From an uncultured Alphaproteobacteria bacterium (GTDB lineage Bacteria > Pseudomonadota > Alphaproteobacteria > Acetobacterales > Acetobacteraceae): a stretch of 64,000 nt of DNA. Below, in pieces: positions 1 through 64,000 of this stretch. The translations under genes and the position numbers were made by a program. Each line of letters begins with the position of its first letter. Positions within the stretch are counted from its first letter, which is position 1. The notes under the pieces are model-generated. The model saw only the letters and a list, made by a program, of their open reading frames with translations, did not search any database and had not been told where the DNA came from. The stretch covers positions 42,022 to 106,021 of the forward strand of contig CAVWVL010000003.1 in NCBI GenBank assembly GCA_963758415.1. The letters run 5' to 3'.

Positions 1-739
1 GGCTATTTCCGGCGCAACCACCTGGTGCCGGTACCCAGTGTCGCCGACCTCGACGCGTTGAACGCGCTGTTGCTGACGGGGTGCCGCGCCGACGAGGCGC
101 GGGTGCTGGACGGGCGCTCCGAGACGATCGGCACCGCGATGGCCGAGGAGCGCGGGCATCTGCTGTCGGGCGCAACGGAAGGCTTCGACGGGGACGGCTT
201 TGCCGTCCTTGCCTCCGGCGGATCGCTGCGCGATGGCGGAGGTGGTGTTCCCGCTTGTCGACAAGCAAGGCTGCATTACGGTGAAGACCAATTTCTATTC
301 AGTGCCGTCCCGCACGGGCAGCCGGGTGGAAGCGCGTATTCATCCGCTGCACGTCGAGGTCTGGCACGCTGGCCACCTGATTGCCCGCCACGAACGCTGC
401 CATAGCCGCCGTCAGCATGTGCTTGATCTCGAGCATTACCTTGATGTGCCGAGCCAAAAACCGGGTGCGCTCGCCGGATCGAAACCACTGGCGCAATGGC
501 GCGAGGCCGGTCGCTGGCCCGCCTGCTACGATGAGTTGTGGGATCGGTTGAAACAGCGGCATGGCAAGCAGAATGGCACCCGCGCCATGGTTGCGGTGCT
601 GGCGTTGGGGCGGGAATTCAGCCGGGACCGGCTGCGCGCGGCGGTTGCCTCCGCGGTGTCGCACGGGGCCTGTGACGTGGCCGCGGTGCGCTACATGCTG
701 ACCGAGGCGCGACTGCACAAAGCCCGGCCGATAGCGGTC
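1..739 (+). pseudogene. istA: IS21-family transposase IstA fragment (partial at window edge, interrupted and truncated)
   Basis: IstA-like text PVPSVADLDALNALL...HLL in the 25..405 frame continues as AEVVFPLVDKQGCITVKTNFYSVP...HVLDLEHYLDV..KPGALAGS in the 200..904 frame. About 43 nt of non-IstA-like sequence at 190-232 shifts the frame. No istB follows. Confidence 0.75.
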
Positions 740-918
740 GACTACGTTCGCATAGAGCCTCTGCCCAACGCCGAAACCGCGCTCGCCGCCATCGCGGACT
801 GGATGAACGACTACAACGAAGGCCATCCGCACAGCGGGCTCGCATACCGCTCACCAAGGGAATACATCAGAGACCAATCGCAACCCGCCGCGTGTCCGGT
901 TTAGCGGGGTCAACTCCA
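740..918 (+). mobile_element. IS3-family transposase C-terminal fragment plus right terminal inverted repeat
   Basis: DYVRIEPLPNAETALAAIADWMNDYNEGHPHSGLAYRSPREYI is a typical IS3-family integrase C-terminus. It is followed by TGTCCGGTTTAGCGGGGTCAACTCCA (893-918), ending in CA as IS3 ends do. Confidence 0.75.
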
Positions 919-1350
919 CGCCGCCCTTGCGCCGCACCCGCTTGTTACCGCGGGTTCGCTCAGATGGTCTTTGGCGCTCCGAATGATCCGTGCCGTGCGC
1001 TACACCCGTCGCTCGGGACATCGCGGCGGTTCCACCGTAACCGGCGGCAGCGGCCACGAACAACCGAGCGGCCGGCCAGCCGGTGTCTCGGTAAACTCGT
1101 CGGCGAGTGATATGCCGAAACTGCCCGCAACGGTCGGGGTGGTTGCCTTCCTTGGTCCTACGGTTCGCCGCAATCTGGCCCTTAGCTATCAAACCACACT
1201 CAGGCGGGCCACACTCGGGCGGGCGCCCGGCGGACTCGACCGCATGCGGCCTGACACACCGGCCATACGGGAATTCGGACTGCTCCAGCCCGACGTGGCG
1301 GCGCGGTTCACAGTGCGGCCGCGGTCAGGATTAGCAGGAAATATCCACCG

Positions 1351-1365
1351 TTAACGTGCTGTTCA
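1351..1365 (+). promoter_or_regulatory. Putative CtrA-binding box upstream of the chemosensory operon
   Basis: TTAA-cgtgctg-TTCA, one mismatch from TTAA-N7-TTAA, about 80 nt upstream of the MCP start. Confidence 0.35.
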
Positions 1366-1446
1366 TCCTTCCCAGGCAGGTTCGTGACTTCACGCCAGCG
1401 AGTGGCGGCTGGACGCGCACTCGGGCGGCAACGAAGGGGATTACTT

Positions 1447-3381
1447 ATGGCTCTCGTGAAGCGGAACCAGATCAGTGGTCACGTCGTGGAGAAGACGGCC
1501 GAGGTGGTCGACCTACCTGGCAGCGCCGGCACCAAACTGGTCGCTGACGCCCAGAAGCGCAAAGCGCGGACGTTCGCTCGGCAGCAGAAAGCCTCCGAGC
1601 GGATCGCGACCGCCACCTCGCAACTGTCCAGCGGGATCGCGGAGTCGGCCTCGGCGGCCGAGGAACTCCGCAAGGCATCCGAGCAGATCGCCCAGGGCGC
1701 CGAGGAGGCAGCAGGTGCTGCACAAGAATCGCAGAAGGCGGTGGTCCACGGCGCCGGCCTGATCCTCCAGGCCACGAGCACCGCCAACCTCTCCGCCACC
1801 AAGAGCGAGGCGCTGCAGGTCATGCTGCAGAACATCTCCGGTCAGATCGCCAATTCAATCGCCGCCATCGGACGTACCGCCGACCGCCAGGAAGGCTCGG
1901 TGAAGAAGGTCGAGGAACTAGAGCGACAGGCAGCCGCCATCTCGGAGGTCGTCAAGGCGGTGGCGCGAATCGCCGATCAGACCAACCTGCTGGCACTCAA
2001 CGCGGCCATCGAGGCGGCACGTGCCGGACAGCACGGCAAGGGCTTTGCCGTGGTCGCCGACGAGGTCCGCACGCTGGCTGAAACCAGCGAAAAGAGCGCA
2101 CGTGAGATCCAGGACCTGATCGCCCAGATCCAGAAGGACGTGAAGGTGATCGCCGAGGGAATCAATGCCTCTGCCGCCGCCGCCAAACAGGAGGTCGAGA
2201 AAGGCAAGGTCATCACCGCGCAGCTGGAGCAGACGCGCACCGACGTGATCGAAATCGCCAATGGTGGTCGCGAGATCGCCAAGGCATCGGAGGAATCTGC
2301 CACCGCCGTCAAAGAGGTGCAGAAGGGTGCCGAGCTGATCGCCGCCGCCGCCGAGGAGCAGAGCGCAGCCTGCCAGGAATCGCTGAAAACCATCGACCAG
2401 CAGACCCAGGCGCTGACCCTGTCCGAGCAGACCGCGCAGGAACTGTCGGAGCTGGCCGACGAACTGAAGAATTCCAGCAATATCTCCAAAAGCAGCGAGG
2501 AAGTCGCCGCGGCGGCCGAGAAACTCTCTTCGGCGGTGGAAGAAATCAACCGGGCCGCCGCGCAGATTATGACGGCGCTCGATCAGATCCAGAAGGGCGC
2601 TCAGCAGCAGGGCGCCGCCACCCAGGAGGCCTCGGCCGCTATCGCCGAAATCGAACGGGCCGGCCAGTTGTCGCAAACCAACGCGAAGTCCGCGGTGGAA
2701 AAGAGCGGAGCCATCTTCGAACTGATGACAGCCAACAAGAAGGCGGTTGACGAACTGATCGCCGGTGTCATGCAGTCGGTCGAGGAGGGAAAGAAAAGCC
2801 GCGAGCAGATGACCGCTCTCGAACAGGTCAGCCGGCGCATCGACAAGATCGTTGACGCCATCACGACAGTCTCGATCCAGACCAACATGCTGGCGGTCAA
2901 CGGCTCGGTCGAGGCGGCACGCGCCGGTGAGTTCGGCAAGGGCTTCGCCGTGGTGTCGACCGATATCCGCAACCTGGCCCGGGATTCGGCCGAGAACGCC
3001 GACCGCATCAAGGACACCATCAAAGCCATTCAGGATCAGATCGGTCAGGTTCGCCGGGATCTGGAGGACATCGGCAACGCCGCCGCTGCGGAGGTCGAGA
3101 AGAACAAGGTCATCAGCACGGATCTGGAAACCGCGGTGAAGGAAGTGACGGCGGTGTTGCAGGGCAACAAGGAAATCCTTGATGGTGCCGAGGAGATCCT
3201 CCGCATGGACAAGGAGGTGCAGACCGGCGTTGAGCAGATCGCCGCCGCCGCCCAGGAGACCACCCGCGCGACCGGCGAGGCGGGCGTCGCCGCCAAGCAG
3301 CAGTCCAAGGGAGCCGAGGAGCTTGCCGCGGCGATCGAGGAGATCGCATCGCTGGCGGACGAGTTGCAGGCCGCCGACTGA
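1447..3381 (+). CDS. Soluble methyl-accepting chemotaxis protein with two signalling domains (DosM-like)
   Basis: Two hairpin-tip motifs, [34 protein letters not shown] and [34 protein letters not shown]; no transmembrane segment; ATG 1447 follows the RBS-like AAGGGGA. Confidence 0.92.
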
Positions 3382-3523
3382 GGTTTCCGCAACCGCCCAC
3401 TTGCGTGGAGCATGGTCGCGCCGGGCGGGTCGTCCAAAGCGTGTGAATCATGCCCTCAAACAAAGAGTTAGACCATTTTCAGGCTGAACAGTCAGGCCGG
3501 GAATGGTCTCGAAAGGACCAACC

Positions 3524-5110
3524 ATGTCCGAAGTTGCGGAAGCGGTCCGGGACCATGTCCGGTCCCCGCCGGAAGATGACACGGGCGTCGGCGATGCCCG
3601 CCAGTTCGTGATCTTCCATGTCGCCGACGAGATGTTCGCGGTTCCCCTGGCCGAGGTTCAGGAAATCATCCGCATGCCTGAGGTGGTGCATGTCCCCATG
3701 AGCCCCGCCGGCCTGGAGGGTCTGGCCAATCTGCGCGGGACCGTGCTGCCGGTCATTCGCCTGCGGCAGATCTTTGGCATGGAACTGGTTGAACATGACG
3801 ATTCCACCCGGGTCGTCATTCTCGACCAGGGCCGGCCCGTCGGGCTCGTGGTCGACCGGGTCGCCAATGTCGTTACTGTCGAGAATGATCGTATCGAAGC
3901 GGCCGACGCTATCCAGGGCACCGTCGACACCGACCTGATGACCGGCATGATCAAGGCCAGCGACGGCAAGTCCATGGTGATGATCCTGGATGCCGCCAAG
4001 GTGGTCGCACGCGAGTTCAAATCGGTCGGCAGGACGCAGCGGACCAAGAGCGCCGACAACGGGCATGACAGCCAGTCCGAAGACCACAAGGCGCACGTCG
4101 ATACCGAAGACGGCAGCGACGAAAGCCAGTTCGTCAGTTTCGAGGTCGCCGGACAGGAATATGCGCTACCGATCGAGCAGGTGCAGGAAATCGTCCAGAT
4201 CCCGGACGAGATCACCGAAGTGCCCAACACCCCGTCACACGTGCTGGGTGTAATGACGCTCAGAAACCGGCTGCTGCCGCTGGTTTCGCTCCGCGACATG
4301 TTCCGCCTGCCGCCGCGTGAGGTCACCGACACTAACAAGATCGTGGTGGTGTCGCTGGGGGACGCGACAGACGGCAGTTCGGTCGGCGTCATGATGGACA
4401 GCGTCAAGGAGGTTCTGCGCGTTGGCCGCTCCGTCATCGACCCGGTGCCCGCGTTGCTTTCCCGTGACGGCGGCCTCAGCGAAATCCAGTCGATCTGCCG
4501 CCTCAACGGAGGCAAGCGGCTGGTGTCGATCCTGTCGTCGGAGAAGATGTTCAACACCGGCGAGATGCGCGCCATCGTCGAGCACCATGAAGGGGAGGAT
4601 GCGGCGATGGGCGAGGCAGCCACCGGGACGCAGTCCGACGACGTTATCGACGATGAGCAGCAGTTCGTCGTCTTCCGCCTGATGAACGAGGAGTACGGCG
4701 TTCCGATCTCGTCGGTGCAGGAGATCGTCCGGGTTCCCGAGGAACTGACCCGCGTGCCCAAGACCCCGGATTTTGTCGAAGGGGTCGTCAACCTGCGGGG
4801 TGTTGTGCTGCCGGTGGTCGACCAGCGCCGCCGCTTCGGCCTGCCGTCGATGGAGCGCAACGACCGTCAGCGGATCATGGTCTACACCATCCGCGGGGTC
4901 CGCACCGGCTTCATCGTCGACCAGGTGCTGGAGGTGATGCGCATCCCGGCCTCGGTGATCGGGCCGTCCCCGACCTTGTCGGAGGAGCAGCAGCGGCTGA
5001 TCCGCCGGGTCGCCAACATCGAAAAGCAGAAGCGCATGATCCTGCTGCTCGACATCGATCAGTTACTCAACACCAAGGAACTGAGCGCGGTCGGAAAAGC
5101 CGCGAAATGA
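3524..5110 (+). CDS. cheW: CheW with three tandem CheW domains
   Basis: Three repeats of (Q)FVxF....EYxxP...VQEI.R.P.....VP..P..V.G..(N/T)LR; RBS AAAGGA before ATG 3524. Confidence 0.92.
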   Translation: MSEVAEAVRDHVRSPPEDDTGVGDARQFVIFHVADEMFAVPLAEVQEIIRMPEVVHVPMSPAGLEGLANLRGTVLPVIRLRQIFGMELVEHDDSTRVVILDQGRPVGLVVDRVANVVTVENDRIEAADAIQGTVDTDLMTGMIKASDGKSMVMILDAAKVVAREFKSVGRTQRTKSADNGHDSQSEDHKAHVDTEDGSDESQFVSFEVAGQEYALPIEQVQEIVQIPDEITEVPNTPSHVLGVMTLRNRLLPLVSLRDMFRLPPREVTDTNKIVVVSLGDATDGSSVGVMMDSVKEVLRVGRSVIDPVPALLSRDGGLSEIQSICRLNGGKRLVSILSSEKMFNTGEMRAIVEHHEGEDAAMGEAATGTQSDDVIDDEQQFVVFRLMNEEYGVPISSVQEIVRVPEELTRVPKTPDFVEGVVNLRGVVLPVVDQRRRFGLPSMERNDRQRIMVYTIRGVRTGFIVDQVLEVMRIPASVIGPSPTLSEEQQRLIRRVANIEKQKRMILLLDIDQLLNTKELSAVGKAAK

Positions 5111-5162
5111 CGAATGCCGCGCCGCGCGCGTTCACCCTGATTTGCTCGGGAGCGCCACCGCC

Positions 5163-6287
5163 ATGCCCAAAGCGTTGATTGTTGAAGATTCGGCGCTGAT
5201 GCGTCGTCATCTGAAGCAGATCCTCGAGGAAAAGGGCGGCTACGAGGTCATGGCGGTGCGCAACGGCATCGATGCCCTGGAGGCGCTGCGCTCGTTCGAT
5301 CCCGACGTCATCACCCTGGACGTCAACATGCCCGAAATGGACGGGCTGACCTGTCTGTCGCGTATCATGGCGGAGCGGCCGAAGCCGGTGGTGATGGTCT
5401 CCTCCCTCACCGAGCGTGGTGCCGAAGTCACATTCGAAGCCCTCGCGCTCGGCGCGGTCGATTTTATCCATAAGCCTGACGGCACCATTTCGCTGAACGT
5501 GCAGCAGGTGGAGGGAGAACTGCTCGCAAAGGTCCACGCGGCCTGCCGAGCGCGGCCGCGGAGCACGGTCGGACTTCGGCAGCGGCTGCACAGCCAGACA
5601 GGTGATGGCCGGGAGCGGCGTTCCGGGGTGGATGGTGCATCCGGGTCCTCTCCACGACCTTTTCGAGACGGCTTCGGTGCCGTGATCATTGGCGTGTCTA
5701 CTGGCGGCCCGGGAACCTTGGAGGAAGTCCTGCCTGGGATCCCGGCTAACTTTCCCTGGCCTGTCGTGGTGGCGCAGCACATGCCGGCCAGCTTCACCAC
5801 CGTGTTCGCGCGCCGCCTCGCCGAACTGTGCCGCGTTCCGGTGATCGAGGCCGCGCATTTGATGCCGCTGAAGCCCGGCGTCATCTACATCGCCAAGGGT
5901 GATGCCGATGTGCTTATCAGCAAGCGTGCCACGGGCTGGATGGTGAGCCCGGTGCCCGCGGCCGACCAGTACCTCTGGCACCCCAGTGTCGCCCGCCTGG
6001 TCGAAAGCGCGATGCAGGCCATCCCTCCGGACCACCTCGTCGGTGTCCTGCTCACCGGCATGGGGGACGATGGCGCCAATGCCATGTGCGAACTGAAGCG
6101 GCGGGGCGGCCGCACCATCGCGCAAGACGAGGCAACCTCGGTGATCTGGGGCATGCCTGGGGAATTGTTCAAGCGTGGCGGCGCCAACCTCATGCTGTCC
6201 GCCAATCGCATCGCCACCCAACTCGATGTCTGGCTGACGCCGCATTCTCCGATCCGGGAGGCACACGGTGGCGCTGGTAAAATCTAG
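5163..6287 (+). CDS. cheB: Chemotaxis methylesterase CheB (REC + methylesterase)
   Basis: REC domain (LIVEDS, TLDVNMP, FIHKP) plus GVSTGGP, QHMP and LTGMGDDGA catalytic motifs. Confidence 0.95.
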   Translation: MPKALIVEDSALMRRHLKQILEEKGGYEVMAVRNGIDALEALRSFDPDVITLDVNMPEMDGLTCLSRIMAERPKPVVMVSSLTERGAEVTFEALALGAVDFIHKPDGTISLNVQQVEGELLAKVHAACRARPRSTVGLRQRLHSQTGDGRERRSGVDGASGSSPRPFRDGFGAVIIGVSTGGPGTLEEVLPGIPANFPWPVVVAQHMPASFTTVFARRLAELCRVPVIEAAHLMPLKPGVIYIAKGDADVLISKRATGWMVSPVPAADQYLWHPSVARLVESAMQAIPPDHLVGVLLTGMGDDGANAMCELKRRGGRTIAQDEATSVIWGMPGELFKRGGANLMLSANRIATQLDVWLTPHSPIREAHGGAGKI

Positions 6288-6888
6288 CCGGGACGGCGCA
6301 TCGCCTCCACCGCAAGCTGAAACGCCCGATCTGGCGACATTGCTGGCCGATCTGGCGGCGGAGCAATCGGCGGTGCGTCGTGCCGCGGTCCGCGCTCTGG
6401 CGGATTATCCGGAAGCGGCGCTCGATCTCTGCGACCGGCTCGGAGCGGAGGCCAGCCCCAGCGTTCGCGCGGTGCTCTTCTCCACCCTCATCCGCCTGAA
6501 GTCACCCGACGTGGCGGCGCGCCTGACCGAACTGCTGCGCAGCCAGGACGTGCCGCTGCGCAACGCCGCGATCGAGGCGCTGCAGGAGATGCCCGATGCC
6601 GTCGCGCCTCATTTCGAGCAATTACTGGCCGACGAGGACAGCGACGTGCGCATTTTCACCGTCAATATTCTGGCGGCACTGCGCCACCCCAGGGCATCCG
6701 AATGGCTCATCGATGTGATGCGCAGCGATCCGCATATCAACGTCTGTGCCGCGGCGGTGGACGGATTGACCGAGGTCGGTGGCCTGGAGGCGCTGCCTGA
6801 TCTGGAGGACCTGCGCGACCGGTTCGCCGGCAATGCTTTCATGGAGTTTGCCATTGATACCGCCATGCGTCGTGTCCGCGGCGAATGA
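6268..6888 (+). CDS. HEAT-repeat protein of the chemosensory operon
   Basis: Repeats such as VRRAAVRAL, LRNAAIEAL, VRIFTVNIL, VCAAAVDGL; lies between cheB and cheR. Confidence 0.85.
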   Translation: MALVKSSRDGASPPPQAETPDLATLLADLAAEQSAVRRAAVRALADYPEAALDLCDRLGAEASPSVRAVLFSTLIRLKSPDVAARLTELLRSQDVPLRNAAIEALQEMPDAVAPHFEQLLADEDSDVRIFTVNILAALRHPRASEWLIDVMRSDPHINVCAAAVDGLTEVGGLEALPDLEDLRDRFAGNAFMEFAIDTAMRRVRGE

Positions 6889-7763
6889 CCGTGGGCTCAT
6901 CCGCCACACCCGCGTCGCCGGACCTGGGCGTCATGACGCACGAGGAGTTCGCGAAGTTCGTGGAATACTTCTACCGGAAGACAGGAATCCAGTTTCAGGA
7001 CAGCAAGAAATACTACGTCGAGCGGCGCATCGCCGACCGTGTCAAACAGACCCGGTCAAAAACGTTTCGGGACTATTTCACCCTGGTTCGCTTTCAGGCA
7101 TCGGGGGAGGAATTGCAGCTTCTAGTCAACTCGATGACCGTGAACGAGACCTACTTTCTGCGGGAGGACTATCAGTTCGACGCCCTGGTCAACGGAATTC
7201 TGCCCGAGATTGCCCGCACCAAGGATCGCGCCAGTCCGATCCGGATCTGGTCCATTCCGTGCTCGTCTGGCGAAGAGCCTTACTCGATCGCCATCAGCAT
7301 CCTTGAGCGGTGGGGTCAGGCCGATACCTGGAATATCGAAATCCAAGGCTCCGACATCGATTCTAAGATCCTTCAGGAAGCGCGAGTTGGCCTGTTCAGC
7401 GCGCGATCCATTTCCCGGGTGCCCACAAACCTGAGGTCGAAATATTTCGTTCCGCGCCCCGACGGCAGTCTGCAGATCAGCGATGACCTTCGGGGTTCGA
7501 TCGATTTCTCGTTGATCAACGTCGTCGACCCCCTGCAGACGCAACGCTTTCGCAACATCGATGTGATCTTCTGTCGCAACCTGCTGATCTATTTCGATGA
7601 CAGCGGCCGGCGACAGACCGTCGAGATGCTGTTCGAGGCCCTGGCTCCAGGTGGTTTCATCTGTCTGGGACATTCCGAAAGCATGAGCCGAATGTCCTCG
7701 GCTTTTCTGCCGCGGAAATTTCAGGACACCATCGTCTACCAAAAGCCCCGGTCCGCGGAGTGA
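6885..7763 (+). CDS. cheR: Chemotaxis methyltransferase CheR
   Basis: TVNETYFLRE, RIWSIPCSSGEEPYSIA, GSDID, DVIFCRNLLIYFD, LGHSES. Confidence 0.95.
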   Translation: MTVGSSATPASPDLGVMTHEEFAKFVEYFYRKTGIQFQDSKKYYVERRIADRVKQTRSKTFRDYFTLVRFQASGEELQLLVNSMTVNETYFLREDYQFDALVNGILPEIARTKDRASPIRIWSIPCSSGEEPYSIAISILERWGQADTWNIEIQGSDIDSKILQEARVGLFSARSISRVPTNLRSKYFVPRPDGSLQISDDLRGSIDFSLINVVDPLQTQRFRNIDVIFCRNLLIYFDDSGRRQTVEMLFEALAPGGFICLGHSESMSRMSSAFLPRKFQDTIVYQKPRSAE

Positions 7764-7767
7764 CCTC

Positions 7768-8190
7768 ATGAGCGAAACAAAAAGCCAGGGACGGGGCGGC
7801 GAAGCAGACAAAAATCGGCCGCGCATCCTGGTCGTCGACGACAGCATCACCATGCGCCTGTTCTACCGATCGGTGCTTGAGGCGGCCGGGTTCGAGATCG
7901 ACGAGGCTGCCAACGGCCTGGAAGGGTACGAAAGGATCCTGACCCGAAATTTCGACCTCGTGATCGTCGACATCAACATGCCGAAGATGGACGGTTACAC
8001 ATTGATCAGGACGGTGCGCGGCGACGCCGCCGTGCGGACCATTCCCGCGGTCTTCGTCAGGACCGAGGCCGGCGAGAAGGACTCCGCCCTGGCCTACGAG
8101 GCCGGAGCAAACTTCTATCTGGTCAAACCAGTGGCTCCTGCCGAATTGGCCGAAGTTGCGCGCCTGATGACGGGCATGGCGGCCCCATGA
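7768..8190 (+). CDS. cheY: CheY-like single-domain response regulator
   Basis: ILVVDDS, IVDINMPKMDG, YLVKP. Confidence 0.88.
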   Translation: MSETKSQGRGGEADKNRPRILVVDDSITMRLFYRSVLEAAGFEIDEAANGLEGYERILTRNFDLVIVDINMPKMDGYTLIRTVRGDAAVRTIPAVFVRTEAGEKDSALAYEAGANFYLVKPVAPAELAEVARLMTGMAAP

Positions 8191-10826
8191 CCGACTCGCT
8201 GCTCGAAAGCTTTGTCGCCGAGGCTCGCGAACTGCTGCAAAGCTCCGCCGCGGCGCTGCTGGTGCTCGAGAAGCACCAGGGCGATGAGGCCGCGATCAAC
8301 GAAGTCTTCCGCTCGGTCCACACCCTGAAGGGGTCGGTGGGCCTGTTCGATTTTCCCGCCTTCACCAAACTGGTCCATGCCGGCGAGGACGTGCTCAGCG
8401 CGGTCCGCGAGGGAGCCCTCGAGCTGTCATCGGCACTGGTCGACACCCTGCTCGATACGCTTGACCAGGTCAGCGCCTGGGTCGACGACATCGCGAACAA
8501 CGCTGCCCTGGCAGCCGGCGCCGATGGTGTCTCCAAGGATATGACCGCAAGGTTGCGTGCTGTCCTGCCGGCCGACTACGGCGTTGTCCAGTCGACCAGG
8601 CCGGGCGCGACGGCCGCCGATTTGACCGCGGTTGACTGGCTGGCGGCGCTGCCCGAGGCGGACCGGCTGGCCGCCTTTACCGCGGCAATGGACGGGGCCG
8701 AAATCCTCGCCGTCGAGTACGCTCCCGGTCGAGACTGCTTTTTCAGCGGCGAGGACCCCTTTATCCTGTTCCGCCAGTTCGCTGGCCTGCACAGCCTCAC
8801 GATCGGGCCGACCGAGCCCTGGGGGGCGATCGACGCCTACGACCCGTATTGCTGCACGCTGTGCTTCCACGCGCTGGTGGCGGCATCGCGGGCTGAAGTC
8901 GAGGGTGTGTTCCGCTACGTCGTGGAACAGGTGCGGCTCGCCCCGGTGGCGCCGCAGGGATTGATTTCGGTCGCCGGTGACGGCACTGGCGCCCCGGACA
9001 ACACGGACTTCGTCGAGGCGGCGCGCGGCCTGATCACCGCCGCCGAGTGGCCCGCGTTCCGCCGCCTGGTCGATGCCCGTCGCCAGACCACGCCGCCTTC
9101 GCACCTGCTGGCGTCGGCCCTGGCTGGACTGGAAGCGGTGCTCACCGTCGCTTTTCCCGATCCGACATGGCTGGCCGCCCTCGTCGATTGCATCGAGAAG
9201 GGGGAGCCCGATCCGCATCCGCTACCGTTCCCGCCCGCCGAGCCCGCGCCACCCCCTGCGATTGCGGCAGCGCGACCCTCGCCGGTCGGCCGCCGTGCCG
9301 AGCAGGCAACCATCACCGCTCTGGGGGCGATCTCTCCCATGGCCGCGGGCATCCTGACCAGCCAGCGCGCTATCTTAAGCCCGCCGATGCCGCCCGACAG
9401 GCTGGCCGTGATCCTCGATTCGACAGCCCGAACGGTCGCCAACGTCCTTGCCGCGGAAGGCCGCCGAGGCACCGACACCATGGCATGGTCGGCGGCGGTC
9501 GATGCCGCCCGGACGCAGAACGATGCGGCCGCGGTGCTCGAAGTGCTGGACCGCTGGCTGATTGCGGACGAAGCCGTGGCACCCTCCCTGGAAGATGGGT
9601 CGCGGCAGGCCGTCCCGGAGACCGCCGCCAAGGAGGCAAAACAGGCCAACCGCGTGCTGAAGGTCGACCAGGCCAGGATCGACGCGTTGATGAACCTGAT
9701 CGGCGAACTCGTGGTGTCCAAGAACAGTCTGCCGTTCATGGCCCGGCGCGCCGAGCGCGTGCATGGCTCGCGCGAGATGGCTCGCGAGATCAAGGACATC
9801 CACGCGGTGATCGACCGGCTGGCGCAGGAGATGCAAAGCGCCATCATGGCGGTGCGCATGCTGCCGGTTTCCGACGTGTTCGATCGTTTTCCCCGGCTGG
9901 TTCGCGACGTCTCGCGCAAGCTGGGCAAGCAGATCGACCTGGTGATCGAGGGTGCCGACACCGCGGCCGACAAGAACATCATCGAGGCACTGAACGACCC
10001 GCTTCTGCATGTGGTGCGAAATGCGATCGATCATGGCATCGAACTGCCGGAAGACCGCGACGACGTCGGCAAGCCGACGCGCGCCACCGTCGTGTTGCGG
10101 GCGTTCCAGGAAAGCGACCAGGTGGTCATCGAGGTGGTCGACGACGGGCGCGGGATCGATCCGGAAATGATCAAGCGATCCGCCCTGTCCAAGGGTGTCA
10201 TCGACGACGAGCGGGCGGCGCGCCTGTCGGACCAGGAGGCGGTGAACCTGGTGTTCACGCCCGGTTTCTCGACCGTTTCAAAGATTTCCGATCTGTCGGG
10301 ACGCGGTGTCGGCATGGATGTCGTGGTCAACGGTGTGCAAAAGGCCGGCGGCGCCGTCACTATCACCTCCGTCAAGGATGTGGGCACCACGGTGCGGCTG
10401 TCGCTGCCGCTCAGTATGGCGGTCACGCGGGTGATGGTGGTCGAGGCCTGCGGCGGGATGCTGTTCGGCGTCCCGATGGATCAGATCGCCGCCACAGTCC
10501 GGGTGCACCGCAACGATGTTCAACACCTCAAGCAGTCACAGGCGTTCGTGTTGCGCGATGCCATCGTGCCCCTCATTCGCCTCGATCGGCTGCTGGGTGT
10601 CGAGCCCCCGGCCTGGTTCGGCGATGGCAACGAAGAAGACGCCGTTCTGGTGGTGCGTTCCGGCGGCAGCCCCGTCGGCCTCGTGGTCGACCAGTTCCAC
10701 GAGGGTATGGACATCATTTTGAAACCTTTCGACGGTATACTGGCAAATATTCGAGGTTACTCCGGTTCGGCGCTGCTGGGCGACGGACACGTGCTGCTGG
10801 TCCTCAACCTCAAGGAGCATCTGTGA
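8187..10826 (+). CDS. cheA: Chemotaxis histidine kinase CheA
   Basis: Hpt FRSVHTLKG; long insert; dimerisation LMNLIGELVV; HATPase LLHVVRNAIDHGIE, DDGRGID, GFST, GRGVGMDVV; C-terminal CheW domain. Confidence 0.95.
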   Translation: MTDSLLESFVAEARELLQSSAAALLVLEKHQGDEAAINEVFRSVHTLKGSVGLFDFPAFTKLVHAGEDVLSAVREGALELSSALVDTLLDTLDQVSAWVDDIANNAALAAGADGVSKDMTARLRAVLPADYGVVQSTRPGATAADLTAVDWLAALPEADRLAAFTAAMDGAEILAVEYAPGRDCFFSGEDPFILFRQFAGLHSLTIGPTEPWGAIDAYDPYCCTLCFHALVAASRAEVEGVFRYVVEQVRLAPVAPQGLISVAGDGTGAPDNTDFVEAARGLITAAEWPAFRRLVDARRQTTPPSHLLASALAGLEAVLTVAFPDPTWLAALVDCIEKGEPDPHPLPFPPAEPAPPPAIAAARPSPVGRRAEQATITALGAISPMAAGILTSQRAILSPPMPPDRLAVILDSTARTVANVLAAEGRRGTDTMAWSAAVDAARTQNDAAAVLEVLDRWLIADEAVAPSLEDGSRQAVPETAAKEAKQANRVLKVDQARIDALMNLIGELVVSKNSLPFMARRAERVHGSREMAREIKDIHAVIDRLAQEMQSAIMAVRMLPVSDVFDRFPRLVRDVSRKLGKQIDLVIEGADTAADKNIIEALNDPLLHVVRNAIDHGIELPEDRDDVGKPTRATVVLRAFQESDQVVIEVVDDGRGIDPEMIKRSALSKGVIDDERAARLSDQEAVNLVFTPGFSTVSKISDLSGRGVGMDVVVNGVQKAGGAVTITSVKDVGTTVRLSLPLSMAVTRVMVVEACGGMLFGVPMDQIAATVRVHRNDVQHLKQSQAFVLRDAIVPLIRLDRLLGVEPPAWFGDGNEEDAVLVVRSGGSPVGLVVDQFHEGMDIILKPFDGILANIRGYSGSALLGDGHVLLVLNLKEHL

Positions 10827-10829
10827 CTC

Positions 10830-11102
10830 ATGCCGCTCAATTTCACCGGGATCACAGCGGTGGCCGACGGCGCATGCCTGGTCGAGGATGCGCTGGCGCT
10901 GCTGGAATTCCTCCAGGCCAATGGCGGTGCCCAGGTCGACCTCGGGTCTTGCAGCCACGTCCATACCGCTGTCCTGCAAGTGCTGCTCGCCGCTCGGCCA
11001 CCCATCTCGGCGATGCCGCGGGAGCCCTTCCTCGCGCGCTGGTTGCCTCAAGCGCTGGGGCTGCCTCAGGCGTTGGCACCGTCGGACCTGGCAGCCGCAT
11101 GA
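10830..11102 (+). CDS. Small STAS-like protein
   Basis: 90 aa, VDLGSCSHVHTAVLQVLLA resembles the STAS_2 motif; lies between cheA and cheY. Confidence 0.65.
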   Translation: MPLNFTGITAVADGACLVEDALALLEFLQANGGAQVDLGSCSHVHTAVLQVLLAARPPISAMPREPFLARWLPQALGLPQALAPSDLAAA

Positions 11103-11124
11103 CATCGGCAACAAAGGACACCTG

Positions 11125-11499
11125 ATGCCGTCCACGGTGTTCATTGTCGACGACTCGGTGACCATCCTGATGAGCCTGGAGGCCATCCTGCACAAGGGCG
11201 GCTTCACCGTCGCGAAGGCGGCCAGCGGCGAGGAAGCGGTAACCAAACTGCAGGGCGGACTGAAGCCGAACCTGATCATCACCGACATTCACATGCCCGG
11301 GATGAACGGCATCGAACTCATTCGCAAGGTTCGCACCATGCCCGGGATTCAATTCGTGCCGATCCTTGTGGTGACCACCGAATCGCAGCAGGCCAAGCGC
11401 GACGAGGCGCGTGCCGCCAAGGCAACCGGATGGCTGGTCAAGCCGGTAAAGCCCGACGATATGATGAAAGTGGTCAAGCAGATTCTGCCCAAGGGATGA
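11125..11499 (+). CDS. cheY: CheY response regulator
   Basis: VFIVDDS, IITDIHMPGMNG, VTTES, WLVKP; RBS AAAGGA. Confidence 0.92.
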   Translation: MPSTVFIVDDSVTILMSLEAILHKGGFTVAKAASGEEAVTKLQGGLKPNLIITDIHMPGMNGIELIRKVRTMPGIQFVPILVVTTESQQAKRDEARAAKATGWLVKPVKPDDMMKVVKQILPKG

Positions 11500-12245
11500 C
11501 CGACACCAGCCACCGCGGCAGCAAGATCTCAGACGCAACGATCGAACAGTTCGCGCGAACCAGGGCGATCGCCGTTGTTGGGAGTGCCGCCGCGGCAGTC
11601 GCCGGAGGCGCCGCTGCCGTCGCCGTAGCCTTCGGCGGTGGCGTGGCGATGGCCTCCCTCGTGGCGCTGGTCACGTTCCTCGGCATGGCGATCGGTTATC
11701 TGCTGGGACGCAGGGATGGCGGCGCGGTGAAATCCGCCAGCCGCCTGATGCTCCGGGTGGCTGACGAACTGGTCGAGTACCGCGCGTTCACCAGCCTGCT
11801 GCGCGACCAGGGTGTTCGCATCATCGAAAGCACCAGCGGCGCGGCGGCGGTGATTATCGCCGGGTTGATGGAGATGGGGGACGCGCTCAATCGCATGCGC
11901 ATGCTGGTGGATCGCGTCACAACCGATGACGCCACGGAACTGCGCACCTTGGTCGAGGCCGTCGATGTCCCGGTTCTCGGCCTGTTGGGGCAACTCCAGT
12001 TTCAGGACATAACCCAGCAGCAGATCGCCTTTCTGTCGCGGCTGTCGCTGATGCTCGACGATCACATGGCGGAGCTGTCGCGCCAGTTGGGCGAGCGGCG
12101 CGGGTCCGATCGCGTCGACAAATTCAAGGACCTGTTCGATCAGGCACTCGGCGACTGCGTCATGGACAGCCAGCGCGATGACCATCACACGGCGTCCGGT
12201 CTGGACATGCGGGAAGCCGCCGGCTCCAAACTCGAAATGTTTTGA
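11496..12245 (+). CDS. Membrane-anchored chemotaxis-associated protein with a CheZ-like FQDxxxQ motif
   Basis: N-terminal hydrophobic stretch, helical body, LQFQDITQQQI (12000-12020), C-terminal KLEMF; ATGA overlap with cheY. Confidence 0.7.
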   Translation: MTDTSHRGSKISDATIEQFARTRAIAVVGSAAAAVAGGAAAVAVAFGGGVAMASLVALVTFLGMAIGYLLGRRDGGAVKSASRLMLRVADELVEYRAFTSLLRDQGVRIIESTSGAAAVIIAGLMEMGDALNRMRMLVDRVTTDDATELRTLVEAVDVPVLGLLGQLQFQDITQQQIAFLSRLSLMLDDHMAELSRQLGERRGSDRVDKFKDLFDQALGDCVMDSQRDDHHTASGLDMREAAGSKLEMF

Positions 12246-12258
12246 TGGAAGAACCGTG

Positions 12259-12693
12259 ATGGCCCGCATACTGGTGGTGGATGACGTCGACGTGGTCCGC
12301 CTGGTGATCAGCAAGATCCTCAAGCGAGCCGGTCACAGTGTCGAGGAGGCGAACAGCGGCGACCAGGCCCTGGCACGCGTCACTCGCCGTGCGCCGGATG
12401 CGGTGGTCACCGACCTGTGGATGCCAGGATCCGATGGCCTGGGTCTGATCAACACCTTGCAGGCCAACTTTCCTGCTGTCGCGATCCTCGCCATGACCGG
12501 CGGGTCACCAAAGTATAGCCAGGAATCTTCGCTGGAGCAGGCACGGCGTGCCGGCGTCGTCCAGATCCTGATGAAGCCGATCGATAAAGTCGAGCTGGTG
12601 GACGCGGTCGATCGGGCGCTCAGCGCGGCCGGCGGCCGGCAGGGCAACCCGGATAGTTCCCTCAAGGCGTCCACCACGCCGACTTCAACCTGA
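12259..12693 (+). CDS. Single-domain response regulator
   Basis: ILVVDD, VVTDLWMPGSDG, AMTG, LMKP. Confidence 0.88.
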   Translation: MARILVVDDVDVVRLVISKILKRAGHSVEEANSGDQALARVTRRAPDAVVTDLWMPGSDGLGLINTLQANFPAVAILAMTGGSPKYSQESSLEQARRAGVVQILMKPIDKVELVDAVDRALSAAGGRQGNPDSSLKASTTPTST

Positions 12694-12905
12694 CTGTCAA
12701 GTCAAGGTGCCGCATCTCGTTGTTTGACCGCATGATTGATCCGTTCCAATCGTCCTGATACCGGAATATTTATTCTTGCTTCGGGGGAGGTTGAAACTCA
12801 CCCGGGCCGGCCCAGTGCACGACATTTGCCGCAAGAAATGAAATGCCCGGGAGATTGACGTTCGCTTTGCCGCTCCCACGTGATAAAGACGGGGTGTGGA
12901 GCAAC

Positions 12906-12933
12906 CGATGCCAGTCTTTCGATGCCAGTCTTT
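12906..12933. repeat. 14-bp tandem duplication (CGATGCCAGTCTTT x2) in the rsbR upstream region
   Basis: Read directly from the sequence. Confidence 0.9.
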
Positions 12934-13059
12934 CAGCCCCGAGGCCCGATTGCGAAAGCGCCGCTCGACTGGCGGTGACCATTGAATTTTCCTAGGTATT
13001 ATTTCATATAACGTGATTTAGCCGAAGACGAGGGCTAACCATATTTCAGGGATGCACTT

Positions 13060-13903
13060 ATGAAGACGCTCAGTTCACTCATTGACGGCGGTCGTAAAGA
13101 TCTGCTTGAGAACTGGGGTGGCATGTTGCGCACCACCTTCACCGGCGCGGCGCGAAAGAACCCGGCAGACCTGGCAACCCTCGCGGCGATCATCGAACGG
13201 CTGGCGGACGCCCTCAATCTTGCCGTCTCTCCCCCGGTCATCGCCGATACCGCCTTCAAGGGTCTAGTGGCATTCATGTCCGACGTCAGCGCCGCCCTGG
13301 CACGCGAAGGCTACACCCCGGAAGAGACCGGCAATTTCGTCATGAGCCTGAAGCAGGCGGCGGATCCCCTGCTGGCGCAAGAATACGGCATGGCGCCAAA
13401 CCAGTTGATCAGCGAAATGGCGGTATTCAACACCATCATTGACAAGCTCGCCTTTCTCACCTTCTCGGCTTACGTGGTGGCGCGCGAAGACGTCATCCTG
13501 CGCCAAAGCGAGTTCGATCCTCGAAATTTCAACGCCGGCGCTGCTCATCTGGGACTCGGTGGTGATGATGCCGCTGGTGGGCGTGATCGATACCCGGCGA
13601 GCGCAGTACATCATGGAGCAACTGCTCAACGCCATATCGCGGGAGGAGGCGAGGGTGGCGATCCTCGACGTCACCGGCGTGCCGATCATCGACACCCGCG
13701 TCGCGCTGCATCTGACCCAGGCGGTCACCGCGGCACGTATGCTGGGCGCCGAGGTGGTCATCACCGGTTTCAGCCCGGAGGCTGCCCAGACACTCGTCAA
13801 GCTCGACGTCAACCTCGGCGGCATGGTCACCAGGGGCACGCTCCGGGAAGGCTTCGCCGAGGCCCTGCGCATTCTGAAAAAGCGTGTCGGGGTCACCGTC
13901 TGA
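13060..13903 (+). CDS. rsbR: Stressosome RsbR (RsbRD_N-like sensor + STAS), +1 frameshift at about 13513 (probably a sequencing error)
   Basis: N-terminal [10 protein letters not shown]...[17 protein letters not shown] in the 13060 frame; [39 protein letters not shown] in the 13439 frame. Both Thr positions equivalent to B. subtilis RsbR T171 and T205 are conserved. Removing one T at 13513/13514 joins the frames. Confidence 0.85.
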
Positions 13904-13914
13904 GGACCACGAAC

Positions 13915-14313
13915 ATGCGCATCCCCATCCTGAGGCTCGGCAATATTCTTCTGACATCGATCCAGTCAGATATCACCGACGAGCACGCGACCACGCTGCA
14001 GACCAACATCGCGGCGCGTATGCGGCAGACCCACGCCCGCGGCGTCATCCTCGATATCACTTCGCTCGAGATCATCGACTCATACATGGCGCGCATCCTG
14101 AACGAAACCGCACGCATGGCGCTCCTCATGGGCGGTGAGGTCGTCATCACCGGAATGAACCCCATGGTCGCGCTCACGCTTGTGGAGATGGGGCGCGAGC
14201 TCGTGGACGTGATGAGCGCGGTCACCCTCGAGTACGGGGTCGAGATGCTGCGGGCGAAACTGAGGGAGCTGGATGGCGTCGGCGGGGAAGCTAGCCTCCA
14301 TGTTGCAGGATGA
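13915..14313 (+). CDS. rsbS: Stressosome RsbS (STAS antagonist)
   Basis: MRIPILRLGNILLTSIQ...GVILDITSLEIIDSYMARIL, with the S59-equivalent Ser conserved. Confidence 0.88.
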   Translation: MRIPILRLGNILLTSIQSDITDEHATTLQTNIAARMRQTHARGVILDITSLEIIDSYMARILNETARMALLMGGEVVITGMNPMVALTLVEMGRELVDVMSAVTLEYGVEMLRAKLRELDGVGGEASLHVAG

Positions 14314-14716
14314 CGTCCGTATCGTGGTTCCGTTGCGATTGCCCGACGATATCGTCCGGGCACGGCAGAGCGGCCGCGATATCGCCCGCACACTCGGTTT
14401 CGGTATGGCGGATCAGACCAGGCTGGCGACCGCGATTTCCGAAATCACCCGCAACGCCATCCACTACGGCGGCGGCGGCGAATGCGAGATTGTCGCCGGC
14501 CATTGGGGGCGGACAGGCGAAATCACCGTCACCATCCGCGATCAGGGGCCAGGCATCCCGGACGTGGAGCGGGCGATGACGCCCGGGTTCAGCACCGGCA
14601 ACAGCCTGGGAATGGGACTGTCTGGCACCAAACAATTGGTGGACACTCTTGTCATCGAATCGGCGCCCGGGCGAACGCACGTGGTGATGGTCATGCGTCG
14701 ATCGGGGCTACGATGA
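14300..14716 (+). CDS. rsbT: RsbT serine/threonine switch kinase (copy 1)
   Basis: RLATAISEITRNA, DQGPGI, GFSTGNSLGMGLSGTKQLVD. Confidence 0.88.
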   Translation: MLQDDVRIVVPLRLPDDIVRARQSGRDIARTLGFGMADQTRLATAISEITRNAIHYGGGGECEIVAGHWGRTGEITVTIRDQGPGIPDVERAMTPGFSTGNSLGMGLSGTKQLVDTLVIESAPGRTHVVMVMRRSGLR

Positions 14717-15462
14717 CCATCCCCCGGATGAACCGGGTTGCGACGACCCTCGCCAGGACAGACCCGGGTACCACGACCGGGACCGCACCGACCCGACCAG
14801 CCTTGCCGCTCGCTCCCGGCGTCACCCTGCCCTCTCGGAAAAACGTCGCGGTGGTCAGGCAGTTCGATGTCTTCCATGCCCGAGAGGCGGCCGCCGCCAT
14901 GGCCACCCGCATCGGCTTCAGCCGCCCCGCCGCTTATCGCCTGGCGACCGCCGTGAGCGAACTGGGCAACAATCTGCTCGATCACGCGCGAACCGGCGGG
15001 CGCGTGGAGCTGATGCCAATATCCCGGGACGGAGTTCAGGGCATCGAGGTGGTTGTCGAGGACGACGGGCCGGGTATTGCCGACCGGGAGATGGCCATGA
15101 CCGACGGCTTCTCCACTGACCGTGGGCTGGGCGGCGGGCTGGGGGGGTGCCGGCGTCTGGTGGATGAATTCGCGCTGGAGTCATCGGTGGGAAAAGGCAC
15201 TCGGGTGACGGCGCGTCTGTGGCTTCGCAAATCGCCCCGCATTACCGGCCCGGAACGACAATGCGGCGGGACCGTGCCTCCTGTCGGCGCCGATCTGGCG
15301 CAAGGCGGCGGCCAGCCTGTTCCGGATGCAGACCCCGGGCGGCCGCCGTGTAAGGCTCATCACGACGGCCACGGTCCGGTCAGCAGCGATCCCGACAGGG
15401 CAAGCCCCGACGCCGTGGGCAGGCTGCGGCGGACGGCCGTGGCGCGGCGTTCCTCGCGATGA
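14713..15462 (+). CDS. rsbT: RsbT-like kinase (copy 2) with N- and C-terminal low-complexity extensions
   Basis: RLATAVSELGNN, DDGPGI, GFSTDRGLGGGLGGCRRLVDEF; the 3' roughly 75 codons look non-conserved. Confidence 0.8.
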   Translation: MTIPRMNRVATTLARTDPGTTTGTAPTRPALPLAPGVTLPSRKNVAVVRQFDVFHAREAAAAMATRIGFSRPAAYRLATAVSELGNNLLDHARTGGRVELMPISRDGVQGIEVVVEDDGPGIADREMAMTDGFSTDRGLGGGLGGCRRLVDEFALESSVGKGTRVTARLWLRKSPRITGPERQCGGTVPPVGADLAQGGGQPVPDADPGRPPCKAHHDGHGPVSSDPDRASPDAVGRLRRTAVARRSSR

Positions 15463-15550
15463 AGCAAAATCGCGCATCCTCCCCGTCGAGGAACTTTACG
15501 ATCAATGGAGCGTCGGACCATTGGGGGTCGGCATCGTGAGCGTCGGAGTA

Positions 15551-16126
15551 ATGAGCGTCGGGCTCGCCAGAAGGTCGGCGAATGCCGCTGATGTGTGCGG
15601 CGACATGGCTGGCTGGTGGTCCAGGGACGGTGTGGAACTGCTGGCCATCGCCGACGGGCTGGGACACGGCAAGGATGCGGCTGTGGCGGCCGCGGCGGCG
15701 CTCGAGGCAATCGCGGCATGGCAGGGAGACAATCCGGTCGGGCTGTTTCATGGCATGAACGTGGCGCTGCGGCCAACCCGAGGGGCGGCGGTCGGCGTGG
15801 CCCGCATGGACTGGGCGACGGAGCAGATCACCTATGCGGCCGTGGGCAACACCCGGGCGGCCCTGTTCGGCGCACATACCACCCGCCTCGATAGTTGCGC
15901 CGGTATTGTCGGCGGCGGCTACCGGCGCCTCACCCCGATCACCGTTCCGTTCCTGTCCGGCGACGTTCTGGCGCTATGGACCGATGGCCTGGACGAGCAA
16001 CTCGAACTCACCGCCGCGGATCATTCCGCGCCCGGGATGGACGCCATGGCCTTGAGACTGCTCGACCGCTTCGCCAGGGGCCGTGACGATCGCTGCATAG
16101 TGGTCGCCCGATTAGTCCCGAGCTGA
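15551..16126 (+). CDS. rsbX: RsbX-like PP2C/SpoIIE phosphatase (start uncertain; ORF open from 15326)
   Basis: PPM motifs CGD, IADGLGHG, AVGNTR, LWTDGL, DDR. Confidence 0.8.
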   Translation: MSVGLARRSANAADVCGDMAGWWSRDGVELLAIADGLGHGKDAAVAAAAALEAIAAWQGDNPVGLFHGMNVALRPTRGAAVGVARMDWATEQITYAAVGNTRAALFGAHTTRLDSCAGIVGGGYRRLTPITVPFLSGDVLALWTDGLDEQLELTAADHSAPGMDAMALRLLDRFARGRDDRCIVVARLVPS

Positions 16127-16127
16127 G

Positions 16128-17540
16128 GTGGAAACCGTCGTGGCGCCCGCGGCCCAACTTTTTGATTTGTCTGACTGGTACGGCCGGCTTCAGCGCGCCT
16201 ATATGGCGACCAGTGACGAGGCGGCGCTCGAGGAAGCGGCTGATCTTGGTCGCCTGATGGCGGTCACCGAAGTCACCATGGAATTGGTCATCGAGATGCA
16301 TGGCGAAGTGCTCGCCGACGAGCTCGCCCGCGCTCCGCATGCCGAGGCGGGCCGGTTGGTGGCCGCTGCCGTCACCGTTCTGTCGGAGCTGATGCTGGCC
16401 TGCCGCCTGGCGTCCCAGCGGGTCGCGTTCGACGACGACACGACCCAACCGGACCGTCAGCCGCGGACGGACGAGCCGCCGTCCGAATTCGTCAGGTTTC
16501 ATCCCGATGGCGCGCTGGTCGGCGATCCATCGGGCGATATCTACGGCTGGCTGGATATTCGGGTCGGCCACGAGGTCTGCCTCGCGGCACGAGCCGCGAT
16601 CGCGCAACGCCGCATTGCCATGTTCCAGACCACCCTGTCCGCCGGGACCGATCCGATGCGCCTGATTGTCTGTCCGTTCCACGATGGTGGCGGCATCATC
16701 GCCATCTCTGACGTCAAACACCTGGTCGACGCGCGCGAACGAGCCTTTCAGCGGCGCAAACTGGAAAGTGTCGGCCAAGTGACCAGCGGTCTGGCACACG
16801 AACTCAACAACCTGTTGCAGCCTATCCTCAGCATGGCGCAGATCGCTCAGGAGGACTATGCGGCCGATACGGAGCTTGGTGAAGCGCTCGCGGTCATCCT
16901 CGACAGCACCAAGCGTGCCGCTGCGATCGTCCACGGCATGCTGCTGTATGTGCGTCGCTCACCCAAGGAGCTGCGGCCCCTGTGCCTCGTCGCGGTGGTG
17001 AAGCAAGGCGTGAACGCCCTGCGCCGTACGGTGCCTTCAGGGATCCTGCTCGATCTGTGTGCCGACCAGGCGGTGGGCCAGGTTGCCGCCAATCCGGACG
17101 AGCTGAACCAGATCATGAAGAATTTGGTCGACAATGCGATCCACGCGATGGGCGGACGCGGCGCGGTGAAGGTCCGCGTGGACGAGGTGCGGATCGCCGA
17201 CGCGTTGGCCGCCCGCATGCAAATAGGTGGGGGTCATTATGCCTGCCTGTCGATCGCCGACAGCGGGCATGGCATTGCACCGGCTCTGCTGGAGCGGGTC
17301 TTCGAACCGTTCTTCACCACCAAAGGCATCGGTGAGGGCACCGGCCTGGGGCTGTCCATCGTGCAGGGGATTGTCAGGTCATGGGGCGGCTGCATCGTCG
17401 CCCGTAACGTTCCGGACGGGGGTGCCGCGTTTGACGTCCTGCTGCCCCTGGTGAATCTTCCCGCACCGCCGGGCGATGACGGTTGTATTTACGGTCCCTC
17501 AAGCGTCGGCGACGCAGTTCGGCCGGCAATTTTAGGATAG
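16128..17540 (+). CDS. Sensor histidine kinase with an N-terminal RsbU_N-like domain
   Basis: N-term YGRLQRAYMATSDEAALEEAADLGRLM...LVIEMHGEVL resembles the RsbU N-terminal domain; H-box LAHELNNLLQPI; NLVDNA, DSGHGI, FEPFFTTK.IGEGTGLGL. Confidence 0.85.
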   Translation: METVVAPAAQLFDLSDWYGRLQRAYMATSDEAALEEAADLGRLMAVTEVTMELVIEMHGEVLADELARAPHAEAGRLVAAAVTVLSELMLACRLASQRVAFDDDTTQPDRQPRTDEPPSEFVRFHPDGALVGDPSGDIYGWLDIRVGHEVCLAARAAIAQRRIAMFQTTLSAGTDPMRLIVCPFHDGGGIIAISDVKHLVDARERAFQRRKLESVGQVTSGLAHELNNLLQPILSMAQIAQEDYAADTELGEALAVILDSTKRAAAIVHGMLLYVRRSPKELRPLCLVAVVKQGVNALRRTVPSGILLDLCADQAVGQVAANPDELNQIMKNLVDNAIHAMGGRGAVKVRVDEVRIADALAARMQIGGGHYACLSIADSGHGIAPALLERVFEPFFTTKGIGEGTGLGLSIVQGIVRSWGGCIVARNVPDGGAAFDVLLPLVNLPAPPGDDGCIYGPSSVGDAVRPAILG

Positions 17541-17545
17541 TGGAT

Positions 17546-18817
17546 ATGGACCCTTCATTCGCGCGCTGCAGTGAACGGGCAGTCCCCTCGCGCTGGATGC
17601 TGCTTTCCGGACTGGCCTGCAGCCTGCTTCTCGCGGACGTTGTGGTCGCCCTTCTACCGGTTACCTCGACGACAATGGGGACCGCTCTGCGCCTGGCGAT
17701 CGTCATGGTCGCCGCGGCTGGCTTGCTGGCGGCGTCGCGACGACGGCAGGCGACCCTGCCCGTCGCGGGGTGTCCGCCGCCGCCCCGGCAGCAGGAACCG
17801 GCCGCGCCCTCGTCGGTCAGCCCCGCCAGTCCGCCGCTCTACACCGGATACGCCGTGGAAGCGGTTGCCTGCTTCCGCAATATAATTGGGGTTCTCAAAG
17901 AGGAAACCGAGCGAGTCATCGGAGACACCGATCTCAACGCCGTCAGCCTGATGGAGGACCTGCGGAGTGTCGAGACCAGCATGGAGGCGTTGCTGACCTT
18001 TATCACCGCCGCGGGTTCCAGCGACCGGGTTGTCCGGATCATCGAGCACACGGAATCCCAGTTGACACACAGCAAGATGGTGATCGAGGAGTTCAGCAGG
18101 GAACGCATCCTGGATGCCGCCAACGCTCAAAAGGCCATGGATGATATAGGCGTGGTCGTTGGCGACCTAGGGCGCATGATCCAGGTCGTGCGCACGCTGT
18201 CCCGGCAGACCCGTATGCTCGCGTTCAATGCGAGCATCGAAGCCACGCGGGCCGGTGTCGCCGGGCAAGGCTTCGCCGTCATCGCATCGGAGATCAAGGA
18301 TCTCTCGTTGCTCTCGGATAAGGCCGCGGTGCAGATCGGCAGCGGCATCGAGAAGCTTGAACACGTGGTCCAGGCGAGCCTGGACACCATAGTCGGCCAA
18401 CGCATCACCAAGGAGACCAGTGGCTTCAACGACATTTCCAATGCCGTAAGCGAACTGACCGAGAATTTGCAGAAGCTGTTCAGCCATCAGCGCGACACTC
18501 TGACGAAGGTCCACTACGAGAACGAGCAAATGGCCGAGCCCATTATGCAGATGATCGGCGCCATTCAATTTCAGGACGTGCTTAAGCAACGGCTTCAGGC
18601 CATCGTCCACTGCTTCGAGAAGATCACCGGTTGCATCGAGAATTCCGTAAACGGCCTGGCGGACGGGAACAGCACGCGGGAACAGGTGGCGACCGTCCTG
18701 GATGCTCAGCTCGGCGAGGCTATTCAGTTCGCGATGCAGGAGCTACGGGGCAGCCGCCAGCCGGCGGCAGGCCAGCCAGACGCCGAACCCGCGGGTGCCG
18801 CGATGGAGATGTTCTGA
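17546..18817 (+). CDS. MCP-like protein with one signalling tip and a C-terminal CheZ-like FQDxxxQ motif
   Basis: Two N-terminal hydrophobic segments; QTRMLAFNASIEATRAGVAGQGFAVIASEIKDLS; IQFQDVLKQRL (18569-18589); ends AMEMF; starts 5 nt after the kinase stop. Confidence 0.82.
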   Translation: MDPSFARCSERAVPSRWMLLSGLACSLLLADVVVALLPVTSTTMGTALRLAIVMVAAAGLLAASRRRQATLPVAGCPPPPRQQEPAAPSSVSPASPPLYTGYAVEAVACFRNIIGVLKEETERVIGDTDLNAVSLMEDLRSVETSMEALLTFITAAGSSDRVVRIIEHTESQLTHSKMVIEEFSRERILDAANAQKAMDDIGVVVGDLGRMIQVVRTLSRQTRMLAFNASIEATRAGVAGQGFAVIASEIKDLSLLSDKAAVQIGSGIEKLEHVVQASLDTIVGQRITKETSGFNDISNAVSELTENLQKLFSHQRDTLTKVHYENEQMAEPIMQMIGAIQFQDVLKQRLQAIVHCFEKITGCIENSVNGLADGNSTREQVATVLDAQLGEAIQFAMQELRGSRQPAAGQPDAEPAGAAMEMF

Positions 18818-18971
18818 GCAGGCCGACGAATATCCGCTGTTAGGTTGACCCTGCGTGATAGCGGCGAAAGCGCGCTGCCAAGGCGCCACCCGACCAGGAG
18901 ATACGGCCACGCCCAGCGCACCCTTGGGTCAGGTTGACTGTTGCACTTTTTGTCGGATAAACACGGACAAG

Positions 18972-19232
18972 ATGGAAATAGGTCTACACTCGCGACGTGA
19001 CGGGTCGAGCTTCGCCCGTGCCTTGCGACCCACCGGCAGGCTCCTGGCCTGGATCGAGGCGGGCAGCTCGGGCGTCGGCCACTTTATCGGCGCCTTCGTC
19101 GGTGAGGGTGCGACGGGCCGCGTGCCAGCGGCGCGGCTGTGTTCCACTTCAGAAGAAGCAACCGAGTGGATCGTGGAGCAGGCCCAGGCCTTCGATCTTC
19201 CAGTGAAATGGGTGACCGGCCCTCCGCGTTGA
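18972..19232 (+). CDS. Hypothetical protein
   Basis: Globular-looking ORF (LLAWIEAG...EEATEWIVEQAQAFDLPVKWV); no motif recognised; start uncertain. Confidence 0.5.
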   Translation: MEIGLHSRRDGSSFARALRPTGRLLAWIEAGSSGVGHFIGAFVGEGATGRVPAARLCSTSEEATEWIVEQAQAFDLPVKWVTGPPR

Positions 19233-19350
19233 ACATCGTTAGTCGGGTCAGAGAGTTGTTGGCGCGTCGTGGAAGTGGAATTCCATACCGACCCTTCGGT
19301 CCGCGTCCGGCGACTCGAAGGGTCCCTCCTGCCACGACATCGCTGCACGC

Positions 19351-21684
19351 CTAGTTCGTCACGTAAGTAAACATTCGCGTCGATCCGTCCGGCTGCTTCT
19401 CACGATAGATCCCTTGGATCTCATTCTCGAAGCCAGGAAAAAGATTAGCCCCCTGCTCGAACACTTTCAGATATTCGATCATCGGCCGGGCTCGTTCATC
19501 GAGGCGCTCGCCGGGGATGATAGTCGCGATGCCAGGCGGATAAACCACCCAAAGCGTGGTGGCGATGCGCCCTGAAAGTTCGTCTATCGGCAAATAATCG
19601 ACTTCGTTGCGGACAAGACGACGGACGGCTTCCTGCGGGCGCATTGCCAGCGTCGGAAAATGCTGTGATCGAAACTGCAGGCGTTGCAGACCGGCGGTGT
19701 CCTTGTCACGGTAAAAGGCATGCATCTCCCGACACAAATCACGAAGCCGCATGCCACCATAGCGCTGCGGCCGAAGGCGGACGAATTCCGGAATGACATC
19801 CTCCAACGCGGCATTGTCATCATGCAGTCGCTTGAAGAACACCAACGCGCTGAGCAGTGTTCCGGCCTTGCTTGACTCCACCCCCGGCGTCAGCAGGAAC
19901 AGAATACTGTTGAGGTCATTCTTTTCCGCCACGATCCTGTTTTCGCGCAAGTACTGAGCCAGTATTGGGGCAGGAAGGCCGTTGTCGCTGTATTCGCCAG
20001 TGAGCCGATCGAAACCTGGTGTCAAAACGGTCAGCTTATTCGGATCCGTCATCGCGTAGCCAGGCGCCACGTAACGATAACCGTGCCACGCCTCGCCAGG
20101 CGCGAGCTGCCAGTAGTGTGATCTCGAGGCCAGGTCATCAGTAGGCACGTCCTCCCATTTTGCCACGCTTCCGTTGTGTTCAACCAGATCTGGCACAAAC
20201 GGATCAAAGAACCACCGTCGTTCCGGATCGGCTTCGTTTTCAGTGAACTCGCGGGAGATCGCGCGCAGCTTCTTCCGAAGCTCGATACCCAGCCGGATCG
20301 TGTCGTCCCACAGAACCTCTCCCTGTCGTCCTTTCATCATTTGAGCACCGACGTCGAGCGACGCGAACAATGGGTAGAACGGCGACGTCGACGCGTGCAT
20401 CATGAACATCTCGTTGAACCGGCGATGTTCGACGTGACGGCGCTGACCCTTGATATGGCTGTCCTTCACATGGATCTGGCTCGCTTGACTGAAGCTCGCC
20501 AGTTGCTTGTGGCTGGACTGGGTTGCGATGATCCCGGGGTCCCGCGGTCCAAGGTCCTGCAGCCCCATGGCGAACCGGCCGCGATACAGCGGGTGGAACT
20601 TCATGAAGCCTGCCCAGGCCTCATCAAACAGGATGTAGTCGCAAAGCGGCCCAAGCTTCTCAAGAATGGTCCGCGCGTCGTAGATCGTTCCGTCATAACT
20701 ACATTGTTCAATCACAGCGACACGAAACGGCCGCTCGCGCTGCCAGGCCTGTGGATCGGAGACGAGTGGATGATTGCGGATTTTCTGGCGGATTTGTTCT
20801 TCGTCCAGCGCGTCATAATCGATCGGGCCGATCGATCCGTGCACGTTTCGGTCGGTCTCCAGGAATATCGGGATACCGCCGCCCAGGTAGAGCGCGCCAT
20901 GATGCGCGGCCTTATGATTGTTGCGATCAAACAGGACCAGATCGTTCTCGGCCACCAGCGCCTGCAGCACGATCTTATTCGACGATGAAGTTCCGTTCAG
21001 AACGAAATAAGTCCGCTCGGCGCCGAAAATCTTCGCGGCCTCCTTTTGCGCGGCCAGCGCAGGGCCTTCGTGCACCAGCAGGTCGCCCAGATCGAGGACC
21101 GAGTTGTCGAGATCGTCGCGAAAAATCGCCTCGCCGAGGTGCTGAATGAAAATACGGCCAATAGCGCTGCGCGCGTAAAATACGCCGCCGTTGTGCCCGG
21201 GGCAGGTCCACAACTGGTTGCCCTCCTCCGCATAGTCCACCAGCGCCCCGAAGAACGGCGTTTTCAGCGTATCAGCGTATTGGCGCAGTCTGCTGATCAG
21301 GTTCTTGGCGATGAAGTCGGGTGTCTCCTCGGCGAGGAAAACGTATCCATCCGCCTCTCGCAGGACATCGACTGGAATGTCCTCCAGCCGGTGGTGGCGA
21401 ACCAGAATGATGATCGGCATGTCCAGTCCGCGCTTGCGGATCAGCGCGACCAGCCCGGCCATCTTGCCCTGCGGCCCGCGCTTGCCCCAATCCAGCAGCA
21501 CGCAGCCTACGGCGGCATCGGTCTGGATCACCAGTTCGGCGTCGTCGACTTTATGCGCTGTCATGACCCCGTAGCCGTCGCGCTCGATCTCGTCGGCGAT
21601 TGACTGGAGCCTCTGACCCTCCAGGTCGGCCCGATCGAAGGCGGGGGCACAAATCAAGAATTTGAAGTGGCGGGAGTATTCCAT
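19351..21684 (-). CDS. PLP-dependent Orn/Lys/Arg decarboxylase class I, most like ornithine decarboxylase (SpeC/SpeF type)
   Basis: N-terminal wing domain; TCPGH; DRNNHKA; PLP lysine motif SSHKQLASFSQASQIH; EKNDLNSILFLLTPG, which is ODC-like. Confidence 0.9.
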   Translation of the reverse strand: MEYSRHFKFLICAPAFDRADLEGQRLQSIADEIERDGYGVMTAHKVDDAELVIQTDAAVGCVLLDWGKRGPQGKMAGLVALIRKRGLDMPIIILVRHHRLEDIPVDVLREADGYVFLAEETPDFIAKNLISRLRQYADTLKTPFFGALVDYAEEGNQLWTCPGHNGGVFYARSAIGRIFIQHLGEAIFRDDLDNSVLDLGDLLVHEGPALAAQKEAAKIFGAERTYFVLNGTSSSNKIVLQALVAENDLVLFDRNNHKAAHHGALYLGGGIPIFLETDRNVHGSIGPIDYDALDEEQIRQKIRNHPLVSDPQAWQRERPFRVAVIEQCSYDGTIYDARTILEKLGPLCDYILFDEAWAGFMKFHPLYRGRFAMGLQDLGPRDPGIIATQSSHKQLASFSQASQIHVKDSHIKGQRRHVEHRRFNEMFMMHASTSPFYPLFASLDVGAQMMKGRQGEVLWDDTIRLGIELRKKLRAISREFTENEADPERRWFFDPFVPDLVEHNGSVAKWEDVPTDDLASRSHYWQLAPGEAWHGYRYVAPGYAMTDPNKLTVLTPGFDRLTGEYSDNGLPAPILAQYLRENRIVAEKNDLNSILFLLTPGVESSKAGTLLSALVFFKRLHDDNAALEDVIPEFVRLRPQRYGGMRLRDLCREMHAFYRDKDTAGLQRLQFRSQHFPTLAMRPQEAVRRLVRNEVDYLPIDELSGRIATTLWVVYPPGIATIIPGERLDERARPMIEYLKVFEQGANLFPGFENEIQGIYREKQPDGSTRMFTYVTN

Positions 21685-21940
21685 GTTCCTGTATCCCCAG
21701 ATCGGCGGTCGCTCGTCATACCACCGAAGCTGTCGCGCGCGGCCCGGACATCAGGTGACATTGAACTTTCATGGAACGAGGCCTGGCCTGAGGTAAGACG
21801 ATCCCGCTGGGTCGACCAATCTGACGGAGCTGGCTCACTTGGTCCGTGCCCACGCCGAATTTCATGACACTTTCGTGTCATACGACGATCGCTCTTCATT
21901 CCCTTGACCATCTCGATAGGATGACAAACATGAATGTGGG

Positions 21941-23467
21941 ATGACAATAATTGATCGGTCTCATGTCTTTCCGATCCCGTTGCGCTCTGCCTTCGATACC
22001 GATAGCACCGCCCGGGCCATGTTCGATCACCTACAGCCCGACGTGAAGGAAAACGTTCGCTTGAAACACCTCACCTTTCCCGGCCGTTTCATCATGCTCG
22101 GCTGCGGCAGTATTGGACAAGGCGTGCTACCGCTGATCCTGCGTCATATTGATATTTCTCCTGCCCAAATCACGATTTTGACCGGAGACGAGCGCGGGCG
22201 TGACGTAGCCGAAGAGTACGGCGTCGGCTTCATGGTAGCACCATTGACCCGAGACAATTACCTGGATCGCCTGCGGACCCATGTTAACACGGGCGATTTC
22301 GTGCTGAACCTATCGGTCGACATCTCATCGGTCGCGCTGATCAGGTTCTGCAACGAGGTGGGCGCGCTATATCTGGACACCTGTATAGAGCCATGGGCCG
22401 GAGGCTATACCGATCCGTCGCTGTCGCCCTCCGAGCGATCGAATTATGCCCTCCGCGAGTCGGCGCTTGCGCTCGCGGCAGACTTTGCAGGCGGTCCAAC
22501 CGCGGTTCTAACCCACGGCGCAAATCCCGGGCTGGTATCTCATCTGGTGAAGGAGGCGCTGCTCAACCTGGAAATCGACGCCGGTCGAACCACGCCCGCT
22601 CCCACGACGCGTGAGGGCTGGGCTGAGCTGGCTCGGTCGCTTGGGGTAAAGGTCATCCACATCGCCGAGCGCGATACGCAGACAGCGGATTTGGCCAAGG
22701 CGCCGGGCGAGTTCGTCAACACCTGGTCGATCGACGGCTTCGTGGGTGAAGGCTGCCAGCCAGCCGAACTCGGTTGGGGTTCGCACGAGAAAACCTGGCC
22801 GCCGGATGCGCACCATCATGCTTTCGGCCGAGATAGCGCGATCTACTTATCCCGCCCTGGCGCGGCGACCCGGGTGCGGACCTGGACGCCCATGGAGGGT
22901 CCGTTCCATGGCTTTCTCGTTACGCATAACGAATCGATCTCGATTTCGGACTACTACACGGTGACCGACGGCCAGGCCGTCTTCTACCGGCCGACAGTGC
23001 ATTACGCCTATCACCCGTGCGACGATGCGATCGTCTCGCTACACGAACTGGCTGGCAAAAACTGGATCATGCAGCCGAGGCAGCGGTTGATGATGAACGA
23101 GATCGCGCGAGGTGTCGACGAACTGGGTGTCTTGCTGATGGGACATCAGCGGGGGGCTTATTGGTACGGTTCCCGATTGTCCATTCTCGAGGCCCGCCGG
23201 CTGGTGCCGCACAACAATGCCACCAGCCTGCAGGTGACAGCGGCTGTCCTGGCGGGAGTGATCTGGGCGATGGAGAACCCGAGCCGCGGCATCGTCGAAC
23301 CGGATGAGCTCGACCATGTCCGGACACTGCAGATTGCGCGACCCTATCTCGGCGAAGTGGTTGGCGCATACTCCGATTGGACCCCGCTTCAGGACCGCGG
23401 CCGGTTGTTCGAGGAATCAGTTGACCTCAGCGATCCCTGGCAGTTCGGGAATTTCCGGGTCGCGTAG
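21941..23467 (+). CDS. hss: Homospermidine synthase
   Basis: MLGCGSIG, YLDTCIEPW, HGANPGLVS, EFVNTWSIDGFVGEG.QPAELGWG, YRPTVHYAYHPCDDA, NATSLQV. Confidence 0.95.
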   Translation: MTIIDRSHVFPIPLRSAFDTDSTARAMFDHLQPDVKENVRLKHLTFPGRFIMLGCGSIGQGVLPLILRHIDISPAQITILTGDERGRDVAEEYGVGFMVAPLTRDNYLDRLRTHVNTGDFVLNLSVDISSVALIRFCNEVGALYLDTCIEPWAGGYTDPSLSPSERSNYALRESALALAADFAGGPTAVLTHGANPGLVSHLVKEALLNLEIDAGRTTPAPTTREGWAELARSLGVKVIHIAERDTQTADLAKAPGEFVNTWSIDGFVGEGCQPAELGWGSHEKTWPPDAHHHAFGRDSAIYLSRPGAATRVRTWTPMEGPFHGFLVTHNESISISDYYTVTDGQAVFYRPTVHYAYHPCDDAIVSLHELAGKNWIMQPRQRLMMNEIARGVDELGVLLMGHQRGAYWYGSRLSILEARRLVPHNNATSLQVTAAVLAGVIWAMENPSRGIVEPDELDHVRTLQIARPYLGEVVGAYSDWTPLQDRGRLFEESVDLSDPWQFGNFRVA

Positions 23468-23485
23468 TTCTGGTCGGCAATCGCA

Positions 23486-24484
23486 ATGGCAGCCGGAGTG
23501 CGCAAGGGCGGCCTGGCGTGGCGAGACCAAACAGAAGCGCGCTGCTCTGGAGTCGATTTGTGTTTTCGCGTCACAACGCGGCCATATTCTCGACTAGTGG
23601 ACGCATTTTACCGAGAGTACACGCGGTCATCGGTGCGCTTTACTGAGCGTGAAAATCGCGCCGGTTTGCGTCTATGCCTGTCCATGAACGGAGCCAAGGG
23701 GAAGAGCCTGCGCGCCCGGTTTGGGCAAAGCCGGGAACATGTAGCGGTCCTTCAGGACGCTCGCGGACAGATCGCCGCGGCAATGAATTTCATCTGCTTT
23801 CCGATCAACGACCGGATGATGACAGTTCATACGATATACGTAATCGTCAACCCTGCATGGCGGGGACGTGGGCTGCTGCGCATCGCCTATCGAAAGATCA
23901 AGGACGTTTCCGCTGAATATGCCCATGAGGTCGGGATGCATGCCGAAACAGTGATAATCTTTATCGGCGAGCAAAAAGATCCGTTTAAGATGACACTTGC
24001 GAGCTTTCAGGCGGATGCCGGAATTTCCGGGCATGATGCATTTGATCGGCTCGCTATGTGGGGGGCACTGGGCGCGCGGCCATTGGCATTTAGCTATGTT
24101 CAGCCGTCACTCCGAACAGGCGGTGCGCCCAATTCCTCACTGTTCTTACGGTTGCTTTATCCCGCGGAAACGTTGCCTGTCGCCCAAGCTCTAGACCCGG
24201 CGATACTCAAGGAGCATCTGCGCCGTTTCTTCGCGATTTCCGTGGCCAAGGGTCAGTATGATCCCGAGAATTTGCCGGAGGTCCGCCATCAGATGATGGA
24301 TCTTGAGACGCGGCTCATTCTTGGCCAGGGCGTTATTACGCATGAGATGCCCGCCCTGGCTCGGCTCGCTCAATGGAAGCGAGCGACGCTCCGTTTGCTA
24401 GATTCCAAAGCCCATTCAGGCGACTCGACAATCGGCTCGCTCATCGGCATTCCCTCGGTGCCGGAATTACTCCGCGGGGAGTAG
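23486..24484 (+). CDS. GNAT-family acetyltransferase-like protein (start uncertain)
   Basis: Acetyl-CoA binding motif IYVIVNPAWRGRGLLR; starts 18 nt after the hss stop. Confidence 0.6.
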   Translation: MAAGVRKGGLAWRDQTEARCSGVDLCFRVTTRPYSRLVDAFYREYTRSSVRFTERENRAGLRLCLSMNGAKGKSLRARFGQSREHVAVLQDARGQIAAAMNFICFPINDRMMTVHTIYVIVNPAWRGRGLLRIAYRKIKDVSAEYAHEVGMHAETVIIFIGEQKDPFKMTLASFQADAGISGHDAFDRLAMWGALGARPLAFSYVQPSLRTGGAPNSSLFLRLLYPAETLPVAQALDPAILKEHLRRFFAISVAKGQYDPENLPEVRHQMMDLETRLILGQGVITHEMPALARLAQWKRATLRLLDSKAHSGDSTIGSLIGIPSVPELLRGE

Positions 24485-24516
24485 CGGCGGCCTCATTGCC
24501 GCGCTACCCAACGCCC

Positions 24517-26163
24517 TCAAAACACCTGCCGCAGGATCACATACAGCGAGCCGGCGATCACCATGGCCGCCGGCAGGGTCATCACCCAGGCGAGCGCCAT
24601 GTTCTTGATCGTGCTCCACTGGAGGCCCGATCCGTTCGCCGCCATTGTGCCGGCGACGCCGCTCGACAGCACGTGGGTCGTTGATACCGGCAGACCGTAG
24701 GCATCCGCCAGGCCGATCGTTGCCATGGCGACAATCTCGGCCGAGGCGCCCTGCGCGTAGGTCAGATGGGTTTTGCCGATCTTTTCGCCCACCGTGACCA
24801 CAATGCGTTTCCACCCAACCATCGTGCCCAGCCCCAGCGCCAGCGCGACCGAAACCTTCACCCATGTCGGGATAAACTTGGTGCCACTGTCCAGGGACGA
24901 CCGCAGCGACTTGAGCTTGGTGATGTCAGCACCGTCAAAACCGGCCGGGCTGGCGCCCATCACACGCACCGCATCGGAAGCCAGATACATGTCGTTGCGG
25001 ACGTTGGACGTGGCAGCGGCTGGTATGTCTTTGATCGCGCCGTAATCCTTGACCTGCCGTCCGATATCCGCGGTGAGCACCGCGAGTGCGGCATAGACCT
25101 CAGGCGTGTTGACCTCTTTGGACTTCAGCGCGTTGCCGACCGTGGCACGCGCCGCCGCGGCGTTTGCCGGCAAACCGCTGTTCCCGGCATGCGTCTGGAA
25201 CACCTGCTTCGCGGCCTCCGTCGCTTGAAGGAACATCGGCGTCGTGCTCTCAGGGATCGCGCGGTTCAGCGCGTAGGCAGTCGGTGCGGCGCCGATCAGA
25301 ATGAGCATGATCAGGCCCATACCCTTTTGCCCGTCGTTGCTGCCGTGGAAGAATGAGACGCCGGTGCATGTCAGCACCAGCAGGGCGCGGATCGGCGCCG
25401 GCGGCGGCTTCCTGCCCTCGGGCGCGGTGTAGAGCGATGGGCTCCTGACGACCACTTTCATTAACAGCAGCAGCAGCGCGGCAAGCACGAAGCCGATCAG
25501 AGGGCTGAACAGCAGGGCCTTCAACACATTGACCGCCTGCGCCCAGTCCACACCCGAGGTCGCCGATCCCGCCGGTGCGATAAGCTGGTTGGCCAGGCCT
25601 ACGCCCATGATGGAGCCGATCAAGGCATGCGACGAACTGTTCGGCAGCCCCATCGCCCAGGTGCCGAGGTTCCAGATGATCGCCGCGATCAGCAGGGCGA
25701 AGATCATCGCATAGCCGGCGCCGCTGCCAACCTGCAGGATCAGCTCCACCGGCAGCAGGGTGACCACGGTGAACGCGACCGCGCCACTCGACGTCAGCAC
25801 GCCCAGGAAATTGAAGGTTCCCGACCAGATCACCGCCACCAGGGGCGGCATGCTGTGGGTATAAATGACCGTCGCAACCGCGTTTGCCGTATCGTGGAAG
25901 CCGTTGACGAACTCGAAGCCCAGGGCAATCAGCAGGGCGATACCCAGCATCACAAATGCCCCGATGGCGAGGGTATGCTCACCCACGGCGCTGATGTCGT
26001 TCGAGATGCTGAAGGCCGCGTAACCAAGGCCCGCGACAAGCACCAGCAGAAAGGCGACGGCCCCCCCGATATGTGGCTTGCTGTCCAGATGTGGACGTGG
26101 CGACGCCATCCCTGCTCGCGACGGAATGTCCGTCATGGCGTTATCCATCGATGTATCCGACAT
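24517..26163 (-). CDS. pitA: Inorganic phosphate transporter (PiT family)
   Basis: EFVNGFHDTANAVAT, FFHGSNDGQK, PVSTTHVLSSG. Confidence 0.93.
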   Translation of the reverse strand: MSDTSMDNAMTDIPSRAGMASPRPHLDSKPHIGGAVAFLLVLVAGLGYAAFSISNDISAVGEHTLAIGAFVMLGIALLIALGFEFVNGFHDTANAVATVIYTHSMPPLVAVIWSGTFNFLGVLTSSGAVAFTVVTLLPVELILQVGSGAGYAMIFALLIAAIIWNLGTWAMGLPNSSSHALIGSIMGVGLANQLIAPAGSATSGVDWAQAVNVLKALLFSPLIGFVLAALLLLLMKVVVRSPSLYTAPEGRKPPPAPIRALLVLTCTGVSFFHGSNDGQKGMGLIMLILIGAAPTAYALNRAIPESTTPMFLQATEAAKQVFQTHAGNSGLPANAAAARATVGNALKSKEVNTPEVYAALAVLTADIGRQVKDYGAIKDIPAAATSNVRNDMYLASDAVRVMGASPAGFDGADITKLKSLRSSLDSGTKFIPTWVKVSVALALGLGTMVGWKRIVVTVGEKIGKTHLTYAQGASAEIVAMATIGLADAYGLPVSTTHVLSSGVAGTMAANGSGLQWSTIKNMALAWVMTLPAAMVIAGSLYVILRQVF

Positions 26164-26411
26164 AGTCAGCCCCCGGCATGCGTGCGATGGCTGTAGCCCG
26201 GGCTGGCGCCGGCTTCGATGTCAGCCGCGTGACAAATCGATGGCGAAACTAACATGACAGTATCGGCGGCAACCCGTTTGGACTATTCCCTCGGCCCATG
26301 AAAGACGCAGCCGGCTCAGTCAGTAGGGCGAGGAAGTTATGGCGGTCATCGGGTGTCCGCGCCGCGCTTCGAACTTGATGGCCATGTCGAGAGCCCGAGG
26401 GATGATGTTTG

Positions 26412-27794
26412 ATGTCCAGCCCGACCGACCCGCTTCCGTCTGACGCGATTGTCTTTTTCGGTGCAACGGGGGACCTGGCCTACAAGCAGATCTTCCCATC
26501 GTTGTTCGGCCTGGTGCGCGATGAGGGTCTTAACGTCCCCATCGTCGGCGTTGCCAAATCCGGCTGGGGGCTTGATCAACTCCGGGAGCGGGCAAAGGAC
26601 AGTCTGGCCCATCACGGTCTGAGCGATCAGGCGACGCAGGACAAGCTGCTGGCGCTGTTGCGCTACGTCGACGGCGATTATGCCGATCCGGCAACCTTCA
26701 CCAAGCTGCACGACGAACTCGGTGAGGCAAAGCGGCCGCTGCACTATCTCGCCGTACCGCCCAGCCTGTTCGGCACCGTGGCCGCCGGGCTCTCGCAGTC
26801 AGGTGCGGCGCACGACGCAAGGCTGGTGATCGAAAAGCCGTTCGGCCATGACCGAGCCTCGGCCAAGCAACTCAATAGCACTTTGCGGAAGTATTTCCCC
26901 GAGGAGAGCATCTTCCGAATCGACCACTTCCTCGGCAAGGAGCCGGTGCAAAATCTGCTCTACACACGCTTTGCCAATCCAATGTTTGAGCCTCTCTGGA
27001 ACCGCAACCATGTGCGCAGTATTCAGATTACCATGGCCGAGGATTTCGGCGTGCAGGAGCGTGGCAAGTTCTACGACGAAACCGGCGCCAACCGCGATGT
27101 GTTGCAGAATCATTTGTTACAGCTTCTGGCGCAGTTGACGATGGATCCGCCAACCGGCGAGGAGCATGAGGCGCTCCGCGACCAGAAAGCGGCGTTGCTG
27201 AAATGCGTGCGGCCGGCCGATCCGGCCCATGTGGTTCGTGGCCAGTATGCCGGCTATCGCAAAGTCGCCGGGGTTCGGCCGGATTCCAGTGTCGAGACCT
27301 ATATCGCGGTGAAGCTCTTCATCGAGAGTTGGCGGTGGGAAGGTGTGCCGATCTATATCCGCGCCGGCAAGCACCTGCCGGTCACCGCGACCGAGCTATG
27401 CGTTGAATTCCAGCGGCCGCCGCGTGAGACCTTCGGAGAACTTGTTTCGGGATCGTCGGCCCATCTGCGATTTCGCCTGAGCCCCGACATGGCTATCGGC
27501 ATGGGATTGCGGGTGAAACAACCGGGCGAACGCATGGAAGGCAACGACGTGGAACTGATGCTGACCGAGCAGCCCGCGGGGTTCCGGCCGCCATACCAGC
27601 GCCTGCTTGGCGACGCGATGCACGGCAACGGCGATCTGTTTGGACGCGAGGATATCGTCGATGCGCAATGGCGCATTGTGCAGCACATCCTCGGTGATGT
27701 AGCGCCCCTCTACACGTATGAGAAAGGCACATGGGGACCAGATGAAGCAACGCGCCTGATTGGTCGCGACGGACCGTGGCGTGATCCCAGTTGA
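26412..27794 (+). CDS. zwf: Glucose-6-phosphate 1-dehydrogenase
   Basis: FGATGDLA, EKPFG, RIDHFLGKE, QNHLLQ, WEGVPIYIRAGK. Confidence 0.95.
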   Translation: MSSPTDPLPSDAIVFFGATGDLAYKQIFPSLFGLVRDEGLNVPIVGVAKSGWGLDQLRERAKDSLAHHGLSDQATQDKLLALLRYVDGDYADPATFTKLHDELGEAKRPLHYLAVPPSLFGTVAAGLSQSGAAHDARLVIEKPFGHDRASAKQLNSTLRKYFPEESIFRIDHFLGKEPVQNLLYTRFANPMFEPLWNRNHVRSIQITMAEDFGVQERGKFYDETGANRDVLQNHLLQLLAQLTMDPPTGEEHEALRDQKAALLKCVRPADPAHVVRGQYAGYRKVAGVRPDSSVETYIAVKLFIESWRWEGVPIYIRAGKHLPVTATELCVEFQRPPRETFGELVSGSSAHLRFRLSPDMAIGMGLRVKQPGERMEGNDVELMLTEQPAGFRPPYQRLLGDAMHGNGDLFGREDIVDAQWRIVQHILGDVAPLYTYEKGTWGPDEATRLIGRDGPWRDPS

Positions 27795-28108
27795 TCGATT
27801 GGATTGGCTCCAGGCGCTGGCCCCGCGCCACGCCCGATCTCACTTTGCATCCCATCATCGAACTGTTCGGGACGCACCAGGGAAGTCTTGAGGTCGCACC
27901 TGGGTTTGCGCTTTTCAGCGCGCGAAGGCTCGCTCAAAGCTTGACCCCTCGGCCGCTAAGCCCATACCAGAGTGAATGTCGTGGCATCGCTGTCGATTTG
28001 TACGGGAGTTCGGCCTGATTTGCGCTCGATCGGTAATTCGATTTTCGCTAGTGGCAGCCGAAACGATCCTGTTCTGATCCTGGCTACCACTGGAAAGCGG
28101 CAATTCCC

Positions 28109-28901
28109 TTGGTGAAGACCCTGACCATGGACCGTCGAGCACAGACCGCCACCGAGACGGTCGGACGTTTCGTATACGGGGGGATCGATACATCCAAGGC
28201 AGTCCCAGCTTCACTCCTCTATGCCATCGGCGACGTGCACGGAATGAACGATCTGCTGGCGCGTCTGCTCGCCGCGATCGAAGCCGATGCCTCGCACCGC
28301 GGACTACCCGCGACGGTTGTATTTCTCGGAGACGTGGTAAATCGAGGCGCGCAGACACGGCAAGTGCTTGACCGGCTCGTTGCTGGACCGACGCGGGTCG
28401 ATGATCGCTGGATCGTTTTGCGCGGCAACCATGAGCAAATGATGCTTGACGCGCTTTTGGCCGACAGCCAGACCACCTTCCGGCGGTGGCTGAAGACAGG
28501 CGGAGCACAGACCCTCGCGTCCTACGGCTCCACTCGAAAGAAAGTCTCGCCAGAACTCCGCTCGGCAGTTGATCGATCCCGAGCACGTCAAATTCCTCGC
28601 GGACCTGCCGCTTATGCACGTCGTCGGAGACTACTTGTTTGTCCATGCCGGGGTCGAACCAGGCGTGCCGCTGGAACGCCAGGATGCCAGCACTCTGACG
28701 ACGATCCGTGGACGGTTTCTGAGAAAGCCCCATGGGCTTCCGTTCACCGTGGTTCACGGCCACACGCCGACAGACGGGCAGCCTCGTCTCGGACCGGGAC
28801 GTATTGGCATCGACACTGGAGCGTATTTCACGGGTATACTCACGGCGGTCGCCATTGACCCTGATCAGCGCGGCCGAAGGTTCATCAGCGTCCCGACGTA
28901 G
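28109..28901 (+). CDS. Ser/Thr-phosphatase-like metallophosphoesterase, +1 frameshift at about 28554 (probably a sequencing error)
   Basis: GDVHG, GDVVNRG, LRGNHE in the 28109 frame; FVHAG, VVHGHTP, IGIDTGA in the 28569 frame; removing one A at 28554/28555 gives PDSARQLIDPEH. Confidence 0.85.
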
Positions 28902-29087
28902 ATGCCGGTACGCGGATGCAGGTGCGCGCGGCCGATGGTGAATCGTTGAACCGGACAAGTTAATTACCTATCGACAGTCGGGCGACACCAGCCTGCGGCA
29001 CGTCTGGCGCGACTTTCGCAACGCGAAACCATTCTGGACGCAGGCGCTGGCACACCGGGGGATCCGGTGACGAAAACCCGGCGGCGG

Positions 29088-30047
29088 TCAGAGCAGGCGC
29101 TTCCACCGCAATAGCAGCAGTGTGACAACAACGGCGAACACACAGACCATGGCGGCCCAGGCCGTGCCAAAAGGTGCCGCGTCACCGGCCCAGAGCAACC
29201 CCCCGGTATTCATGCCAAAAAACCCGGTGACGAAAGTTGCTGGCAGCAACAGTGTCGTAACGAGCGAGACTATGTAAAGCCGGCGGTTGGTCTCTTCGGT
29301 CATTCGTGTCGTAAGCTCATCGTGCAGTGAGCGCGAGCGGTCATGCAGCGCCACGATGTCGTCCAATGCGTCATGGAGGCCGCGTTCAGCAGTATCGTGG
29401 CCGTCGGGTTTTGCCCACTCAGGAAACTCGTCGGATTGCTCATGCAGGGCGCGAGCCAGCGGAGACAAGGCTCGCTTCAGGCGTGTCGCCTCCCGCCGTG
29501 CGAGGCCGAGACGGCTGCCCAGATCGGCCAGGCGCGTCTCCTCGCGATCACCGATCAATGCATCCTCGACCACATCGAGGTCCTCATGGAGCTTGGACAA
29601 GCGACTCCGCACCTCGCGCGCGAATTCGGCGATCCGGCGGTCGATGAGCGCGGCCGGGCACGACGGTTGCGATGACGCGTTGGCACTCTCGTAAATGTCG
29701 ACCAGGGTCCGATTGAAGTGTCGCCGCCCAGTGACCAGGCGGCCTGGCACCATAGCGAAATGCCAGCAGACGATCTCGTCCTCCTCGCTTTCGCCGGTGC
29801 GGGCGTAAGCAGGCACAACACCCGCCACCGCGTTCCCGTCGGTGAGGATGCGTGGACTCTCATCGGCGCCGGTTACCAGATGCCGCGCGAACTCGGGCAA
29901 CATGGCGTCCTTCGTAATGACCGTTTTCGCCTGGGCATGTACAAGATCGAAGTGGAGCCAATCCCAGGGCCGCTCCTCGCCACGGCCAGGAAATTTGAGT
30001 GACCAAGACATCCCGTCCACGTTGATCGGTTCGATAGTCAATTCCAT
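29088..30047 (-). CDS. CorA/ZntB-family divalent cation transporter
   Basis: LLPATFVTGFFGMNTGG (GMN motif), two C-terminal TM helices, WLHFD in the N-terminus. Confidence 0.9.
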   Translation of the reverse strand: MELTIEPINVDGMSWSLKFPGRGEERPWDWLHFDLVHAQAKTVITKDAMLPEFARHLVTGADESPRILTDGNAVAGVVPAYARTGESEEDEIVCWHFAMVPGRLVTGRRHFNRTLVDIYESANASSQPSCPAALIDRRIAEFAREVRSRLSKLHEDLDVVEDALIGDREETRLADLGSRLGLARREATRLKRALSPLARALHEQSDEFPEWAKPDGHDTAERGLHDALDDIVALHDRSRSLHDELTTRMTEETNRRLYIVSLVTTLLLPATFVTGFFGMNTGGLLWAGDAAPFGTAWAAMVCVFAVVVTLLLLRWKRLL

Positions 30048-30224
30048 GACTTGTCCCGTGACCTTGGGCCGGCGGCTTGGCTTGCCGACTGAAACAGCCA
30101 TTAGCAGCAGGATCGCGGATCGCAAGATCGGAGATGGTCGCTCGGTCAGGGGAATGGATGATGGTTTTGTGTCAGTCTCTGAACACTCTACCATCGATGT
30201 GAACTAACCGGTAACGTTTGCCGG

Positions 30225-32480
30225 ATGAATGAGCCGCTAGCGAAACCGCTGACCCACGGCGATGGGGCGGCGATACAGATTTCTCGCACCGAGTCGACGC
30301 CGGGTAGTGCGAAGCCGGCGGCCGCGGTGGAAGGCGGCATCTCGCGCGATAGCCCCGAACGTTTCATAAACCGGGAGCTTTCCTGGCTCGACTTCAACCA
30401 CCGTGTCGTGGAAGAGGCCGAGAATGTTGCGCAGCCGCTTCTGGAACGAGTTCGCTTCCTTTCGATCAGCGCCTCCAACCTCGATGAGTTCTATTCCGTC
30501 CGTGTCGCCGGTGTGATCGGGCAGGCCAAGAGCGGCACCAGTCATGTATCGGCCGATGGACGCAGCCCGGCCCAGCAGCTTAAGGCGATCCGCGATCGCA
30601 TCGTCAGTTTGCGCGCCGATCAACAGCAAGTTTGGGCCAACCTGCGCCAGTTACTAGACTGCGACGGCATCGAGATCTGCGACGTCGCCAGTGTGTCAGC
30701 GGATGATCGCGAGTGGCTCGCCGCTTATTTCATGGAGCGCGTGTTTCCGGTCCTGACCCCGCTCGCGGTCGATCCGGCACACCCGTTCCCGTTCATTCCG
30801 CATATGGGCTTGGTCATGGCCCTGCGGCTTACCCGCGAGACAGACGGCCACGTGATGCCGGGGCTGTTGCCGCTGCCCAGTCAGGGTGGGCGTTTCATTC
30901 GGCTGCCGGCGCCCGAGAACGGCCGCATCCGTTTCGCTTTGATAGAAGACCTCGTGCTGCTTTGCCTGCAGCGCCTTTTCCCTGGCTTCCGCCTGAGCGA
31001 CAAAGGTCTGTTTCGGGTCATCCGCGACAGCGACGTGGAGTTCGCGGACGACGCCGAGGACCTCGCGCGATCCTATGAGACGGCACTCAAGACCCGCCGC
31101 CGCGGTGTCCTCATCCAACTGGACCTGGCCAGCGATATGGCCCCGGAACTACGCGAGTTCATCGCCGATGCTCTCGACGCGGCGCCCAGCGAGATCAGCC
31201 TGGTTGAAGGGCTCATGGCGATGGTCGACGTCAAGCAACTGATTGTCGATGATCGGCCTGACCTGTTGTTCGCGCCGTATACACCGCGCTTTCCCGAACG
31301 AATCCGAGACTTCGGCGGGGACTGCTTCGCCGCCATCCGAGCGAAGGACATCATCGTTCACCACCCGTACGAGAGTTTCGACGTCGTGGTGCAATTCCTC
31401 CGGCAAGCCGCTCAGGATCCGGCGGTCATCGCGATCAAGCAAACGCTGTATCGCACCAGCCGTGATAGCCCGATTGTCAAGACGCTAATCGAAGCCGCCG
31501 AGGCAGGCAAGTCGGTGACGGCGTTGGTGGAGTTGCGCGCCCGCTTCGACGAAGAAGCGAACATCACCCTCGCCCGTAGTATGGAAGCCGTCGGGGTTCA
31601 GGTGGTATTCGGCTTCGTTGACCTCAAGACCCACGCCAAACTGTCGCTGGTGGTACGTCGCGAAGTCGGCGGCCTCCGATCCTATGCGCATTTCGGCACC
31701 GGTAACTATCATCCGATTACCGCTCGCATTTACACCGACCTTAGTTTCTTTACCTCCGATCCGAGGTTGACCCGCGACGCCGCGCGGATGTTCAACTATA
31801 TGACTGGCTATGCTGAACCGGAACGGATGCAGGAGATCGGGTTCAGCCCGCTGACCTGCCGCGACACGTTGCTGGACCTGATCCACAAGGAGGCCGCCTT
31901 CGCCAAGGTTGGCAAGCCGGCAACCATCTGGATCAAGCTCAACAGCCTGCTGGACGTGAAACTGATCGACGCGCTTTATGAGGCGTCCAGTGCCGGCGTC
32001 CTGACCACCGCGGTGGTGCGTGGCATCTGTTGCTTGCGCCCGGGCGTACCTGGCCTGTCGGAAAACATCCGGGTGAAATCGATCATCGGCCGCTTTCTCG
32101 AACACAGCCGCATCTACGTTTTCGGTAACGGCCACCCGTTGCCGAGCCGGGATGCGCTGATCTTTATCAGTTCCGCCGACTGGATGGAGCGTAATATGGA
32201 CTGGCGCGTCGAGTCCTTGGTGCCGATCCACAATCCGACCGTCCACGCCCAGGTGCTTGACCAGATCATGGGGGTCAACCTGAAGGATACGGCGCAATCC
32301 TGGGACTTGCGGGCGGATGGCGCCTGGCGTCGCACCGCACCTGGCAAGAAACCAGTCTCCGCGCACGACTACTTTATGACGAATCCGTCCCTGTCTGGCC
32401 GAGGTTCCGCATTGCACGGACTGGCCGTCACCTCGAAGCTGGCATTCCGTAGGCGGCAGGATCGAGTGAGCCAGGACTAG
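30225..32480 (+). CDS. ppk1: Polyphosphate kinase 1
   Basis: FINRELSWLDFNHRV, SNLDEF, HHPYESF, IKQTLYRTS, ELRARFDEEANI, KTHAK, GRFLEHSR, SSADWMERN. Confidence 0.97.
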   Translation: MNEPLAKPLTHGDGAAIQISRTESTPGSAKPAAAVEGGISRDSPERFINRELSWLDFNHRVVEEAENVAQPLLERVRFLSISASNLDEFYSVRVAGVIGQAKSGTSHVSADGRSPAQQLKAIRDRIVSLRADQQQVWANLRQLLDCDGIEICDVASVSADDREWLAAYFMERVFPVLTPLAVDPAHPFPFIPHMGLVMALRLTRETDGHVMPGLLPLPSQGGRFIRLPAPENGRIRFALIEDLVLLCLQRLFPGFRLSDKGLFRVIRDSDVEFADDAEDLARSYETALKTRRRGVLIQLDLASDMAPELREFIADALDAAPSEISLVEGLMAMVDVKQLIVDDRPDLLFAPYTPRFPERIRDFGGDCFAAIRAKDIIVHHPYESFDVVVQFLRQAAQDPAVIAIKQTLYRTSRDSPIVKTLIEAAEAGKSVTALVELRARFDEEANITLARSMEAVGVQVVFGFVDLKTHAKLSLVVRREVGGLRSYAHFGTGNYHPITARIYTDLSFFTSDPRLTRDAARMFNYMTGYAEPERMQEIGFSPLTCRDTLLDLIHKEAAFAKVGKPATIWIKLNSLLDVKLIDALYEASSAGVLTTAVVRGICCLRPGVPGLSENIRVKSIIGRFLEHSRIYVFGNGHPLPSRDALIFISSADWMERNMDWRVESLVPIHNPTVHAQVLDQIMGVNLKDTAQSWDLRADGAWRRTAPGKKPVSAHDYFMTNPSLSGRGSALHGLAVTSKLAFRRRQDRVSQD

Positions 32481-32556
32481 CGGATTTCGGCAATTCACGG
32501 AACTGACATTCCGCAGTGACACCGTTCGGATATGTTCGCGGCACAGGAGACGTAAC

Positions 32557-32793
32557 ATGGTTGACGATGACGCGGAACTCGATCGGATGCAGAACGCTTA
32601 TACGGCTGCGGTCGACACCTGGATCGACGCCATCCGGGCCGAAGAGAAACTCGCTTCGGTGCATCACACGGTGGCTCAAGTCGACATATGGGAGAACGCC
32701 CACTTCCTGGCCGAACACGCCCGTCACCAGGCGGAGAACGCCAAAGCGGCCTACGAGGGTGCGCTGCGGTCACGATTCTTCGGTATCGACTGA
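32557..32793 (+). CDS. Small helical hypothetical protein (78 aa)
   Basis: Strong RBS AGGAG, coding-like codon usage. Confidence 0.7.
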   Translation: MVDDDAELDRMQNAYTAAVDTWIDAIRAEEKLASVHHTVAQVDIWENAHFLAEHARHQAENAKAAYEGALRSRFFGID

Positions 32794-33129
32794 TCGGTCA
32801 TGACACGGGGGCTGGTGATGCGTCATCCATTTCTCGGCAGGCGCTAAGTTGCAATAAGCCAAATTGTTGCAACTGCGGAAGGCAAGCCGAAGTGCCACAT
32901 CGAAATGTTCAGGGTCGATGTCGCGTATCGATCTCGATCAGAAACGGCGCAAGCAAGACCCGTGCGGCGGACGCGCAACAGTAAATTTCAAAACGTATCA
33001 GGCACCTGGACAAGCTGGAACCTGCTGGGTATCGACGTCCCGAAAACCGGTGATTTCCCAACCATGCCTGAGGCTTTCGATCTTCTGGCGGAAAGGGTTT
33101 CTCGACCGGTCACGCGGAGCAGAACAACG

Positions 33130-33354
33130 TTGAACACTGACAATCGTATCTGCGAGTTCCTGGCGCGTCGTGGCGGTCAGGCATTCTGCGACGACTGCCT
33201 GAGGAAATCATTGGGTCTGAGACGGCGACACCACGTACAACAGGCAACGGCGGCCATAATCAGGGAAAGCCCAGCGTATCGGCGAGAGATGACGTTCTGT
33301 GCGGCCTGCAGCAATGAGCGGCTGACGTTACGGGCGATCCGGCCTGGCTTCTAG
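33130..33354 (+). CDS. Small putative Zn-binding protein (CxxC...CxxC)
   Basis: FCDDCL...FCAACS; TTG start inferred, preceded by GGAG. Confidence 0.55.
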   Translation: MNTDNRICEFLARRGGQAFCDDCLRKSLGLRRRHHVQQATAAIIRESPAYRREMTFCAACSNERLTLRAIRPGF

Positions 33355-33383
33355 CGTATTGGCTTCTGGCGCTACATTCCGGA

Positions 33384-33587
33384 TCAGTCATAGGGCTGGG
33401 CCGGCAACAATCCATTGCTCATGAATCCGTCCGACTTCAGCAGATGCGGCGGGACGCTGAACGGTGGAATTCCGTATCGGTCATCCACAGCGACGGCGGC
33501 ATCTACCGGCGCCACCGATTTGCAAGCTGCCAACAAGGTCAATGCGGAGATCGCAACGCCAAACAAAAACTTGCGCACCACCGCCAT
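33384..33587 (-). CDS. Small putative lipoprotein
   Basis: Signal peptide with lipobox LLAAC. Confidence 0.55.
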   Translation of the reverse strand: MAVVRKFLFGVAISALTLLAACKSVAPVDAAVAVDDRYGIPPFSVPPHLLKSDGFMSNGLLPAQPYD

Positions 33588-33685
33588 CGCCCGAATGCCC
33601 CCTGTTGTCACAGCGCATCGGTATCACATCCTGCTCGAGACTGACAGCGTCGCGGGCTGATCCGAGGGCGGAAAGACACCCCAGC

Positions 33686-34525
33686 TCAGACAGGCTTTTG
33701 CGCAACGACTTCCACCGTCCGGGCCCGGCCTTCTTCCGCAGCACGTAGCGAATTGATCAGGCATCGCCGGTAAAGATCGCCCATCAGCAGATGCACCCCG
33801 ACCGGCGGTAGCGCTTCGGTTTCTAGTTTCCGCAGTCTGTCCGCGTTAACGGATAGGTGTTCCTGAGTGGTATCCCTGAACGCCAGTATCTCAAATCCGG
33901 CGGCGACGAGGTCGTGGCGCGTTTCCTCATCGGTGGCCAGGAAGCTGTTGCGCGGGGCCGCCGCCCAGGGCACCGGGAACTCCGGCGGCCCGTTCGATCC
34001 GGCGTTGATGTGGCACAGCACCAGCCGCCCGCCCGGCTTTAGCACGCGGAATGCCTCGCGATAGACGCATCCTTTGTAGGCAATGTTCATGACGACGTTG
34101 TGCGAATAAGCACGATCGAAGCACGCATCAGGCAGCGGGAGATCGACGGCGCTGCCCTGAATGATCCGAACCCGATCGGTCATGCCGCACGCGACGTTCA
34201 ATGCCCGCGCCGCGTCGCAGAACTCCTGCGTCAGATCAACACCGGTTACCAGGCAACGATATTTTGCCGCGATCCACCGTGCCGGGCCGCCGATGCCGCT
34301 GCCGATATCCAGGATCGCTTCTCCGGCCTCCGGTTCGAGCAGCATGGCAAGCTCCCGGGTCGCCAGGACACCGCGGCCATGAACATGATCGGACGGCGCC
34401 AGCGTATCAGGCGTGATCGCCACGTCGGCGCCGGTCGATCCGCGCAGCGCCTCGATGATACGGGTAGCGATTTCGCTGCCCGTGCCGGCGGCGGCGTAAT
34501 GATCCTCGACGCGCTGGCCTGGCAT
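33686..34525 (-). CDS. SAM-dependent methyltransferase (class I)
   Basis: ILDIGSGIGG, VTGVDL, GSAVDLP, FRVLKPGG. Confidence 0.9.
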   Translation of the reverse strand: MPGQRVEDHYAAAGTGSEIATRIIEALRGSTGADVAITPDTLAPSDHVHGRGVLATRELAMLLEPEAGEAILDIGSGIGGPARWIAAKYRCLVTGVDLTQEFCDAARALNVACGMTDRVRIIQGSAVDLPLPDACFDRAYSHNVVMNIAYKGCVYREAFRVLKPGGRLVLCHINAGSNGPPEFPVPWAAAPRNSFLATDEETRHDLVAAGFEILAFRDTTQEHLSVNADRLRKLETEALPPVGVHLLMGDLYRRCLINSLRAAEEGRARTVEVVAQKPV

Positions 34526-34554
34526 CAATCTATCTCCCCCAAAGGCCCCGACAT

Positions 34555-35982
34555 CTACCCCGCATCAGCCGCCAGAAACGGCTCGGCGATCTCGATCGCC
34601 CTTGCCGCCCGCAGCACCAGATCGTCGCGATATTGCGCCGCGGCGATCTGCACCGAGCTCGGCAGTCCATCGCTTCGCAGGCCCAGCGGCACCGAGATCG
34701 CCGGCTGGCGCGTCAGATTGAAGGTGAACGTCCACGGCGCCCAGGCGGTCCACAATGCGCGGACTGGATCAACCGTTGGCGCATCAGCCAAGGGAGGTCC
34801 CGCCGGCACGGTTGGGCAGAGCAAAAGATCGAAACGCTGGTGCAGACGCGCCATCGCGTGACCAGCGGCCGCCCGCATCGCCTCGGCGTCCATGAACTCG
34901 ATGGCACTAATTCCGCCCAGCTTTTCGGCCACCTCGCGAATCCCCGGATCGAGCAATCCGACGAGCTGCCCGGGCTGCCCGGCCACAAGACGTGCCAGCG
35001 CGGCACCCCATACACGGCCGAAGACGTCGCTGGTATCTGGCAGATCGGCCTCGGCCTGCTCCACGATTGCACCGGCTCCGGCCAGTAAGGACGCGGCGCG
35101 CTCCACCGCGGCGATCCCGTCGGCATCGACCGGCGCGTCGAACCCGGGGTTCCACAGGATGCCGACCCTCAAGCCGGATACGCCGTCCTCGATACCAACG
35201 CGCCAGTCCCGCCCGTCATCCGGCATGCAGAACGGATCGCGTAAGTCGTATCGCGCCATGGCGGACAGCATCAAGGCCGCGTCGCGCACCGTTCGTGTCA
35301 TTGGCCCGGCACAGGCGACGCTGGCGAAAGCACCGGCCGGCCATTGCGGGATGCGTCCATAGGTGGGTTTCAGCCCGACCAGACCACACCAGGCGGCCGG
35401 GATGCGAACCGAGCCGCCGGCGTCGGTGCCGATATGGAGCGGGCCAAACCCAGCGGCACCAGCGGCACCTGCACCTGAGGACGAACCGCCCGTGGTATAC
35501 GCTGTATTCCATGGATTGCGCGTGATGCCATGCAGCGGGCAATCGCCCGGCGACTTCCAGCCGAACTCGGTCGTTGTGGTCTTGCCGACGACGATCGCTC
35601 CCGCGGCTTTGAGCCCGACAACCATTGGCGCGTCTTCCGTCACCGGCTCGTCGCTGGTCGTCCGGCTGCCTCGCCTGGTGGGAAATCCCGCCAGATCGAC
35701 CAGATCCTTCACCGTGTAAGGCACCCCGTCCAACAGCCCGACCGGCCGTCCCGCTCGCCACCGGCCGGCGCTTTCCCGCGCCGCTTCCAACGCGCTCGGG
35801 TTCATCACCGCGAACGCGTTCAGTTCGGGGTTGCGGCGAGCGATGCGTTCGGTGACGGCGTGGAGCACGTCCACCGGGCTGAGCTCACAGCGGCCAAAGT
35901 GGGCGAGCATGTCCTCGGCGCTGAGCAGGGCAGGATCTGTCGAGATGGTCGATGCGGTGGGTGGCATTGGCGCGGTTTCCAT
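34555..35982 (-). CDS. Amidase-signature family amidase
   Basis: TVKDL, GKTTTTEFG, GGSSSG, GTDAGGSVRIPA (Ser-cisSer-Lys triad region); start at 35982 or 35967. Confidence 0.92.
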   Translation of the reverse strand: METAPMPPTASTISTDPALLSAEDMLAHFGRCELSPVDVLHAVTERIARRNPELNAFAVMNPSALEAARESAGRWRAGRPVGLLDGVPYTVKDLVDLAGFPTRRGSRTTSDEPVTEDAPMVVGLKAAGAIVVGKTTTTEFGWKSPGDCPLHGITRNPWNTAYTTGGSSSGAGAAGAAGFGPLHIGTDAGGSVRIPAAWCGLVGLKPTYGRIPQWPAGAFASVACAGPMTRTVRDAALMLSAMARYDLRDPFCMPDDGRDWRVGIEDGVSGLRVGILWNPGFDAPVDADGIAAVERAASLLAGAGAIVEQAEADLPDTSDVFGRVWGAALARLVAGQPGQLVGLLDPGIREVAEKLGGISAIEFMDAEAMRAAAGHAMARLHQRFDLLLCPTVPAGPPLADAPTVDPVRALWTAWAPWTFTFNLTRQPAISVPLGLRSDGLPSSVQIAAAQYRDDLVLRAARAIEIAEPFLAADAG

Positions 35983-36059
35983 CGGCTTGACAGGGAGGGG
36001 CTGACACGCGGGGTGCTCTTGTGCAGCATGAGCCCGGCGGCGAAGTGAGGGAACCCCGG

Positions 36060-36962
36060 ATGAGCGACACAACGGCGAACTCGGACGCATTGCAACCCTG
36101 GCAATGGCCGGAACAGACGTGGCGCCACATGGTCGGGCGCGCCAGGGCCGGGCGGAGCCTGAAGCCGGCGACTTGGCCCAATGGTGCGCGCTGTGCCGTC
36201 GCCATCAGCTTCGATGCCGATCACGAGACGATCCCGCTGCGCGACAACGACCCAAGCCCGATGCGTATCAGTCAGGGACAGTATGGTGCGCGCCAGGCGA
36301 CCCCGCGAATCCGCCGGTTGCTGGAGCGCGAATCGATCCCCGCGACGTTTTTCTATCCGGCGGTTTCCGCTCTGCTGCACCCCGACGAAGTGCGTGCGAT
36401 CGCCGGCGATGGGCACGAGATCGGCATTCATTCGTGGATACATGAGGTCAATACAACGCTCTCCCTGGAGGCCGAGCGCGAACTGACACTGCGGTCGCGC
36501 GAAACCTTGGCTCGTATCAGCGGCAAGGAGCCGGTGGGGATGCGGACCGCGAGCTGGGATTTCTCGGTCAACACGCTGGATATTATCCGCGAGATGAAAC
36601 TGTTGTACGACAGCAGCCTGATGGCGGACGACGACCCGTATGAGCTGGAGGACCAGGGAGAGCCGACCGGCATCGTGGAACTGCCGCCGGAATGGATTCG
36701 CGATGACGCGGTCTACTTCAATATGCTACGATTTTCCGGGTTGCGCCCCTACACGCCACCCTCGGCGGTCGAGGAGATCTTCACCGCGGAATTCGATGGT
36801 GCCTGGGACGAGGGCGGGCTGTTTCTGCTGACCATGCATCCGCATATCACCGGCCACCGGTCCAGGCTGCCGCTGCTGGAGCGTCTGATTCGCCACATGA
36901 AGGCAAAGGGGGGCTGCTGGTTCGCGACCCATGCCCAGGTGGCCGAGTGGTGCAGGGGCTAA
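36060..36962 (+). CDS. Polysaccharide deacetylase family protein (PuuE/PgdA-like)
   Basis: ISFDADHE, EIGIHSWIHE, LYDSSLM, LTMHPHITGHRSR. Confidence 0.88.
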   Translation: MSDTTANSDALQPWQWPEQTWRHMVGRARAGRSLKPATWPNGARCAVAISFDADHETIPLRDNDPSPMRISQGQYGARQATPRIRRLLERESIPATFFYPAVSALLHPDEVRAIAGDGHEIGIHSWIHEVNTTLSLEAERELTLRSRETLARISGKEPVGMRTASWDFSVNTLDIIREMKLLYDSSLMADDDPYELEDQGEPTGIVELPPEWIRDDAVYFNMLRFSGLRPYTPPSAVEEIFTAEFDGAWDEGGLFLLTMHPHITGHRSRLPLLERLIRHMKAKGGCWFATHAQVAEWCRG

Positions 36963-36971
36963 GGAAATTCC

Positions 36972-36998
36972 GGTCCGCGCGATCCAAGCACGCGGACC
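36972..36998. terminator. Hairpin between convergent genes, possible bidirectional terminator
   Basis: GGTCCGCG-11 nt-CGCGGACC, 8-bp stem. Confidence 0.45.
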
Positions 36999-37026
36999 TT
37001 GAGAACAGTTTAGCTACGCGCTGAAA

Positions 37027-37461
37027 CTACGAGCAGGTCTTTCCGTTGCTGGGATGGTCTCCGGCAGCCTTCGCGTCAAACTCTGACATATACTCACCCT
37101 GCTTGGTCTTGCCGTAGTAACGGGTGCCCGGGCAGTGATAGACCTTGCTGTTGGTATTCACCCAAACCTGCCCCGGGGCACCGGATTTCGTTGTGGGCGT
37201 GCGGGCCGGAGGCGTTGTCGCGGCCATCTTGGCGGGTGGCGCCGAGGCGGCAGGCGATGCCGTGGCGGGAGAAGTCGTAGCGGCGGGCGCGTCCCACGTT
37301 GCGACGCCTTTGTGTCCGTGACACGCGCCTTTCCGAGTCGTGCCGGAATAAGCCGTGCCATCCTTACAAGTGGCGGTCACGCTTGGAGATGTCTGCGCCG
37401 AGGCGGAAAAAGCCGACAACAGGCCGATACCAAACGTTATCGACAGAAGTGCTGCACGCAT
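37027..37461 (-). CDS. Secreted two-domain Cys-containing protein (DUF3761-like N-domain, Pro/Ala/Thr linker)
   Basis: Signal peptide; ATCKDG....GAC.GHKGV; linker; VWVNTNSKVYHCPGTRYYGKTKQGEYMSE. Confidence 0.75.
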   Translation of the reverse strand: MRAALLSITFGIGLLSAFSASAQTSPSVTATCKDGTAYSGTTRKGACHGHKGVATWDAPAATTSPATASPAASAPPAKMAATTPPARTPTTKSGAPGQVWVNTNSKVYHCPGTRYYGKTKQGEYMSEFDAKAAGDHPSNGKTCS

Positions 37462-37840
37462 AGGATGTTACCTCATGTGAAAGATGATGTCTGACACTCA
37501 GGGAAGCGGGCACCATCCACCGGTGGTTGCAATCGGCTCCCACACATGTGAACCACAGACTTATATACGTCGAGGCCGACAGGACGCTGACTGCCGCGGT
37601 AAGTCGGACGGATTCGGGACATGTCGCCATGCGACCGATCTATCCAAGGTAGAAAGACTGTATCGTAACACACCATTAAATCGGACTGGTATCACAATCA
37701 TGCCGCCATAGAAACCCCGTTTATGCGCTAATCATAAGGTTTCAGCCCGAAATTCGACGAAGACCGGCTGATGCCTTATCGTACCAGTTGGACCGATCCT
37801 CGGGCCATCCGCACTCCGGCCAATGCCAGGCACTCCCCGA

Positions 37841-38545
37841 ATGACTGACCCGACAGTCCTGAAAGAGCAGATCAAGATCTGCATGTTCGACCAGTACGGT
37901 ACGGTGGTGGACATGCAGGGAGGACTGGTTGCGGTGGCAACGCCTTTCCTGCGGGCGAAGGGATGGGCCGGCAGGCCGGATAGCTTCGTCACATGGTGGC
38001 GTCGCACCCACTTCGAGAACTCGATGATCGACGCCTTGCTGCATCGCGAACACACCCCCTATCGGGAGATCGGCGAGCGTGCCGTCTCACACGTAATGGA
38101 TCGCGCCGGGATCGCCCATACGCCCGAGGAAACACGAGCCCTGGTCGCGGCGATCGAGCGCCTCCCCCCATTCCCGGAAGTCCCCGCCGCACTCGCCCGG
38201 CTCGGCAAACGCTATCAACTGGTCGTGCTATCGAACGGCGACCCGGACATGCTCGAGCGCGCGAAGGCGCATCACGGCGTGCCGTTCGACCGGGTGATCT
38301 CGGTCGCCGAAGCGAACAGTTTCAAACCGCACGTCGCCACTTACACACGCGCGGCCGAAATAATGAGCGTGCGGATGGAACAGGTTCTGTTTGTCGCCAA
38401 CCATGCCTTTGACTGCGTCGGTGCAAAGGCGGCCGGCATGCGGACCGCCTTCATCGACAGGCGGGGACGTCCGTTCGGCATCACCCCGCATCAGCCTGAT
38501 CTGCTGGTGCCGAGCATGACGGGGCTCGCCGACCTGCTAAGCTGA
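37841..38545 (+). CDS. Haloacid dehalogenase type II-like hydrolase
   Basis: FDQYGTVVD, LSNGD, FKPH, FVANHAFDCVGA. Confidence 0.9.
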   Translation: MTDPTVLKEQIKICMFDQYGTVVDMQGGLVAVATPFLRAKGWAGRPDSFVTWWRRTHFENSMIDALLHREHTPYREIGERAVSHVMDRAGIAHTPEETRALVAAIERLPPFPEVPAALARLGKRYQLVVLSNGDPDMLERAKAHHGVPFDRVISVAEANSFKPHVATYTRAAEIMSVRMEQVLFVANHAFDCVGAKAAGMRTAFIDRRGRPFGITPHQPDLLVPSMTGLADLLS

Positions 38546-38586
38546 GCTCAGCCGCGCGCACCGTAACGTTCTGAAATGAACCGCGG

Positions 38587-39729
38587 TCAAGCGCCGCGGG
38601 TCGGCAGCTCGACCACCCCGGACCCCGAGGCCGATAGTTCGTCATCCTGATTGCGAGCTTCCTGCTTGATCTCCACAAGATGCCGCCCGTCTTCGACAAA
38701 CTTTCGCACTACGCTGCCGGTGATGAACAAGGTGTCGCCGGCGGGATTGTGGCGCCGGATCTGTGAGTTTGCAGCGCGGAGGAAGCCGTCGTCACCCATC
38801 CAGTTGGTCAGGTGATGGGTGAGCCACGAGCAACGCTCGGGCCCATAGTCATAGGCGCCAGGCGCGCCGACCATCAGGGCAAACTCCTCCTCCCAGTGCA
38901 CCCGCTCTGGGCAATCGGGTATGCCGAAACGATTGTTGATGCCAAGCCCGGGGTGGGCGTGAACCTGCTTCCAGGCCAGCTTGTTGGCGCGGATATAAAG
39001 CCCGCCCCATCCCTGCGCGTAGGCAATGAACCCGGTGACGGTCATTGGTCCCTTCACCATCGTCGGCAGCAAGTCCCCGGCCGCAACGTCCTCCCAGTAC
39101 CGCGGCCGCGCGCCGCGCACCTCTTCGTCGTGATAGTATCTGTAGATCTTGGCTAGCTGATCCTCGGTGTAGGACGCCTGGGGACGCTTGCGCAGCTCGT
39201 CATATTTGGTGCCCTTTTCGCGTGCCTCGTCGCGATCGGTACGGAAGCACCAGCTATCTGCCTCGGCGACCATATCCCCCGCCTGATTAAAGAATTTCAC
39301 GTGGTAAATCTGCTGAATGGCGCGCCCCGCGAACCGGGTCCGGTGCTCGATCAGGTCCTTGAGCGACGCCTGGGTGCGGATTTCGTCATTGCGCAACACA
39401 GGCTTGTGCCAGGTCCAGTCGGCACCCGCCCACATCGCGTGCACGCCCGGCAATCCTCCGACATATCCTGAAACGATCCGGCTGGTGGCGAACAAAAAGC
39501 TTGGCAGCGCAACGATCCCGCCATGTCGTGTCGTCGCGGCATAGGCTGGATCGCACCACAACGGGTTGTCATCACCGATGCCGTGCGCGTAGTGGCGGAT
39601 ATTGTCCCGAGTGGCCTCGTAACACCAGGGTTCAGCCGTATTCTCGATCGGCACGCCGATCCTGCCACGCAGGCTGTCAAGCGCTTCGTCGGTTATCTTG
39701 GGGAAGTAGCGCGGCGCGTCTGAGGACAT
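38587..39729 (-). CDS. Double-hotdog (MaoC-like) acyl-CoA hydratase/dehydratase
   Basis: IRHYAHGIGDDNPLW in the first hotdog domain; VAAGDLLP and GPERCSW in the second. Confidence 0.8.
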   Translation of the reverse strand: MSSDAPRYFPKITDEALDSLRGRIGVPIENTAEPWCYEATRDNIRHYAHGIGDDNPLWCDPAYAATTRHGGIVALPSFLFATSRIVSGYVGGLPGVHAMWAGADWTWHKPVLRNDEIRTQASLKDLIEHRTRFAGRAIQQIYHVKFFNQAGDMVAEADSWCFRTDRDEAREKGTKYDELRKRPQASYTEDQLAKIYRYYHDEEVRGARPRYWEDVAAGDLLPTMVKGPMTVTGFIAYAQGWGGLYIRANKLAWKQVHAHPGLGINNRFGIPDCPERVHWEEEFALMVGAPGAYDYGPERCSWLTHHLTNWMGDDGFLRAANSQIRRHNPAGDTLFITGSVVRKFVEDGRHLVEIKQEARNQDDELSASGSGVVELPTRGA

Positions 39730-39765
39730 GGCTTGGAGTGCTCCGGTGGGCAGCGATGCGTTCAA

Positions 39766-41319
39766 TCAGCCGCCGAGAGATGCTTCGCGCTCGCGCAGCA
39801 CTTTGCGATTTACTTTCCCGGCGGGTGTCTTGGGCAGTTCGTCGACGAAAGCGATCAGGCGTGGATACTCGTGCTGGCTGAGCCGTGCACGGACGAAATC
39901 CTGCAATTCCTTGGCGAAGCCGGCATCCGGCACGCGATCGGCGACAACGAATGCCTTCACGACCTGTCCGCGGATTGCGTCGGCTGCTCCAATCACGGCG
40001 GCTTCCTTCACCGCCGGATGCTTCAGCAGCATGTTCTCCACCTCGACCGCGCCGATGGTCCAGCCAGCGGAAATGATTACGTCATCGGCTCTGCCGCCGT
40101 GATGGAAATATCCGTCCTCATCGACCTGGCCGCGGTCCTTGGTCGAGAACCAGGTGTTGTGGCGCCACACCTTGATCTCGCCCGTTTCCCCCGCCGCGCA
40201 GGACTTTCCGTCCGGGCCTTGAACCTCCACGCGGATACCGGGCACGGCCTTGCCCAGCGCACCGCGCTTCACGACGAAGTCCGCCGCGCCGGGATAATTC
40301 GCCAGGATGACGCCAACTTCGGTCGTTCCATACATGCCGCACAGGATGGCCCCGAAGCTGGCTTCCGCAAAGCCGAGGCTCTCGCTGTCGATCGGCTCGC
40401 CGGTGAACGACATCTTTTCGAGAGTGATTCGATATCGCGGCGCGGCCCCGCTGTTCTTCATCATCCGGTAGTGCGTGGCGGCGGCGGACAGGTTGGTCGT
40501 GCCAGAATCCTGCAACGCGCGCAGCAGACGTTCGGCGTCGAATTTCCCCGAGTAGGTGCCGGTTTGGACACCGAGGGCAAGCGGCGCCAGCGTGCCATGC
40601 CAGAGCCCGTGCCCCCAGGCCGGTGAGGACGGACAGAAGAACCTGTCGCCTGGCCGGATCCCGGTGCCGTAAAGCGCCGCCACCATCACGACGACGATCG
40701 CTCGATGCGTGTGCCGAACGGCAGCCGGCAGGTCGCGGGTCGTTCCGGATGTATACTGGTAGATCGCCAGGTCATCGGCGCTGGTGTTTGGCTCGAAACT
40801 GTCGGGAAGCCGGCCAATCGTCTCCATCAGGCTCGCATCCGTGACCACGACCCGCACTCCAGCGGCATCGCCGAGCTCGGTTGCCTTTTCGGCGTTGGTA
40901 AGTAACAGGCGCGGTGCGCAATCGTCGATCCGCAAGCGGACGCCGTCAGGTCCAAACAGGGTGAACAGCGGCACCGCGATTGCGCCGCATTTCATCGCGC
41001 CAAACAGCACGGCATAGAAGGCCAGTGAAGGTTCCAGCATGATGGCGACGCGGTCGCCCTTGTCGATCCCATTCGCAACCAGCCAGTTCGCGAATTGCGA
41101 TGACAGCAGCGAGATCGTTCGGAATGTGATGCGCTCGTCGCGGCCGTCGGCAAACGCCACCCATACCGCGACCCGTGATGTGTCGGCGGCATGCCGGTCA
41201 ATGCATTCGTGAGCAATATTGAGCTTCGCCCTGGTCCCGTCGAACAACTCCCACAGGCGTTGCGGCGCGAAATGACGATGCGCATCCTGATAGGTTGTGT
41301 AGTCGGCGAGGATCGTCAT
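39766..41319 (-). CDS. Acyl-CoA synthetase (AMP-forming)
   Basis: YTSGTT, YGTTE, TKDRG...GRADDVI, PKTPAGKVNR. Confidence 0.92.
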   Translation of the reverse strand: MTILADYTTYQDAHRHFAPQRLWELFDGTRAKLNIAHECIDRHAADTSRVAVWVAFADGRDERITFRTISLLSSQFANWLVANGIDKGDRVAIMLEPSLAFYAVLFGAMKCGAIAVPLFTLFGPDGVRLRIDDCAPRLLLTNAEKATELGDAAGVRVVVTDASLMETIGRLPDSFEPNTSADDLAIYQYTSGTTRDLPAAVRHTHRAIVVVMVAALYGTGIRPGDRFFCPSSPAWGHGLWHGTLAPLALGVQTGTYSGKFDAERLLRALQDSGTTNLSAAATHYRMMKNSGAAPRYRITLEKMSFTGEPIDSESLGFAEASFGAILCGMYGTTEVGVILANYPGAADFVVKRGALGKAVPGIRVEVQGPDGKSCAAGETGEIKVWRHNTWFSTKDRGQVDEDGYFHHGGRADDVIISAGWTIGAVEVENMLLKHPAVKEAAVIGAADAIRGQVVKAFVVADRVPDAGFAKELQDFVRARLSQHEYPRLIAFVDELPKTPAGKVNRKVLREREASLGG

Positions 41320-41325
41320 TCCGTG

Positions 41326-42510
41326 CTAAATCTCCACGGTCAAGGCATTGTACTCATACAGCCAGTCGAAGCGCTTTCGCACTATCTCCGGACGGAACTC
41401 CCGCTCCACATAGGCTGCCGCGCCTGCCGCGTCGCCCAGCTCGGCGTTGTGAAAACGCCTCGTGTTATCCGAAGATCCCCGCACGATGGCGGCTGTCCGT
41501 TGCAGGCGCGCAGCTTCGTAACGCCGCAGCGCCTCGGGTGGGTCGACAGCATCCAGACAGCGGGCGATGATCATCGCGTCTTCCAGCGCCATATTCGCAC
41601 CCTGCGCCAGAAACGGCAGCGTCGGGTGCGCCGCGTCGCCCATCACGCAGACCCGGCCTTGCGCATAGTGATCCAGCGGCTCCCGACCCAGCAACGCCCA
41701 TTTGAACGGCGTATCGATATTGCGGATGATCGTCTTCACGTCCTGGTGCCAGTTGGCGAGGTCGCGCAGGCACTCCTCGTGACTTCCAGGCTCCGTCCAT
41801 GATTCCACGAGCCAATCGTCCCGCTCCACTATGCCGACGAAATTGAGTATCTCGCCGCGCCGCAGCGGGTAGGTAACGACATGGCCGCCCACGCCGATCC
41901 AGTTGGCACCGACCAGCCGGCGTTGATGCGGTGGCAGGCGCTCCATCGGCACCAGGCCGCGCCAGGCCATTATGCCCGTGAAATGGGCCGCACCCTGGCC
42001 GAACATCTGTTGACGGATACGGGAATGAACGCCGTCGGCACCGATCAGCACGTCCCCGGTGACATGGTCGCCGTTGGCGAGATGCAGTGTCACCCGGTCG
42101 GTGCTCTGATCGAAACCAACGCAACCATTGCCCACGCGAACCGTCTCCGGGTCGGCCTGCCGCACAGCATCGAGCAACACCCTGTGGAAGTCGCCGCGAT
42201 GCACCATCCAGTAAGGCGCCCCAAACCGCTCGACCGACGAATCCCCGAGATCGAAGGTACGCCAGCTTTGCCCCGTCGAGCCGAGCCGAATCTCCTTCCC
42301 GGTGGCAGAGCAGACAACCTGCCGCATGGGCGATTCCAGGCCGAGGGCGATCAGAACGCGCGTGCCGTTGGCGCCAAGCTGCACGCCGGCCCCGACTTCC
42401 CGCAGTTCAGTGGCTTGCTCGAAGACACGCACATGATGGCCGCGCCGCAGCAGCGCCAGGGCCGCGGTCAGACCACCCAGGCCGGCCCCAGCGATCAGGA
42501 CATCGACCAT
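41326..42510 (-). CDS. FAD-dependent monooxygenase (salicylate hydroxylase/NicC-like group A)
   Basis: IAGAGLGGL, IGADGVHS, MGDAAHPTLPFLAQGANMALEDA. Confidence 0.92.
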   Translation of the reverse strand: MVDVLIAGAGLGGLTAALALLRRGHHVRVFEQATELREVGAGVQLGANGTRVLIALGLESPMRQVVCSATGKEIRLGSTGQSWRTFDLGDSSVERFGAPYWMVHRGDFHRVLLDAVRQADPETVRVGNGCVGFDQSTDRVTLHLANGDHVTGDVLIGADGVHSRIRQQMFGQGAAHFTGIMAWRGLVPMERLPPHQRRLVGANWIGVGGHVVTYPLRRGEILNFVGIVERDDWLVESWTEPGSHEECLRDLANWHQDVKTIIRNIDTPFKWALLGREPLDHYAQGRVCVMGDAAHPTLPFLAQGANMALEDAMIIARCLDAVDPPEALRRYEAARLQRTAAIVRGSSDNTRRFHNAELGDAAGAAAYVEREFRPEIVRKRFDWLYEYNALTVEI

Positions 42511-42925
42511 TGCACGCTCCTTCCCGCGGTGTTGTCTCCTCAGCCACACGGCGCTGATTGCAACGAGTCCCGCGAGCCGATCATGATGAACCAATCGGCC
42601 TCACGCAACGATGCCCCGGGTCAAGCTTGTCGGCTGGCCGCTATAGCCATTGGTTCCGAGGTGCTGGTAGACTGGCCCCTAAGGCCCGACCGGACAATCT
42701 GGCGGCGATCGAATGGGGATTAGAACATGTCCACGAGTAACCGGGCCGTGGTGCCTGGCTGCGAACTCGGCGCGCACCGCCGCGAGTTCGTCCAGCATCG
42801 GTAATGGATTATCTGGCGCGGCGGCGGCTCGACCCTGAGGCCGAATCCCGTGTGCGGGGGCAGCATTTGCGCCGCCGCGCTCGATTTGTGAATGTCCTCT
42901 CCATCACAGCCGGGTGCGCTACCTG

Positions 42926-43927
42926 ATGTCGTCCCCACCTGCTTTCACCCTAAACCAGCTTCGCATTTTTCTCGCCGTGGCGCATTCGCGATCGCTTACG
43001 CATGCGGCAAAGATCCTGGATCAAACACAGCCCTCCTTGTCGCAGCACATCGCAAAGCTCGAAGACGCCGTTGGACAGCTTTTGTTCCAGCGTGGCCGCG
43101 GTCAGTTGGAACTGACGGATGCCGGTGCGTTCCTGTTGCGTCGTGCCGAGATCATCATGACCGAGGTCGATGAAGCGGCACGGGGGTTGGCGGACCACGC
43201 AAGGGGAGTCCGCGGCGTGCTGTCGGTTGGCATGGCGAGTTCGATCGCCCGGAATTTGTTGCCTGACGTGCAGTCGCGGTTGGCGGAGACATTCCCGGAC
43301 GTCGAGCTCGATGTGCACGAAGTGGCACCCGCCGAGGCCGTCGAGATGCTCTACACGCGGCAACTCACCGTTGCCGTGGTCTCCGCCGGATCACTCGCGA
43401 GCAGCAGCCTGACGTTCACCCAGACGGCAGTGTTCTCCGACCCCTATGTGTTGGCGGTGCCGCGCGGCCTCGACCTGTCCCGCGTCACCGATCCGGATTC
43501 GGAACTTGATGCCGACGAGCGGAGAATACTCAACAGTGTGGTTCAGTTCACGTTCGGCAGCACGTATCAATTGCGGATCGATGGTTGGTACCAGACCTTC
43601 TTGCCGGCCCATCGCGTGATCAGTCACGTCCGCTCCTACGAAATGGCTTTGGCAATGGTCCAGGCCAGACGCGGCGTAACGATTGTCCCGGCGCTCAGCG
43701 CACGCGTGAATGCCACGACCGGCTACGACGTGACGCTGTATAACGTCGGCATGGAAGATCGCCGGGTCGTTGCCTTGGTGCCGTCGCAATATCGCGCCAC
43801 GGAGCCGCAGGCAACGTTCATTGCTGCTCTTCGGGCGGCAGGCGACGCGATCCAGCCCCCCGAGGTTGAGCCGGCGCCGCCGTTTCTGCGTCCAGCCTTT
43901 TCCGTGGCCGAGGTGGCCGGGCAATAG
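42926..43927 (+). CDS. LysR-family transcriptional regulator
   Basis: LRIFLAVA..SLTHAA..L..TQPSLSQHIAKLE...LF.R; divergent from the monooxygenase operon. Confidence 0.93.
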   Translation: MSSPPAFTLNQLRIFLAVAHSRSLTHAAKILDQTQPSLSQHIAKLEDAVGQLLFQRGRGQLELTDAGAFLLRRAEIIMTEVDEAARGLADHARGVRGVLSVGMASSIARNLLPDVQSRLAETFPDVELDVHEVAPAEAVEMLYTRQLTVAVVSAGSLASSSLTFTQTAVFSDPYVLAVPRGLDLSRVTDPDSELDADERRILNSVVQFTFGSTYQLRIDGWYQTFLPAHRVISHVRSYEMALAMVQARRGVTIVPALSARVNATTGYDVTLYNVGMEDRRVVALVPSQYRATEPQATFIAALRAAGDAIQPPEVEPAPPFLRPAFSVAEVAGQ

Positions 43928-44081
43928 TAACCAACGCCTCGATTTCGGACACGTTCAGGGGTTGCCGTTTGGATCGGGCTGGCGTCTCTGCTATAAGGCG
44001 CGGCAGCAAAGATGCTTATCAACGCGGCGGAGATTGTCGGCCCCCGCAGGGCTCGTCCAGTTGTTCGCTTGGGGGGACGAC

Positions 44082-45158
44082 GTGTCAGGCCTGGCTCTCG
44101 AATTAGCTTATGCCAATCCGCCACAAGGTGAAATTTTGGCAATTCCGCGGCGCGACAGGCTATCCGAGAAATCGCGCCGCCAGACTTGGCGCCTGCTCGG
44201 CGCTTTACTGTCGATGCTCGCCGTGTCGACGGCGGCTGGCGCGAAAGGCACCGGGTATGTCTTCGTCAGCCATGAAAAGACCAACAACATAGCGGTGATT
44301 GACCCGAAACAAGACTATCGGATCATCAAGTGGATCGACACGTCCCACCGTCCGCGCGACATGAACTTCCGTCACGACCGGACCCAGCTACTCGTCGCTT
44401 GCGGCGACGATGATGTGATCGACGTGATCGATGTCGCAACGCTTCAGGTGGTCGATCATATCCCGACCGGCCCAAGCCCCGAAATGTTTGAACTCAGCCA
44501 CGATGAGGCCTCGCTCTACGTTTCGGATGAAGAAGCATCCGCGGTTCAGGAAATCAATATCAAGGATAAGATCATCGAGCGTGACATCGCGACCGGAGCT
44601 GAACCCGAGGGAATCGCTATAACCCCTGATGGAAAGACGCTTTACGTAACGTCCGAGGTGAGCGACATGGTCCATGTGGTCGACCTCGCGGCTGGAGCGG
44701 TGACGGACAACGTCGTGGTCGGCACTCGGCCTAGGCGCTTCCTTCTGCTACCCAATGGAAAAGAACTGTGGGTCTCGAACGAATTGTCAGGACAGGTCAC
44801 CATCATCGATCGCTCGACGAACCAGGTCTCCGCGACGATGAACTTCCTGCCGCCAGGATTCCGGCAGGTCGATGTGACGCCAGTTGGAATGACCATGACG
44901 AAGGACGGCGCCACCGCGATCATAACGCTCGGCCGAGCAAATTATGTCGCTTTCGTCGACACCGCCACGCGAAAGATCAAGGACTACGTACTGGTCGGGA
45001 ACCGGCCATGGGGCGTTGCGCTCAGCCCAGACGAAAAGACGCTTTACGTCGCAAACGGCCTGAGCGACGATCTCTCGATCGTCGACATGGCAAGTCACAA
45101 ATCAATCCGGGCCGTTCCAGTCGGACGGGTGCCGCATACGGTTCTAGTCGATGACTAG
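44082..45158 (+). CDS. YVTN beta-propeller protein, PQQ-catabolism-associated type (start uncertain)
   Basis: Repeated YVS/YVT/WVSNE/YVAN blades with G..P motifs; signal-peptide-like segment. Confidence 0.85.
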   Translation: MSGLALELAYANPPQGEILAIPRRDRLSEKSRRQTWRLLGALLSMLAVSTAAGAKGTGYVFVSHEKTNNIAVIDPKQDYRIIKWIDTSHRPRDMNFRHDRTQLLVACGDDDVIDVIDVATLQVVDHIPTGPSPEMFELSHDEASLYVSDEEASAVQEINIKDKIIERDIATGAEPEGIAITPDGKTLYVTSEVSDMVHVVDLAAGAVTDNVVVGTRPRRFLLLPNGKELWVSNELSGQVTIIDRSTNQVSATMNFLPPGFRQVDVTPVGMTMTKDGATAIITLGRANYVAFVDTATRKIKDYVLVGNRPWGVALSPDEKTLYVANGLSDDLSIVDMASHKSIRAVPVGRVPHTVLVDD

Positions 45159-46362
45159 ACTTTTGCGCGCGCTCCTGATCGCGGTGGCAATGACATTCGA
45201 GATCGGTGCGGTTTTGTCACCCACCGTTGGCCATTCCGAACCAGCCCCGGCGAAGCCGATGAAGCTCGGTTACGTCGAGCTCGAAGATGACCCGCGTTAC
45301 GCGAACAAGGGTGCCATCGGGGGCATCCAGTTCATTGATCTCGGGCGGCCATATCAAGCTAGTCAGGTCGCGCTTGAAGATGCGCGCTCGATCGGCCGCG
45401 TCACCAAGATCGACTTCAGTATGGAGAAGGTCACCGGTAAGTCGGTTGACGAGCTCTTCCAGCAAACCAGTGCCTGGATCGATTCCGGCGACATTCATTT
45501 CATCCTCGCCGATCTTCCGGCGCCCGCGCTGCTGGACCTGGCACGCCGGCTCAAGGACAAGCCGGTGCTTCTGTTCAACGTCTCGGCTCCCGACGATTCG
45601 CTGCGCGGCGCCAACTGCATGTCGAATGTGGCTCACACCTATCCCAGCGAGGCGATGCTGTCGGACGCCCTGATACAGTATCTCGACACCAAGGGATGGA
45701 TGCAGATTCTTGTCCTGCAGGGGCCTACCCCCGAAGATGCCGCCTTGGTGACATCGTTGCAGCATTCGGCGAAGAAATTCGGTGCGAAGATCGTCGACAC
45801 CAAGCCGTTCGTACTCTCCACCGATCCTCACAACCGCACGCAGAGTAATATCGTTCTGATGACGGAGGGTCGTTACGACGTCGTCTATGTCGCGGACAGC
45901 AGCGGCGAGTTCGGTCGCTACGTTCCGTATCAAACCAGTCTTCCCCGGCCGGTCGTCGGAAGTGCCGGACTGGTGCCAACGGCGTGGTCATGGAGCTGGG
46001 ACCGCGACGCCGCCGTCCAACTGCAACATCGATACCAGAAATCGGCGCCGGACCGCCGCATGAACGGCGCCGATTGGGCGGCGTGGGAAGCGGTGAAGGC
46101 AATTACGCAAGCAACCGTGCGATCGAAATCGACAGATTTTGATCCGGTGAAGGGGTTTCTGCTGAGCGATAAGCTCACGCTTGATACCGTGAAAGGCAAT
46201 CCCGGCAGCTTCAGGGCGTGGGATCATCAACTCCGGGCACCGGTGCTGCTCAGCACGGCCGACGCGGTGATTGCCCGGGCGCCGTTACCACAGTTTCTAC
46301 ATCAGAAAGACGTGCTGGATACGCTTGGGATTGACGCGCCCGAAAGTGCATGCCGGTTCTGA
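45151..46362 (+). CDS. ABC substrate-binding protein of the PQQ-alcohol dehydrogenase-associated type
   Basis: Signal peptide; FNVSAPDDSLRGANC, HT.PS.AMLSDAL.QYL, SFRAWDHQLR.PVLL. Confidence 0.82.
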   Translation: MTRLLRALLIAVAMTFEIGAVLSPTVGHSEPAPAKPMKLGYVELEDDPRYANKGAIGGIQFIDLGRPYQASQVALEDARSIGRVTKIDFSMEKVTGKSVDELFQQTSAWIDSGDIHFILADLPAPALLDLARRLKDKPVLLFNVSAPDDSLRGANCMSNVAHTYPSEAMLSDALIQYLDTKGWMQILVLQGPTPEDAALVTSLQHSAKKFGAKIVDTKPFVLSTDPHNRTQSNIVLMTEGRYDVVYVADSSGEFGRYVPYQTSLPRPVVGSAGLVPTAWSWSWDRDAAVQLQHRYQKSAPDRRMNGADWAAWEAVKAITQATVRSKSTDFDPVKGFLLSDKLTLDTVKGNPGSFRAWDHQLRAPVLLSTADAVIARAPLPQFLHQKDVLDTLGIDAPESACRF

Positions 46363-46410
46363 CTCCGTTGGGTTACCGGCGCGCGTCGCGCGAATTTTGG
46401 GGCCTTTGCA

Positions 46411-47142
46411 ATGACGAAGACACTGCGGAGTGTGAGTTGGCTGGCTACGTTTTTGGCCTGCATGGCACTGGCTACTCTTCCTCGGGCACAGGAGCGGTCG
46501 AAACGATTCAGCGTCTGGGATATTCACCTCGGCGACACCGCGTCCTCCATCCCGAACGAATACGTAAACTACGCATGCGGTACCAATGGAGGTCCGCCCT
46601 CGGTCCCACTGCCAAATTTTGCGTCATTCAAGAAGTGTAAACCGAACACGAACGGGTTGTACGAAGTCTATTTCGAATATGACGATGAGCTGGAATACCA
46701 GGCGCGGGCGCTGGAGAACCGTGCCGAAATCATGCGATATGCCGGAACCACCGTATTCGAGTTCCCGATCGTCGCGTCGGTGCTGTTCGATGAATCTGGC
46801 CGGGTTCGCGGTGAACGCATGGTGACGGACGCACGCCAGCAGACATCACGTGATCGCCTGGAGTTTTGGGAACTGGCGAATTTCCTGCGGCATAATTTCG
46901 GGGATGATACGTGGACCTGCAAAGACCTGCCGCCGGATGACGGAGAGGCGCCCGCCGGAACAAGATTCCTTAAAAACCATTGCGAAAAGACCGTCTCTGG
47001 AAAGCGCCTGATCCTCGAACAGCGCTTTTTCCAAAAGAAGGGTCAGCAGTTCATCGACCCCCAATCGGGCAGGCCGCAGCCGCAAGCGTTCGAGAGTGCG
47101 ACGCGCTTCGAAATGTACGACGCCGACTTGCCGTCGCGGTGA
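46411..47142 (+). CDS. Secreted hypothetical protein with four Cys
   Basis: Signal peptide; ACGTNGGPP..F..C, VYFEYDDELEY; co-oriented with the binding protein. Confidence 0.7.
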   Translation: MTKTLRSVSWLATFLACMALATLPRAQERSKRFSVWDIHLGDTASSIPNEYVNYACGTNGGPPSVPLPNFASFKKCKPNTNGLYEVYFEYDDELEYQARALENRAEIMRYAGTTVFEFPIVASVLFDESGRVRGERMVTDARQQTSRDRLEFWELANFLRHNFGDDTWTCKDLPPDDGEAPAGTRFLKNHCEKTVSGKRLILEQRFFQKKGQQFIDPQSGRPQPQAFESATRFEMYDADLPSR

Positions 47143-47151
47143 TGCTCCGCC

Positions 47152-47976
47152 TTACTGCCCCATGGTGCCATCGACGAGAACCGCACCCTGTGTTTTCATT
47201 CCGACGGTCACGGCTCCGTCGAGATTAGCTCCCTCCAGACGTGAACCGCGAAAATCGCCGTCCGTCAGGTCAGCGCCGCCGAAATCCGCTTTGAGAAAAT
47301 CCGTCTGACGGGCTGAGGCAGGCGACATTTTGGCGTTCCTGAAGCGCGCGCCGACAAAGCTGGCGCCGTCAGCGATGATCGCCGAGAGATCGCACCGACT
47401 GAGATTGGCACCGGTGAAATTCGCCATCTTCACATTGGCGTGGGCGAGGTCGCAGTCCGCCAACTCAGCGTCGACGGCGTTCACCCGGGACAGATCGACA
47501 TCCCGAAGCACGGAGCGGGTCAACCGGGAATGTCCCATGTGCGCCCGGATCATAACGGCGCCATCGAGCTGAGCGCCGCTCAAATCCGCGGCGTACAGCA
47601 GTGCCTCACTCAGATCGGCCCCCATCAGCTCGGCTCGTTTCATATCCGCCTTGTCGAGGTTCGCGTATCGCAAGTTGGCATGGCCAAGTTTTGCTTTGGT
47701 TAGTCGCGCGGCGTGCAGGACGGCATCGCTCAAATCTGCGCCGGTGAGATCGGCTCCACTGAGGTCACGACGTTTCAGGTTGACCCCCCGCAGATCGCAG
47801 CCGGGGCAGTCTTTGCTTGTACCGGCCAGGAACGCTTGCCGTTCGGGTGAATTCCTTACGTCTTGCGGCGCTTCGTCGGCAATCGCCGCCGCGGAACCGA
47901 ATAACGCGAGCGCCGCCCCGTATCGCAGCAGCAAGCGAAGCCCACGCCTGCCGAGATGAATTTCTTGAAACCGCAT
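47152..47976 (-). CDS. Pentapeptide-repeat protein (PedD-like), secreted
   Basis: CPGCDL followed by many A(D/N)LxG pentapeptides. Confidence 0.9.
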   Translation of the reverse strand: MRFQEIHLGRRGLRLLLRYGAALALFGSAAAIADEAPQDVRNSPERQAFLAGTSKDCPGCDLRGVNLKRRDLSGADLTGADLSDAVLHAARLTKAKLGHANLRYANLDKADMKRAELMGADLSEALLYAADLSGAQLDGAVMIRAHMGHSRLTRSVLRDVDLSRVNAVDAELADCDLAHANVKMANFTGANLSRCDLSAIIADGASFVGARFRNAKMSPASARQTDFLKADFGGADLTDGDFRGSRLEGANLDGAVTVGMKTQGAVLVDGTMGQ

Positions 47977-48146
47977 GACCGTCCTTGCTGACTCGATTGC
48001 GCCTAGGGTGTGACCACCAGTTATGATACGCTTAGGTCCGGAACAATAACAGACTGGGCGTCAGATCAACCCTGCGCCTTAACGCTCAATAGAAGCGCGG
48101 TCTCTCGACGTCCTGTCTTCGCGATGGAATCTACGGGAGGAAGAAC

Positions 48147-48686
48147 ATGTATCGTGACAAATCGCGTCTCTCCGCCGCCACCTCGGCGCACACCGGCGCG
48201 GCCGGGATCGTGGCGTTGGCGGTCGTTGCTTGCCTCACCGGGCGCGCGACTGCCCAGGAGAACCGTGTCGCCGAAGGGCAAAGGATTTGGGTGGAAAAGG
48301 CGCAGTGCCAGGAGTGTCACGGCTGGGCCGGCAATGGTGAAAGTTCCGTAATCCATTCTGAGGGCAGGGCGCCCTCGCTTCGTCTCACGCAGCTCACCCG
48401 TGACCAGATCAGAATGACTATACAGTGCGGCAGACCGGGAACACCGATGCCCCACTTCGACCGATTTGCCTACACGGACAAGCGTTGCTACGACATGACT
48501 GAAGAGGATCTCGGTGACAGCGTTCCGAATCGAGGCGCGATCACGCTGCAGTCTTACGAGATCGATGCCTTGGCCGATTACATTGCGGTCAAGATCAAAG
48601 GCGCCGGGCCAGTGACGCGGGGCCAGTGCGCTGACTTCTTCAAGGCCGAAGCTGGCAGCCGTTGTAAGAGATATCCCGAACAATAA
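48147..48686 (+). CDS. c-type cytochrome (monoheme)
   Basis: CQECHG heme motif, GRPGTPMP axial Met region, signal peptide. Confidence 0.85.
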   Translation: MYRDKSRLSAATSAHTGAAGIVALAVVACLTGRATAQENRVAEGQRIWVEKAQCQECHGWAGNGESSVIHSEGRAPSLRLTQLTRDQIRMTIQCGRPGTPMPHFDRFAYTDKRCYDMTEEDLGDSVPNRGAITLQSYEIDALADYIAVKIKGAGPVTRGQCADFFKAEAGSRCKRYPEQ

Positions 48687-48791
48687 TCCGCACGATAAAC
48701 ATTCTCACAGAGAACGCGCCACGTCGTGCTCCGATTTCGCGGAGCACGATGCAGTTGACCAGCCGTCTCGTGATACCGACGGCGAGTGGGC

Positions 48792-50534
48792 CTACAGCGC
48801 GAAAACGTACAACATCGACGTGTTCTGCACGTCCTTATAGCCAGGCGTCTTATTCAACATATCCCGCGCGGGAACATTCCCCCCAATCAATACGGCAACA
48901 TATTGTTTGCCGTTTACTGAGTAAGTCATTGGTGGCGCCGAGCCAAGTGAGCCAGCATTGAAGGTCCATAGCGGCTTCAGCGTCACATCGTCCAAGGCGT
49001 AAACAGTGCCGTCGACAGTCGTGGTAAACACCAGGCCACCGGCTGTGGAGGTCACACCGGAATAAACTGCTCGCCGTAACGTCTGCTGCACGGATTTCTT
49101 TCCGGTCGCGGGGTCCAAGGCCGTCACGCTTCCCTTGACCTCTTCAGCGTTCGCCGCGGCGCCGCCGAGCCAGAAGTAGCCACTGGCGTCGTTCGACGGA
49201 TCGACGGTGATATTCGAGCAGCCTTCGATGCCTCCGCCGTAAGAAAGATGAGTGCGGGCACTATAGGTGGTCGGGAAAAAGTTAACACCGCCCTGAATGT
49301 TCGGGCACCCTTCGAGCTTACCTTGTTCCCGTCTGGACGCCTTGCCGATCTTGTACGTTTGCAGATCCTTGTTGGGGTTATACTCGACCGGCTTGCCAGT
49401 CTTCGGGTCAATTCCGTCCGTCCAGTTGACCTTCTCGGCATATTGCTGGCCCGAGATGAACTGTCCGTTGGTGCGGTCCAGCGTGTAGAAGAACCCATTG
49501 CGACCGAAATGAGCGACGACTTTCCGATCCTCGCCGTTCAACTTGGTGTCGACTAGTTGCTGAATGCCGATTTCATCATAGTCCAGGAAGTCACCGGGCG
49601 TATACTGGAAGTACCATTTCATCTTGCCGCTGTCGATGTCAAAGGCAACGGTGGAATTGGTGAACAGATTGTCGCCAGGGCGGTATTCCGGATCATACAT
49701 GGGAACCGGCTGTCCAGTTCCCCATATCGTTAGCTTGGTGACCGGATCGTAGGAGCCGGTCTGCCAGAAGGAACCACCGCCATGCTTCCATGCCTCCGTA
49801 TTGCCCTTCCAGGTGTCGCCACCTGGCTCCCCGGGGGCCGGTATCGAGTAGGTTCGCCACAAATGCTCGCCAGTGTCGACGTTGAAGGCGTCGATATGGG
49901 CGCGGGCGCCACGGTCACCGCCCGAACCGCCGACGATCAGCTTGTCATCGACGACGAGAGGCGCCGCCGTCAATGAGGAATAGGATGTCGCGGGATCGTC
50001 GAACTGAACTGTCTTGACCAGTTCACCGGTATCGGCCTTAGTCCAAAGAATCTTATCGTCAGCAGTTACCGAAATTACGAAGTTCTTGTACAGAGCCACG
50101 CCGCGGTTCGAAGGTATCCACACGTCGGCCTTGTTTGTTCCTGGATCCATCAGCCAGGTGATCCGGGCATCCGACGGATCGCGCACGTCAATTCTGTAGA
50201 CCGCGCCGAAGCCGTCAACTACGTACATGAAGCCATCATTGACCAGGGGCGTGCTTTGATGGCCACCCAGAGCCATGAGCCCGACCCCGTTCACACCCCC
50301 AAGCGCCACGGTGAACGCCACGCGAAGGTTCTTCACATTGTCCTTGTTGATCTGGTCAAGTTCCGAATAGCGATGCGAAGAGTAGTCTTTGTTCACCATC
50401 AGCCAGTTCTGCGGCTCCTTGTCGGGGTTCGACAGCCGCTGCGGCGTAACATCCGCGGCCAGTGCCGACAGGGATGTTGCAGCGAGTATCGTGGTCGCCA
50501 GAAGGGCGGCACGCGAAACCATTGTACCACGCAT
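48792..50534 (-). CDS. PQQ-dependent dehydrogenase (methanol/ethanol family fold, atypical active site)
   Basis: Signal peptide; W-docking repeats; NRGVA, TPGDFLDYD, GRNGFFY.LDRT.G, PMTYSVNGKQYVAV. Confidence 0.92.
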   Translation of the reverse strand: MRGTMVSRAALLATTILAATSLSALAADVTPQRLSNPDKEPQNWLMVNKDYSSHRYSELDQINKDNVKNLRVAFTVALGGVNGVGLMALGGHQSTPLVNDGFMYVVDGFGAVYRIDVRDPSDARITWLMDPGTNKADVWIPSNRGVALYKNFVISVTADDKILWTKADTGELVKTVQFDDPATSYSSLTAAPLVVDDKLIVGGSGGDRGARAHIDAFNVDTGEHLWRTYSIPAPGEPGGDTWKGNTEAWKHGGGSFWQTGSYDPVTKLTIWGTGQPVPMYDPEYRPGDNLFTNSTVAFDIDSGKMKWYFQYTPGDFLDYDEIGIQQLVDTKLNGEDRKVVAHFGRNGFFYTLDRTNGQFISGQQYAEKVNWTDGIDPKTGKPVEYNPNKDLQTYKIGKASRREQGKLEGCPNIQGGVNFFPTTYSARTHLSYGGGIEGCSNITVDPSNDASGYFWLGGAAANAEEVKGSVTALDPATGKKSVQQTLRRAVYSGVTSTAGGLVFTTTVDGTVYALDDVTLKPLWTFNAGSLGSAPPMTYSVNGKQYVAVLIGGNVPARDMLNKTPGYKDVQNTSMLYVFAL

Positions 50535-51016
50535 AATTTTCCTCCCGTTTCTTGCTTCGAGCTCATTGAACCGAGCCTGATACTTTCGGGACTTGCTGAA
50601 CCTTTCGCGCCTGCGTGCTCTTGCTCGGTTCAATCCGACATGTCTGCTGACGCACGCGCAGCGAACAGGCGCACGGACAACAAGTTCGTTGATCTCGTAA
50701 CACAGGCTCGCCGCGAGATCACATTCCGAGTGTTCTTTTTACTTTTGCGGATGTCAAGAGCCACCAGCTCGGCCGTGGCTCCGCCTAGCGACATTGGCTG
50801 CTGTTTGCGCAGCCCGCCGCCTCGCGCGCGAGTCTTTCGGGCCGTACCGGCAATGCAACGGGCCATCCCCGCGTGGCGCATGGCGGGCAAACTCGCAGGC
50901 CCACACCTCCTCGAAAGGCGCCGATCTGTTCGGAATATTCTTTGTTACCTGATTGCCATCAGTCGCGCTGGTACCGGCCGGAACACCGCGGGGAAAAGCC
51001 CAGCGCCTGGCTGAAC

Positions 51017-51454
51017 TCAACCCATCGGAAGCGGTGTGCCATCAAGTTGTTCGGCCCGCTCCACTTCGATCAGCACCGCAAAACCCTTCTTATCGGGGTC
51101 TCGATCCTTCTCCGGTTGGATGAGCCGCGTCCAGACCTCCTCGTAGACCGCTCCCGACTTAAAAATTCGCGCCGAGCCATAGAAGCGGGCGATGCCGCCT
51201 TTCGGAAGGACACCGTCGACGCGAAGCTGCGGTTTGCGAAAGTAAACCGTAACCTTTGTGCCGTCGGTGAGGTTCTCGGTCGTCGAGCCTTTCCCGCGTT
51301 CCCACAAGGAGAAATGCCCATCGTCGAACACCTGCGTGCTACCCCGCGGCGTCACTTGCGCATAGCCGCTCGGCAGCATCGTCGCGATCAGGCAAACATC
51401 ATTGGGGAACGCGGAATTGATGTGCGGTTGAAGAACCTTCGGGATTCCCGGCAT
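51017..51454 (-). CDS. Pyridoxamine 5'-phosphate oxidase-like (split-barrel) protein
   Basis: CLIAT...G.AQVTPRGS, T.ENL....KVTVYF, RFYG.A. Confidence 0.75.
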   Translation of the reverse strand: MPGIPKVLQPHINSAFPNDVCLIATMLPSGYAQVTPRGSTQVFDDGHFSLWERGKGSTTENLTDGTKVTVYFRKPQLRVDGVLPKGGIARFYGSARIFKSGAVYEEVWTRLIQPEKDRDPDKKGFAVLIEVERAEQLDGTPLPMG

Positions 51455-51544
51455 GTGGAGGTCCGCCTTTCCTGGTGAAGTGTGAGGGTCGCATAAATCG
51501 CCCGGACTTCAAACACCGCGAGCAACCTGTCCTCGCGCCCGTGC

Positions 51545-51802
51545 TCAGATCATAAAGAGCCGGAGGATCGAGAATGCCATCAACGCCAGACCAACCAGTC
51601 CAAAGCCGATCGCGCCGTACTCTGGCAACATCGTCAGGAGCCCTAGAACCAGATATGCCCCAGTTATAGCCACAGTGGCGATAGCCATGAGGAAGCTCAG
51701 GCGCAGTTTCGAACGTGCGCCCTCCTTGAAATAGAAACGCGCTATGAACAACAGGAAGGCACAAAGGAACGGCACAAGAATGAAGGTGGTCGTGTTTGAC
51801 AT
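51545..51802 (-). CDS. Small membrane protein (about 3 TM)
   Basis: 85 aa, three hydrophobic segments. Confidence 0.55.
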   Translation of the reverse strand: MSNTTTFILVPFLCAFLLFIARFYFKEGARSKLRLSFLMAIATVAITGAYLVLGLLTMLPEYGAIGFGLVGLALMAFSILRLFMI

Positions 51803-52026
51803 CACTAGAGTTCGACCCTGACTGCGCAACAAATCGCCGTGCTAGGTATCGCACCGGCAGCGTGCGCCTTCGCTCAATCTTTCGTGAACAGACCCGCGGC
51901 ACTTCCTTCACCCGCCCGACGTTTTGTTTCAGATCGTTTCACCAGCAGCAACGATGAAGCGCTGGGGCTCCCGCCCGGCGGACCGGACGGCGGCTTCACC
52001 CAGCGCCTCACGCGACGAGCTGCTGG

Positions 52027-52719
52027 CTAGAATTTTTCCACCCAGGGACGCAATTCAACCTCCCATGTCCAGGCGCTACGCGACTGATTGGCGACGTGCC
52101 AGTAAGTCTCGGCAATCGCGTCTGGATCGAGGGTGCTGTCGGGGTTCTCGTTGGGATCAGGCCGGTTTGCACTGCGAATGCCGCCGTCGATAACGAAATG
52201 AGCGACATGCACGCCCTTCGGCGACAGCTCGCGAGCCAGACTTTGCGCCAGTCCGCGCAAGGCGAACTTGCCCATCGCGAAGGCGGAGGAATTCGGATAG
52301 CCCTTCACGCTGGCGGACGCCCCGGTCAGCAGGATCACTCCCGAGCCCCGTGCCACCATGTGCCGCGCCGCCTGCTGTGCCACCAGGAAGCCGCCGTAGC
52401 CGCTGACTGAAATTGCCTGGGCGAACTTGACCGGATCGAGGTCGGTCACCGGTCCGTGCGCGCGGGCGCTGGCGTTATAAACCACAATATCCGGCACCCC
52501 CTGCGTGGCGATCACCACGTCGAACAGAGCGGCAACCTCCTCGGGTTCGGTGCTGTCACAGGCGAATGTGACCCCGGCGGTCTCTTCCGCAAGCTTTTTC
52601 AGCTTGTCCGGGTTGCGGGCGGCCATCGCCACCTGTAGGCCGTTCTTGGCGAACAGCCGAGCGAGCGAGGCGCTGAGACCGGGGCCGACACCGACGATCA
52701 GTGCGGTTTTGAGTTCCAT
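52027..52719 (-). CDS. Short-chain dehydrogenase/reductase
   Basis: ALIVGVGPGLS, VYNAS, TGASAS, FAMGKFALRGLAQ. Confidence 0.9.
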   Translation of the reverse strand: MELKTALIVGVGPGLSASLARLFAKNGLQVAMAARNPDKLKKLAEETAGVTFACDSTEPEEVAALFDVVIATQGVPDIVVYNASARAHGPVTDLDPVKFAQAISVSGYGGFLVAQQAARHMVARGSGVILLTGASASVKGYPNSSAFAMGKFALRGLAQSLARELSPKGVHVAHFVIDGGIRSANRPDPNENPDSTLDPDAIAETYWHVANQSRSAWTWEVELRPWVEKF

Positions 52720-52820
52720 GAGCGTTCTCCGGGTTATGACGCTCGTAATATAGGATGCCCTGGCGAAATGCCGCCACCTCCAGCGGAGATTATCGTCCTG
52801 GCGGACTTTCGCATCGGCGT

Positions 52821-54326
52821 CTAGCCGCGCTGTGGCACGTTTAGGTTGACAGTGACATTCTTCCTTTGGGTGAAGCTGTCGAGCATTCCCTCCAGGGAGA
52901 ACTCCCGCCCGATGCCGCTCTGCTTGTAGCCACCGTACGAGTGCCCGGGCTGTTGCCCCAGGCCCTGATTGACCTGCACCCAGCCAGATTCGATCGCGTG
53001 CGCGGCACGCAGGGCGCTGCCGATTTCGCGCGTCCACACATAGGCGGCGAGACCGTAATGACTGTCGTTGGCCATTCGAATCGACTCCGCCTCGTCACGC
53101 CAGGGAATCGCCACCAGCACCGGCCCGAAGATCTCCTCGCGCGCCAAACGCCAGTCGTTGGAGGTGTCGGCGAAAACGGTGGGGATCGCGAAGTAACCTT
53201 CGCTCAAGGGTCCCTCCGTCGGCGGCAGGCCGCCGAACACCAGGCGTGCATCCTTTCGTTTCAGTCCCTCATCGACGTAGCCACAGACTTTGCGAAACTG
53301 CTTCTCGTTGATGATGCTGCCGATGTCGCTGGCCTCGTCCAGTGGATCGCCGAGCGTCAGCGCCCGGGTCTTCCGGCTGAGCTTTTCGAGGAAACTGTCG
53401 AAGATATCGGCGTGCAGGAACAGCCGGGAGCCAGCCGTGCAGGACTGACTTTGGCGGGTAAAGCGCATGCCGGCGATGACACCGTCCACGACCCAGTCCT
53501 CATCCACATCGGGATAGACGATCGAGGGGCTTTTGCCGCCGAGTTCGAGTGACACCGGCACGATGCGATCGGCCGCGGCGCGCATGATGATCTTGCCCAC
53601 CTCGGTTGACCCGGTGAACGACAGCTTCCGAATGGCCGGGTGCCGCGCCAGCGGTCCGCCGCACTCTTCGCCAGTCCCAGTCAGCACGTTCAGCACGCCG
53701 GGGGGAAGCACTTGCTGGCAGATTTCGGCCATCAGCAATACGCCGAGCGGAGCGTCCTCGGCGGTTTTCAGCACCATGGTGTTGCCGGCGCACAGTGCGG
53801 GCGCGATCTTCAGTGCCGCCAGCAGAACCGGCGCGTTCCATGGAATGATGGCCCCGACTACACCCAGCGGCTCGCGCCTGGTGTAGCTGAGAACCTGTTC
53901 GCCCAGCGGTATCGTTTCGCCTTTCAGTTCGCCGGCCAGGCCGCCGAAATAGCGGAAGATATCGGCGGAAAGCGTTGCCTCCGGGCGAGCCTGGGTGCGC
54001 AGCGCGTTGCCCGTCTCCTCAGCGATGACGCGGGCTAGTTCTTCGATACGCGCCTCCAGCACCTCGGCGATGCGCAGCAGCATTCGGCCGCGCTGCCGCG
54101 GGGGCACCTTTTTCCAGTCCGGAAACGCGCTCTCGGCGGCCTTGGCAGCGCGATCGACATCCTCTGCGGCGCCACGCGGGATCGATGCGATCGTTCTGCG
54201 TTTCGCCGGATTCTCCACCGCGAGCACGGCGCCCGAGGCGCTGTCGACCCATGCCCCGTTTATCAACATCCGGGCATGGCGGTGCTCGCCGGTGCCGATG
54301 GGACGCGTGAGTTCAGTTGTCGACAT
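52821..54326 (-). CDS. NAD-dependent aldehyde dehydrogenase
   Basis: IIPWNAP, SFTGSTEVG, LELGGKSP, QSCTAGSR, EEIFGPV. Confidence 0.95.
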   Translation of the reverse strand: MSTTELTRPIGTGEHRHARMLINGAWVDSASGAVLAVENPAKRRTIASIPRGAAEDVDRAAKAAESAFPDWKKVPPRQRGRMLLRIAEVLEARIEELARVIAEETGNALRTQARPEATLSADIFRYFGGLAGELKGETIPLGEQVLSYTRREPLGVVGAIIPWNAPVLLAALKIAPALCAGNTMVLKTAEDAPLGVLLMAEICQQVLPPGVLNVLTGTGEECGGPLARHPAIRKLSFTGSTEVGKIIMRAAADRIVPVSLELGGKSPSIVYPDVDEDWVVDGVIAGMRFTRQSQSCTAGSRLFLHADIFDSFLEKLSRKTRALTLGDPLDEASDIGSIINEKQFRKVCGYVDEGLKRKDARLVFGGLPPTEGPLSEGYFAIPTVFADTSNDWRLAREEIFGPVLVAIPWRDEAESIRMANDSHYGLAAYVWTREIGSALRAAHAIESGWVQVNQGLGQQPGHSYGGYKQSGIGREFSLEGMLDSFTQRKNVTVNLNVPQRG

Positions 54327-54492
54327 GTGTTGAATTCTCCTTGGGCACCGATCCTCGCGTGCCGTGTGAGATGTTGCCACCGATATAGCGACCGGGCGCA
54401 GCAGGGTCCAGACAAGCGGAACTCAGAATGGCGGCGCCGGTTGCGCAGTGTGATGGCTTCGAACCAACCGGCCGGGCTGGACAGTAAACTGC

Positions 54493-54863
54493 TTAATGAA
54501 CTGTTTTCACCGGAAGTGGCCCGGCGTTTCCGTAAGTCGCGATCGTTGCCATTCCCTCAAGCTGCCATGGCTTGGTGGTGAACGACACCGCAATCCCTTC
54601 CGGCGTGCGCAGTGTCAAAACCAGCTCCTGACCGTTTCCGGCCCGATCCATGCTCCAGCTATCCACGGATGCACGGTGCCGCTTTCGACTTGCGGTGGCA
54701 TGGCGTTTCGCATGGAGTTCAGCCAGTCGCCCGGCAGCGACAGATTTACGATCCGGCCAGCGTGGTCGCGCAGCCGAAGCCGCAAGCTGATCAGGTCGGT
54801 GGCAATAAGCTCCAGCGTGATCAGACAACCCAGCGTGATCAGACAACATCATGGTCCTCAACA
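54493..54863 (-). CDS. Hypothetical protein (start uncertain)
   Basis: The C-terminal part (VDSWSMDR...LVLTLRTPEGIAVSF) looks globular; the N-terminus is low confidence. Confidence 0.4.
54812..54847. repeat. 18-bp tandem duplication (CCAGCGTGATCAGACAAC x2)
   Basis: Read directly; gives LSDHAG twice on the minus strand. Confidence 0.9.
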
Positions 54864-54926
54864 TCGGATCGTGATATCCAATAGGATATAACGAACGAGT
54901 GCAACCTGTTTCCCGGCGCCCCCAGA

Positions 54927-55631
54927 CTATCGCGGGCGCTCTGTTCGGCCGAGCATGACGTTCAGTCTTTTGCCGATCCATTCCGACAGCAGCAATCCCA
55001 CCAAAGCCAGCGTCAGCGAGACCACCGACAGTTCGGCCGCTTTTGCCTCTCCCCCAGGTACCTGAAGCGCGGAGTAGATCGCCAGTGGCAGCGTCTGGGT
55101 CTGGCCGGGAATGTTGGCGGCGAAGGTGATCACCGCGCCGAACTCACCGAGACACGTCGCGTAGGCAACAATGCCGCCCACCAGGATGCCAGGCGATGCC
55201 AGCGGCAGGGTAATGTTGCACAGCCGGTCCAGCCGGCCGGCCCCGAGGGTGCGCGCCGCCTGTTCCAGACCCGGATCGACCGCATCCAAGGACAGCCGCA
55301 CCGACCTCACCATGATCGGAAAGGTCATTACGGCGCAGGCAAGACTTGCTCCTGCGGTGGTGAACACCAGGCGAATTCCGAACCAGTGCTCGAGGATCGC
55401 GCCGACCGGTCCGCGGACACCGAACACGATCAGCAACAGCCAGCCGGTGACCACGGGCGGCAATACCATCGGCAGATGAACAAGGGCGTTCAGCAGAGGC
55501 CGGCCGGGAAAGCGATAACGCGCCAGCAGCCACGCCATCAGGACCGCGACAGGCAACCCGAAACCAACCGCACGCGCCGCGACCGACAATGTGAGCCAGA
55601 CGGCCTGCCATTCTTCCGAAGTGAGGGTCAG
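54927..55631 (-). CDS. modB: Molybdate ABC transporter permease
   Basis: LVHLPMVLPPVVTG, LEQAARTLGA, LGEFGA, TQTLPLAIY; the homologous N-terminus LTLTSEEWQAVWLTL begins at CTG 55631. Confidence 0.92.
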   Translation of the reverse strand: MTLTSEEWQAVWLTLSVAARAVGFGLPVAVLMAWLLARYRFPGRPLLNALVHLPMVLPPVVTGWLLLIVFGVRGPVGAILEHWFGIRLVFTTAGASLACAVMTFPIMVRSVRLSLDAVDPGLEQAARTLGAGRLDRLCNITLPLASPGILVGGIVAYATCLGEFGAVITFAANIPGQTQTLPLAIYSALQVPGGEAKAAELSVVSLTLALVGLLLSEWIGKRLNVMLGRTERPR

Positions 55632-56396
55632 CTATTCCACCTTGAAGCCACGCCGCGCAAACGTTGAACGCGCCTCCGGGCCTGCGAGGAACGCCAGCAG
55701 GGCGCGGGCTTCGGGCGTATCGCCGGACCTGGTCACGGCGAACGGATATGAAATCGGATCGTGGCTGTCGGCCGGGAAAATTCCAGCGACCATCACGGCT
55801 TTTGATACCGCCGCATCGGTTCCGTAAACGATACCGGCCGGAGCCTCGCCGCGTTCCACCAGCAACAGGCCCGACCTGACATCGTCAGTCCGTGCCAGTC
55901 TGGAGCTGACGCTATTCCAGAGCCCTAGTTTCTTCAGCGCCTGCTCAGCGTAAATACCAACCGGCACATGCGCGGGATCACCCACCGCCAGCCTGCCCGT
56001 CGGCCCAAGCAGAGCTGACAGGTCGAAGCTGGGTCCGATTGTGACGTGCTCAGGCTTGTCCGCCGGTACCACCAGGACAAGATCGTTACCGAGCAAATCC
56101 TTGCGGGTTTCGTTGGCGATCAGCTTCTTGTCGACGAGGTAGTTCATCCATTTCTCGTCGGCGGACGCGAAGACGTTGACCGGGGCACTCTGCTCGATCT
56201 GCCGCGCCAGTGTCGAGCTTGAGCCAAACGACATCCGAAGCGGTTGATGACCCGCTGCCACCCACTGGCCCGAAACATCCTTCATCGCGTCCGTCAGGCT
56301 GGCGGCGGCAAAGACCGTCAGTTCCTGCGCTCGTGACGCCAGCGGCACGAGCAGGACGCACAGCAGCAGCAGGACACGCATAAATCGAACTCTCAT
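55632..56396 (-). CDS. modA: Molybdate ABC transporter substrate-binding protein
   Basis: VFAAASL, FGSSSTLARQI, FASAD, LLGNDLVL, GDPAHVPVG.YA, GIVYGTDA. Confidence 0.95.
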   Translation of the reverse strand: MRVRFMRVLLLLCVLLVPLASRAQELTVFAAASLTDAMKDVSGQWVAAGHQPLRMSFGSSSTLARQIEQSAPVNVFASADEKWMNYLVDKKLIANETRKDLLGNDLVLVVPADKPEHVTIGPSFDLSALLGPTGRLAVGDPAHVPVGIYAEQALKKLGLWNSVSSRLARTDDVRSGLLLVERGEAPAGIVYGTDAAVSKAVMVAGIFPADSHDPISYPFAVTRSGDTPEARALLAFLAGPEARSTFARRGFKVE

Positions 56397-57361
56397 GGGG
56401 AGCGGACACCGGCGAGTACGCCGTCGAGTTCCGCCGGTGTCAGGGTGTGCCCGTACATCACCGCATTCGCCAGCGACGCAAGGGTCACAGGGTCACTGCC
56501 ACGCAGCCAGGTGAGACCGATCAGCCGGTTGATCGACGGAGGTTCCTCAACCCAGCCGAACGGCAATGCGGGAGCGACGAAAGCGTGCCCCTCCCGCACC
56601 GCGCGCACCGCTTGCCAGGCCTCGGAGTGTCCGAGCGCCGCGCGCATGGCGGGGTCGGAGAAGATCAGGAGGTCTGGATCGAGTTGCTTGATCGCGTTGA
56701 TGGTCGCCGGACGGAAGGTGCCCTGTCCTTCGGGGGCGACAGCTTCCCAGCCAAGGCGGCTGAATACCTCGGTGACATCGGTATTCGGCGCAGCGATCAC
56801 TAAACCATCCGGCCCGCGGGCGTAGACGACGCGCGGATGAGCGCTCGGTGTGGGCAGCGCCAGCAGCGCCTCCGCGAACCGCGCCAGCGTTTCCGCCCGG
56901 TCCTCGCGATGCAGGATGCCGCCGAGCGTCCTGAGAACCTCGGGGATTTTTGTCATCGATCCATCCAGTAGGATGGTAGGAACGCCGGTTCTCTGCTGTG
57001 TCGTCTGCGCCGTCTCGACATATCGTGGCGATACCGTCCCGTAGTCGATGATAAGGTCTGGCTCGAGCGCCTTGATCTTAGCGGAAACATCGTCCCGGCC
57101 GGTCAGCCTGGGGATTTGCGGCCGTTTCGCCGCCTCCGGGGACAGGAGCGCTCGCGCGGCGTCCGACACCGGCGACGGCCATCCAATCATCAGATCGGGC
57201 GCCACCGCTTCCAGGAGAACCGCCGCGGGCGGCCCGGCGGGGACGACATGGGCGATGTGGTCGGGAATCTGGACCGTTCGGCCTGTCGCGTCGATGACCT
57301 CGGCCGCCGTCGCGACCGCGGACCAGATCAACGCCCCAATCAGGATTACGCGACCGAGCAT
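56393..57361 (-). CDS. Class III (BtuF/FepB-fold) ABC substrate-binding protein
   Basis: VIDATGRTVQIP...VVPAGP, LEPDLII, LDPDLLI, P..PFGW...PPSINR; ATGA overlap with modA. Confidence 0.82.
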   Translation of the reverse strand: MLGRVILIGALIWSAVATAAEVIDATGRTVQIPDHIAHVVPAGPPAAVLLEAVAPDLMIGWPSPVSDAARALLSPEAAKRPQIPRLTGRDDVSAKIKALEPDLIIDYGTVSPRYVETAQTTQQRTGVPTILLDGSMTKIPEVLRTLGGILHREDRAETLARFAEALLALPTPSAHPRVVYARGPDGLVIAAPNTDVTEVFSRLGWEAVAPEGQGTFRPATINAIKQLDPDLLIFSDPAMRAALGHSEAWQAVRAVREGHAFVAPALPFGWVEEPPSINRLIGLTWLRGSDPVTLASLANAVMYGHTLTPAELDGVLAGVRSP

Positions 57362-57492
57362 GCTGTCCTCCTTGCCTCGGTCCGGTATAGTCGGAATGGT
57401 ATAGCGGCAACAACCTCCCCTCGTGCCCCCCTCCAATGCTGGATAGCTCGCGGGCAGGTCGGAGGCGCATCCTTCCGATTCGGTTACAGAAA

Positions 57493-58323
57493 CTAGTCCG
57501 TCCACGAAACGGTGGCGCGCTGCCTCCATCGCCGCGCAGGGCCGCCGGATTGCGCCCCCTTGCCGAAATACAGATCGCGGACTTCCTCTCGGCCCGACAG
57601 GTCATGCGCCTGCCCGTGCAACACCACGCGCCCGGTCTCCACGACACAGGCGTGATGGGCATGACGCAAGGCGGTGGCGGTGTTCTGTTCGGCGATCAGG
57701 AAGCTGATCCCCTCATCGCGGTTTAACTGTTGCACGACGCCGTAAATGTCCTCGACCACACGCGGCGCCAGACCCATCGACGGCTCGTCCAGCAGCATCA
57801 ACCGAGGCCGGCTCATCAATGCTCGGCCGACTGCGGTCATCTGCTGCTCACCACCGGAGACGTAACCGGCGCGGATCCGCCGCTTCGCCTTCAAACTGGG
57901 AAAATAGCTGTAGACGCGCTCCAGCTCCGAAGCCAGCGCGGCACGGCCGGGGCGATGCAGCAGGGCGCCGGTGACCAGATTTTCCTCAACGGTCAGGTGC
58001 GCGAAGCAGTGCCGCCCCTCCAGCACCTGCACCATGCCCCTGCCGACCAGGTCACCCGGCGCGATCCCCGCCGTGGACTGGCCGTCCAGCATGATCCGAC
58101 CCTTCGTCAGTTGCCCGCGTTCGGCGGCGAGCAGGTTGCTCACCGCCTTGAGCGTTGTCGTCTTGCCGGCACCGTTCGGCCCCAGCAGCACGACGATTTC
58201 GCCCTGCCGCACCGCCAGCGACACCCCCCGCAACGCCAGGATGGCGTCGCTGTAGCGGACCTCGATACCGCTCACGACGAGCAACCCTTCGGCCGGGGCC
58301 GCCGCCTCGATATGGCTGTCCAT
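57493..58323 (-). CDS. Liv-type ABC transporter ATP-binding protein (LivF-like)
   Basis: GPNGAGKTT, VSGGEQQM, LLDEPSMGL. Confidence 0.93.
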   Translation of the reverse strand: MDSHIEAAAPAEGLLVVSGIEVRYSDAILALRGVSLAVRQGEIVVLLGPNGAGKTTTLKAVSNLLAAERGQLTKGRIMLDGQSTAGIAPGDLVGRGMVQVLEGRHCFAHLTVEENLVTGALLHRPGRAALASELERVYSYFPSLKAKRRIRAGYVSGGEQQMTAVGRALMSRPRLMLLDEPSMGLAPRVVEDIYGVVQQLNRDEGISFLIAEQNTATALRHAHHACVVETGRVVLHGQAHDLSGREEVRDLYFGKGAQSGGPARRWRQRATVSWTD

Positions 58324-58347
58324 CGACGCCCCCGACCTGGCTCGCCG

Positions 58348-59688
58348 CTAGTTCTGCGTCAGCTTGTCGCAGTCACGCGGCGTGATGTGGTTCTCCGCCG
58401 CGTACTTGGTCGACGACGCCTCGATCAGCGGGCGCAGCAGGGCCCGGTCCGCCGCGATCCAGTCGGTCAGAACGTTCCACTTGGCGCCGTCCCACTGCTG
58501 GATCTTGATCGAGCCGCCGCCTTCGTGATCCGAGCAGGTGACCTTGATCGGCTCCACCAGACCTTCGCCACCAAGTTCAGCAATGCGCTTGTCGTCCAGA
58601 TCGAGGTGATCGAAGCCCCATGCGACTTCCTCGCCGCTCAGCGCCCGATGGCCGAACTTGCCCTGCGCGATCCGGACCGCCTCGACATTAAGGATGCCGT
58701 TCACAACGCCAAGGTTGTAAATCACGCTGCCGACCCGCTTGGTATCCTTCATGTTGCCCTGTTCGGCGCCATAGACCACCTTGGAGATGTCCTTCATCAC
58801 CGGAAACTGATTGCCCGCCGGATGAGTGGTGATCGCCAGGAAGCCTTTGGCCGCGTCACCAGCGGGCGTCACGTCCTCCTCGGAGTTGCTCCAGATGTTG
58901 CCGATGATGTGGTCAGCGGGAAACCCGGTCTTCTGTGCCGTCTTGATCGCCACCGGCGTCATCACGCCCCAGCCGCGCAGGATGATCCAGTCCGGCTTGA
59001 TCCGGCGGATCTGCAACCATTGCGACTGCTGTTCGTTGCCGGGATGAGGCACCTCGATCTCAGTCACGTCGAAGCCGTATTTCTGTGACAGCAGCGCGAA
59101 GATCGGAATGGTTTCTTTACCGTAAGGGGAGCCGTGATACAGCACCACGATCTTCTTGCCCTTCAGAGCCGGCAGGCCACCTTCCCGCGTGCCGATATAA
59201 TTGGTCATCGCGGAGGCTTCGCTCCATGGGTTGAGCACCAACGGAAACACGTACGGAAACACCCGGCCATCGGTGGAATCGGTGCGGCCATGGTTGATGG
59301 TGATCAGGGGCACCTTGTCCGCTGTGATCTTGTCGATCATTGCGTAGGCGATGCCGACGCTGAGCGGGTTCCACGCCGCCGGCCCGGGCTTGCCCTGCGT
59401 TTTCATGCGCTCGTAGCATTCGACGCCGCGCTCGACCGCATACTCGGTCTCGCATTCGCTCCAGGTCAGCTTGACCCCGTTCACGCCGCCGTCGCGGAGG
59501 TTGATCAGGTTCATGTAGTCGATGAAGCCGCCGAAGAACCCGGTGCCGTCCGCCGCATATGGACCCACGCGATAGCTTTGTAGCGGGAAGTACTGTTCGT
59601 CCGCCTGCGCGGGTGCCGGCGCCAGCGCCAGCGTGGCACCAATCACCCCCGCCAGAATCCCGGCGCGCAGCATGCTTGTTGGTTTCAT
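58348..59688 (-). CDS. Liv-type ABC substrate-binding protein
   Basis: Signal peptide; YRVGPYA, CETEY, YVFP, LYHGSPYGKE. Confidence 0.9.
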   Translation of the reverse strand: MKPTSMLRAGILAGVIGATLALAPAPAQADEQYFPLQSYRVGPYAADGTGFFGGFIDYMNLINLRDGGVNGVKLTWSECETEYAVERGVECYERMKTQGKPGPAAWNPLSVGIAYAMIDKITADKVPLITINHGRTDSTDGRVFPYVFPLVLNPWSEASAMTNYIGTREGGLPALKGKKIVVLYHGSPYGKETIPIFALLSQKYGFDVTEIEVPHPGNEQQSQWLQIRRIKPDWIILRGWGVMTPVAIKTAQKTGFPADHIIGNIWSNSEEDVTPAGDAAKGFLAITTHPAGNQFPVMKDISKVVYGAEQGNMKDTKRVGSVIYNLGVVNGILNVEAVRIAQGKFGHRALSGEEVAWGFDHLDLDDKRIAELGGEGLVEPIKVTCSDHEGGGSIKIQQWDGAKWNVLTDWIAADRALLRPLIEASSTKYAAENHITPRDCDKLTQN

Positions 59689-59726
59689 GGAACGGTCCTT
59701 GTTACGTTTACAAATTACTGTTCGGA

Positions 59727-60794
59727 TCAACCCCGGAATGGCCATTGCCGAAGACGACGTTCGAACGACTTGCTCAGGCTCGCCAGGCCGCGCGGCTCGA
59801 CGATCAGGAACACGATAATCAGCGAGCCGAACACGATCTTCTGGATGTTCTCTTGCTCGCCGGAATCCAGCGTGGTGGTCAGAATGCTGTTGGCGAAGCG
59901 GCTGAGCAGCAGCGGAAACACCACCATCAGCGCGGCACCGAAGAACGCCCCGCGAATGCTGCCAAGCCCGCCCAGTATGATGATGAACAGCACCTCGAAC
60001 GAGTGCGCCAGGTCGAATCCGGCGGGCTCGACCGTGCCGAGGTAGCAGAATGCCCACAACGCACCCGCGATTCCGCAATAGAACGAACTGATTGCAAAGG
60101 CGTAAAGCTTGGTGCGGGCCACCGGCACACCCATGACGGTCGCGGCGATTTCCATGTCACGCACGGCGATCCAGTTGCGCCCGGTTTGCGAGCGGGAGAG
60201 TCGTGCCGCAACCCAGGTCAGCAGCGCCACCACCACGAGGCTGAACAGATAGCGCCCCGCCGGTGAGCCCAGGTCGATGCCGGCGACCGACAATCGTGGT
60301 GCCGTAATGACTCCCGAAGAGTTGTAGTTCGAGAACCAGCCGAAGTCGGTCAGCAGCCACAGCACGAAGAACTGCGCCGCGAGGGTGGAGACGGCGACGT
60401 AGAAGCCGCGCAGCCGGAGGCTGGGCAGCCCGAACACCGCTCCGACCGCCGCCGCGCACAGCCCTGCCAACAGGAACGCCACCGGGATCGGCAGCCACGG
60501 CAAGCGCAGGGTGAAGTTGTACGCCGCGAAAGCGCCGACCGCCATGAACGCCGCGCTGCCGAGCGATAGCTGTCCGGCATAGCCGGTGAGCATGTTCAGT
60601 CCTACACCGGCAAGCGCCAGCGCCAGGAACGGAATCAGAATGGCCGAGAACAAATAGTCGTTGCCGAACAGGGGTGCGGCTATTGCCAGCGTTGCCACGG
60701 CGGCGATCAGCAGCCAGCGGTTCGCCGGATGGCGCAGCAGCCCGCGGCCGGCGGCGTAGGTGGTCTCGAAACGGCCAGCCTCGGCGTAGATCAT
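59727..60794 (-). CDS. Liv-type ABC permease (LivM-like)
   Basis: GLNMLTGYAGQLSLG, LRGFY, IILGGLGS. Confidence 0.92.
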   Translation of the reverse strand: MIYAEAGRFETTYAAGRGLLRHPANRWLLIAAVATLAIAAPLFGNDYLFSAILIPFLALALAGVGLNMLTGYAGQLSLGSAAFMAVGAFAAYNFTLRLPWLPIPVAFLLAGLCAAAVGAVFGLPSLRLRGFYVAVSTLAAQFFVLWLLTDFGWFSNYNSSGVITAPRLSVAGIDLGSPAGRYLFSLVVVALLTWVAARLSRSQTGRNWIAVRDMEIAATVMGVPVARTKLYAFAISSFYCGIAGALWAFCYLGTVEPAGFDLAHSFEVLFIIILGGLGSIRGAFFGAALMVVFPLLLSRFANSILTTTLDSGEQENIQKIVFGSLIIVFLIVEPRGLASLSKSFERRLRQWPFRG

Positions 60795-60796
60795 TG

Positions 60797-61684
60797 CTAC
60801 ACCCGCTGGATCAGTTTGGCGCCGAACAGTCCGGACGGACGTATCAGCAGAAACGCGAGCGCGGCGGCATAGGCGAACCAGGATTCGATGCCACTACCAA
60901 TATATGGACCCAAGTATAGCTCGGCCAGCTTCTCGGTCGCGCCGACCACCAGGCCCCCAACAATTGCTCCGGCAATCGAATCGAATCCGCCGAGCACGAG
61001 GACGGGTAATGCTTTGAGTACGACAAGGGATAACGAGAATTGCACCCCGAGGCGAGCACCCCAGAGCAGCCCGGCGACCAGCGCGACCAGGCCGGACGCT
61101 GCCCAGACAACGCCCCAGATTCGCCGCAGCCGCAGTCCCACTGCCAACGCGGCGATTTGATCATCGGCGACCGCACGAAAGGCCAGCCCGGTGCGGGTCG
61201 CGTTGAAGAACAGTGTCAGCGCCACCACCAGCACACCGGCTACCGCGGCCGCGAACAAATCGAAGCTGCTGAACATGATGCCATGGAATTCAAGCGGCAG
61301 ATCAGAGACACCGAGTTCCAGCGCGTGCACCTCGCCGCCCCATAGTAGTTGCGCCGCGCCCTCCAGCACATAACTCAAGCCAAGCGTAGCCATGAACAGG
61401 GTAATCGGCGGCTGGTTGACAAGCGGGCGCAGCACCATGCGCTCGACGGCAAAGCCGAGCAGCACCATCAACAGCGCCGTGGCTGCCAAGGCCACCGCAA
61501 ACGGCACGCCGTACTCCAGCAGGCTCACGAAAGTCAAAGCCGCGAACAGCACCATCGCGCCTTGAGCGAAATTCAGCACGCCCGACGCCTTGTAGATCAG
61601 CACGAAGCCGATCGCGACCAGCGAGTACATCACCCCGGACAGCAGGCCGCCGGCCAGCACCTCGAGGAAAAACGACCAGTCCAT
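60797..61684 (-). CDS. Liv-type ABC permease (LivH-like)
   Basis: YSLVAIGFVLIYKASGVLNFAQG, GLAFRAVADD, VLGGFDS. Confidence 0.92.
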   Translation of the reverse strand: MDWSFFLEVLAGGLLSGVMYSLVAIGFVLIYKASGVLNFAQGAMVLFAALTFVSLLEYGVPFAVALAATALLMVLLGFAVERMVLRPLVNQPPITLFMATLGLSYVLEGAAQLLWGGEVHALELGVSDLPLEFHGIMFSSFDLFAAAVAGVLVVALTLFFNATRTGLAFRAVADDQIAALAVGLRLRRIWGVVWAASGLVALVAGLLWGARLGVQFSLSLVVLKALPVLVLGGFDSIAGAIVGGLVVGATEKLAELYLGPYIGSGIESWFAYAAALAFLLIRPSGLFGAKLIQRV

Positions 61685-62494
61685 CAGGTCAGCCCAATCG
61701 TTTCAATGTCGGCGGCGACACCGAGATAGGCTTCGATTACCAGAGCGTCGCGCCGCACCGTTTCCGGTGGCCCGTCGGCGATCTTCTGCCCGTGGTCGAG
61801 CACAATGACGTGGTCGGACAGGCTCATCACCACGCCGATGTCGTGCTCGATCAACACCACGGTGGCCCCCAGCTCGGCGTTCACCTCGGCAATGAAACCG
61901 CACATCTCGTCCTTTTCCGAGGGGCTCATGCCCGCCATCGGTTCGTCGAGCAGCAGTAGGCGAGGCTCGCCAGCCAAGGCACGGCCGAGGTCGAACTCGC
62001 TTTTGCAACCCATAGGGCAGCTTGCCCGCGGGTACGGAACGCACGCGCCGCAGGTCGAGGAACGCGATCACTTCTTCCGCCGCGGCACGCAGTTCATCTT
62101 CCTCGCGCCGCGCTCTTTTCAGGCCGAATGCCTGTTCAAGGATAGAACTCCGCACGGTCCGCGCGCGGCCAAGAATGATGTTGTCCAGCACGCTAAGGGC
62201 CGGCGACAGGGCCAGGCTTTGAAAGGTGCGGCCGATGCCGACGCGTGCCGCGATGCGTGGCGTGATGTGATTGTAGGACTGACCGTCGGCGACGATCCGG
62301 CCGGAGTCTGGCGCGTAGATGCCGCTGAGGATATTCAGCAATGAACTTTTGCCAGCACCATTGGGTCCGATCACCGCCGTGATGGCGTTCTTACGGACCG
62401 CGAACGACACCTCGGACACGGCACGAACGCCGCCGAACGCCAGGCTGATGTCATGAAGTTCCAGCAGGGGGAGTTCCAGCGCGGGCGTAGTCAT
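61684..62494 (-). CDS. Liv-type ABC ATP-binding protein (LivG-like), +1 frameshift at about 61995 (probably a sequencing error)
   Basis: GPNGAGKSS...LPYGLQKRV in the first frame; DLGRALAGEPRLLLLDEPMAG, LIEHD in the second; removing one base at 61994/61995 gives KRVDLGR. Confidence 0.88.
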
Positions 62495-63990
62495 GCCGCC
62501 ACCTCCGCGTGGCGTTGCACCAGGGGTATCGTGCCGAGGGCCACCAGATCGGTCGCATAGCGCCTCGCGGCCAGTTCACGCCGCAGCCGCCCGTCGACGG
62601 TCATTTCACCCGACGCCGTCGTGAAGCGTCCGACGACCAGTCGGAAGCGGTCCAGCCGGAGTGCCTCGGGAACACGTCGGTTGACCCGTTCGACTTCGCT
62701 CGCAACGAGATTTTGTACTTCCGGCATGTCGACCAGCGTATCCGTGCCGGCAACCGTCAATCCCGCGGTTTGCGCCCAGGCGCCGATCGCCTCGGTGTCG
62801 AGGAACAACAGCGCCACCCGAGCGCCGTCCCGTGCGCGCGCTGCTACTGCTTCGCGGACGAACAGGCTCCCCCGCAACTCCAACTCGAGATCGTCAGTCG
62901 CGCCATCGGGCGGAATTCCGATCAGCGTTTCCGCCGAGCGGAGCTGCATCCCGATCGCGTCACAAAACGACGCCAACGCCGGCGGCACGGCGCAGCCAAA
63001 GGTGATGGCAACACGCACCCGATTTAGACCGATCTGATCGCTGACCGGGCGCCGGATAGCGATGTCGCCGAATAGACGTCCCAGACTGCCGCGCGGGGGC
63101 GGTTGTTCCCCGTGCAAGTCCAGCGTCCGTTCGAGCCTCCGCCGCCACCCGGTGCGCGACGACGCGGCTCGCACGAACACAGCCCGCCGAAGCTGGCGCA
63201 GCAGCAGCGGCGGCGCCACCAGCAACGTGGGACCTGCCTCCCGCAGATCCTGCGGTAATGTCTCGTCACTCTCGGGAAAGAACAGTGTCGAGCCGCACAG
63301 CAACGACAGCACCGGGCCAAGCAGCAGCGCCGGCTCGCAGCCGAACGGTACCACCTGAAACAATCGATCCAGCGGGCCGGCATTCAACGCGGCAGCCGCG
63401 GCCTGTGACTGATCGGCGACCTGCTGGTGACTGAGTGAACGAAGTGATCCGCTGCCGGCGGAGCCCACGATGAAAGCCGTCCGCGCGGGATCGATCACCG
63501 TAGCGTCCAATGCGTGGCGAGCGCCGTTGCCTGTTGCAAGCAACGTCTCGTAAGCGGGCGACGTGTGGTCTGCTCGTCCGGCATCGACAACGAATACCGT
63601 CGGATTTTCGTCGGCAAGCGATTGAATGTGATCGGCACTGCGTCGATTGGCGGCAATGCCGAGGCGAACACCATGCAGCAGCGCATGATGTTCCGGAGGT
63701 TCATCTCCCGCCAGCACTACAGGCACCGCGCCGAGCGCGTGCAGGGCGACGAGTGCTGTTGCCAAATGCGGTTGCGGACTGCCGGCCACAACGACACGGT
63801 CGCCCAGCCCCACCCCGCGAGCAGCCAGAGCGCCGGCTAGACGCTCTGCTTCATCTCGCATGTCACGCCAGGTCCAACTCTGCCAGACGCCGCGCCGTTT
63901 GTGCCGCATCGCGACGGCGTCACCGCGCTGCTCCGCATGGCGGCACAGCAGCGCGGGCAGCGTCGGGACGGGCAAAGTCTGGACAGGCAA
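62491..63990 (-). CDS. Degenerate long-chain acyl-CoA synthetase homologue (may start beyond the window edge)
   Basis: LACS-like N-term (AMRHKRRGVWQSWTW) and C-term (FTTASGEMT...LRR); the adenylation motifs are eroded or missing. Confidence 0.7.
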   Translation of the reverse strand: MPVQTLPVPTLPALLCRHAEQRGDAVAMRHKRRGVWQSWTWRDMRDEAERLAGALAARGVGLGDRVVVAGSPQPHLATALVALHALGAVPVVLAGDEPPEHHALLHGVRLGIAANRRSADHIQSLADENPTVFVVDAGRADHTSPAYETLLATGNGARHALDATVIDPARTAFIVGSAGSGSLRSLSHQQVADQSQAAAAALNAGPLDRLFQVVPFGCEPALLLGPVLSLLCGSTLFFPESDETLPQDLREAGPTLLVAPPLLLRQLRRAVFVRAASSRTGWRRRLERTLDLHGEQPPPRGSLGRLFGDIAIRRPVSDQIGLNRVRVAITFGCAVPPALASFCDAIGMQLRSAETLIGIPPDGATDDLELELRGSLFVREAVAARARDGARVALLFLDTEAIGAWAQTAGLTVAGTDTLVDMPEVQNLVASEVERVNRRVPEALRLDRFRLVVGRFTTASGEMTVDGRLRRELAARRYATDLVALGTIPLVQRHAEVAA

Positions 63991-64000
63991 CGCGTAGTAC

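What the first reader, a model, noticed from the sequence alone, without database searches (positions are those of the whole stretch)
1447..18817. Stressosome operon physically and genetically wired to an F9-type cytoplasmic chemosensory system
Seen in sequence: a full che operon is followed on the same strand, after 366 nt, by rsbR-rsbS-rsbT-rsbT-rsbX-kinase. That operon ends in an MCP-like gene starting 5 nt after the kinase stop. Two related FQDxxxQ/EMF proteins bracket the rsb genes. RsbR T171/T205-equivalent and RsbS S59-equivalent phosphosites are conserved. No sigmaB, RsbV or RsbW is in the window. Established: RsbRST modules are known outside Firmicutes with varied outputs, and F9 systems (V. 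cholerae cluster I, R. centenum Che2) form cytoplasmic arrays whose inputs are poorly known. Inference: two large cytoplasmic signalling assemblies share one pathway, with the stressosome supplying input to, or gating, a chemosensory array whose own MCP has no sensor domain. I know of no description of such a coupling.
Basis: partly seen in the sequence, partly recalled or inferred. Interest (0 to 1): 0.82.

Follow-up and report, generated by a model that had tools for sequence, protein, structure and literature searches.

The report
Stressosome cassette inside F9 chemosensory cluster
A stress-sensing "stressosome" gene set with its own kinase sits inside a cytoplasmic (F9-type) chemotaxis-like gene cluster, the same arrangement recurs in about a dozen other alphaproteobacteria, and I found no published description of it, so it offers a testable clue to what these poorly understood arrays do, although in this genome the key sensor gene rsbR is frameshifted.

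Summary
Window 1447-18817 encodes, on one strand, a complete F9-type che cluster: a DosM-like double-tipped receptor, a triple CheW, CheB, a HEAT protein, CheR, CheY, CheA, CheY, FQD1 and CheY3. After 366 nt come rsbR-rsbS-rsbT-rsbT'-rsbX, a histidine kinase with an RsbU_N domain, and an MCP-like gene 5 nt later.

The adjacency is not unique. The block cheY3-rsbRSTT'X-kinase lies at the same place in about 11 species-level genomes, including Pararhodospirillum oryzae, Magnetospirillum fulvum MGU-K5, Skermanella and Azospirillum MAGs, and a more distant family. In the four gene-called contigs, cheY3 and rsbR overlap by 4 nt. About 8 sister clusters lack the block and join FQD1 directly to the MCP-like gene. 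The stressosome module is therefore a cassette embedded in the cluster.

Every RsbR of this clade is che-linked. Thirteen native F9 clusters of the window's own order lack the cassette, and no sampled congener has the cluster, so it was probably acquired horizontally.

Most likely mechanism (inferred): RsbT activates the RsbU_N kinase, which phosphorylates CheY3 and converges with CheA signalling. I found no paper describing this coupling.

The parts
1..904 (+). Transposase remnants (Mu-transposase C-terminal / rve_3 fragments) directly upstream of the cluster
   Evidence: Pfam. More IS110-like and tail-sheath-like ORFs lie further upstream on the contig (ORF N-terminal sequences only, no family search).
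1447..3381 (+). DosM-like soluble chemoreceptor with two MCP signalling domains and no sensor domain
   Evidence: Pfam MCPsignal, 2 stretches, 211 bits. 74-92% identical to the first gene of related clusters.
3503..5110 (+). Triple CheW (three concatenated CheW domains)
   Evidence: Pfam CheW, 3 stretches, 340.9 bits.
5142..6287 (+). CheB (receiver domain plus methylesterase)
   Evidence: Pfam.
6268..6888 (+). HEAT-repeat protein, a conserved member of these clusters
   Evidence: Pfam HEAT_2. Present in all related and native F9 clusters fetched that reach this position.
6885..7763 (+). CheR methyltransferase
   Evidence: Pfam CheR_N plus CheR.
7768..8190 (+). CheY1, single-domain receiver. 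D12, D13, D57 and K109 are kept; Arg replaces Thr at the T87 position.
   Evidence: Pfam; alignment with E. coli CheY.
8187..10826 (+). CheA (Hpt, long insert, dimerisation domain, HATPase, CheW-like domain)
   Evidence: Pfam. About 390 residues lie between Hpt and the dimerisation domain.
10830..11102 (+). Small conserved 90-aa protein with weak STAS_2-like similarity
   Evidence: Conserved after cheA in all related loci that include the cheA 3' end. Pfam STAS_2 E 0.011 here and 0.0012 in L009, both below the cut-off.
11125..11499 (+). CheY2, single-domain receiver, the most conserved gene of the cluster (71-96% identical in relatives)
11496..12245 (+). FQD1: hydrophobic N-terminus, invariant LQFQD-T-QQ motif, and a (V/L)E(L/M)F tail that is C-terminal here but followed by about 7 residues in 4 of 9 aligned homologues. 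No Pfam family.
   Evidence: The motif aligns with the E. coli CheZ D143/Q147 site, but without statistical support.
12259..12693 (+). CheY3, single-domain receiver. It is present only where the rsb cassette is present.
   Evidence: Its stop overlaps the rsbR start by 4 nt in L005, L008, L010 and L011.
12694..13059 (+). 366-nt intergenic region with one promoter-like site (12975-13002), partly conserved in the closest relative
   Evidence: No terminator-like site follows cheY3. The number of promoter-like sites is not above chance.
13060..13903 (+). rsbR (RsbRD_N plus STAS), interrupted by a +1 frameshift at about 13511
   Evidence: Pfam; frames; DNA alignment with relatives; PDB RsbR matches at E 1e-28 to 1e-30 for the intact orthologue.
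13915..14313 (+). rsbS (single STAS domain, phosphorylatable Ser conserved)
   Evidence: phmmer against Listeria RsbS E 7.5e-31 and B. subtilis RsbS E 1.3e-27.
14300..14716 (+). rsbT (GHKL serine kinase of the SpoIIAB/RsbW/RsbT type)
   Evidence: Pfam HATPase_c_2; PDB anti-sigma F factor E 1e-8, N and G1 boxes present.
14713..15462 (+). Second rsbT-like kinase gene. The conserved part ends at about 15235. About 300 nt that relatives lack follows.
15530..16126 (+). rsbX-type PP2C/SpoIIE phosphatase. The start is approximate; the ORF is open from 15326.
   Evidence: Pfam SpoIIE. Relatives align from ORF residue 65-90 onward, about 70 in the closest.
16128..17540 (+). Histidine kinase with an N-terminal RsbU_N domain, HisKA and HATPase. 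It has no receiver domain here; the kinase is a hybrid (carries a receiver) in most relatives.
   Evidence: Pfam RsbU_N 27.2 bits against a cut-off of 25.5. It is the only RsbU_N match in the genome. Hybrid forms.
17546..18817 (+). MCP-like protein ('MCPFQD'): two N-terminal hydrophobic helices, an MCP signalling hairpin, an FQD domain homologous to FQD1, and an invariant C-terminal xE(L/M)F
   Evidence: Pfam MCPsignal 73.8 bits; alignment of 31 homologues; AF2 model pLDDT 71.6; Foldseek top hits are chemoreceptors.

Best explanation
This is an F9-class, DosM-type cytoplasmic chemosensory gene cluster, probably acquired horizontally.

It carries a seven-gene cassette, cheY3-rsbR-rsbS-rsbT-rsbT'-rsbX-hk. 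The cassette sits between the cluster's accessory gene FQD1 and its membrane-anchored MCP-like gene.

The cassette is a stressosome-type module with a two-component output. The proposed steps are:
1. RsbR and RsbS sequester RsbT.
2. On a signal, RsbT is released and binds the RsbU_N domain of the adjacent histidine kinase. In some relatives it would also bind an RsbU_N-PAS-GGDEF-EAL protein.
3. The kinase phosphorylates a single-domain receiver, most likely CheY3.
4. RsbX resets the stressosome.

CheY3 is always gained or lost together with the cassette. The whole block is embedded in, and in relatives translationally coupled to, the che operon. Stress-derived and CheA-derived phosphoryl signals are therefore proposed to converge on the same pool of CheY-like receivers and their FQD-domain partners.

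What is shown: the gene content, the domains, the conserved phosphosites, the conserved embedded synteny and the cassette behaviour.

What is inferred: RsbT acting on the kinase, the kinase acting on CheY3, and any effect on the array.

In this particular genome rsbR is frameshifted, so the module may be impaired unless the shift is a sequencing error.
For: F9 identity:
- The cluster has two MCPsignal domains in one soluble receptor and a triple CheW. These match the published F9 hallmarks (PMC7534058).

Stressosome identity:
- RsbS matches Listeria and B. subtilis RsbS at E 1e-27 to 1e-31, with the phosphorylatable Ser conserved.
- RsbR matches solved RsbR chains at E 1e-28 to 1e-30, with both Thr sites conserved.
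- Two GHKL kinases and a SpoIIE phosphatase are present.

Output:
- The kinase's RsbU_N match is above the Pfam cut-off and is the only one in the genome.
- The same N-terminal region heads a GGDEF-EAL protein placed after rsbX in L008 and L014.
- RsbU_N on downstream proteins of proteobacterial RSTX modules is already read as the RsbT target (PMC9237108).

Linkage:
- The identical layout occurs in MFD09671, BP5.bin88, P. oryzae NBRC 107573, M. fulvum MGU-K5, a Skermanella MAG, an Azospirillum MAG, Azospirillaceae MAG_BA399, metagenome contigs, and a distant family (G771).
- cheY3 and rsbR overlap by 4 nt in L005, L008, L010 and L011.
- Sister clusters lack exactly the cheY3-to-kinase block.
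- All RsbR genes of this clade are che-linked.
- Nine other alphaproteobacterial RSTT'X modules are not che-linked.
Against: - No experiment or expression data were available.
- Phosphotransfer partners cannot be read from sequence. CheY1, CheY2 and CheY3 are all about 30% identical to each other.
- Most relatives have a hybrid kinase with its own receiver domain and no Hpt in the cassette, so the phosphorelay route is unclear.
- The window has a 366-nt gap with a promoter-like site before rsbR, so the two halves may be transcribed separately here.
- About 8 sister clusters and 13 of 13 native F9 clusters of the same order work without the cassette. The stressosome is therefore not a general F9 input.
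- rsbR is frameshifted in this genome.
- RsbU_N is detected above the cut-off only in the window's kinase. In relatives it is weak or undetected.
Confidence: 0.5

Rival explanations
1. Signal flows the other way. The F9 array is the sensor and the stressosome cassette is its output device. CheA phosphorylates CheY3, and CheY3~P acts on RsbR and RsbS to release RsbT. RsbT then switches on the RsbU_N kinase, or the GGDEF-EAL enzyme in some relatives.
For: - cheY3 lies immediately upstream of rsbR and overlaps it by 4 nt in L005, L008, L010 and L011.
- The output of F9 systems is unknown (PMC7534058).
- In L008 and L014 the cassette includes a c-di-GMP enzyme, a typical terminal output.
- CheY3 lacks the aromatic residue at the Y106 position that CheY uses for motor signalling.
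Against: - I know of no precedent for a receiver domain acting on RsbR.
- Clusters without rsb keep CheY1, CheY2, FQD1 and the MCP-like gene, so the base system has its own receivers.
- The co-loss of CheY3 with the cassette fits both directions equally well.
Confidence: 0.2
2. The two systems are only neighbours. The cassette is a self-contained stressosome two-component pathway that sits in the che cluster for co-expression under the same (stress or low-oxygen) conditions, or by hitch-hiking during transfer. There is no biochemical cross-talk.
For: - The cassette is detachable. rsb-positive and rsb-negative clusters are interleaved on the CheA and CheY2+FQD1 trees, and at least 2 changes are forced.
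- One MAG holds one cluster of each kind.
- The window has its own promoter-like site before rsbR.
- F9 genes are reported to be expressed under stress conditions (bioRxiv 10.64898/2026.05.11.724241).
Against: - The insertion site is always the same, inside the operon and ahead of the last che-cluster gene.
- That position has been kept over deep divergence (RsbR N-domain 30-57% identical), with overlapping stop and start codons.
- All RsbR genes of this clade are che-embedded.
- Nine other alphaproteobacterial RSTT'X modules are never near che genes.
Confidence: 0.2
3. In this genome the locus is a decaying import. After horizontal acquisition the cassette is being lost, so nothing is wired here whatever happens in relatives.
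For: - rsbR has a +1 frameshift.
- The ParA-like gene found in most relatives is absent.
- The kinase has lost its receiver domain.
- An extra segment of about 300 nt lies between rsbT' and rsbX.
- Transposase remnants lie directly upstream.
- None of 17 sampled congeners has the cluster.
- A second, intact stressosome locus exists on contig 10.
Against: - All other 18 genes are intact.
- A single extra base in a TT dinucleotide is also a typical assembly error.
- The closest relative (MFD09671) shares the ParA-less layout and the kinase without a receiver, yet has an intact rsbR. Those features are therefore lineage traits, not decay.
Confidence: 0.25

Closest known systems
F9-class chemosensory system (Vibrio cholerae cluster I: CheA VC1397, triple CheW VC1402, DosM VC1403)
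   Same: A soluble receptor with two signalling domains, a concatenated triple CheW, CheA, CheB, CheR and CheY in one cluster, and no sensor domain on the scaffold receptor (PMC7534058). CheA has a long insert between P1 and P3, as a preprint reports for F9 CheA.
   Different: Here the cluster also holds a HEAT protein, three single-domain receivers, two FQD-domain proteins and an embedded rsbRSTT'X-kinase cassette. None of these is described for V. cholerae in the papers I read. F-class assignment by CheA profile was not possible with these tools.
RsbRSTX 'Vibrio-type' stressosome modules with non-sigma-B outputs (V. vulnificus RSTX plus the D1/D2 two-component proteins; proteobacterial modules with RsbU_N-bearing downstream proteins)
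   Same: The R-S-T-X order with RsbX directly after RsbT, no sigma factor or RsbV/RsbW, and a downstream histidine kinase with an RsbU_N-like N-terminus taken to be the RsbT target.
   Different: RsbR has an RsbRD_N domain rather than a haem-globin sensor domain. There are two tandem RsbT paralogues, as in other alphaproteobacterial modules. The module is embedded in a che operon together with a dedicated CheY-like receiver. In V. vulnificus the link to motility is indirect, through fleQ and c-di-GMP (PMC10014275).
Bacillus subtilis / Listeria stressosome (RsbR-RsbS-RsbT to RsbU to RsbV/RsbW to sigma B)
   Same: RsbS and the RsbR STAS domain are clear homologues with the Ser and Thr phosphosites conserved. 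An RsbU_N domain is the receiver of RsbT.
   Different: The output is a histidine kinase, not a PP2C phosphatase and partner switch. There is no sigma B.
CheZ (E. coli CheY~P phosphatase)
   Same: The invariant FQD1 motif FQD(I/V)T(Q/R)Q lines up with CheZ FQDLTGQ, which holds catalytic D143 and Q147. Both proteins are helical. Both have a short hydrophobic tail ending in Phe: strictly C-terminal in CheZ, the window's FQD1 and MCPFQD, but followed by about 7 residues in 4 of 9 FQD1 homologues.
   Different: There is no significant homology: hhalign probability is below 1%, there is no Pfam hit, and NCBIfam Phos_CheZ reaches only E 0.015, far below its cut-off. In the MCP-like paralogue family the residue at D+4 is mostly Arg, not Gln. 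The fold search found chemoreceptors, not CheZ.

Membership tests
F9 chemosensory class | DosM-type soluble receptor with two signalling domains | tested here: met
   Pfam MCPsignal, two stretches in a 644-aa protein with no other domain. The feature is as defined in PMC7534058.
F9 chemosensory class | Concatenated triple CheW | tested here: met
   Three CheW stretches in a 535-aa protein.
F9 chemosensory class | CheA falls in the F9 clade (MiST / Wuichet-Zhulin class profiles) | not testable with these tools
   No F-class HMMs or reference CheA set were on hand. The only supporting evidence is the long P1-P3 insert, which is consistent.
F9 chemosensory class | Forms double-layered cytoplasmic arrays | not testable with these tools
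   This needs cryo-electron tomography.
Stressosome (RsbR-RsbS-RsbT) | RsbR: an N-terminal sensor domain plus a C-terminal STAS domain with the two conserved Thr residues, as one protein | tested here: inconclusive
   The domains and both Thr residues are present. The frame is broken by one extra base at about 13511. The reads could not be checked. Orthologues in relatives are intact, except in the error-rich contig L004.
Stressosome (RsbR-RsbS-RsbT) | RsbS: a single STAS domain with the phosphorylatable Ser | tested here: met
   E 7.5e-31 to Listeria RsbS. The Ser aligns with the S56/S59 position.
Stressosome (RsbR-RsbS-RsbT) | RsbT: a GHKL serine kinase encoded after rsbS | tested here: met
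   HATPase_c_2 match with the ExxxN and DxGxG boxes. A second paralogue follows.
Stressosome (RsbR-RsbS-RsbT) | Assembly into a pseudo-icosahedral complex of about 1.5-1.8 MDa that sequesters RsbT | not testable with these tools
   This needs purification and cryo-EM.
RsbT-responsive outputs (RsbU_N-bearing proteins) | An N-terminal RsbU_N domain on the protein encoded downstream | tested here: met
   27.2 bits against a cut-off of 25.5. It is the sole RsbU_N match in the genome.
CheZ phosphatase family | Detectable homology to CheZ profiles | tested here: not met
   No Pfam hit. hhalign probability is 0.6% for FQD1 and 0.1% for MCPFQD. NCBIfam Phos_CheZ gives 14.8 bits against a cut-off of 350.
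CheZ phosphatase family | Catalytic DxxxQ motif | tested here: inconclusive
   The motif is invariant in FQD1 (D171, Q175). In the MCP-like paralogues it is mostly DxxxR.
Methyl-accepting chemotaxis proteins (for the 17546 gene) | MCP signalling hairpin with the conserved tip | tested here: met
   MCPsignal 73.8 bits against a cut-off of 34.6. Foldseek top hits are chemoreceptor cytoplasmic domains.

The most novel reading that the evidence does not exclude
The stressosome and the double-layered F9 chemoreceptor array, two very large cytoplasmic signalling assemblies, form one circuit in these bacteria. Either the stressosome is the missing sensory input of an otherwise sensor-less F9 array, or it is that array's long-sought output device. 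In either case the link runs through RsbT, an RsbU_N histidine kinase and a dedicated CheY-like receiver. The FQD-domain proteins with tethered xELF tails would act as the shared docking or phosphatase partners.
Probability: 0.3. Interest if true: 0.85.

Novelty: new variant of a known kind. Interest (0 to 1): 0.62.

Why it matters
The function, input and output of F9 chemosensory systems are unknown, even in V. cholerae. The role of stressosomes outside Firmicutes is also barely understood.

A conserved, operon-embedded stressosome-kinase-receiver cassette in one F9 subclade gives both fields a concrete circuit to test. Natural controls with and without the cassette exist, and one genome holds both versions.

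Cultured strains carry intact loci: Pararhodospirillum oryzae NBRC 107573 and Magnetospirillum fulvum MGU-K5.

The work also defines two uncharacterised F9 accessory families: the FQD domain with its xELF tail, and an 80-aa STAS-like protein.

Tried and rejected
1. CheZ identity of the FQD proteins was rejected as a family assignment. It was tested by a profile search of PDB, hhalign against E. coli CheZ, Pfam and NCBIfam, and a fold search. Only the motif resemblance remains.

2. The FQD1 structure model was too poor to use (pLDDT 51.6).

4. No Rfam family is found in 1-20000.

5. The segment of about 300 nt between rsbT' and rsbX and the 366-nt gap are not repeats or mobile elements. Each is unique in the genome.

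6. The idea that the stressosome is a general F9 partner was rejected. Thirteen of 13 native F9 clusters of the same order lack the cassette, and so do 3 of the 4 other F9 clusters in the class sample.

7. A single origin of the rsb-positive state on the cluster tree was rejected. At least 2 changes are forced.

8. The Wuichet and Zhulin 2010 paper could not be retrieved. Pane-Farre 2005 was seen only as a cited reference, and I did not try to retrieve it.

9. A CheA-based genome scan used patterns too specific to reach beyond the subclade.

10. The earlier-scan reports of the same pairing in Clostridia could not be tested, because no scans of the genome collection were left.


Full report
**What is in the window.** ORF listing and Pfam scans give one co-directional gene train on the + strand:
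- a soluble receptor with two MCP signalling domains and nothing else (1447-3381)
- a protein of three CheW domains (3503-5110)
- CheB (5142-6287)
- a HEAT-repeat protein (6268-6888)
- CheR (6885-7763)
- a receiver, CheY1 (7768-8190)
- CheA with a roughly 390-residue insert between Hpt and the dimerisation domain (8187-10826)
- a small 90-aa gene (10830-11102)
- CheY2 (11125-11499)
- a family-less protein, FQD1 (11496-12245)
- CheY3 (12259-12693)

After a 366-nt gap come:
- rsbR (13060-13903)
- rsbS (13915-14313)
- rsbT (14300-14716)
- a second rsbT-like gene (from 14713)
- a SpoIIE/PP2C rsbX (to 16126)
- a histidine kinase with RsbU_N, HisKA and HATPase domains (16128-17540)
- five bases later, an MCP-signalling protein (17546-18817)

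**A correction to the observation.** rsbR is not a single open frame. Its RsbRD_N part is in frame 1 and its STAS part in frame 2. A DNA alignment with four orthologues shows one extra T at about 13511 (GAGTTCG, against GAGTCG in the closest relative). Three of the four orthologues, and all other relatives, encode an intact RsbR of 275-280 residues; the error-rich contig L004 also carries an extra base here. The other 18 genes are intact.

**Identity of the parts.**
- The double-tipped receptor and the triple CheW are the two features that the V. cholerae literature gives as typical of F9 systems (PMC7534058).
- RsbS matches Listeria and B. subtilis RsbS at E 1e-27 to 1e-31. Its Ser in 'IIDSY' aligns with the known phosphosite.
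- The RsbR orthologue matches solved RsbR chains at E 1e-28 to 1e-30. Both Thr sites ('DVTGV' and 'AAQTLV') are present in the window's STAS frame.
- Both RsbT paralogues keep the GHKL N and G1 boxes.
- The kinase's RsbU_N hit is above the Pfam cut-off and is the only one in the 6.24-Mb genome.
- No sigma-70 region 2 match and no further STAS domain lies in the window.
- All three single-domain receivers keep D12, D13, D57 and K109. CheY1 has Arg at the T87 position and CheY3 has Ile at the Y106 position.

**The FQD proteins.**
- FQD1 and the terminal MCP-like protein share a C-terminal domain of about 120 residues (hhalign 92.6%, E 4.5e-7).
- That domain carries a PxxxMxGxxQFQDV motif and an xE(L/M)F tail. 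The tail ends the protein throughout the MCP-like family and in the window's FQD1, but about 7 more residues follow it in 4 of 9 FQD1 homologues.
- Both proteins have hydrophobic N-terminal segments. In the AF2 model of the MCP-like protein these form two N-terminal helices; the FQD1 model was too poor to use. They are probably membrane-anchored.
- The FQD1 motif lines up with the CheZ active-site motif FQDLTGQ. There is no statistical support for homology.
- In the MCP-like family the D+4 residue is mostly Arg.
- The MCP-like model finds chemoreceptors, not CheZ.
- I therefore treat 'CheZ-like' as a functional lead for FQD1 only.

**Is the adjacency conserved?** Yes.
- Searches with the MCP-like protein, RsbR and CheA, followed by tblastn mapping, recover the order CheA - 80-aa gene - (ParA-like) - CheY2 - FQD1 - CheY3 - RsbR - RsbS - RsbT - RsbT' - RsbX - (GGDEF-EAL) - kinase - MCP-like.
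- Genomes with this layout are an uncultured alphaproteobacterium (MFD09671), BP5.bin88, Pararhodospirillum oryzae NBRC 107573, Magnetospirillum fulvum MGU-K5 (MCP-like gene inverted), a Skermanella MAG, an Azospirillum MAG, Azospirillaceae MAG_BA399, a mis-binned contig and four metagenome contigs. A degraded copy occurs in MFD06092.
- In the four gene-called contigs L005, L008, L010 and L011, cheY3 and rsbR overlap by 4 nt.
- An unbiased sample of 400 alphaproteobacterial species contains four other triple-CheW genomes. One of them (G771, another family) has RsbS 9.2 kb downstream of CheW3 in the same layout.

**It behaves as a cassette.**
- About eight sister clusters join FQD1 directly to the MCP-like gene and lack exactly cheY3 through the kinase. 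They are BRH_c57, a Rhodospirillum MAG, an uncultured Rhodospirillaceae MAG, M. fulvum DSM 13234, Magnetospirillum sp. UT-4, two Telmatospirillum genomes, and a second locus of MAG_BA399.
- The FQD genes are therefore F9-subclade accessories, not part of the rsb module. The rsb module is embedded in the cluster.
- CheY3 occurs only with the cassette.
- On the CheA and CheY2+FQD1 trees the two states are interleaved, and well-supported branches force at least two changes.
- Identities of the rsb genes fall off in roughly the same order as those of the che genes. This fits an old association with repeated precise loss or exchange.
- Every RsbR of this clade found in the genome collection is che-embedded.
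- Nine other alphaproteobacterial R-S-T-T'-X modules, and this genome's own second stressosome locus on contig 10, are not che-linked.

**Limits of the association, and the origin of the locus.**
- In a 400-genome sample of the window's own order, 24 other genomes have multi-domain (double- or triple-) CheW proteins, the best at only 60% identity.
- None of the 17 sampled congeners has one.
- The 13 native clusters I fetched (DosM-CheW3-CheB-HEAT-CheR-CheY-CheA, followed by a CheY-like receiver) carry no rsb genes.
- Relatives in other orders are 65-89% identical.
- Transposase remnants lie at window 1-904, and further IS110-like and tail-sheath-like ORFs lie upstream (the latter judged from ORF sequences only).
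- The cluster was therefore probably imported horizontally. GC content does not differ from the genome.

**Mechanism.**
- The best-supported step is RsbT acting on the kinase through RsbU_N. This is the established role of that domain in B. subtilis, and it is already proposed for proteobacterial RSTX modules (PMC9237108).
- The same N-terminal region heads a GGDEF-EAL protein inserted after rsbX in L008 and L014.
- That the kinase then serves CheY3 rests only on their strict co-inheritance. That this converges with CheA signalling rests on the embedded, translationally coupled position.
- The reverse flow (CheA to CheY3 to the stressosome to the kinase or c-di-GMP enzyme) is equally compatible with the synteny. 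Simple co-expression without cross-talk cannot be excluded.
- In the window and its closest relative a partly conserved 260-366-nt spacer precedes rsbR. In the window it holds one promoter-like site (TATTAT; TATCAT in the relative) and no terminator-like site after cheY3. An internal promoter is therefore possible here.

**Novelty.**
- Full-text searches for stressosome together with chemotaxis, chemosensory, CheA or aerotaxis terms found no paper describing such a locus.
- The V. vulnificus work links its stressosome to motility only indirectly, through fleQ and c-di-GMP.
- Key older sources were not available: Wuichet and Zhulin 2010 could not be retrieved, and Pane-Farre 2005 was seen only as a cited reference.
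- Notes from earlier agents of this scan report the same F9-stressosome pairing in clostridial genomes. I could not test that here. If it is true, the pairing arose or spread across phyla, which would strengthen the case for a functional link.

**Verdict.**
The genetic coupling is real and conserved in one F9 subclade, but the biochemical wiring and its direction remain inference.
- It is a new variant built from two known kinds of system and is of moderate to high interest. It is best pursued in cultured relatives with intact loci.

Noticed in passing
own genome, contig C10:263300-269700 (locus L013:5318-11711): A second, intact stressosome locus that is not near che genes. It encodes RsbR (RsbRD_N plus STAS), RsbS, RsbT, a fused RsbT-like::SpoIIE protein (338 aa), and a 1246-aa protein with the domains HATPase_c_2-HisKA-HATPase-REC-PAS-HisKA-HATPase-REC. 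In the sample of 400 genomes of the order, 14 others have RsbRD_N matches scoring like this locus (78-94 bits, against 39 for the window's rsbR).
   Followed up: partly
own genome, contig C7:620511-620750 (- strand): The genome's only other STAS domain lies next to a different che cluster (C7, about 608-620 kb). This may be a CheS-like or partner-switch accessory of that system.
   Followed up: no
window 10830-11102: An 80-90-aa gene directly after cheA is conserved in all related F9 clusters that include the cheA 3' end, and in some unrelated alphaproteobacterial che loci (L060, L066, L072). It shows only sub-threshold STAS_2 similarity (E 0.001-0.01). It is an uncharacterised F9 accessory.
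   Followed up: partly
window 10826-11125, compared with L005, L006, L008-L011: Most related clusters carry a ParA/MipZ-like ATPase gene between the 80-aa gene and cheY2, as expected for positioning cytoplasmic arrays. The window, its closest relatives L001 and L004, and apparently a few other clusters with a short cheA-cheY2 spacing (L020, L021, L095) lack it.
   Followed up: no
window 15235-15530: About 300 nt lie between the conserved end of rsbT' and the start of rsbX. They are absent from relatives (about 40 nt there) and unique in the genome. The rsbT' ORF runs on through this stretch.
   Followed up: partly
L016 and L095 (Azospirillaceae MAG_BA399, two contigs): One MAG holds two paralogous FQD-type F9 clusters, one with and one without the stressosome cassette. 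This is a natural internal control, if the binning is right.
   Followed up: no
L001:9259-9840 and L004:7526-9873: Between the cassette kinase and the MCP-like gene, the closest relatives carry extra material that the window lacks. L001 has a second kinase fragment. L004 has a PAS_2 (phytochrome-type) gene followed by split HisKA and HATPase pieces.
   Followed up: no
window 1-904 and contig C3 upstream (about 25-42 kb before the cluster): IS21-like transposase fragments (Pfam), plus upstream ORFs that look like IS110 transposase and a contractile-tail sheath protein (judged from their sequences only), flank the cluster. This fits a mobile or island context.
   Followed up: partly
window 7768-8190: CheY1 has Arg at the position of the conserved Thr/Ser (T87 of E. 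coli CheY), which is unusual for a functional receiver switch.
   Followed up: no

Follow-up and report, generated by a model that had tools for sequence, protein, structure and literature searches.

Does a stressosome in this bacterium signal through a histidine kinase? In the 64,000-nucleotide stretch of DNA analysed here (the window), a set of stressosome genes ends in a gene for a histidine kinase, and the question raised by this locus is whether the switch protein RsbT, once released from the stressosome, docks on the N-terminus of this kinase and switches it, in the way RsbT acts on RsbU in Bacillus. The composition of the kinase, the conservation and state of the operon, and the candidate partners of the kinase were analysed in turn.

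Domain architecture of the kinase

The kinase gene and the parts of its product were assigned as follows:

16140–17540, + strand, histidine kinase gene, 466 aa (reading frame open from GTG 16128)
16179–16400, + strand, RsbU_N, a four-helix kinase-recruitment and dimerisation domain (Pfam PF08673, AF2, Foldseek)
16416–16472, + strand, acidic, proline-rich linker (homologue alignment, AF2)
16473–16715, + strand, degenerate PAS-like domain with the conserved motif CPFHDGGGIIAI (AF2, Foldseek, alignment to homologue P0039)
16773–16958, + strand, HisKA (DHp) domain with the phospho-acceptor His220 in AHELNN (Pfam)
17091–17450, + strand, HATPase_c domain with intact N, G1, F and G2 boxes (Pfam)

The start of the gene is likely to be GTG 16140, because a start at this codon gives the 466 aa of the database protein P0002, is preceded by a GGAG at a distance of 6 nt, and leaves between rsbX and the kinase a gap of 13 nt, the same as in the relative L092. 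The protein is a cytoplasmic kinase in which RsbU_N, the linker, the degenerate PAS-like domain, HisKA and HATPase_c follow one another. The AF2 model of the full-length protein (mean pLDDT 74) consists of an N-domain at residues 4–92, a low-confidence stretch at 95–107, a domain at 116–191, a helix, the DHp domain and the CA domain.

A preliminary description of this gene had likened the first ~90 residues to RsbU_N, and this likeness was borne out by Pfam, by profiles of homologues and by the predicted fold. The HMM search placed RsbU_N at residues 18–91 of the reading frame with 27.2 bits (E 4.5e-6), above the curated gathering cut-off of 25.5 bits for this family. The isolated N-domain scored 31.6 bits against RsbU_N, and in a six-frame search of the 6.24-Mb genome the kinase was the only match to this family (31.1 bits). 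RsbU_N was also the top family for 16 of the 17 N-terminal segments of homologues (best E 4.8e-8), and the profile of these segments aligned in register with residues 8–64 of B. subtilis RsbU (PDB 1w53) at an E-value of 0.16. The family-invariant residues E27, L30, R38 and L58, as well as the nearly invariant Y21, E48 and H54, are the same residues in RsbU. Residues 1–93 were modelled by AF2 as four helices with a pLDDT of 92.6, and a Foldseek search of this model against 350,542 PDB chains returned RsbU_N as the best match (2j6y_A with probability 0.95; 1w53 with probability 0.93 and TM 0.55/0.60). The fold match is moderate (Foldseek E ~0.3, rmsd ~6 Å), weak Foldseek E-values being usual for a helical bundle of 90 residues; the C-terminal domains of KaiA ranked next. 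The RsbU_N domain stands at the N-terminus of a signalling enzyme that is encoded beside rsbT.

The residues of B. subtilis RsbU that contact RsbT are E24, Y28, I74 and I78, the residues of RsbT that contact RsbU are R19, R23 and N24, and Y28 of RsbU is required for RsbT binding in Bacillus (PMC12143880). The equivalent of E24 in the kinase is E27, which is invariant in the kinase family. The equivalent of Y28 is E31, a position that varies between E, V, A and D within the family. The profile alignment to 1w53 stops short of the region of I74 and I78.

The linker varies in sequence among homologues, and its residues 95–107 are predicted by AF2 to be disordered (pLDDT <50). It is followed, at about residues 112–192, by a domain without Pfam recognition, for which AF2 predicted the topology strand-strand-helix-helix-strand-strand-strand; in an alignment, residues 105–192 match the PAS_4 domain that Pfam-type annotation assigns to P0039. 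While the domain call of the preliminary description stood, the flexible linker and this PAS-like domain had been overlooked in it. A long helix (residues 193–239) leads from the PAS-like domain into the DHp domain in the model, and approximately 370 columns of the kinase were aligned by Foldseek to the LOV/PAS kinases YF1 and SB2F1. Residues ~110–440 superpose on PAS-DHp-CA kinases of the YF1/FixL type (4gcz, 8a6x), with which the present protein has in common the PAS core, the long helix and the DHp domain; unlike the present kinase, those proteins have neither RsbU_N nor a stressosome context.

The C-terminal half was identified by Pfam as HisKA (residues 216–277, 37 bits) and HATPase_c (residues 322–441, 80 bits). 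All catalytic boxes are present, namely H220, N328/N332, D374/G376/G378 (G1), FEPFFTTK (F-box) and G400/G402/G404, and they are invariant or nearly so across 26 homologues. A Pfam match to Response_reg is absent from the reading frame, in agreement with the earlier description of a HisKA/HATPase C-terminus without a receiver. The protein is therefore not a hybrid histidine kinase; a C-terminal receiver is present in the homologues P0025, P0031 and P0033. The HExxN arrangement around the phospho-acceptor is also the phosphatase motif of HisKA kinases, and therefore the kinase may be bifunctional, acting as kinase and as phosphatase.

Conservation and state of the operon

The genes surrounding the kinase in the window are:

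1384–12245, + strand, che cluster
12259–12693, + strand, stand-alone receiver, RR2
13060–13903, + strand, rsbR (RsbRD_N and STAS domains), frameshifted
13915–14313, + strand, rsbS (single STAS domain)
14300–14716, + strand, rsbT (HATPase_c_2 switch kinase)
14713–15462, + strand, T2 (second HATPase_c_2 protein)
15551–16126, + strand, rsbX-like single-domain PP2C of the SpoIIE family (start uncertain, ~15527 to 15551)
17546–18817, + strand, MCP located 3' of the kinase (start uncertain; reading frame open from 17483)

The kinase is the last gene of an operon with the order rsbR-rsbS-rsbT-T2-rsbX-HK. RsbS (STAS), RsbT (HATPase_c_2) and RsbX (single-domain PP2C) are all encoded in operon order, and both the gene order and the Pfam domains upheld the stressosome context that had been proposed for the kinase. 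The possibility that T2 and rsbX are one fused gene broken by a frameshift, on the pattern of the fused paralogue on contig C10, was rejected, as they are separate genes in all orthologous operons. The che cluster upstream contains, in order, genes for an MCP, a triple-CheW protein, CheB, a HEAT protein, CheR, CheA, a 90-aa open reading frame, a CheY-like response regulator (at about 11125–11499) and a conserved 271-aa protein without assigned function. RR2 and rsbR are separated by a spacer of 366 nt that appears by eye to be A+T-richer than its flanks. Promoter and terminator scans of positions 12500–19400 gave nothing above chance, and no Rfam match of note was found in the rsbR leader. A fragment of a Mu-type transposase is located at 200–904.

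Full-length homologues of the kinase form approximately 30 clusters, which are mostly metagenomic and include one labelled Skermanella sp. Synteny was obtained from contigs encoding these homologues and from genome searches; a scan of genome contigs with the whole kinase yielded no orthologues, its matches being dominated by generic kinases that share FEPFFTTK. The order R-S-T-T2-X-HK is kept in four independent alphaproteobacterial contigs, L092, L085, L086/L087 and L088, with kinase identities of 77%, 68%, 52% and 43%, respectively, L085 being an error-prone assembly. The longer order RR2-R-S-T-T2-X-HK-MCP with che genes upstream is kept in the same contigs. An MCP gene follows the kinase gene in the alphaproteobacterial relatives whose contig extends beyond the kinase, and the alphaproteobacterial operon is always found within a che cluster. 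In the gammaproteobacterium Thiocystis violacea (L090), the operon has the order R-S-T-T2-X-(RsbU_N-HK)-REC, with 32–35% identity of the kinase, and che genes are absent from the locus. L088 contains a second gene, encoding RsbU_N-PAS-GGDEF-EAL, between rsbX and the kinase gene, and the first 192 residues of its product are 35% identical to the N-terminus of the kinase. The presence of one input module on two outputs of the same operon is what would be expected of a docking domain.

In order to define the spread of the architecture, a profile of the N-domain was searched against 1.84 billion representative proteins (E up to 0.001). There were 219 matches, in almost all of which the domain is N-terminal. 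Domains were counted on the 92 matches of at least 280 aa: RsbU_N was recognised by Pfam in 82 of these representatives, HATPase_c in 75, HisKA in 68, HisKA_3 in seven, PAS in 41 and REC in 25, with GGDEF in only five and SpoIIE in only two. Kinases are thus the commonest output on this kind of RsbU_N domain (75/92). Two representatives from the profile list are encoded directly 3' of stressosome-type genes, one of an RsbT-like gene and the other of an RsbX-like gene. These domain counts and gene neighbours indicate, at the level of sequence, that the RsbU_N-(PAS)-kinase architecture is widespread and associated with stressosome genes.

The first gene of the present operon is disrupted. There is one extra T at 13513 in rsbR (GAGTTCGATC versus GAG-TCGATC, compared with L092 and L086), and over 843 nt rsbR shows no other indel relative to L092 (84% DNA identity). 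The insertion splits RsbRD_N and STAS into different frames, leaving the stressosome module here without an intact RsbR; the RsbR proteins of the relatives are intact, with 275–284 aa. Frame 1 continues in frame into rsbS, which creates an artificial 417-aa open reading frame at 13060–14313. A genuine RsbR-RsbS fusion was considered for this frame and rejected, because its middle 130 residues are the RsbR STAS domain read out of frame.

The extra T may be an assembly error. If it is present in the organism, the pathway may be constitutively active, may rely on a paralogous RsbR, or may be in decay. Loss of the RsbR co-antagonists frees RsbT in Bacillus, and therefore the kinase could be constitutively engaged if the frameshift is real. 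It is possible, though in our judgement doubtful, that the locus is decaying or was recently acquired, and that the kinase lies outside stressosome control, either orphaned or constantly exposed to free RsbT. Within the genus, two of 37 genomes were found to have the kinase. The locus of the second one, G036, retains only part of rsbX and a fragment of CheA besides the kinase and an MCP gene with a frameshift. These findings point towards decay, as do the transposase fragment and a single-base insertion that is the only rsbR indel against an 84%-identical relative. However, the other genes of the operon are all intact, the catalytic residues are conserved, the extra T may stem from the assembly, and the paralogous RsbR encoded on contig C10 of the same genome is intact.

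Probable coupling of RsbT to the kinase

We consider it probable that the kinase is the output of the stressosome, with released RsbT docking on RsbU_N and switching the kinase, RR2 as the acceptor, and T2 on the reset side. Free RsbT, released by the RsbR/RsbS core, would bind to the dimeric RsbU_N of the kinase in the manner established for RsbU of Bacillus. Docking would alter how far the PAS-DHp-CA part acts as kinase or as phosphatase, probably because it stabilises the PAS-DHp part as a productive dimer, and the phosphoryl group would pass from the kinase to RR2. RR2 has no output domain and would therefore work by contacting other proteins, plausibly those of the adjacent chemosensory system. 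T2 would work with RsbX on the reset side and would not dock on the kinase. A kinase switched by RsbT fits all of the comparative evidence.

Docking of RsbT on RsbU_N to switch a histidine kinase is an already published hypothesis (PMC9237108, PMC12143880). After rsbX, some members of the alpha-, beta- and gammaproteobacteria encode signalling proteins with an RsbU_N-like N-terminus (Heinz et al. 2022, PMC9237108), and HisKA/REC phosphorelays are listed as one class of stressosome output (PMC9237108). An AlphaFold dimer of an RsbU_N kinase has been presented, together with the proposal that PP2C, GGDEF and kinase outputs exchange RsbU_N as a module (PMC12143880). Interaction or activity data for RsbU_N kinases were not found in the literature searched. 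Three observations made here count against the docking of RsbT as a switch: Y28 is not conserved, rsbR is frameshifted, and the kinase occurs in 2/37 genomes of the genus.

RsbT binds the RsbU_N dimer and the linker of RsbU, rigidifies this linker, dimerises the catalytic domains and activates RsbU (PMC12143880). The linker rigidification of RsbU is not directly transferable to the present kinase, because the linker here is variable, modelled with low confidence and not a continuous helix, and in the model the flexible linker and the PAS-like domain argue against a simple rigid-linker mechanism. RsbU and short RsbU_N kinases, among them the Thiocystis protein, transmit the signal along a single unbroken coiled coil, which appears unlikely for a linker of such variability and low model confidence. 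Docking may stabilise a productive dimer or relieve an inhibitory contact, or RsbU_N may tether RsbT, acting as a Ser/Thr kinase, to the histidine kinase.

Tethering would be central if RsbT or T2 controlled the kinase mainly by Ser/Thr phosphorylation, RsbU_N being a recruitment site only. RsbT-dependent phosphorylation has been proposed for downstream kinases (PMC9237108), the flexible linker suits tethering better than it suits an allosteric helix, and RsbT and T2 here both retain the N, G1 and G2 boxes. We nevertheless regard control by phosphorylation as unlikely: no conserved Ser or Thr that could act as acceptor was identified in the kinase, and RsbT of Bacillus activates RsbU by binding, its kinase activity being unneeded (title of Kang et al. 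1998, listed in PMC4976288; PMC12143880).

Two genes of the operon had been described as rsbT. One of them is indeed rsbT; the other, T2, is not equivalent to it, as judged by family comparison and by gene fusions elsewhere in the genome. RsbT and T2 belong to distinct families, and T2 has at least 820 relatives, which carry the generic names anti-sigma regulatory factor or RsbT. T2 is located between rsbT and rsbX in all relatives, and the copy in the window is extended at both the N- and the C-terminus by low-complexity sequence. Among PDB sequence matches (E up to 0.001) there was no RsbT chain, and both RsbT and T2 matched only SpoIIAB. RsbT here, with VRARQSGRD, retains the motif ARQxGR(N/D), which we take to be the RsbU-contact motif of Bacillus RsbT, whereas T2, with HAREAAAAM, lacks it.

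A second stressosome cluster is present in the genome on contig C10 (L091) and encodes an intact RsbR, RsbS and RsbT, followed by two fusion proteins. In the first, a T2-like domain is fused to a SpoIIE phosphatase; the second is a multi-domain kinase of 1246 aa with an RsbT-like HATPase_c_2 domain at its N-terminus, which scored 77–85 bits to RsbT proteins versus 25–49 bits to T2 proteins. From these two fusions it appears that T2 cooperates with the phosphatase and RsbT with the kinase, and because T2 is fused to an RsbX-type phosphatase in the paralogous cluster, RsbT rather than T2 is the likely docking partner of RsbU_N. The reverse assignment, in which T2 docks on RsbU_N and RsbT acts only inside the stressosome, would agree with the retention of T2 in every RsbU_N-HK operon examined and with its position adjoining the output end of the operon, but it is made very improbable by the attachment of T2 to an RsbX-type PP2C and of an RsbT-like domain to the kinase in the C10 cluster, and by the presumed contact motif, kept in RsbT and not in T2.

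There is likewise little chance that RsbU_N is a dimerisation module only, with the PAS-like domain sensing a signal independently of RsbT and operon linkage reflecting co-expression: the unconserved Y28, the linker modelled as disordered and the strongly conserved CPFHDGGG motif of the PAS-like domain would suit such a kinase, but R-S-T-T2-X accompanies the kinase wherever the gene context is informative, in two classes of proteobacteria, the same N-module stands on a second output in L088, and the invariant E27 corresponds to E24, an RsbT-contact residue of RsbU (PMC12143880).

With RsbT taken as the docking partner, the acceptor of the phosphoryl group was sought among the receivers of the locus. 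The preliminary description had named both the orphan receiver at 12259–12693 (RR2) and the CheY proteins as candidate targets, of which the former is now favoured over the latter. RR2 orthologues overlap the start of rsbR by 4 nt in L086, L087 and L088, the stand-alone receiver of Thiocystis overlaps the stop codon of the kinase gene, and P0025, P0031 and P0033 are fusions of kinase and receiver. RR2, the Thiocystis receiver and the receivers of these hybrid homologues all have an insertion of four residues, 'TGGx', behind strand 4 (variants 'TGGS', 'SGGR', 'TGGA' and 'TGGG'), which is absent from the CheY-like response regulators of the che cluster and from CheB. The best match of the Thiocystis receiver is RR2. 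Because of the shared insertion, the adjacency of the genes and this best match, RR2 appears to be the best candidate phospho-acceptor and is favoured over the CheY proteins.

Relation to known systems and implications

Proteobacterial RsbU_N kinases described previously (PMC9237108; the 'NreB' AlphaFold model in Fig. 5E of PMC12143880) have the same combination of RsbU_N and HisKA/HATPase_c, encoded after rsbRSTX. The operons of the published survey (PMC9237108) encode a globin-coupled RsbR, whereas the RsbR here has an RsbRD_N sensor domain. A coiled-coil linker is highlighted in PMC12143880, whereas a PAS-like domain and a flexible linker lie between RsbU_N and DHp in the present kinase. 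Unlike the published RsbU_N-kinase operons, the present operon includes T2 and is located inside a che cluster.

B. subtilis RsbU (1w53, 2j6y) has a homologous N-terminal four-helix domain and is encoded in the same operon as rsbR, rsbS, rsbT and rsbX. Its output is a PP2C phosphatase, whereas the output here is a histidine kinase without an RsbV/RsbW/sigma-B module, and the present kinase lacks both the conserved Y28 and a linker formed by one continuous helix. In MtG of Moorella thermoacetica (RsbU_N-GAF-GGDEF; Quin et al. 2012, as cited in PMC12143880 and PMC4976288), a stressosome output, a GAF domain intervenes at the place of the PAS-like domain, and the protein makes c-di-GMP, whereas the present kinase would signal by His-Asp phosphotransfer. 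Within the literature examined, MtG is the only output other than RsbU reported to be controlled by RsbT (PMC12143880, PMC4976288). In Vibrio vulnificus, the two-component kinase system VvD1/VvD2 directly follows a Gram-negative stressosome module, as the kinase does here (PMC9237108). Counting against docking, VvRsbT did not bind the downstream kinase VvD1, although VvD1 has no detectable RsbU_N (PMC9237108); the present kinase carries the docking domain.

The kinase is a new example of a widespread, published class; a bench study of an RsbU_N-histidine kinase was not found in the literature searched. The additions made here are the recognition of a PAS-like domain that had been missed and of the frameshift in rsbR, a likely receiver for the kinase, and the separation of RsbT from T2. 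Relatives with an intact rsbR, such as the Skermanella-type operon (L086), would be better test systems than the present genome.

A broader and more tentative proposal, which may well not hold, is that the conserved block of ~17 kb comprising the che genes, RR2, rsbR-S-T-T2-X, the kinase and the MCP is one device, in which stress acting through the stressosome would, via the kinase, lead to phosphorylation of RR2 and thereby reach the adjacent cytoplasmic chemosensory array, with T2-RsbX as an ATP-dependent reset layer. If true, the integrated block would be a stress-gated taxis pathway or a Che pathway of alternative function, and T2-RsbX would be a second, previously undescribed ATP-dependent reset layer.

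Systems of this kind bear on whether Ser/Thr partner switching passes directly into His-Asp phosphotransfer, and on whether the linker-dimerisation mechanism of RsbU extends to kinases with an intervening PAS domain. In the present locus, a concrete candidate receiver is available, and the choice between RsbT and T2 is clearly posed.

Mobile DNA and the che cluster

Only one other genome of the genus, G036, was found to carry the kinase gene, and its locus is truncated (L084, G036:C7:1381000-1400900, positions 15860-19900): immediately after a coding sequence for CheA residues 478-799 come a partial rsbX, the kinase gene and an MCP gene with several frameshifts. In the window, one ORF with transposase and integrase parts closely precedes the che cluster.

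Window 200-904: Mu-transposase C-terminal domain and integrase-core fragment, in one ORF

IS or transposase genes also adjoin the MCP end of the block in relatives (L086, L089). In more distant relatives, a gene for a ParA/MipZ-like ATPase is located between those for CheA and the CheY-like response regulator (L086, 4934-5764; L088, 2760-3566); this gene is absent from the window and from the loci L085 and L092 of other relatives.

The stand-alone receiver RR2 (window 12259-12693) and its orthologues form a receiver subfamily in which four extra residues, 'TGGx', follow strand 4. This insertion is also present in receivers adjoining or fused to RsbU_N kinases and is lacking in the CheY-like response regulators. 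A further gene precedes that of RR2.

Window 11430-12245: 271-aa protein, between the CheY-like response regulator and RR2

This protein is kept at the same place in all alphaproteobacterial relatives, with 41-59% identity, and searches of Pfam and NCBIfam with it gave no match.

RsbR, T2 and a second stressosome-like cluster

Compared with L092 (84% identical) and with L086, rsbR (window 13060-13903) contains one extra T at 13513, which splits RsbR into an RsbRD_N part in frame 1 and a STAS part in frame 2; frame 1 remains open into rsbS, giving a spurious ORF of 417 aa.

Window 14713-15462: T2, second HATPase_c_2 protein, between rsbT and rsbX

T2 is kept in every orthologous operon, including that of Thiocystis, and has at least 820 relatives in the database, all with generic annotation only. 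The T2 of the window has low-complexity extensions at both its N- and C-terminus.

Contig C10:260500-272500 (L091) of the same genome, ORFs 2818-9211: second, intact stressosome-like cluster

The C10 cluster encodes RsbR, RsbS, RsbT, a 338-aa T2-SpoIIE fusion and a 1246-aa protein, which combines an RsbT-like HATPase_c_2 domain whose ATP lid is degenerate, a PAS domain, and HisKA, HATPase_c and receiver domains, the last three as two matched stretches each. RsbU_N is absent from this protein.

Outputs and kinase lineage in relatives

In L088, an additional RsbU_N-PAS-GGDEF-EAL gene (7705-9990) is located between rsbX and the RsbU_N kinase gene, so that two RsbU_N-bearing outputs would be placed on one stressosome.

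The kinase core shares 49-60% identity with bacteriophytochrome kinases. A heme oxygenase domain is fused to the kinase homologue P0014. Between the kinase and MCP genes of L085 lies a phytochrome-like gene (11512-13859). These sequence features hint that the kinase lineage is linked to bilin photoreceptors.

Follow-up and report, generated by a model that had tools for sequence, protein, structure and literature searches.

The metal used by a PQQ-dependent dehydrogenase is currently read from one residue, the additional aspartate of the D-x-D motif, and opinions still differ on what the vicinal disulfide does in electron transfer to cytochrome c. Confirmed lanthanide enzymes comprise only XoxF and the type 2b enzymes ExaF/PedH (PMC11996626), and a preprint has introduced an all-Asp site under the name '3D-1N' and predicts in silico, by AF3/QM, that it binds lanthanides (bioRxiv 10.64898/2026.07.14.738520). 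Here we examine a gene in a window of 64,000 nucleotides (i.e. the whole stretch of DNA analysed) from an uncultured member of the Acetobacteraceae, whose product is, on balance, probably a functional periplasmic, cytochrome-c-linked alcohol/aldehyde quinoprotein dehydrogenase with a predicted dependence on lanthanides.

Fold and affiliation of the dehydrogenase

The PQQ-dependent dehydrogenase gene lies at 48792..50534 on the minus strand, the coordinates and codon positions given in the initial annotation proving correct, and its ORF (580 aa including the stop codon) encodes an 8-bladed beta-propeller. Reading of the sequence places a Sec-type signal peptide at residues 1-26 (50457..50534, minus strand), with putative cleavage between SLSALA and ADV, and finds no twin-arginine motif within it; AF2 pLDDT is below 50 at residues 1-24. 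The protein matches PF01011 above the gathering threshold (197.9 against 26.7 bits) and scores below the curated cut-off for TIGR03075 (PQQ-dependent dehydrogenase, methanol/ethanol family; 455.7 against 480.05 bits), as do three other close paralogues at 435.9-462.2 bits. Assignment to the membrane-bound glucose/quinate/shikimate dehydrogenase type (TIGR03074) was rejected, since the score is 136.2 bits against a cut-off of 832.65 and the protein has a signal peptide only, with no N-terminal membrane domain.

PedH (6zcv) is the best PDB sequence match (HMMER, E 2e-76), and a Foldseek search with the AF2 model (pLDDT 87.2, pTM 0.89) likewise returns PedH on top (E 8e-51, TM 0.84/0.86). The dehydrogenase has the 8-bladed PQQ-ADH fold, with PedH the nearest relative. 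Phylogeny, which the initial annotation had proposed as a check, places the query in a well-supported superclade of its own (SH-aLRT 99), apart from the solved structures, none of which falls inside it.

Metal site, cysteine pair and PQQ contacts

The HMMER alignment of the dehydrogenase to PedH 6zcv has high posterior at every motif. In this alignment PedH PCCDVINRG corresponds to DVWIPSNRG (residues 137-145), with no Cys in the dehydrogenase, such that V138-W139 (50118..50123, minus strand) take the positions of the vicinal Cys pair ahead of NRG when aligned to PedH, MxaF and XoxF. PedH AGGEFG corresponds to SGGDRG, in which D207 (SGGD; 49914..49916, minus strand) replaces the metal-ligand Glu (PedH E199, MxaF E177), and PedH GTGNPAP to GTGQPVP, in which Q275 (GTGQP; 49710..49712, minus strand) replaces the metal-ligand Asn. 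PedH WDFDG corresponds to LDYDE, i.e. L317-D318-Y319-D320-E321 (49572..49586, minus strand; the codons of DFLDYD being 49575-49592); here alignment identifies D318 as the catalytic Asp and D320 as the lanthanide-type extra Asp, position 317 is Leu where other enzymes carry Trp, and a conserved Glu (E321) follows the D-x-D. Compared with the canonical lanthanide 2D-1E-1N site, the extra Asp is therefore present and the Glu and Asn ligands are not, Asp207 and Gln275 occupying their positions.

MAFFT alignments with PedH, MxaF, XoxF and quinohaemoprotein ADHs yield identical columns. Misalignment as the source of the apparently rewired site was rejected, the HMMER and two MAFFT alignments being concordant and the flanking motifs conserved. 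All four features singled out by the initial annotation (the extra Asp in LDYD, Glu-to-Asp, Asn-to-Gln and the absence of Cys-Cys) are thus confirmed by both methods, and the Glu and Asn ligands, which it had allowed might turn out canonical on proper alignment, are replaced in each. The other PQQ-contact residues are retained (R144, S204-G205-G206, W257, R345 and N418). Alignment matches R345 (GRNG; 49500..49502, minus strand) to MxaF R331, a conserved Arg in contact with PQQ, from whose established role we take R345 to be a PQQ contact.

Across 120 homologues of 74-100% identity, D207, Q275, D318, D320 and E321 are invariant (120/120), as is R345 (120/120), and the catalytic D318 is accompanied by invariant PQQ contacts at R144, S204-G206, W257 and N418. 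In the same 120 sequences position 138 is V, M, F or L and position 139 F, W, M or L, and Cys occurs at neither. The same residue state is found in 23/23 ORFs of at least 65% identity from named genomes, and dN/dS between the four paralogues of the query's own genome is 0.06-0.11. The dehydrogenase is under strong purifying selection, and the altered metal-site residues reflect neither chance nor decay. The lid segment varies across the four paralogues (VWIP, MFLA, LFIA and MFTA), which suggests that their substrates differ. The clade is abundant in Acetobacteraceae MAGs from acidic soil and peat, and occurs also in the cultured strain Rhodopila globiformis DSM 161.

A propeller without cofactor, or a decaying paralogue devoid of redox function, might be proposed given that three classical hallmarks are changed, that the TIGR03075 score is under its cut-off and that there is a partial match (366.9 bits) to TIGR04528, the 'acido-empty-quinoprotein group A'. 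This last score, however, is far under the 650-bit cut-off of the model, and the invariance of the PQQ contacts and the catalytic Asp, the dN/dS values, the conserved module with cytochrome c described below and the presence of PQQ synthesis genes in the genome all argue against such a protein. An empty quinoprotein or pseudogene was rejected on the TIGR04528 score, the invariant PQQ contacts and the dN/dS range, and we regard it as highly improbable.

The CC-less 'GGD...DYDE' superclade is far larger than the Rhodopila-type subclade to which the query belongs, and includes sequences from Xanthobacteraceae, Betaproteobacteria and others. In the column of D207, Asp is found in 21 of 28 superclade members, whereas Glu is found in 32 of 38 members of the canonical group. 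Relatives of 45-52% identity, i.e. the parent superclade, have Asn at position 275 and so are exactly 3D-1N, whilst Gln occupies this position in 23/23 relatives of at least 65% identity; the Trp-to-Leu replacement at 317 is specific to the Rhodopila-type subclade. The proposition that all three changes are unique to the clade was rejected, CC loss and Glu-to-Asp being common to the superclade, and the subclade-specific changes are only Asn-to-Gln (giving '3D-1Q') and Trp-to-Leu at 317. Amongst representatives at 50% identity, Gln accompanies Asp in four cases and Glu in one, numbers too few for significance. The separate clade put forward in the initial annotation is consequently upheld in that it is real and conserved, with changed first-shell ligands and apparently no biochemically characterised member, but CC loss and Glu-to-Asp do not define it. 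From the aligned residues the clade may, as that annotation also supposed, have an altered metal geometry or substrate.

Which metal the site holds is most likely answered by a lanthanide, as predicted from the sequence and its genomic setting. Lanthanide use is supported by the invariance of D-x-D in the clade, by its presence in 11/11 intact PQQ-ADH paralogues of the genome and by a lanmodulin-like gene elsewhere in that genome (NF053806, 128.7 bits, cut-off 135; PDB 6mi5, E 3.5e-28). Further support comes from pqqE, from the genome's sole TIGR03864 ABC ATPase (C3:785896, about 690 kb from the module), from the need for PedA1A2BC in lanthanide-dependent growth of P. putida (PMC6839425), and from the lanthanide-binding prediction for 3D-1N sites.

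The alternative is a functional PQQ dehydrogenase with Ca2+ or another divalent ion as its native metal, in which Asp207 would be too short for coordination, the effective site would be '2D + amide' and D-x-D would be insufficient for lanthanide dependence. Such a site has parallels, as a 2D-1N motif without coordinating Glu occurs in 25 of the 36 two-Asp domains for which Ca preference is predicted, and Ca-preferring enzymes arise inside lanthanide clades, although 3D-1N sites themselves reached the lanthanide reference tier (bioRxiv 10.64898/2026.07.14.738520). The literature found contains no biochemically characterised clade member, and the initial annotation rightly cautioned that the extra Asp alone is no proof of lanthanide use, which also leaves room for Ca. 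Nevertheless, the acidic residue at 207 is strictly kept without drift (120/120), which argues that D207 is a ligand, and the exclusively D-x-D complement of the genome, the lanmodulin-like gene and the PedA1/PedA2-type genes within the module all weigh against a Ca enzyme, which we consider unlikely, though to be taken seriously.

The cytochrome c gene and the surrounding module

Adjacent to and convergent with the dehydrogenase gene lies a gene for a monohaem c-type cytochrome of 179 aa with a signal peptide (48147..48686, plus strand; PF13442, E 1.7e-8), containing CQECH (48306-48320) and a GTPMPHF Met-ligand motif. It has no NCBIfam family match at E<=1e-4, and no XoxG, cL or c550 structure is found among its PDB matches. 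By these comparisons the cytochrome is apparently not of the PedF, XoxG or cL type, so that its partnership with the dehydrogenase is argued from synteny. Cytochrome paralogues of 66-73% identity adjoin each of the three paralogous dehydrogenases in the genome, a member of the same cytochrome family lies beside a CC-bearing sister paralogue of 45% identity (C3:770232), and 40/77 related loci carry a homologue.

Further genes make up the rest of the module. A pentapeptide-repeat protein (47152..47976, minus strand; pentapeptide NCBIfam matches), syntenic in 29/77 loci, occupies a PedD-like position, PedD being the pentapeptide-repeat protein that adjoins pedE (PMC12997753). It is followed by a conserved periplasmic protein of 243 aa (46411..47142, plus strand; 657 homologues, AF2 pLDDT 80.7, syntenic in 27/77 loci), for which Pfam and NCBIfam gave no match and the PDB no similar fold (best E 0.049, TM 0.22). 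Beyond this are a PedA1-type periplasmic substrate-binding protein of the PQQ-ADH-associated ABC system (45151..46362, plus strand; TIGR03863, 411.9 bits, just below the cut-off of 413.6), syntenic in 15 loci, and a YVTN beta-propeller of the PQQ-dependent catabolism-associated PedA2 type (44229..45158, plus strand, start codon uncertain; TIGR03866, 306 bits, cut-off 287.3), syntenic in 13. The order PQQ dehydrogenase, cytochrome c, pentapeptide-repeat protein, 243-aa protein, substrate-binding protein, propeller is kept in at least 14 loci, which include those of Rhodopila globiformis DSM 161 (cultured) and Alsobacter ponti. The setting of the dehydrogenase gene is a ped-like, conserved module that includes a cytochrome c gene dedicated to it.

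At the module edge a LysR-family regulator (42914..43927, plus strand; PF00126, PF03466) has a homologue in 3 related loci and is weakly tied to the module. Upstream of the dehydrogenase, on the same strand, an NAD(P)-dependent aldehyde dehydrogenase (52821..54326, minus strand; ALDH families at 425-450 bits, all under their cut-offs) could possibly carry out a second oxidation step; its membership of the module is uncertain, and neither it nor a neighbouring SDR is syntenic in the related loci.

The initial annotation had stated that the disulfide serves electron transfer to cytochrome c. In ExaA the Cys-Cys ring has indeed been linked to transfer to cytochrome c550 (PMC12997753), and its absence here could mean that the adjacent cytochrome is not the physiological acceptor and that electrons pass to another periplasmic carrier or to a quinone-linked system, a reading to which the lack of any match between the neighbouring cytochrome and a PedF, XoxG or cL model or structure also lends itself. 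However, every clade locus in the genome has its own adjacent cytochrome c gene, so that loss of the disulfide does not mean that the cytochrome route was abandoned, and synteny extends to the 40/77 loci noted above. The occurrence of the same cytochrome family with the CC-bearing sister suggests that the partnership is older than the disulfide loss. Since the dehydrogenase in addition has neither membrane anchor nor haem domain, which counts against the other-acceptor reading, we judge a different acceptor to be distinctly improbable and retain the adjacent cytochrome as the putative partner.

Proposed working and comparison with known systems

In the working that we propose, the centre of the propeller would hold PQQ and a metal ion, the predicted protein ligands of which are D207 (for Glu), Q275 (for Asn), D318 (the catalytic base) and D320 (lanthanide-type), i.e. 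a '3D-1Q' site. The ligand chemistry would remain the same, with three carboxylates and one amide, whilst one arm would lose a methylene and the arm facing it would gain one, such that the metal would be shifted in the direction of D207; Glu-to-Asp being the older change, Asn-to-Gln may have followed as an adjustment at a second site. An alcohol or aldehyde would be oxidised through hydride transfer to PQQ C5, and the adjacent 179-aa monohaem cytochrome c would re-oxidise PQQH2 in two one-electron steps, with V138-W139, a hydrophobic pair that is M/F in relatives, covering PQQ at the usual position of the Cys-Cys ring. The pentapeptide-repeat protein, the 243-aa periplasmic protein and the PedA1/PedA2-type proteins may act in maturation and/or metal supply.

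A more far-reaching proposal, which we advance tentatively and hold to be possible rather than probable, is that '3D-1Q' is a distinct, selected geometry in which Asn-to-Gln compensates for Glu-to-Asp and confers a metal preference unlike that of XoxF or PedH (i.e. for a different stretch of the lanthanide series or for some other ion), and that the clade, with its own cytochrome c of neither PedF nor XoxG type, would show the Cys-Cys ring to be dispensable for electron transfer from quinoprotein to cytochrome. In this natural variant one-carbon homologues replace two of the four usual protein ligands, the disulfide is gone and the cytochrome partner appears to be kept, making the clade a natural test of metal choice and of electron hand-over in PQQ dehydrogenases. 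As cultured R. globiformis DSM 161 carries the clade, experiments are feasible. Were the enzyme lanthanide-dependent, lanthanide enzymes would extend past XoxF and ExaF/PedH, and motif-based metagenome surveys would improve.

Amongst known systems, the soluble PQQ dehydrogenases 4cvb, 7wmd/7wmk, 9m2c, 22vi and 4mh1, which act on sugars or deoxynivalenol and which we take to be without the disulfide ring, are 8-bladed but far less similar (E 1e-30 to 1e-37, 22-25% identity). XoxF/MxaF (4mae, 6dam, 6oc5, 1w6s, 4tqo) share fold and catalytic machinery with the query (E 1e-64 to 8e-69, TM about 0.81), and XoxF also shares its D-Y-D; they are nevertheless further from it than PedH, have their own Cys-Cys, Glu and Asn ligands, and belong to systems with XoxG/cL-type cytochromes and XoxJ/MxaJ, neither of which was found here by NCBIfam and PDB comparisons. 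The predicted '3D-1N' sites have the same Glu-to-Asp change and three Asp ligands, both assignments being computational, but were described mainly in eukaryotic and fungal proteins, unlike the query, whose Gln-for-Asn '3D-1Q' motif is not listed with them (bioRxiv 10.64898/2026.07.14.738520). PedH/ExaF ('PQQ-ADH type 2b'; 6zcv, 6zcw) remain the best match in both sequence and structure, at about 31-34% identity. The query differs from them in having no Cys-Cys ring, in Glu-to-Asp, Asn-to-Gln and Trp-to-Leu before the catalytic Asp, and in a cytochrome partner that NCBIfam and PDB matches indicate to be of another family, whereas the soluble periplasmic 8-bladed propeller, D-x-D, the catalytic Asp, the PQQ contacts and the nearby pentapeptide-repeat, cytochrome c and PedA1/PedA2-type genes are shared.

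The dehydrogenase and its metal-site residues

The dehydrogenase gene (window 48792..50534, minus strand) encodes a 580-residue protein that begins MRGTMVSRAALL..., carries a Sec-type signal peptide and matches the Pfam PQQ family (PF01011) at 197.9 bits and the NCBIfam model for methanol/ethanol-family PQQ dehydrogenases (TIGR03075) at 455.7 bits, slightly below the curated cut-off of 480.05. Among solved structures, the lanthanide enzyme PedH (6zcv/6zcw, E 2e-76) is closest in sequence, followed by XoxF, type II quinohaemoprotein alcohol dehydrogenases (ADHs) and MxaF; Foldseek with the AlphaFold2 model (pLDDT 87.2, pTM 0.89) also places PedH first (E 8e-51, TM 0.84/0.86). Upstream, a 480-bp non-coding gap (window 50535-51016) separates the dehydrogenase gene from a PNPOx-like 145-aa gene (51017-51454).

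HMMER alignment to PedH, of high confidence at every motif, places V138-W139 at the position of the vicinal Cys-Cys pair, and replaces AGGE by SGGD (D207 at the Glu position), GTGNP by GTGQP (Q275 at the Asn position) and WDFDG by LDYDE (D318, D320, E321). The same columns were obtained from MAFFT alignments with PedH, MxaF (4tqo), XoxF (4mae, 6dam) and three quinohaemoprotein ADHs, using reference sequences rebuilt from PDB alignments. The initial annotation had proposed by eye the loss of Cys-Cys, the Glu-to-Asp and Asn-to-Gln changes and the LDYD motif; both alignments recover all of these, with D207 and Q275 rather than the canonical Glu and Asn ligands, and its codon coordinates are exact. 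The remaining PQQ-contact residues (R144, S204-G206, W257, R345, N418) are retained, and the lid segment at the Cys-Cys loop position differs among aligned paralogues.

D207, Q275, D318, D320 and E321 are invariant across the 120 nearest proteins in the database (74-100% identity), in every one of which the former Cys positions are hydrophobic or aromatic. Within a named-genome set of 133 PQQ ORFs from 77 loci, all 23 ORFs of at least 65% identity share this residue state, and four intact paralogues in the genome (80-84% identity) give pairwise dN/dS values of 0.06-0.11. The protein is most likely a working periplasmic alcohol/aldehyde dehydrogenase, predicted to be cytochrome-c-linked.

Relative age of the substitutions

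In a maximum-likelihood tree (71 rows, quick search, midpoint-rooted) the protein falls inside a 28-row superclade (SH-aLRT 99), all members of which lack Cys-Cys and most of which carry Asp at 207. Closest to this superclade are Cys-Cys-bearing Glu/Asn enzymes, namely the database entries P0131 and P0134 plus a 45% paralogue from the same genome (contig C3:770232). The solved references all belong to the second major group (SH-aLRT 99). Relatives at 45-52% identity, from Xanthobacteraceae, Betaproteobacteria and other MAGs, lack Cys-Cys and carry GGD, GNP and DYDE. From this tree and these motifs it follows that Cys-Cys loss and Glu-to-Asp are old superclade traits, and that Asn-to-Gln and Trp317-to-Leu are specific to the subclade of the protein studied here. 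Of the three changes proposed in the initial annotation, only Asn-to-Gln marks this subclade; the other two belong to the larger superclade. Gln likewise occupies the 275 position in three other superclade clusters of 50% identity (P0121, P0123, P0126).

Named carriers are chiefly soil and peat MAGs of Acetobacteraceae/Rhodopila, the cultured ones being Rhodopila globiformis DSM 161, which has two copies at 81%, and Alsobacter ponti (65%); of 81 genera sampled from the same family, only 2 have a member of the clade. The 45-52% relatives, in which the Asn is kept (3D-1N), commonly lie in tandem, with two to four or more copies in each 14-kb locus (loci L040-L091, from Xanthobacteraceae and other MAGs). 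They are often accompanied by the cytochrome c, pentapeptide and 243-aa genes also found beside the dehydrogenase studied here, and the arrays point to large paralogue expansions within the superclade. Four further paralogues in the genome (C3:774045, C3:776548, C3:511741, C9:57621) lack Cys-Cys yet retain Glu and Asn, so the PQQ-ADH family has lost the disulfide on more than one occasion.

Metal preference and genomic context

Lanthanide dependence is biochemically confirmed only for XoxF and type 2b (ExaF/PedH) enzymes (PMC11996626). A 2026 preprint uses 2D-1E-1N for the canonical lanthanide site and 1D-1E-1N for the Ca site, and predicts 3D-1N and 3D-1E to be non-canonical lanthanide sites and 2D-1N sites, without Glu, to be Ca-preferring (10.64898/2026.07.14.738520); the 3D-1Q arrangement of D207, D318, D320 and Q275 is mentioned neither there nor elsewhere in the literature searched. 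Judged from its residues, the site most likely supports PedH-like chemistry with shifted geometry. Lanthanide use by the enzyme is our best guess, held with moderate confidence; the main rival is that it uses Ca, and the choice hinges on whether Asp207 reaches the metal.

D-x-D (the catalytic Asp plus the lanthanide-type Asp) is present in every one of the genome's 11 intact PQQ-ADH paralogues. A PQQ island (C3:770-787 kb) holds three PQQ-ADHs, pqqE (539 bits) and the genome's only TIGR03864 ABC ATPase, and is adjoined, outside the window, by a gene for a lanmodulin-like periplasmic protein with four EF hands (C3:792492-792956, minus strand; 128.7 bits on NF053806, whose cut-off is 135; PDB 6mi5, E 3.5e-28). 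Its EF loops lack Pro at position 2, a residue typical of LanM. The D-x-D set, the island and the lanmodulin-like gene are evidence of lanthanide handling by the organism as a whole, not of lanthanide binding by this particular enzyme.

Three more PQQ-ADH genes, at C7:185060-186671, C11:946270-947788 and C11:952139-953688, are interrupted (two frames or an in-frame TGA) and could be pseudogenes or assembly errors; the C7 gene encodes the canonical motifs of XoxF (MCCDTVNRG, GGEFG, GSGNPSTWNP, TPHDEWDYDG). A PqqE-like radical-SAM ORF (C5:157018-158220, minus strand), which scores just 46.8 bits on TIGR02109, is located some 1.5 kb away from the cytochrome c that accompanies a tandem paralogue pair (C5:160314-164146).

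The cytochrome c and the surrounding module

Convergent with the dehydrogenase is a gene for a 179-aa monohaem cytochrome c (window 48147-48686, plus strand; CQECH, a GTPMPHF motif, PF13442 match), which has no NCBIfam match and whose PDB matches include no XoxG, cL or c550 structure. Three Cys beyond CxxCH (IQCGRP, KRCYD and QC near the C-terminus) are conserved in all four genomic copies, and may form a disulfide. In module order there follow a pentapeptide-repeat protein, a 243-aa periplasmic protein (window 46411-47142, plus strand; AF2 pLDDT 80.7; 657 homologues), a binding protein (TIGR03863, 411.9 bits, cut-off 413.6) and a YVTN propeller (TIGR03866, 306 bits, cut-off 287.3). The 243-aa protein has no Pfam/NCBIfam match and no PDB fold match (best Foldseek E 0.049); its gene is syntenic with those for the dehydrogenase and cytochrome c in 27 of the 77 loci, and a role in maturation or as an accessory protein is possible. 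By eye from ORF translations, modB- and modA-like molybdate ABC transporter genes (window 54927-56396, minus strand) lie just past the ALDH gene, with no evident link to the dehydrogenase module.

Module gene order is kept in at least 14 related loci, both cultured species included, and a cytochrome c homologue occurs in 40 of the 77. The other two clade loci in the genome each have their own cytochrome c copy (66-73% identity), and the Cys-Cys-bearing sister paralogue likewise has a cytochrome c (41%) and an adjoining 243-aa homologue (26% identical, at C3:772726); the pairing with a cytochrome thus seems to predate loss of the disulfide.

In Pseudomonas the binding protein and YVTN propeller are PedA1/PedA2 (PMC12997753), and in P. 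putida lanthanide-dependent growth at low La requires PedA1A2BC (PMC6839425). The layout of the module described here appears to parallel the Pseudomonas ped core, which comprises the pentapeptide-repeat protein PedD, the PedE/H dehydrogenases and the cytochrome c PedF (PMC12997753).
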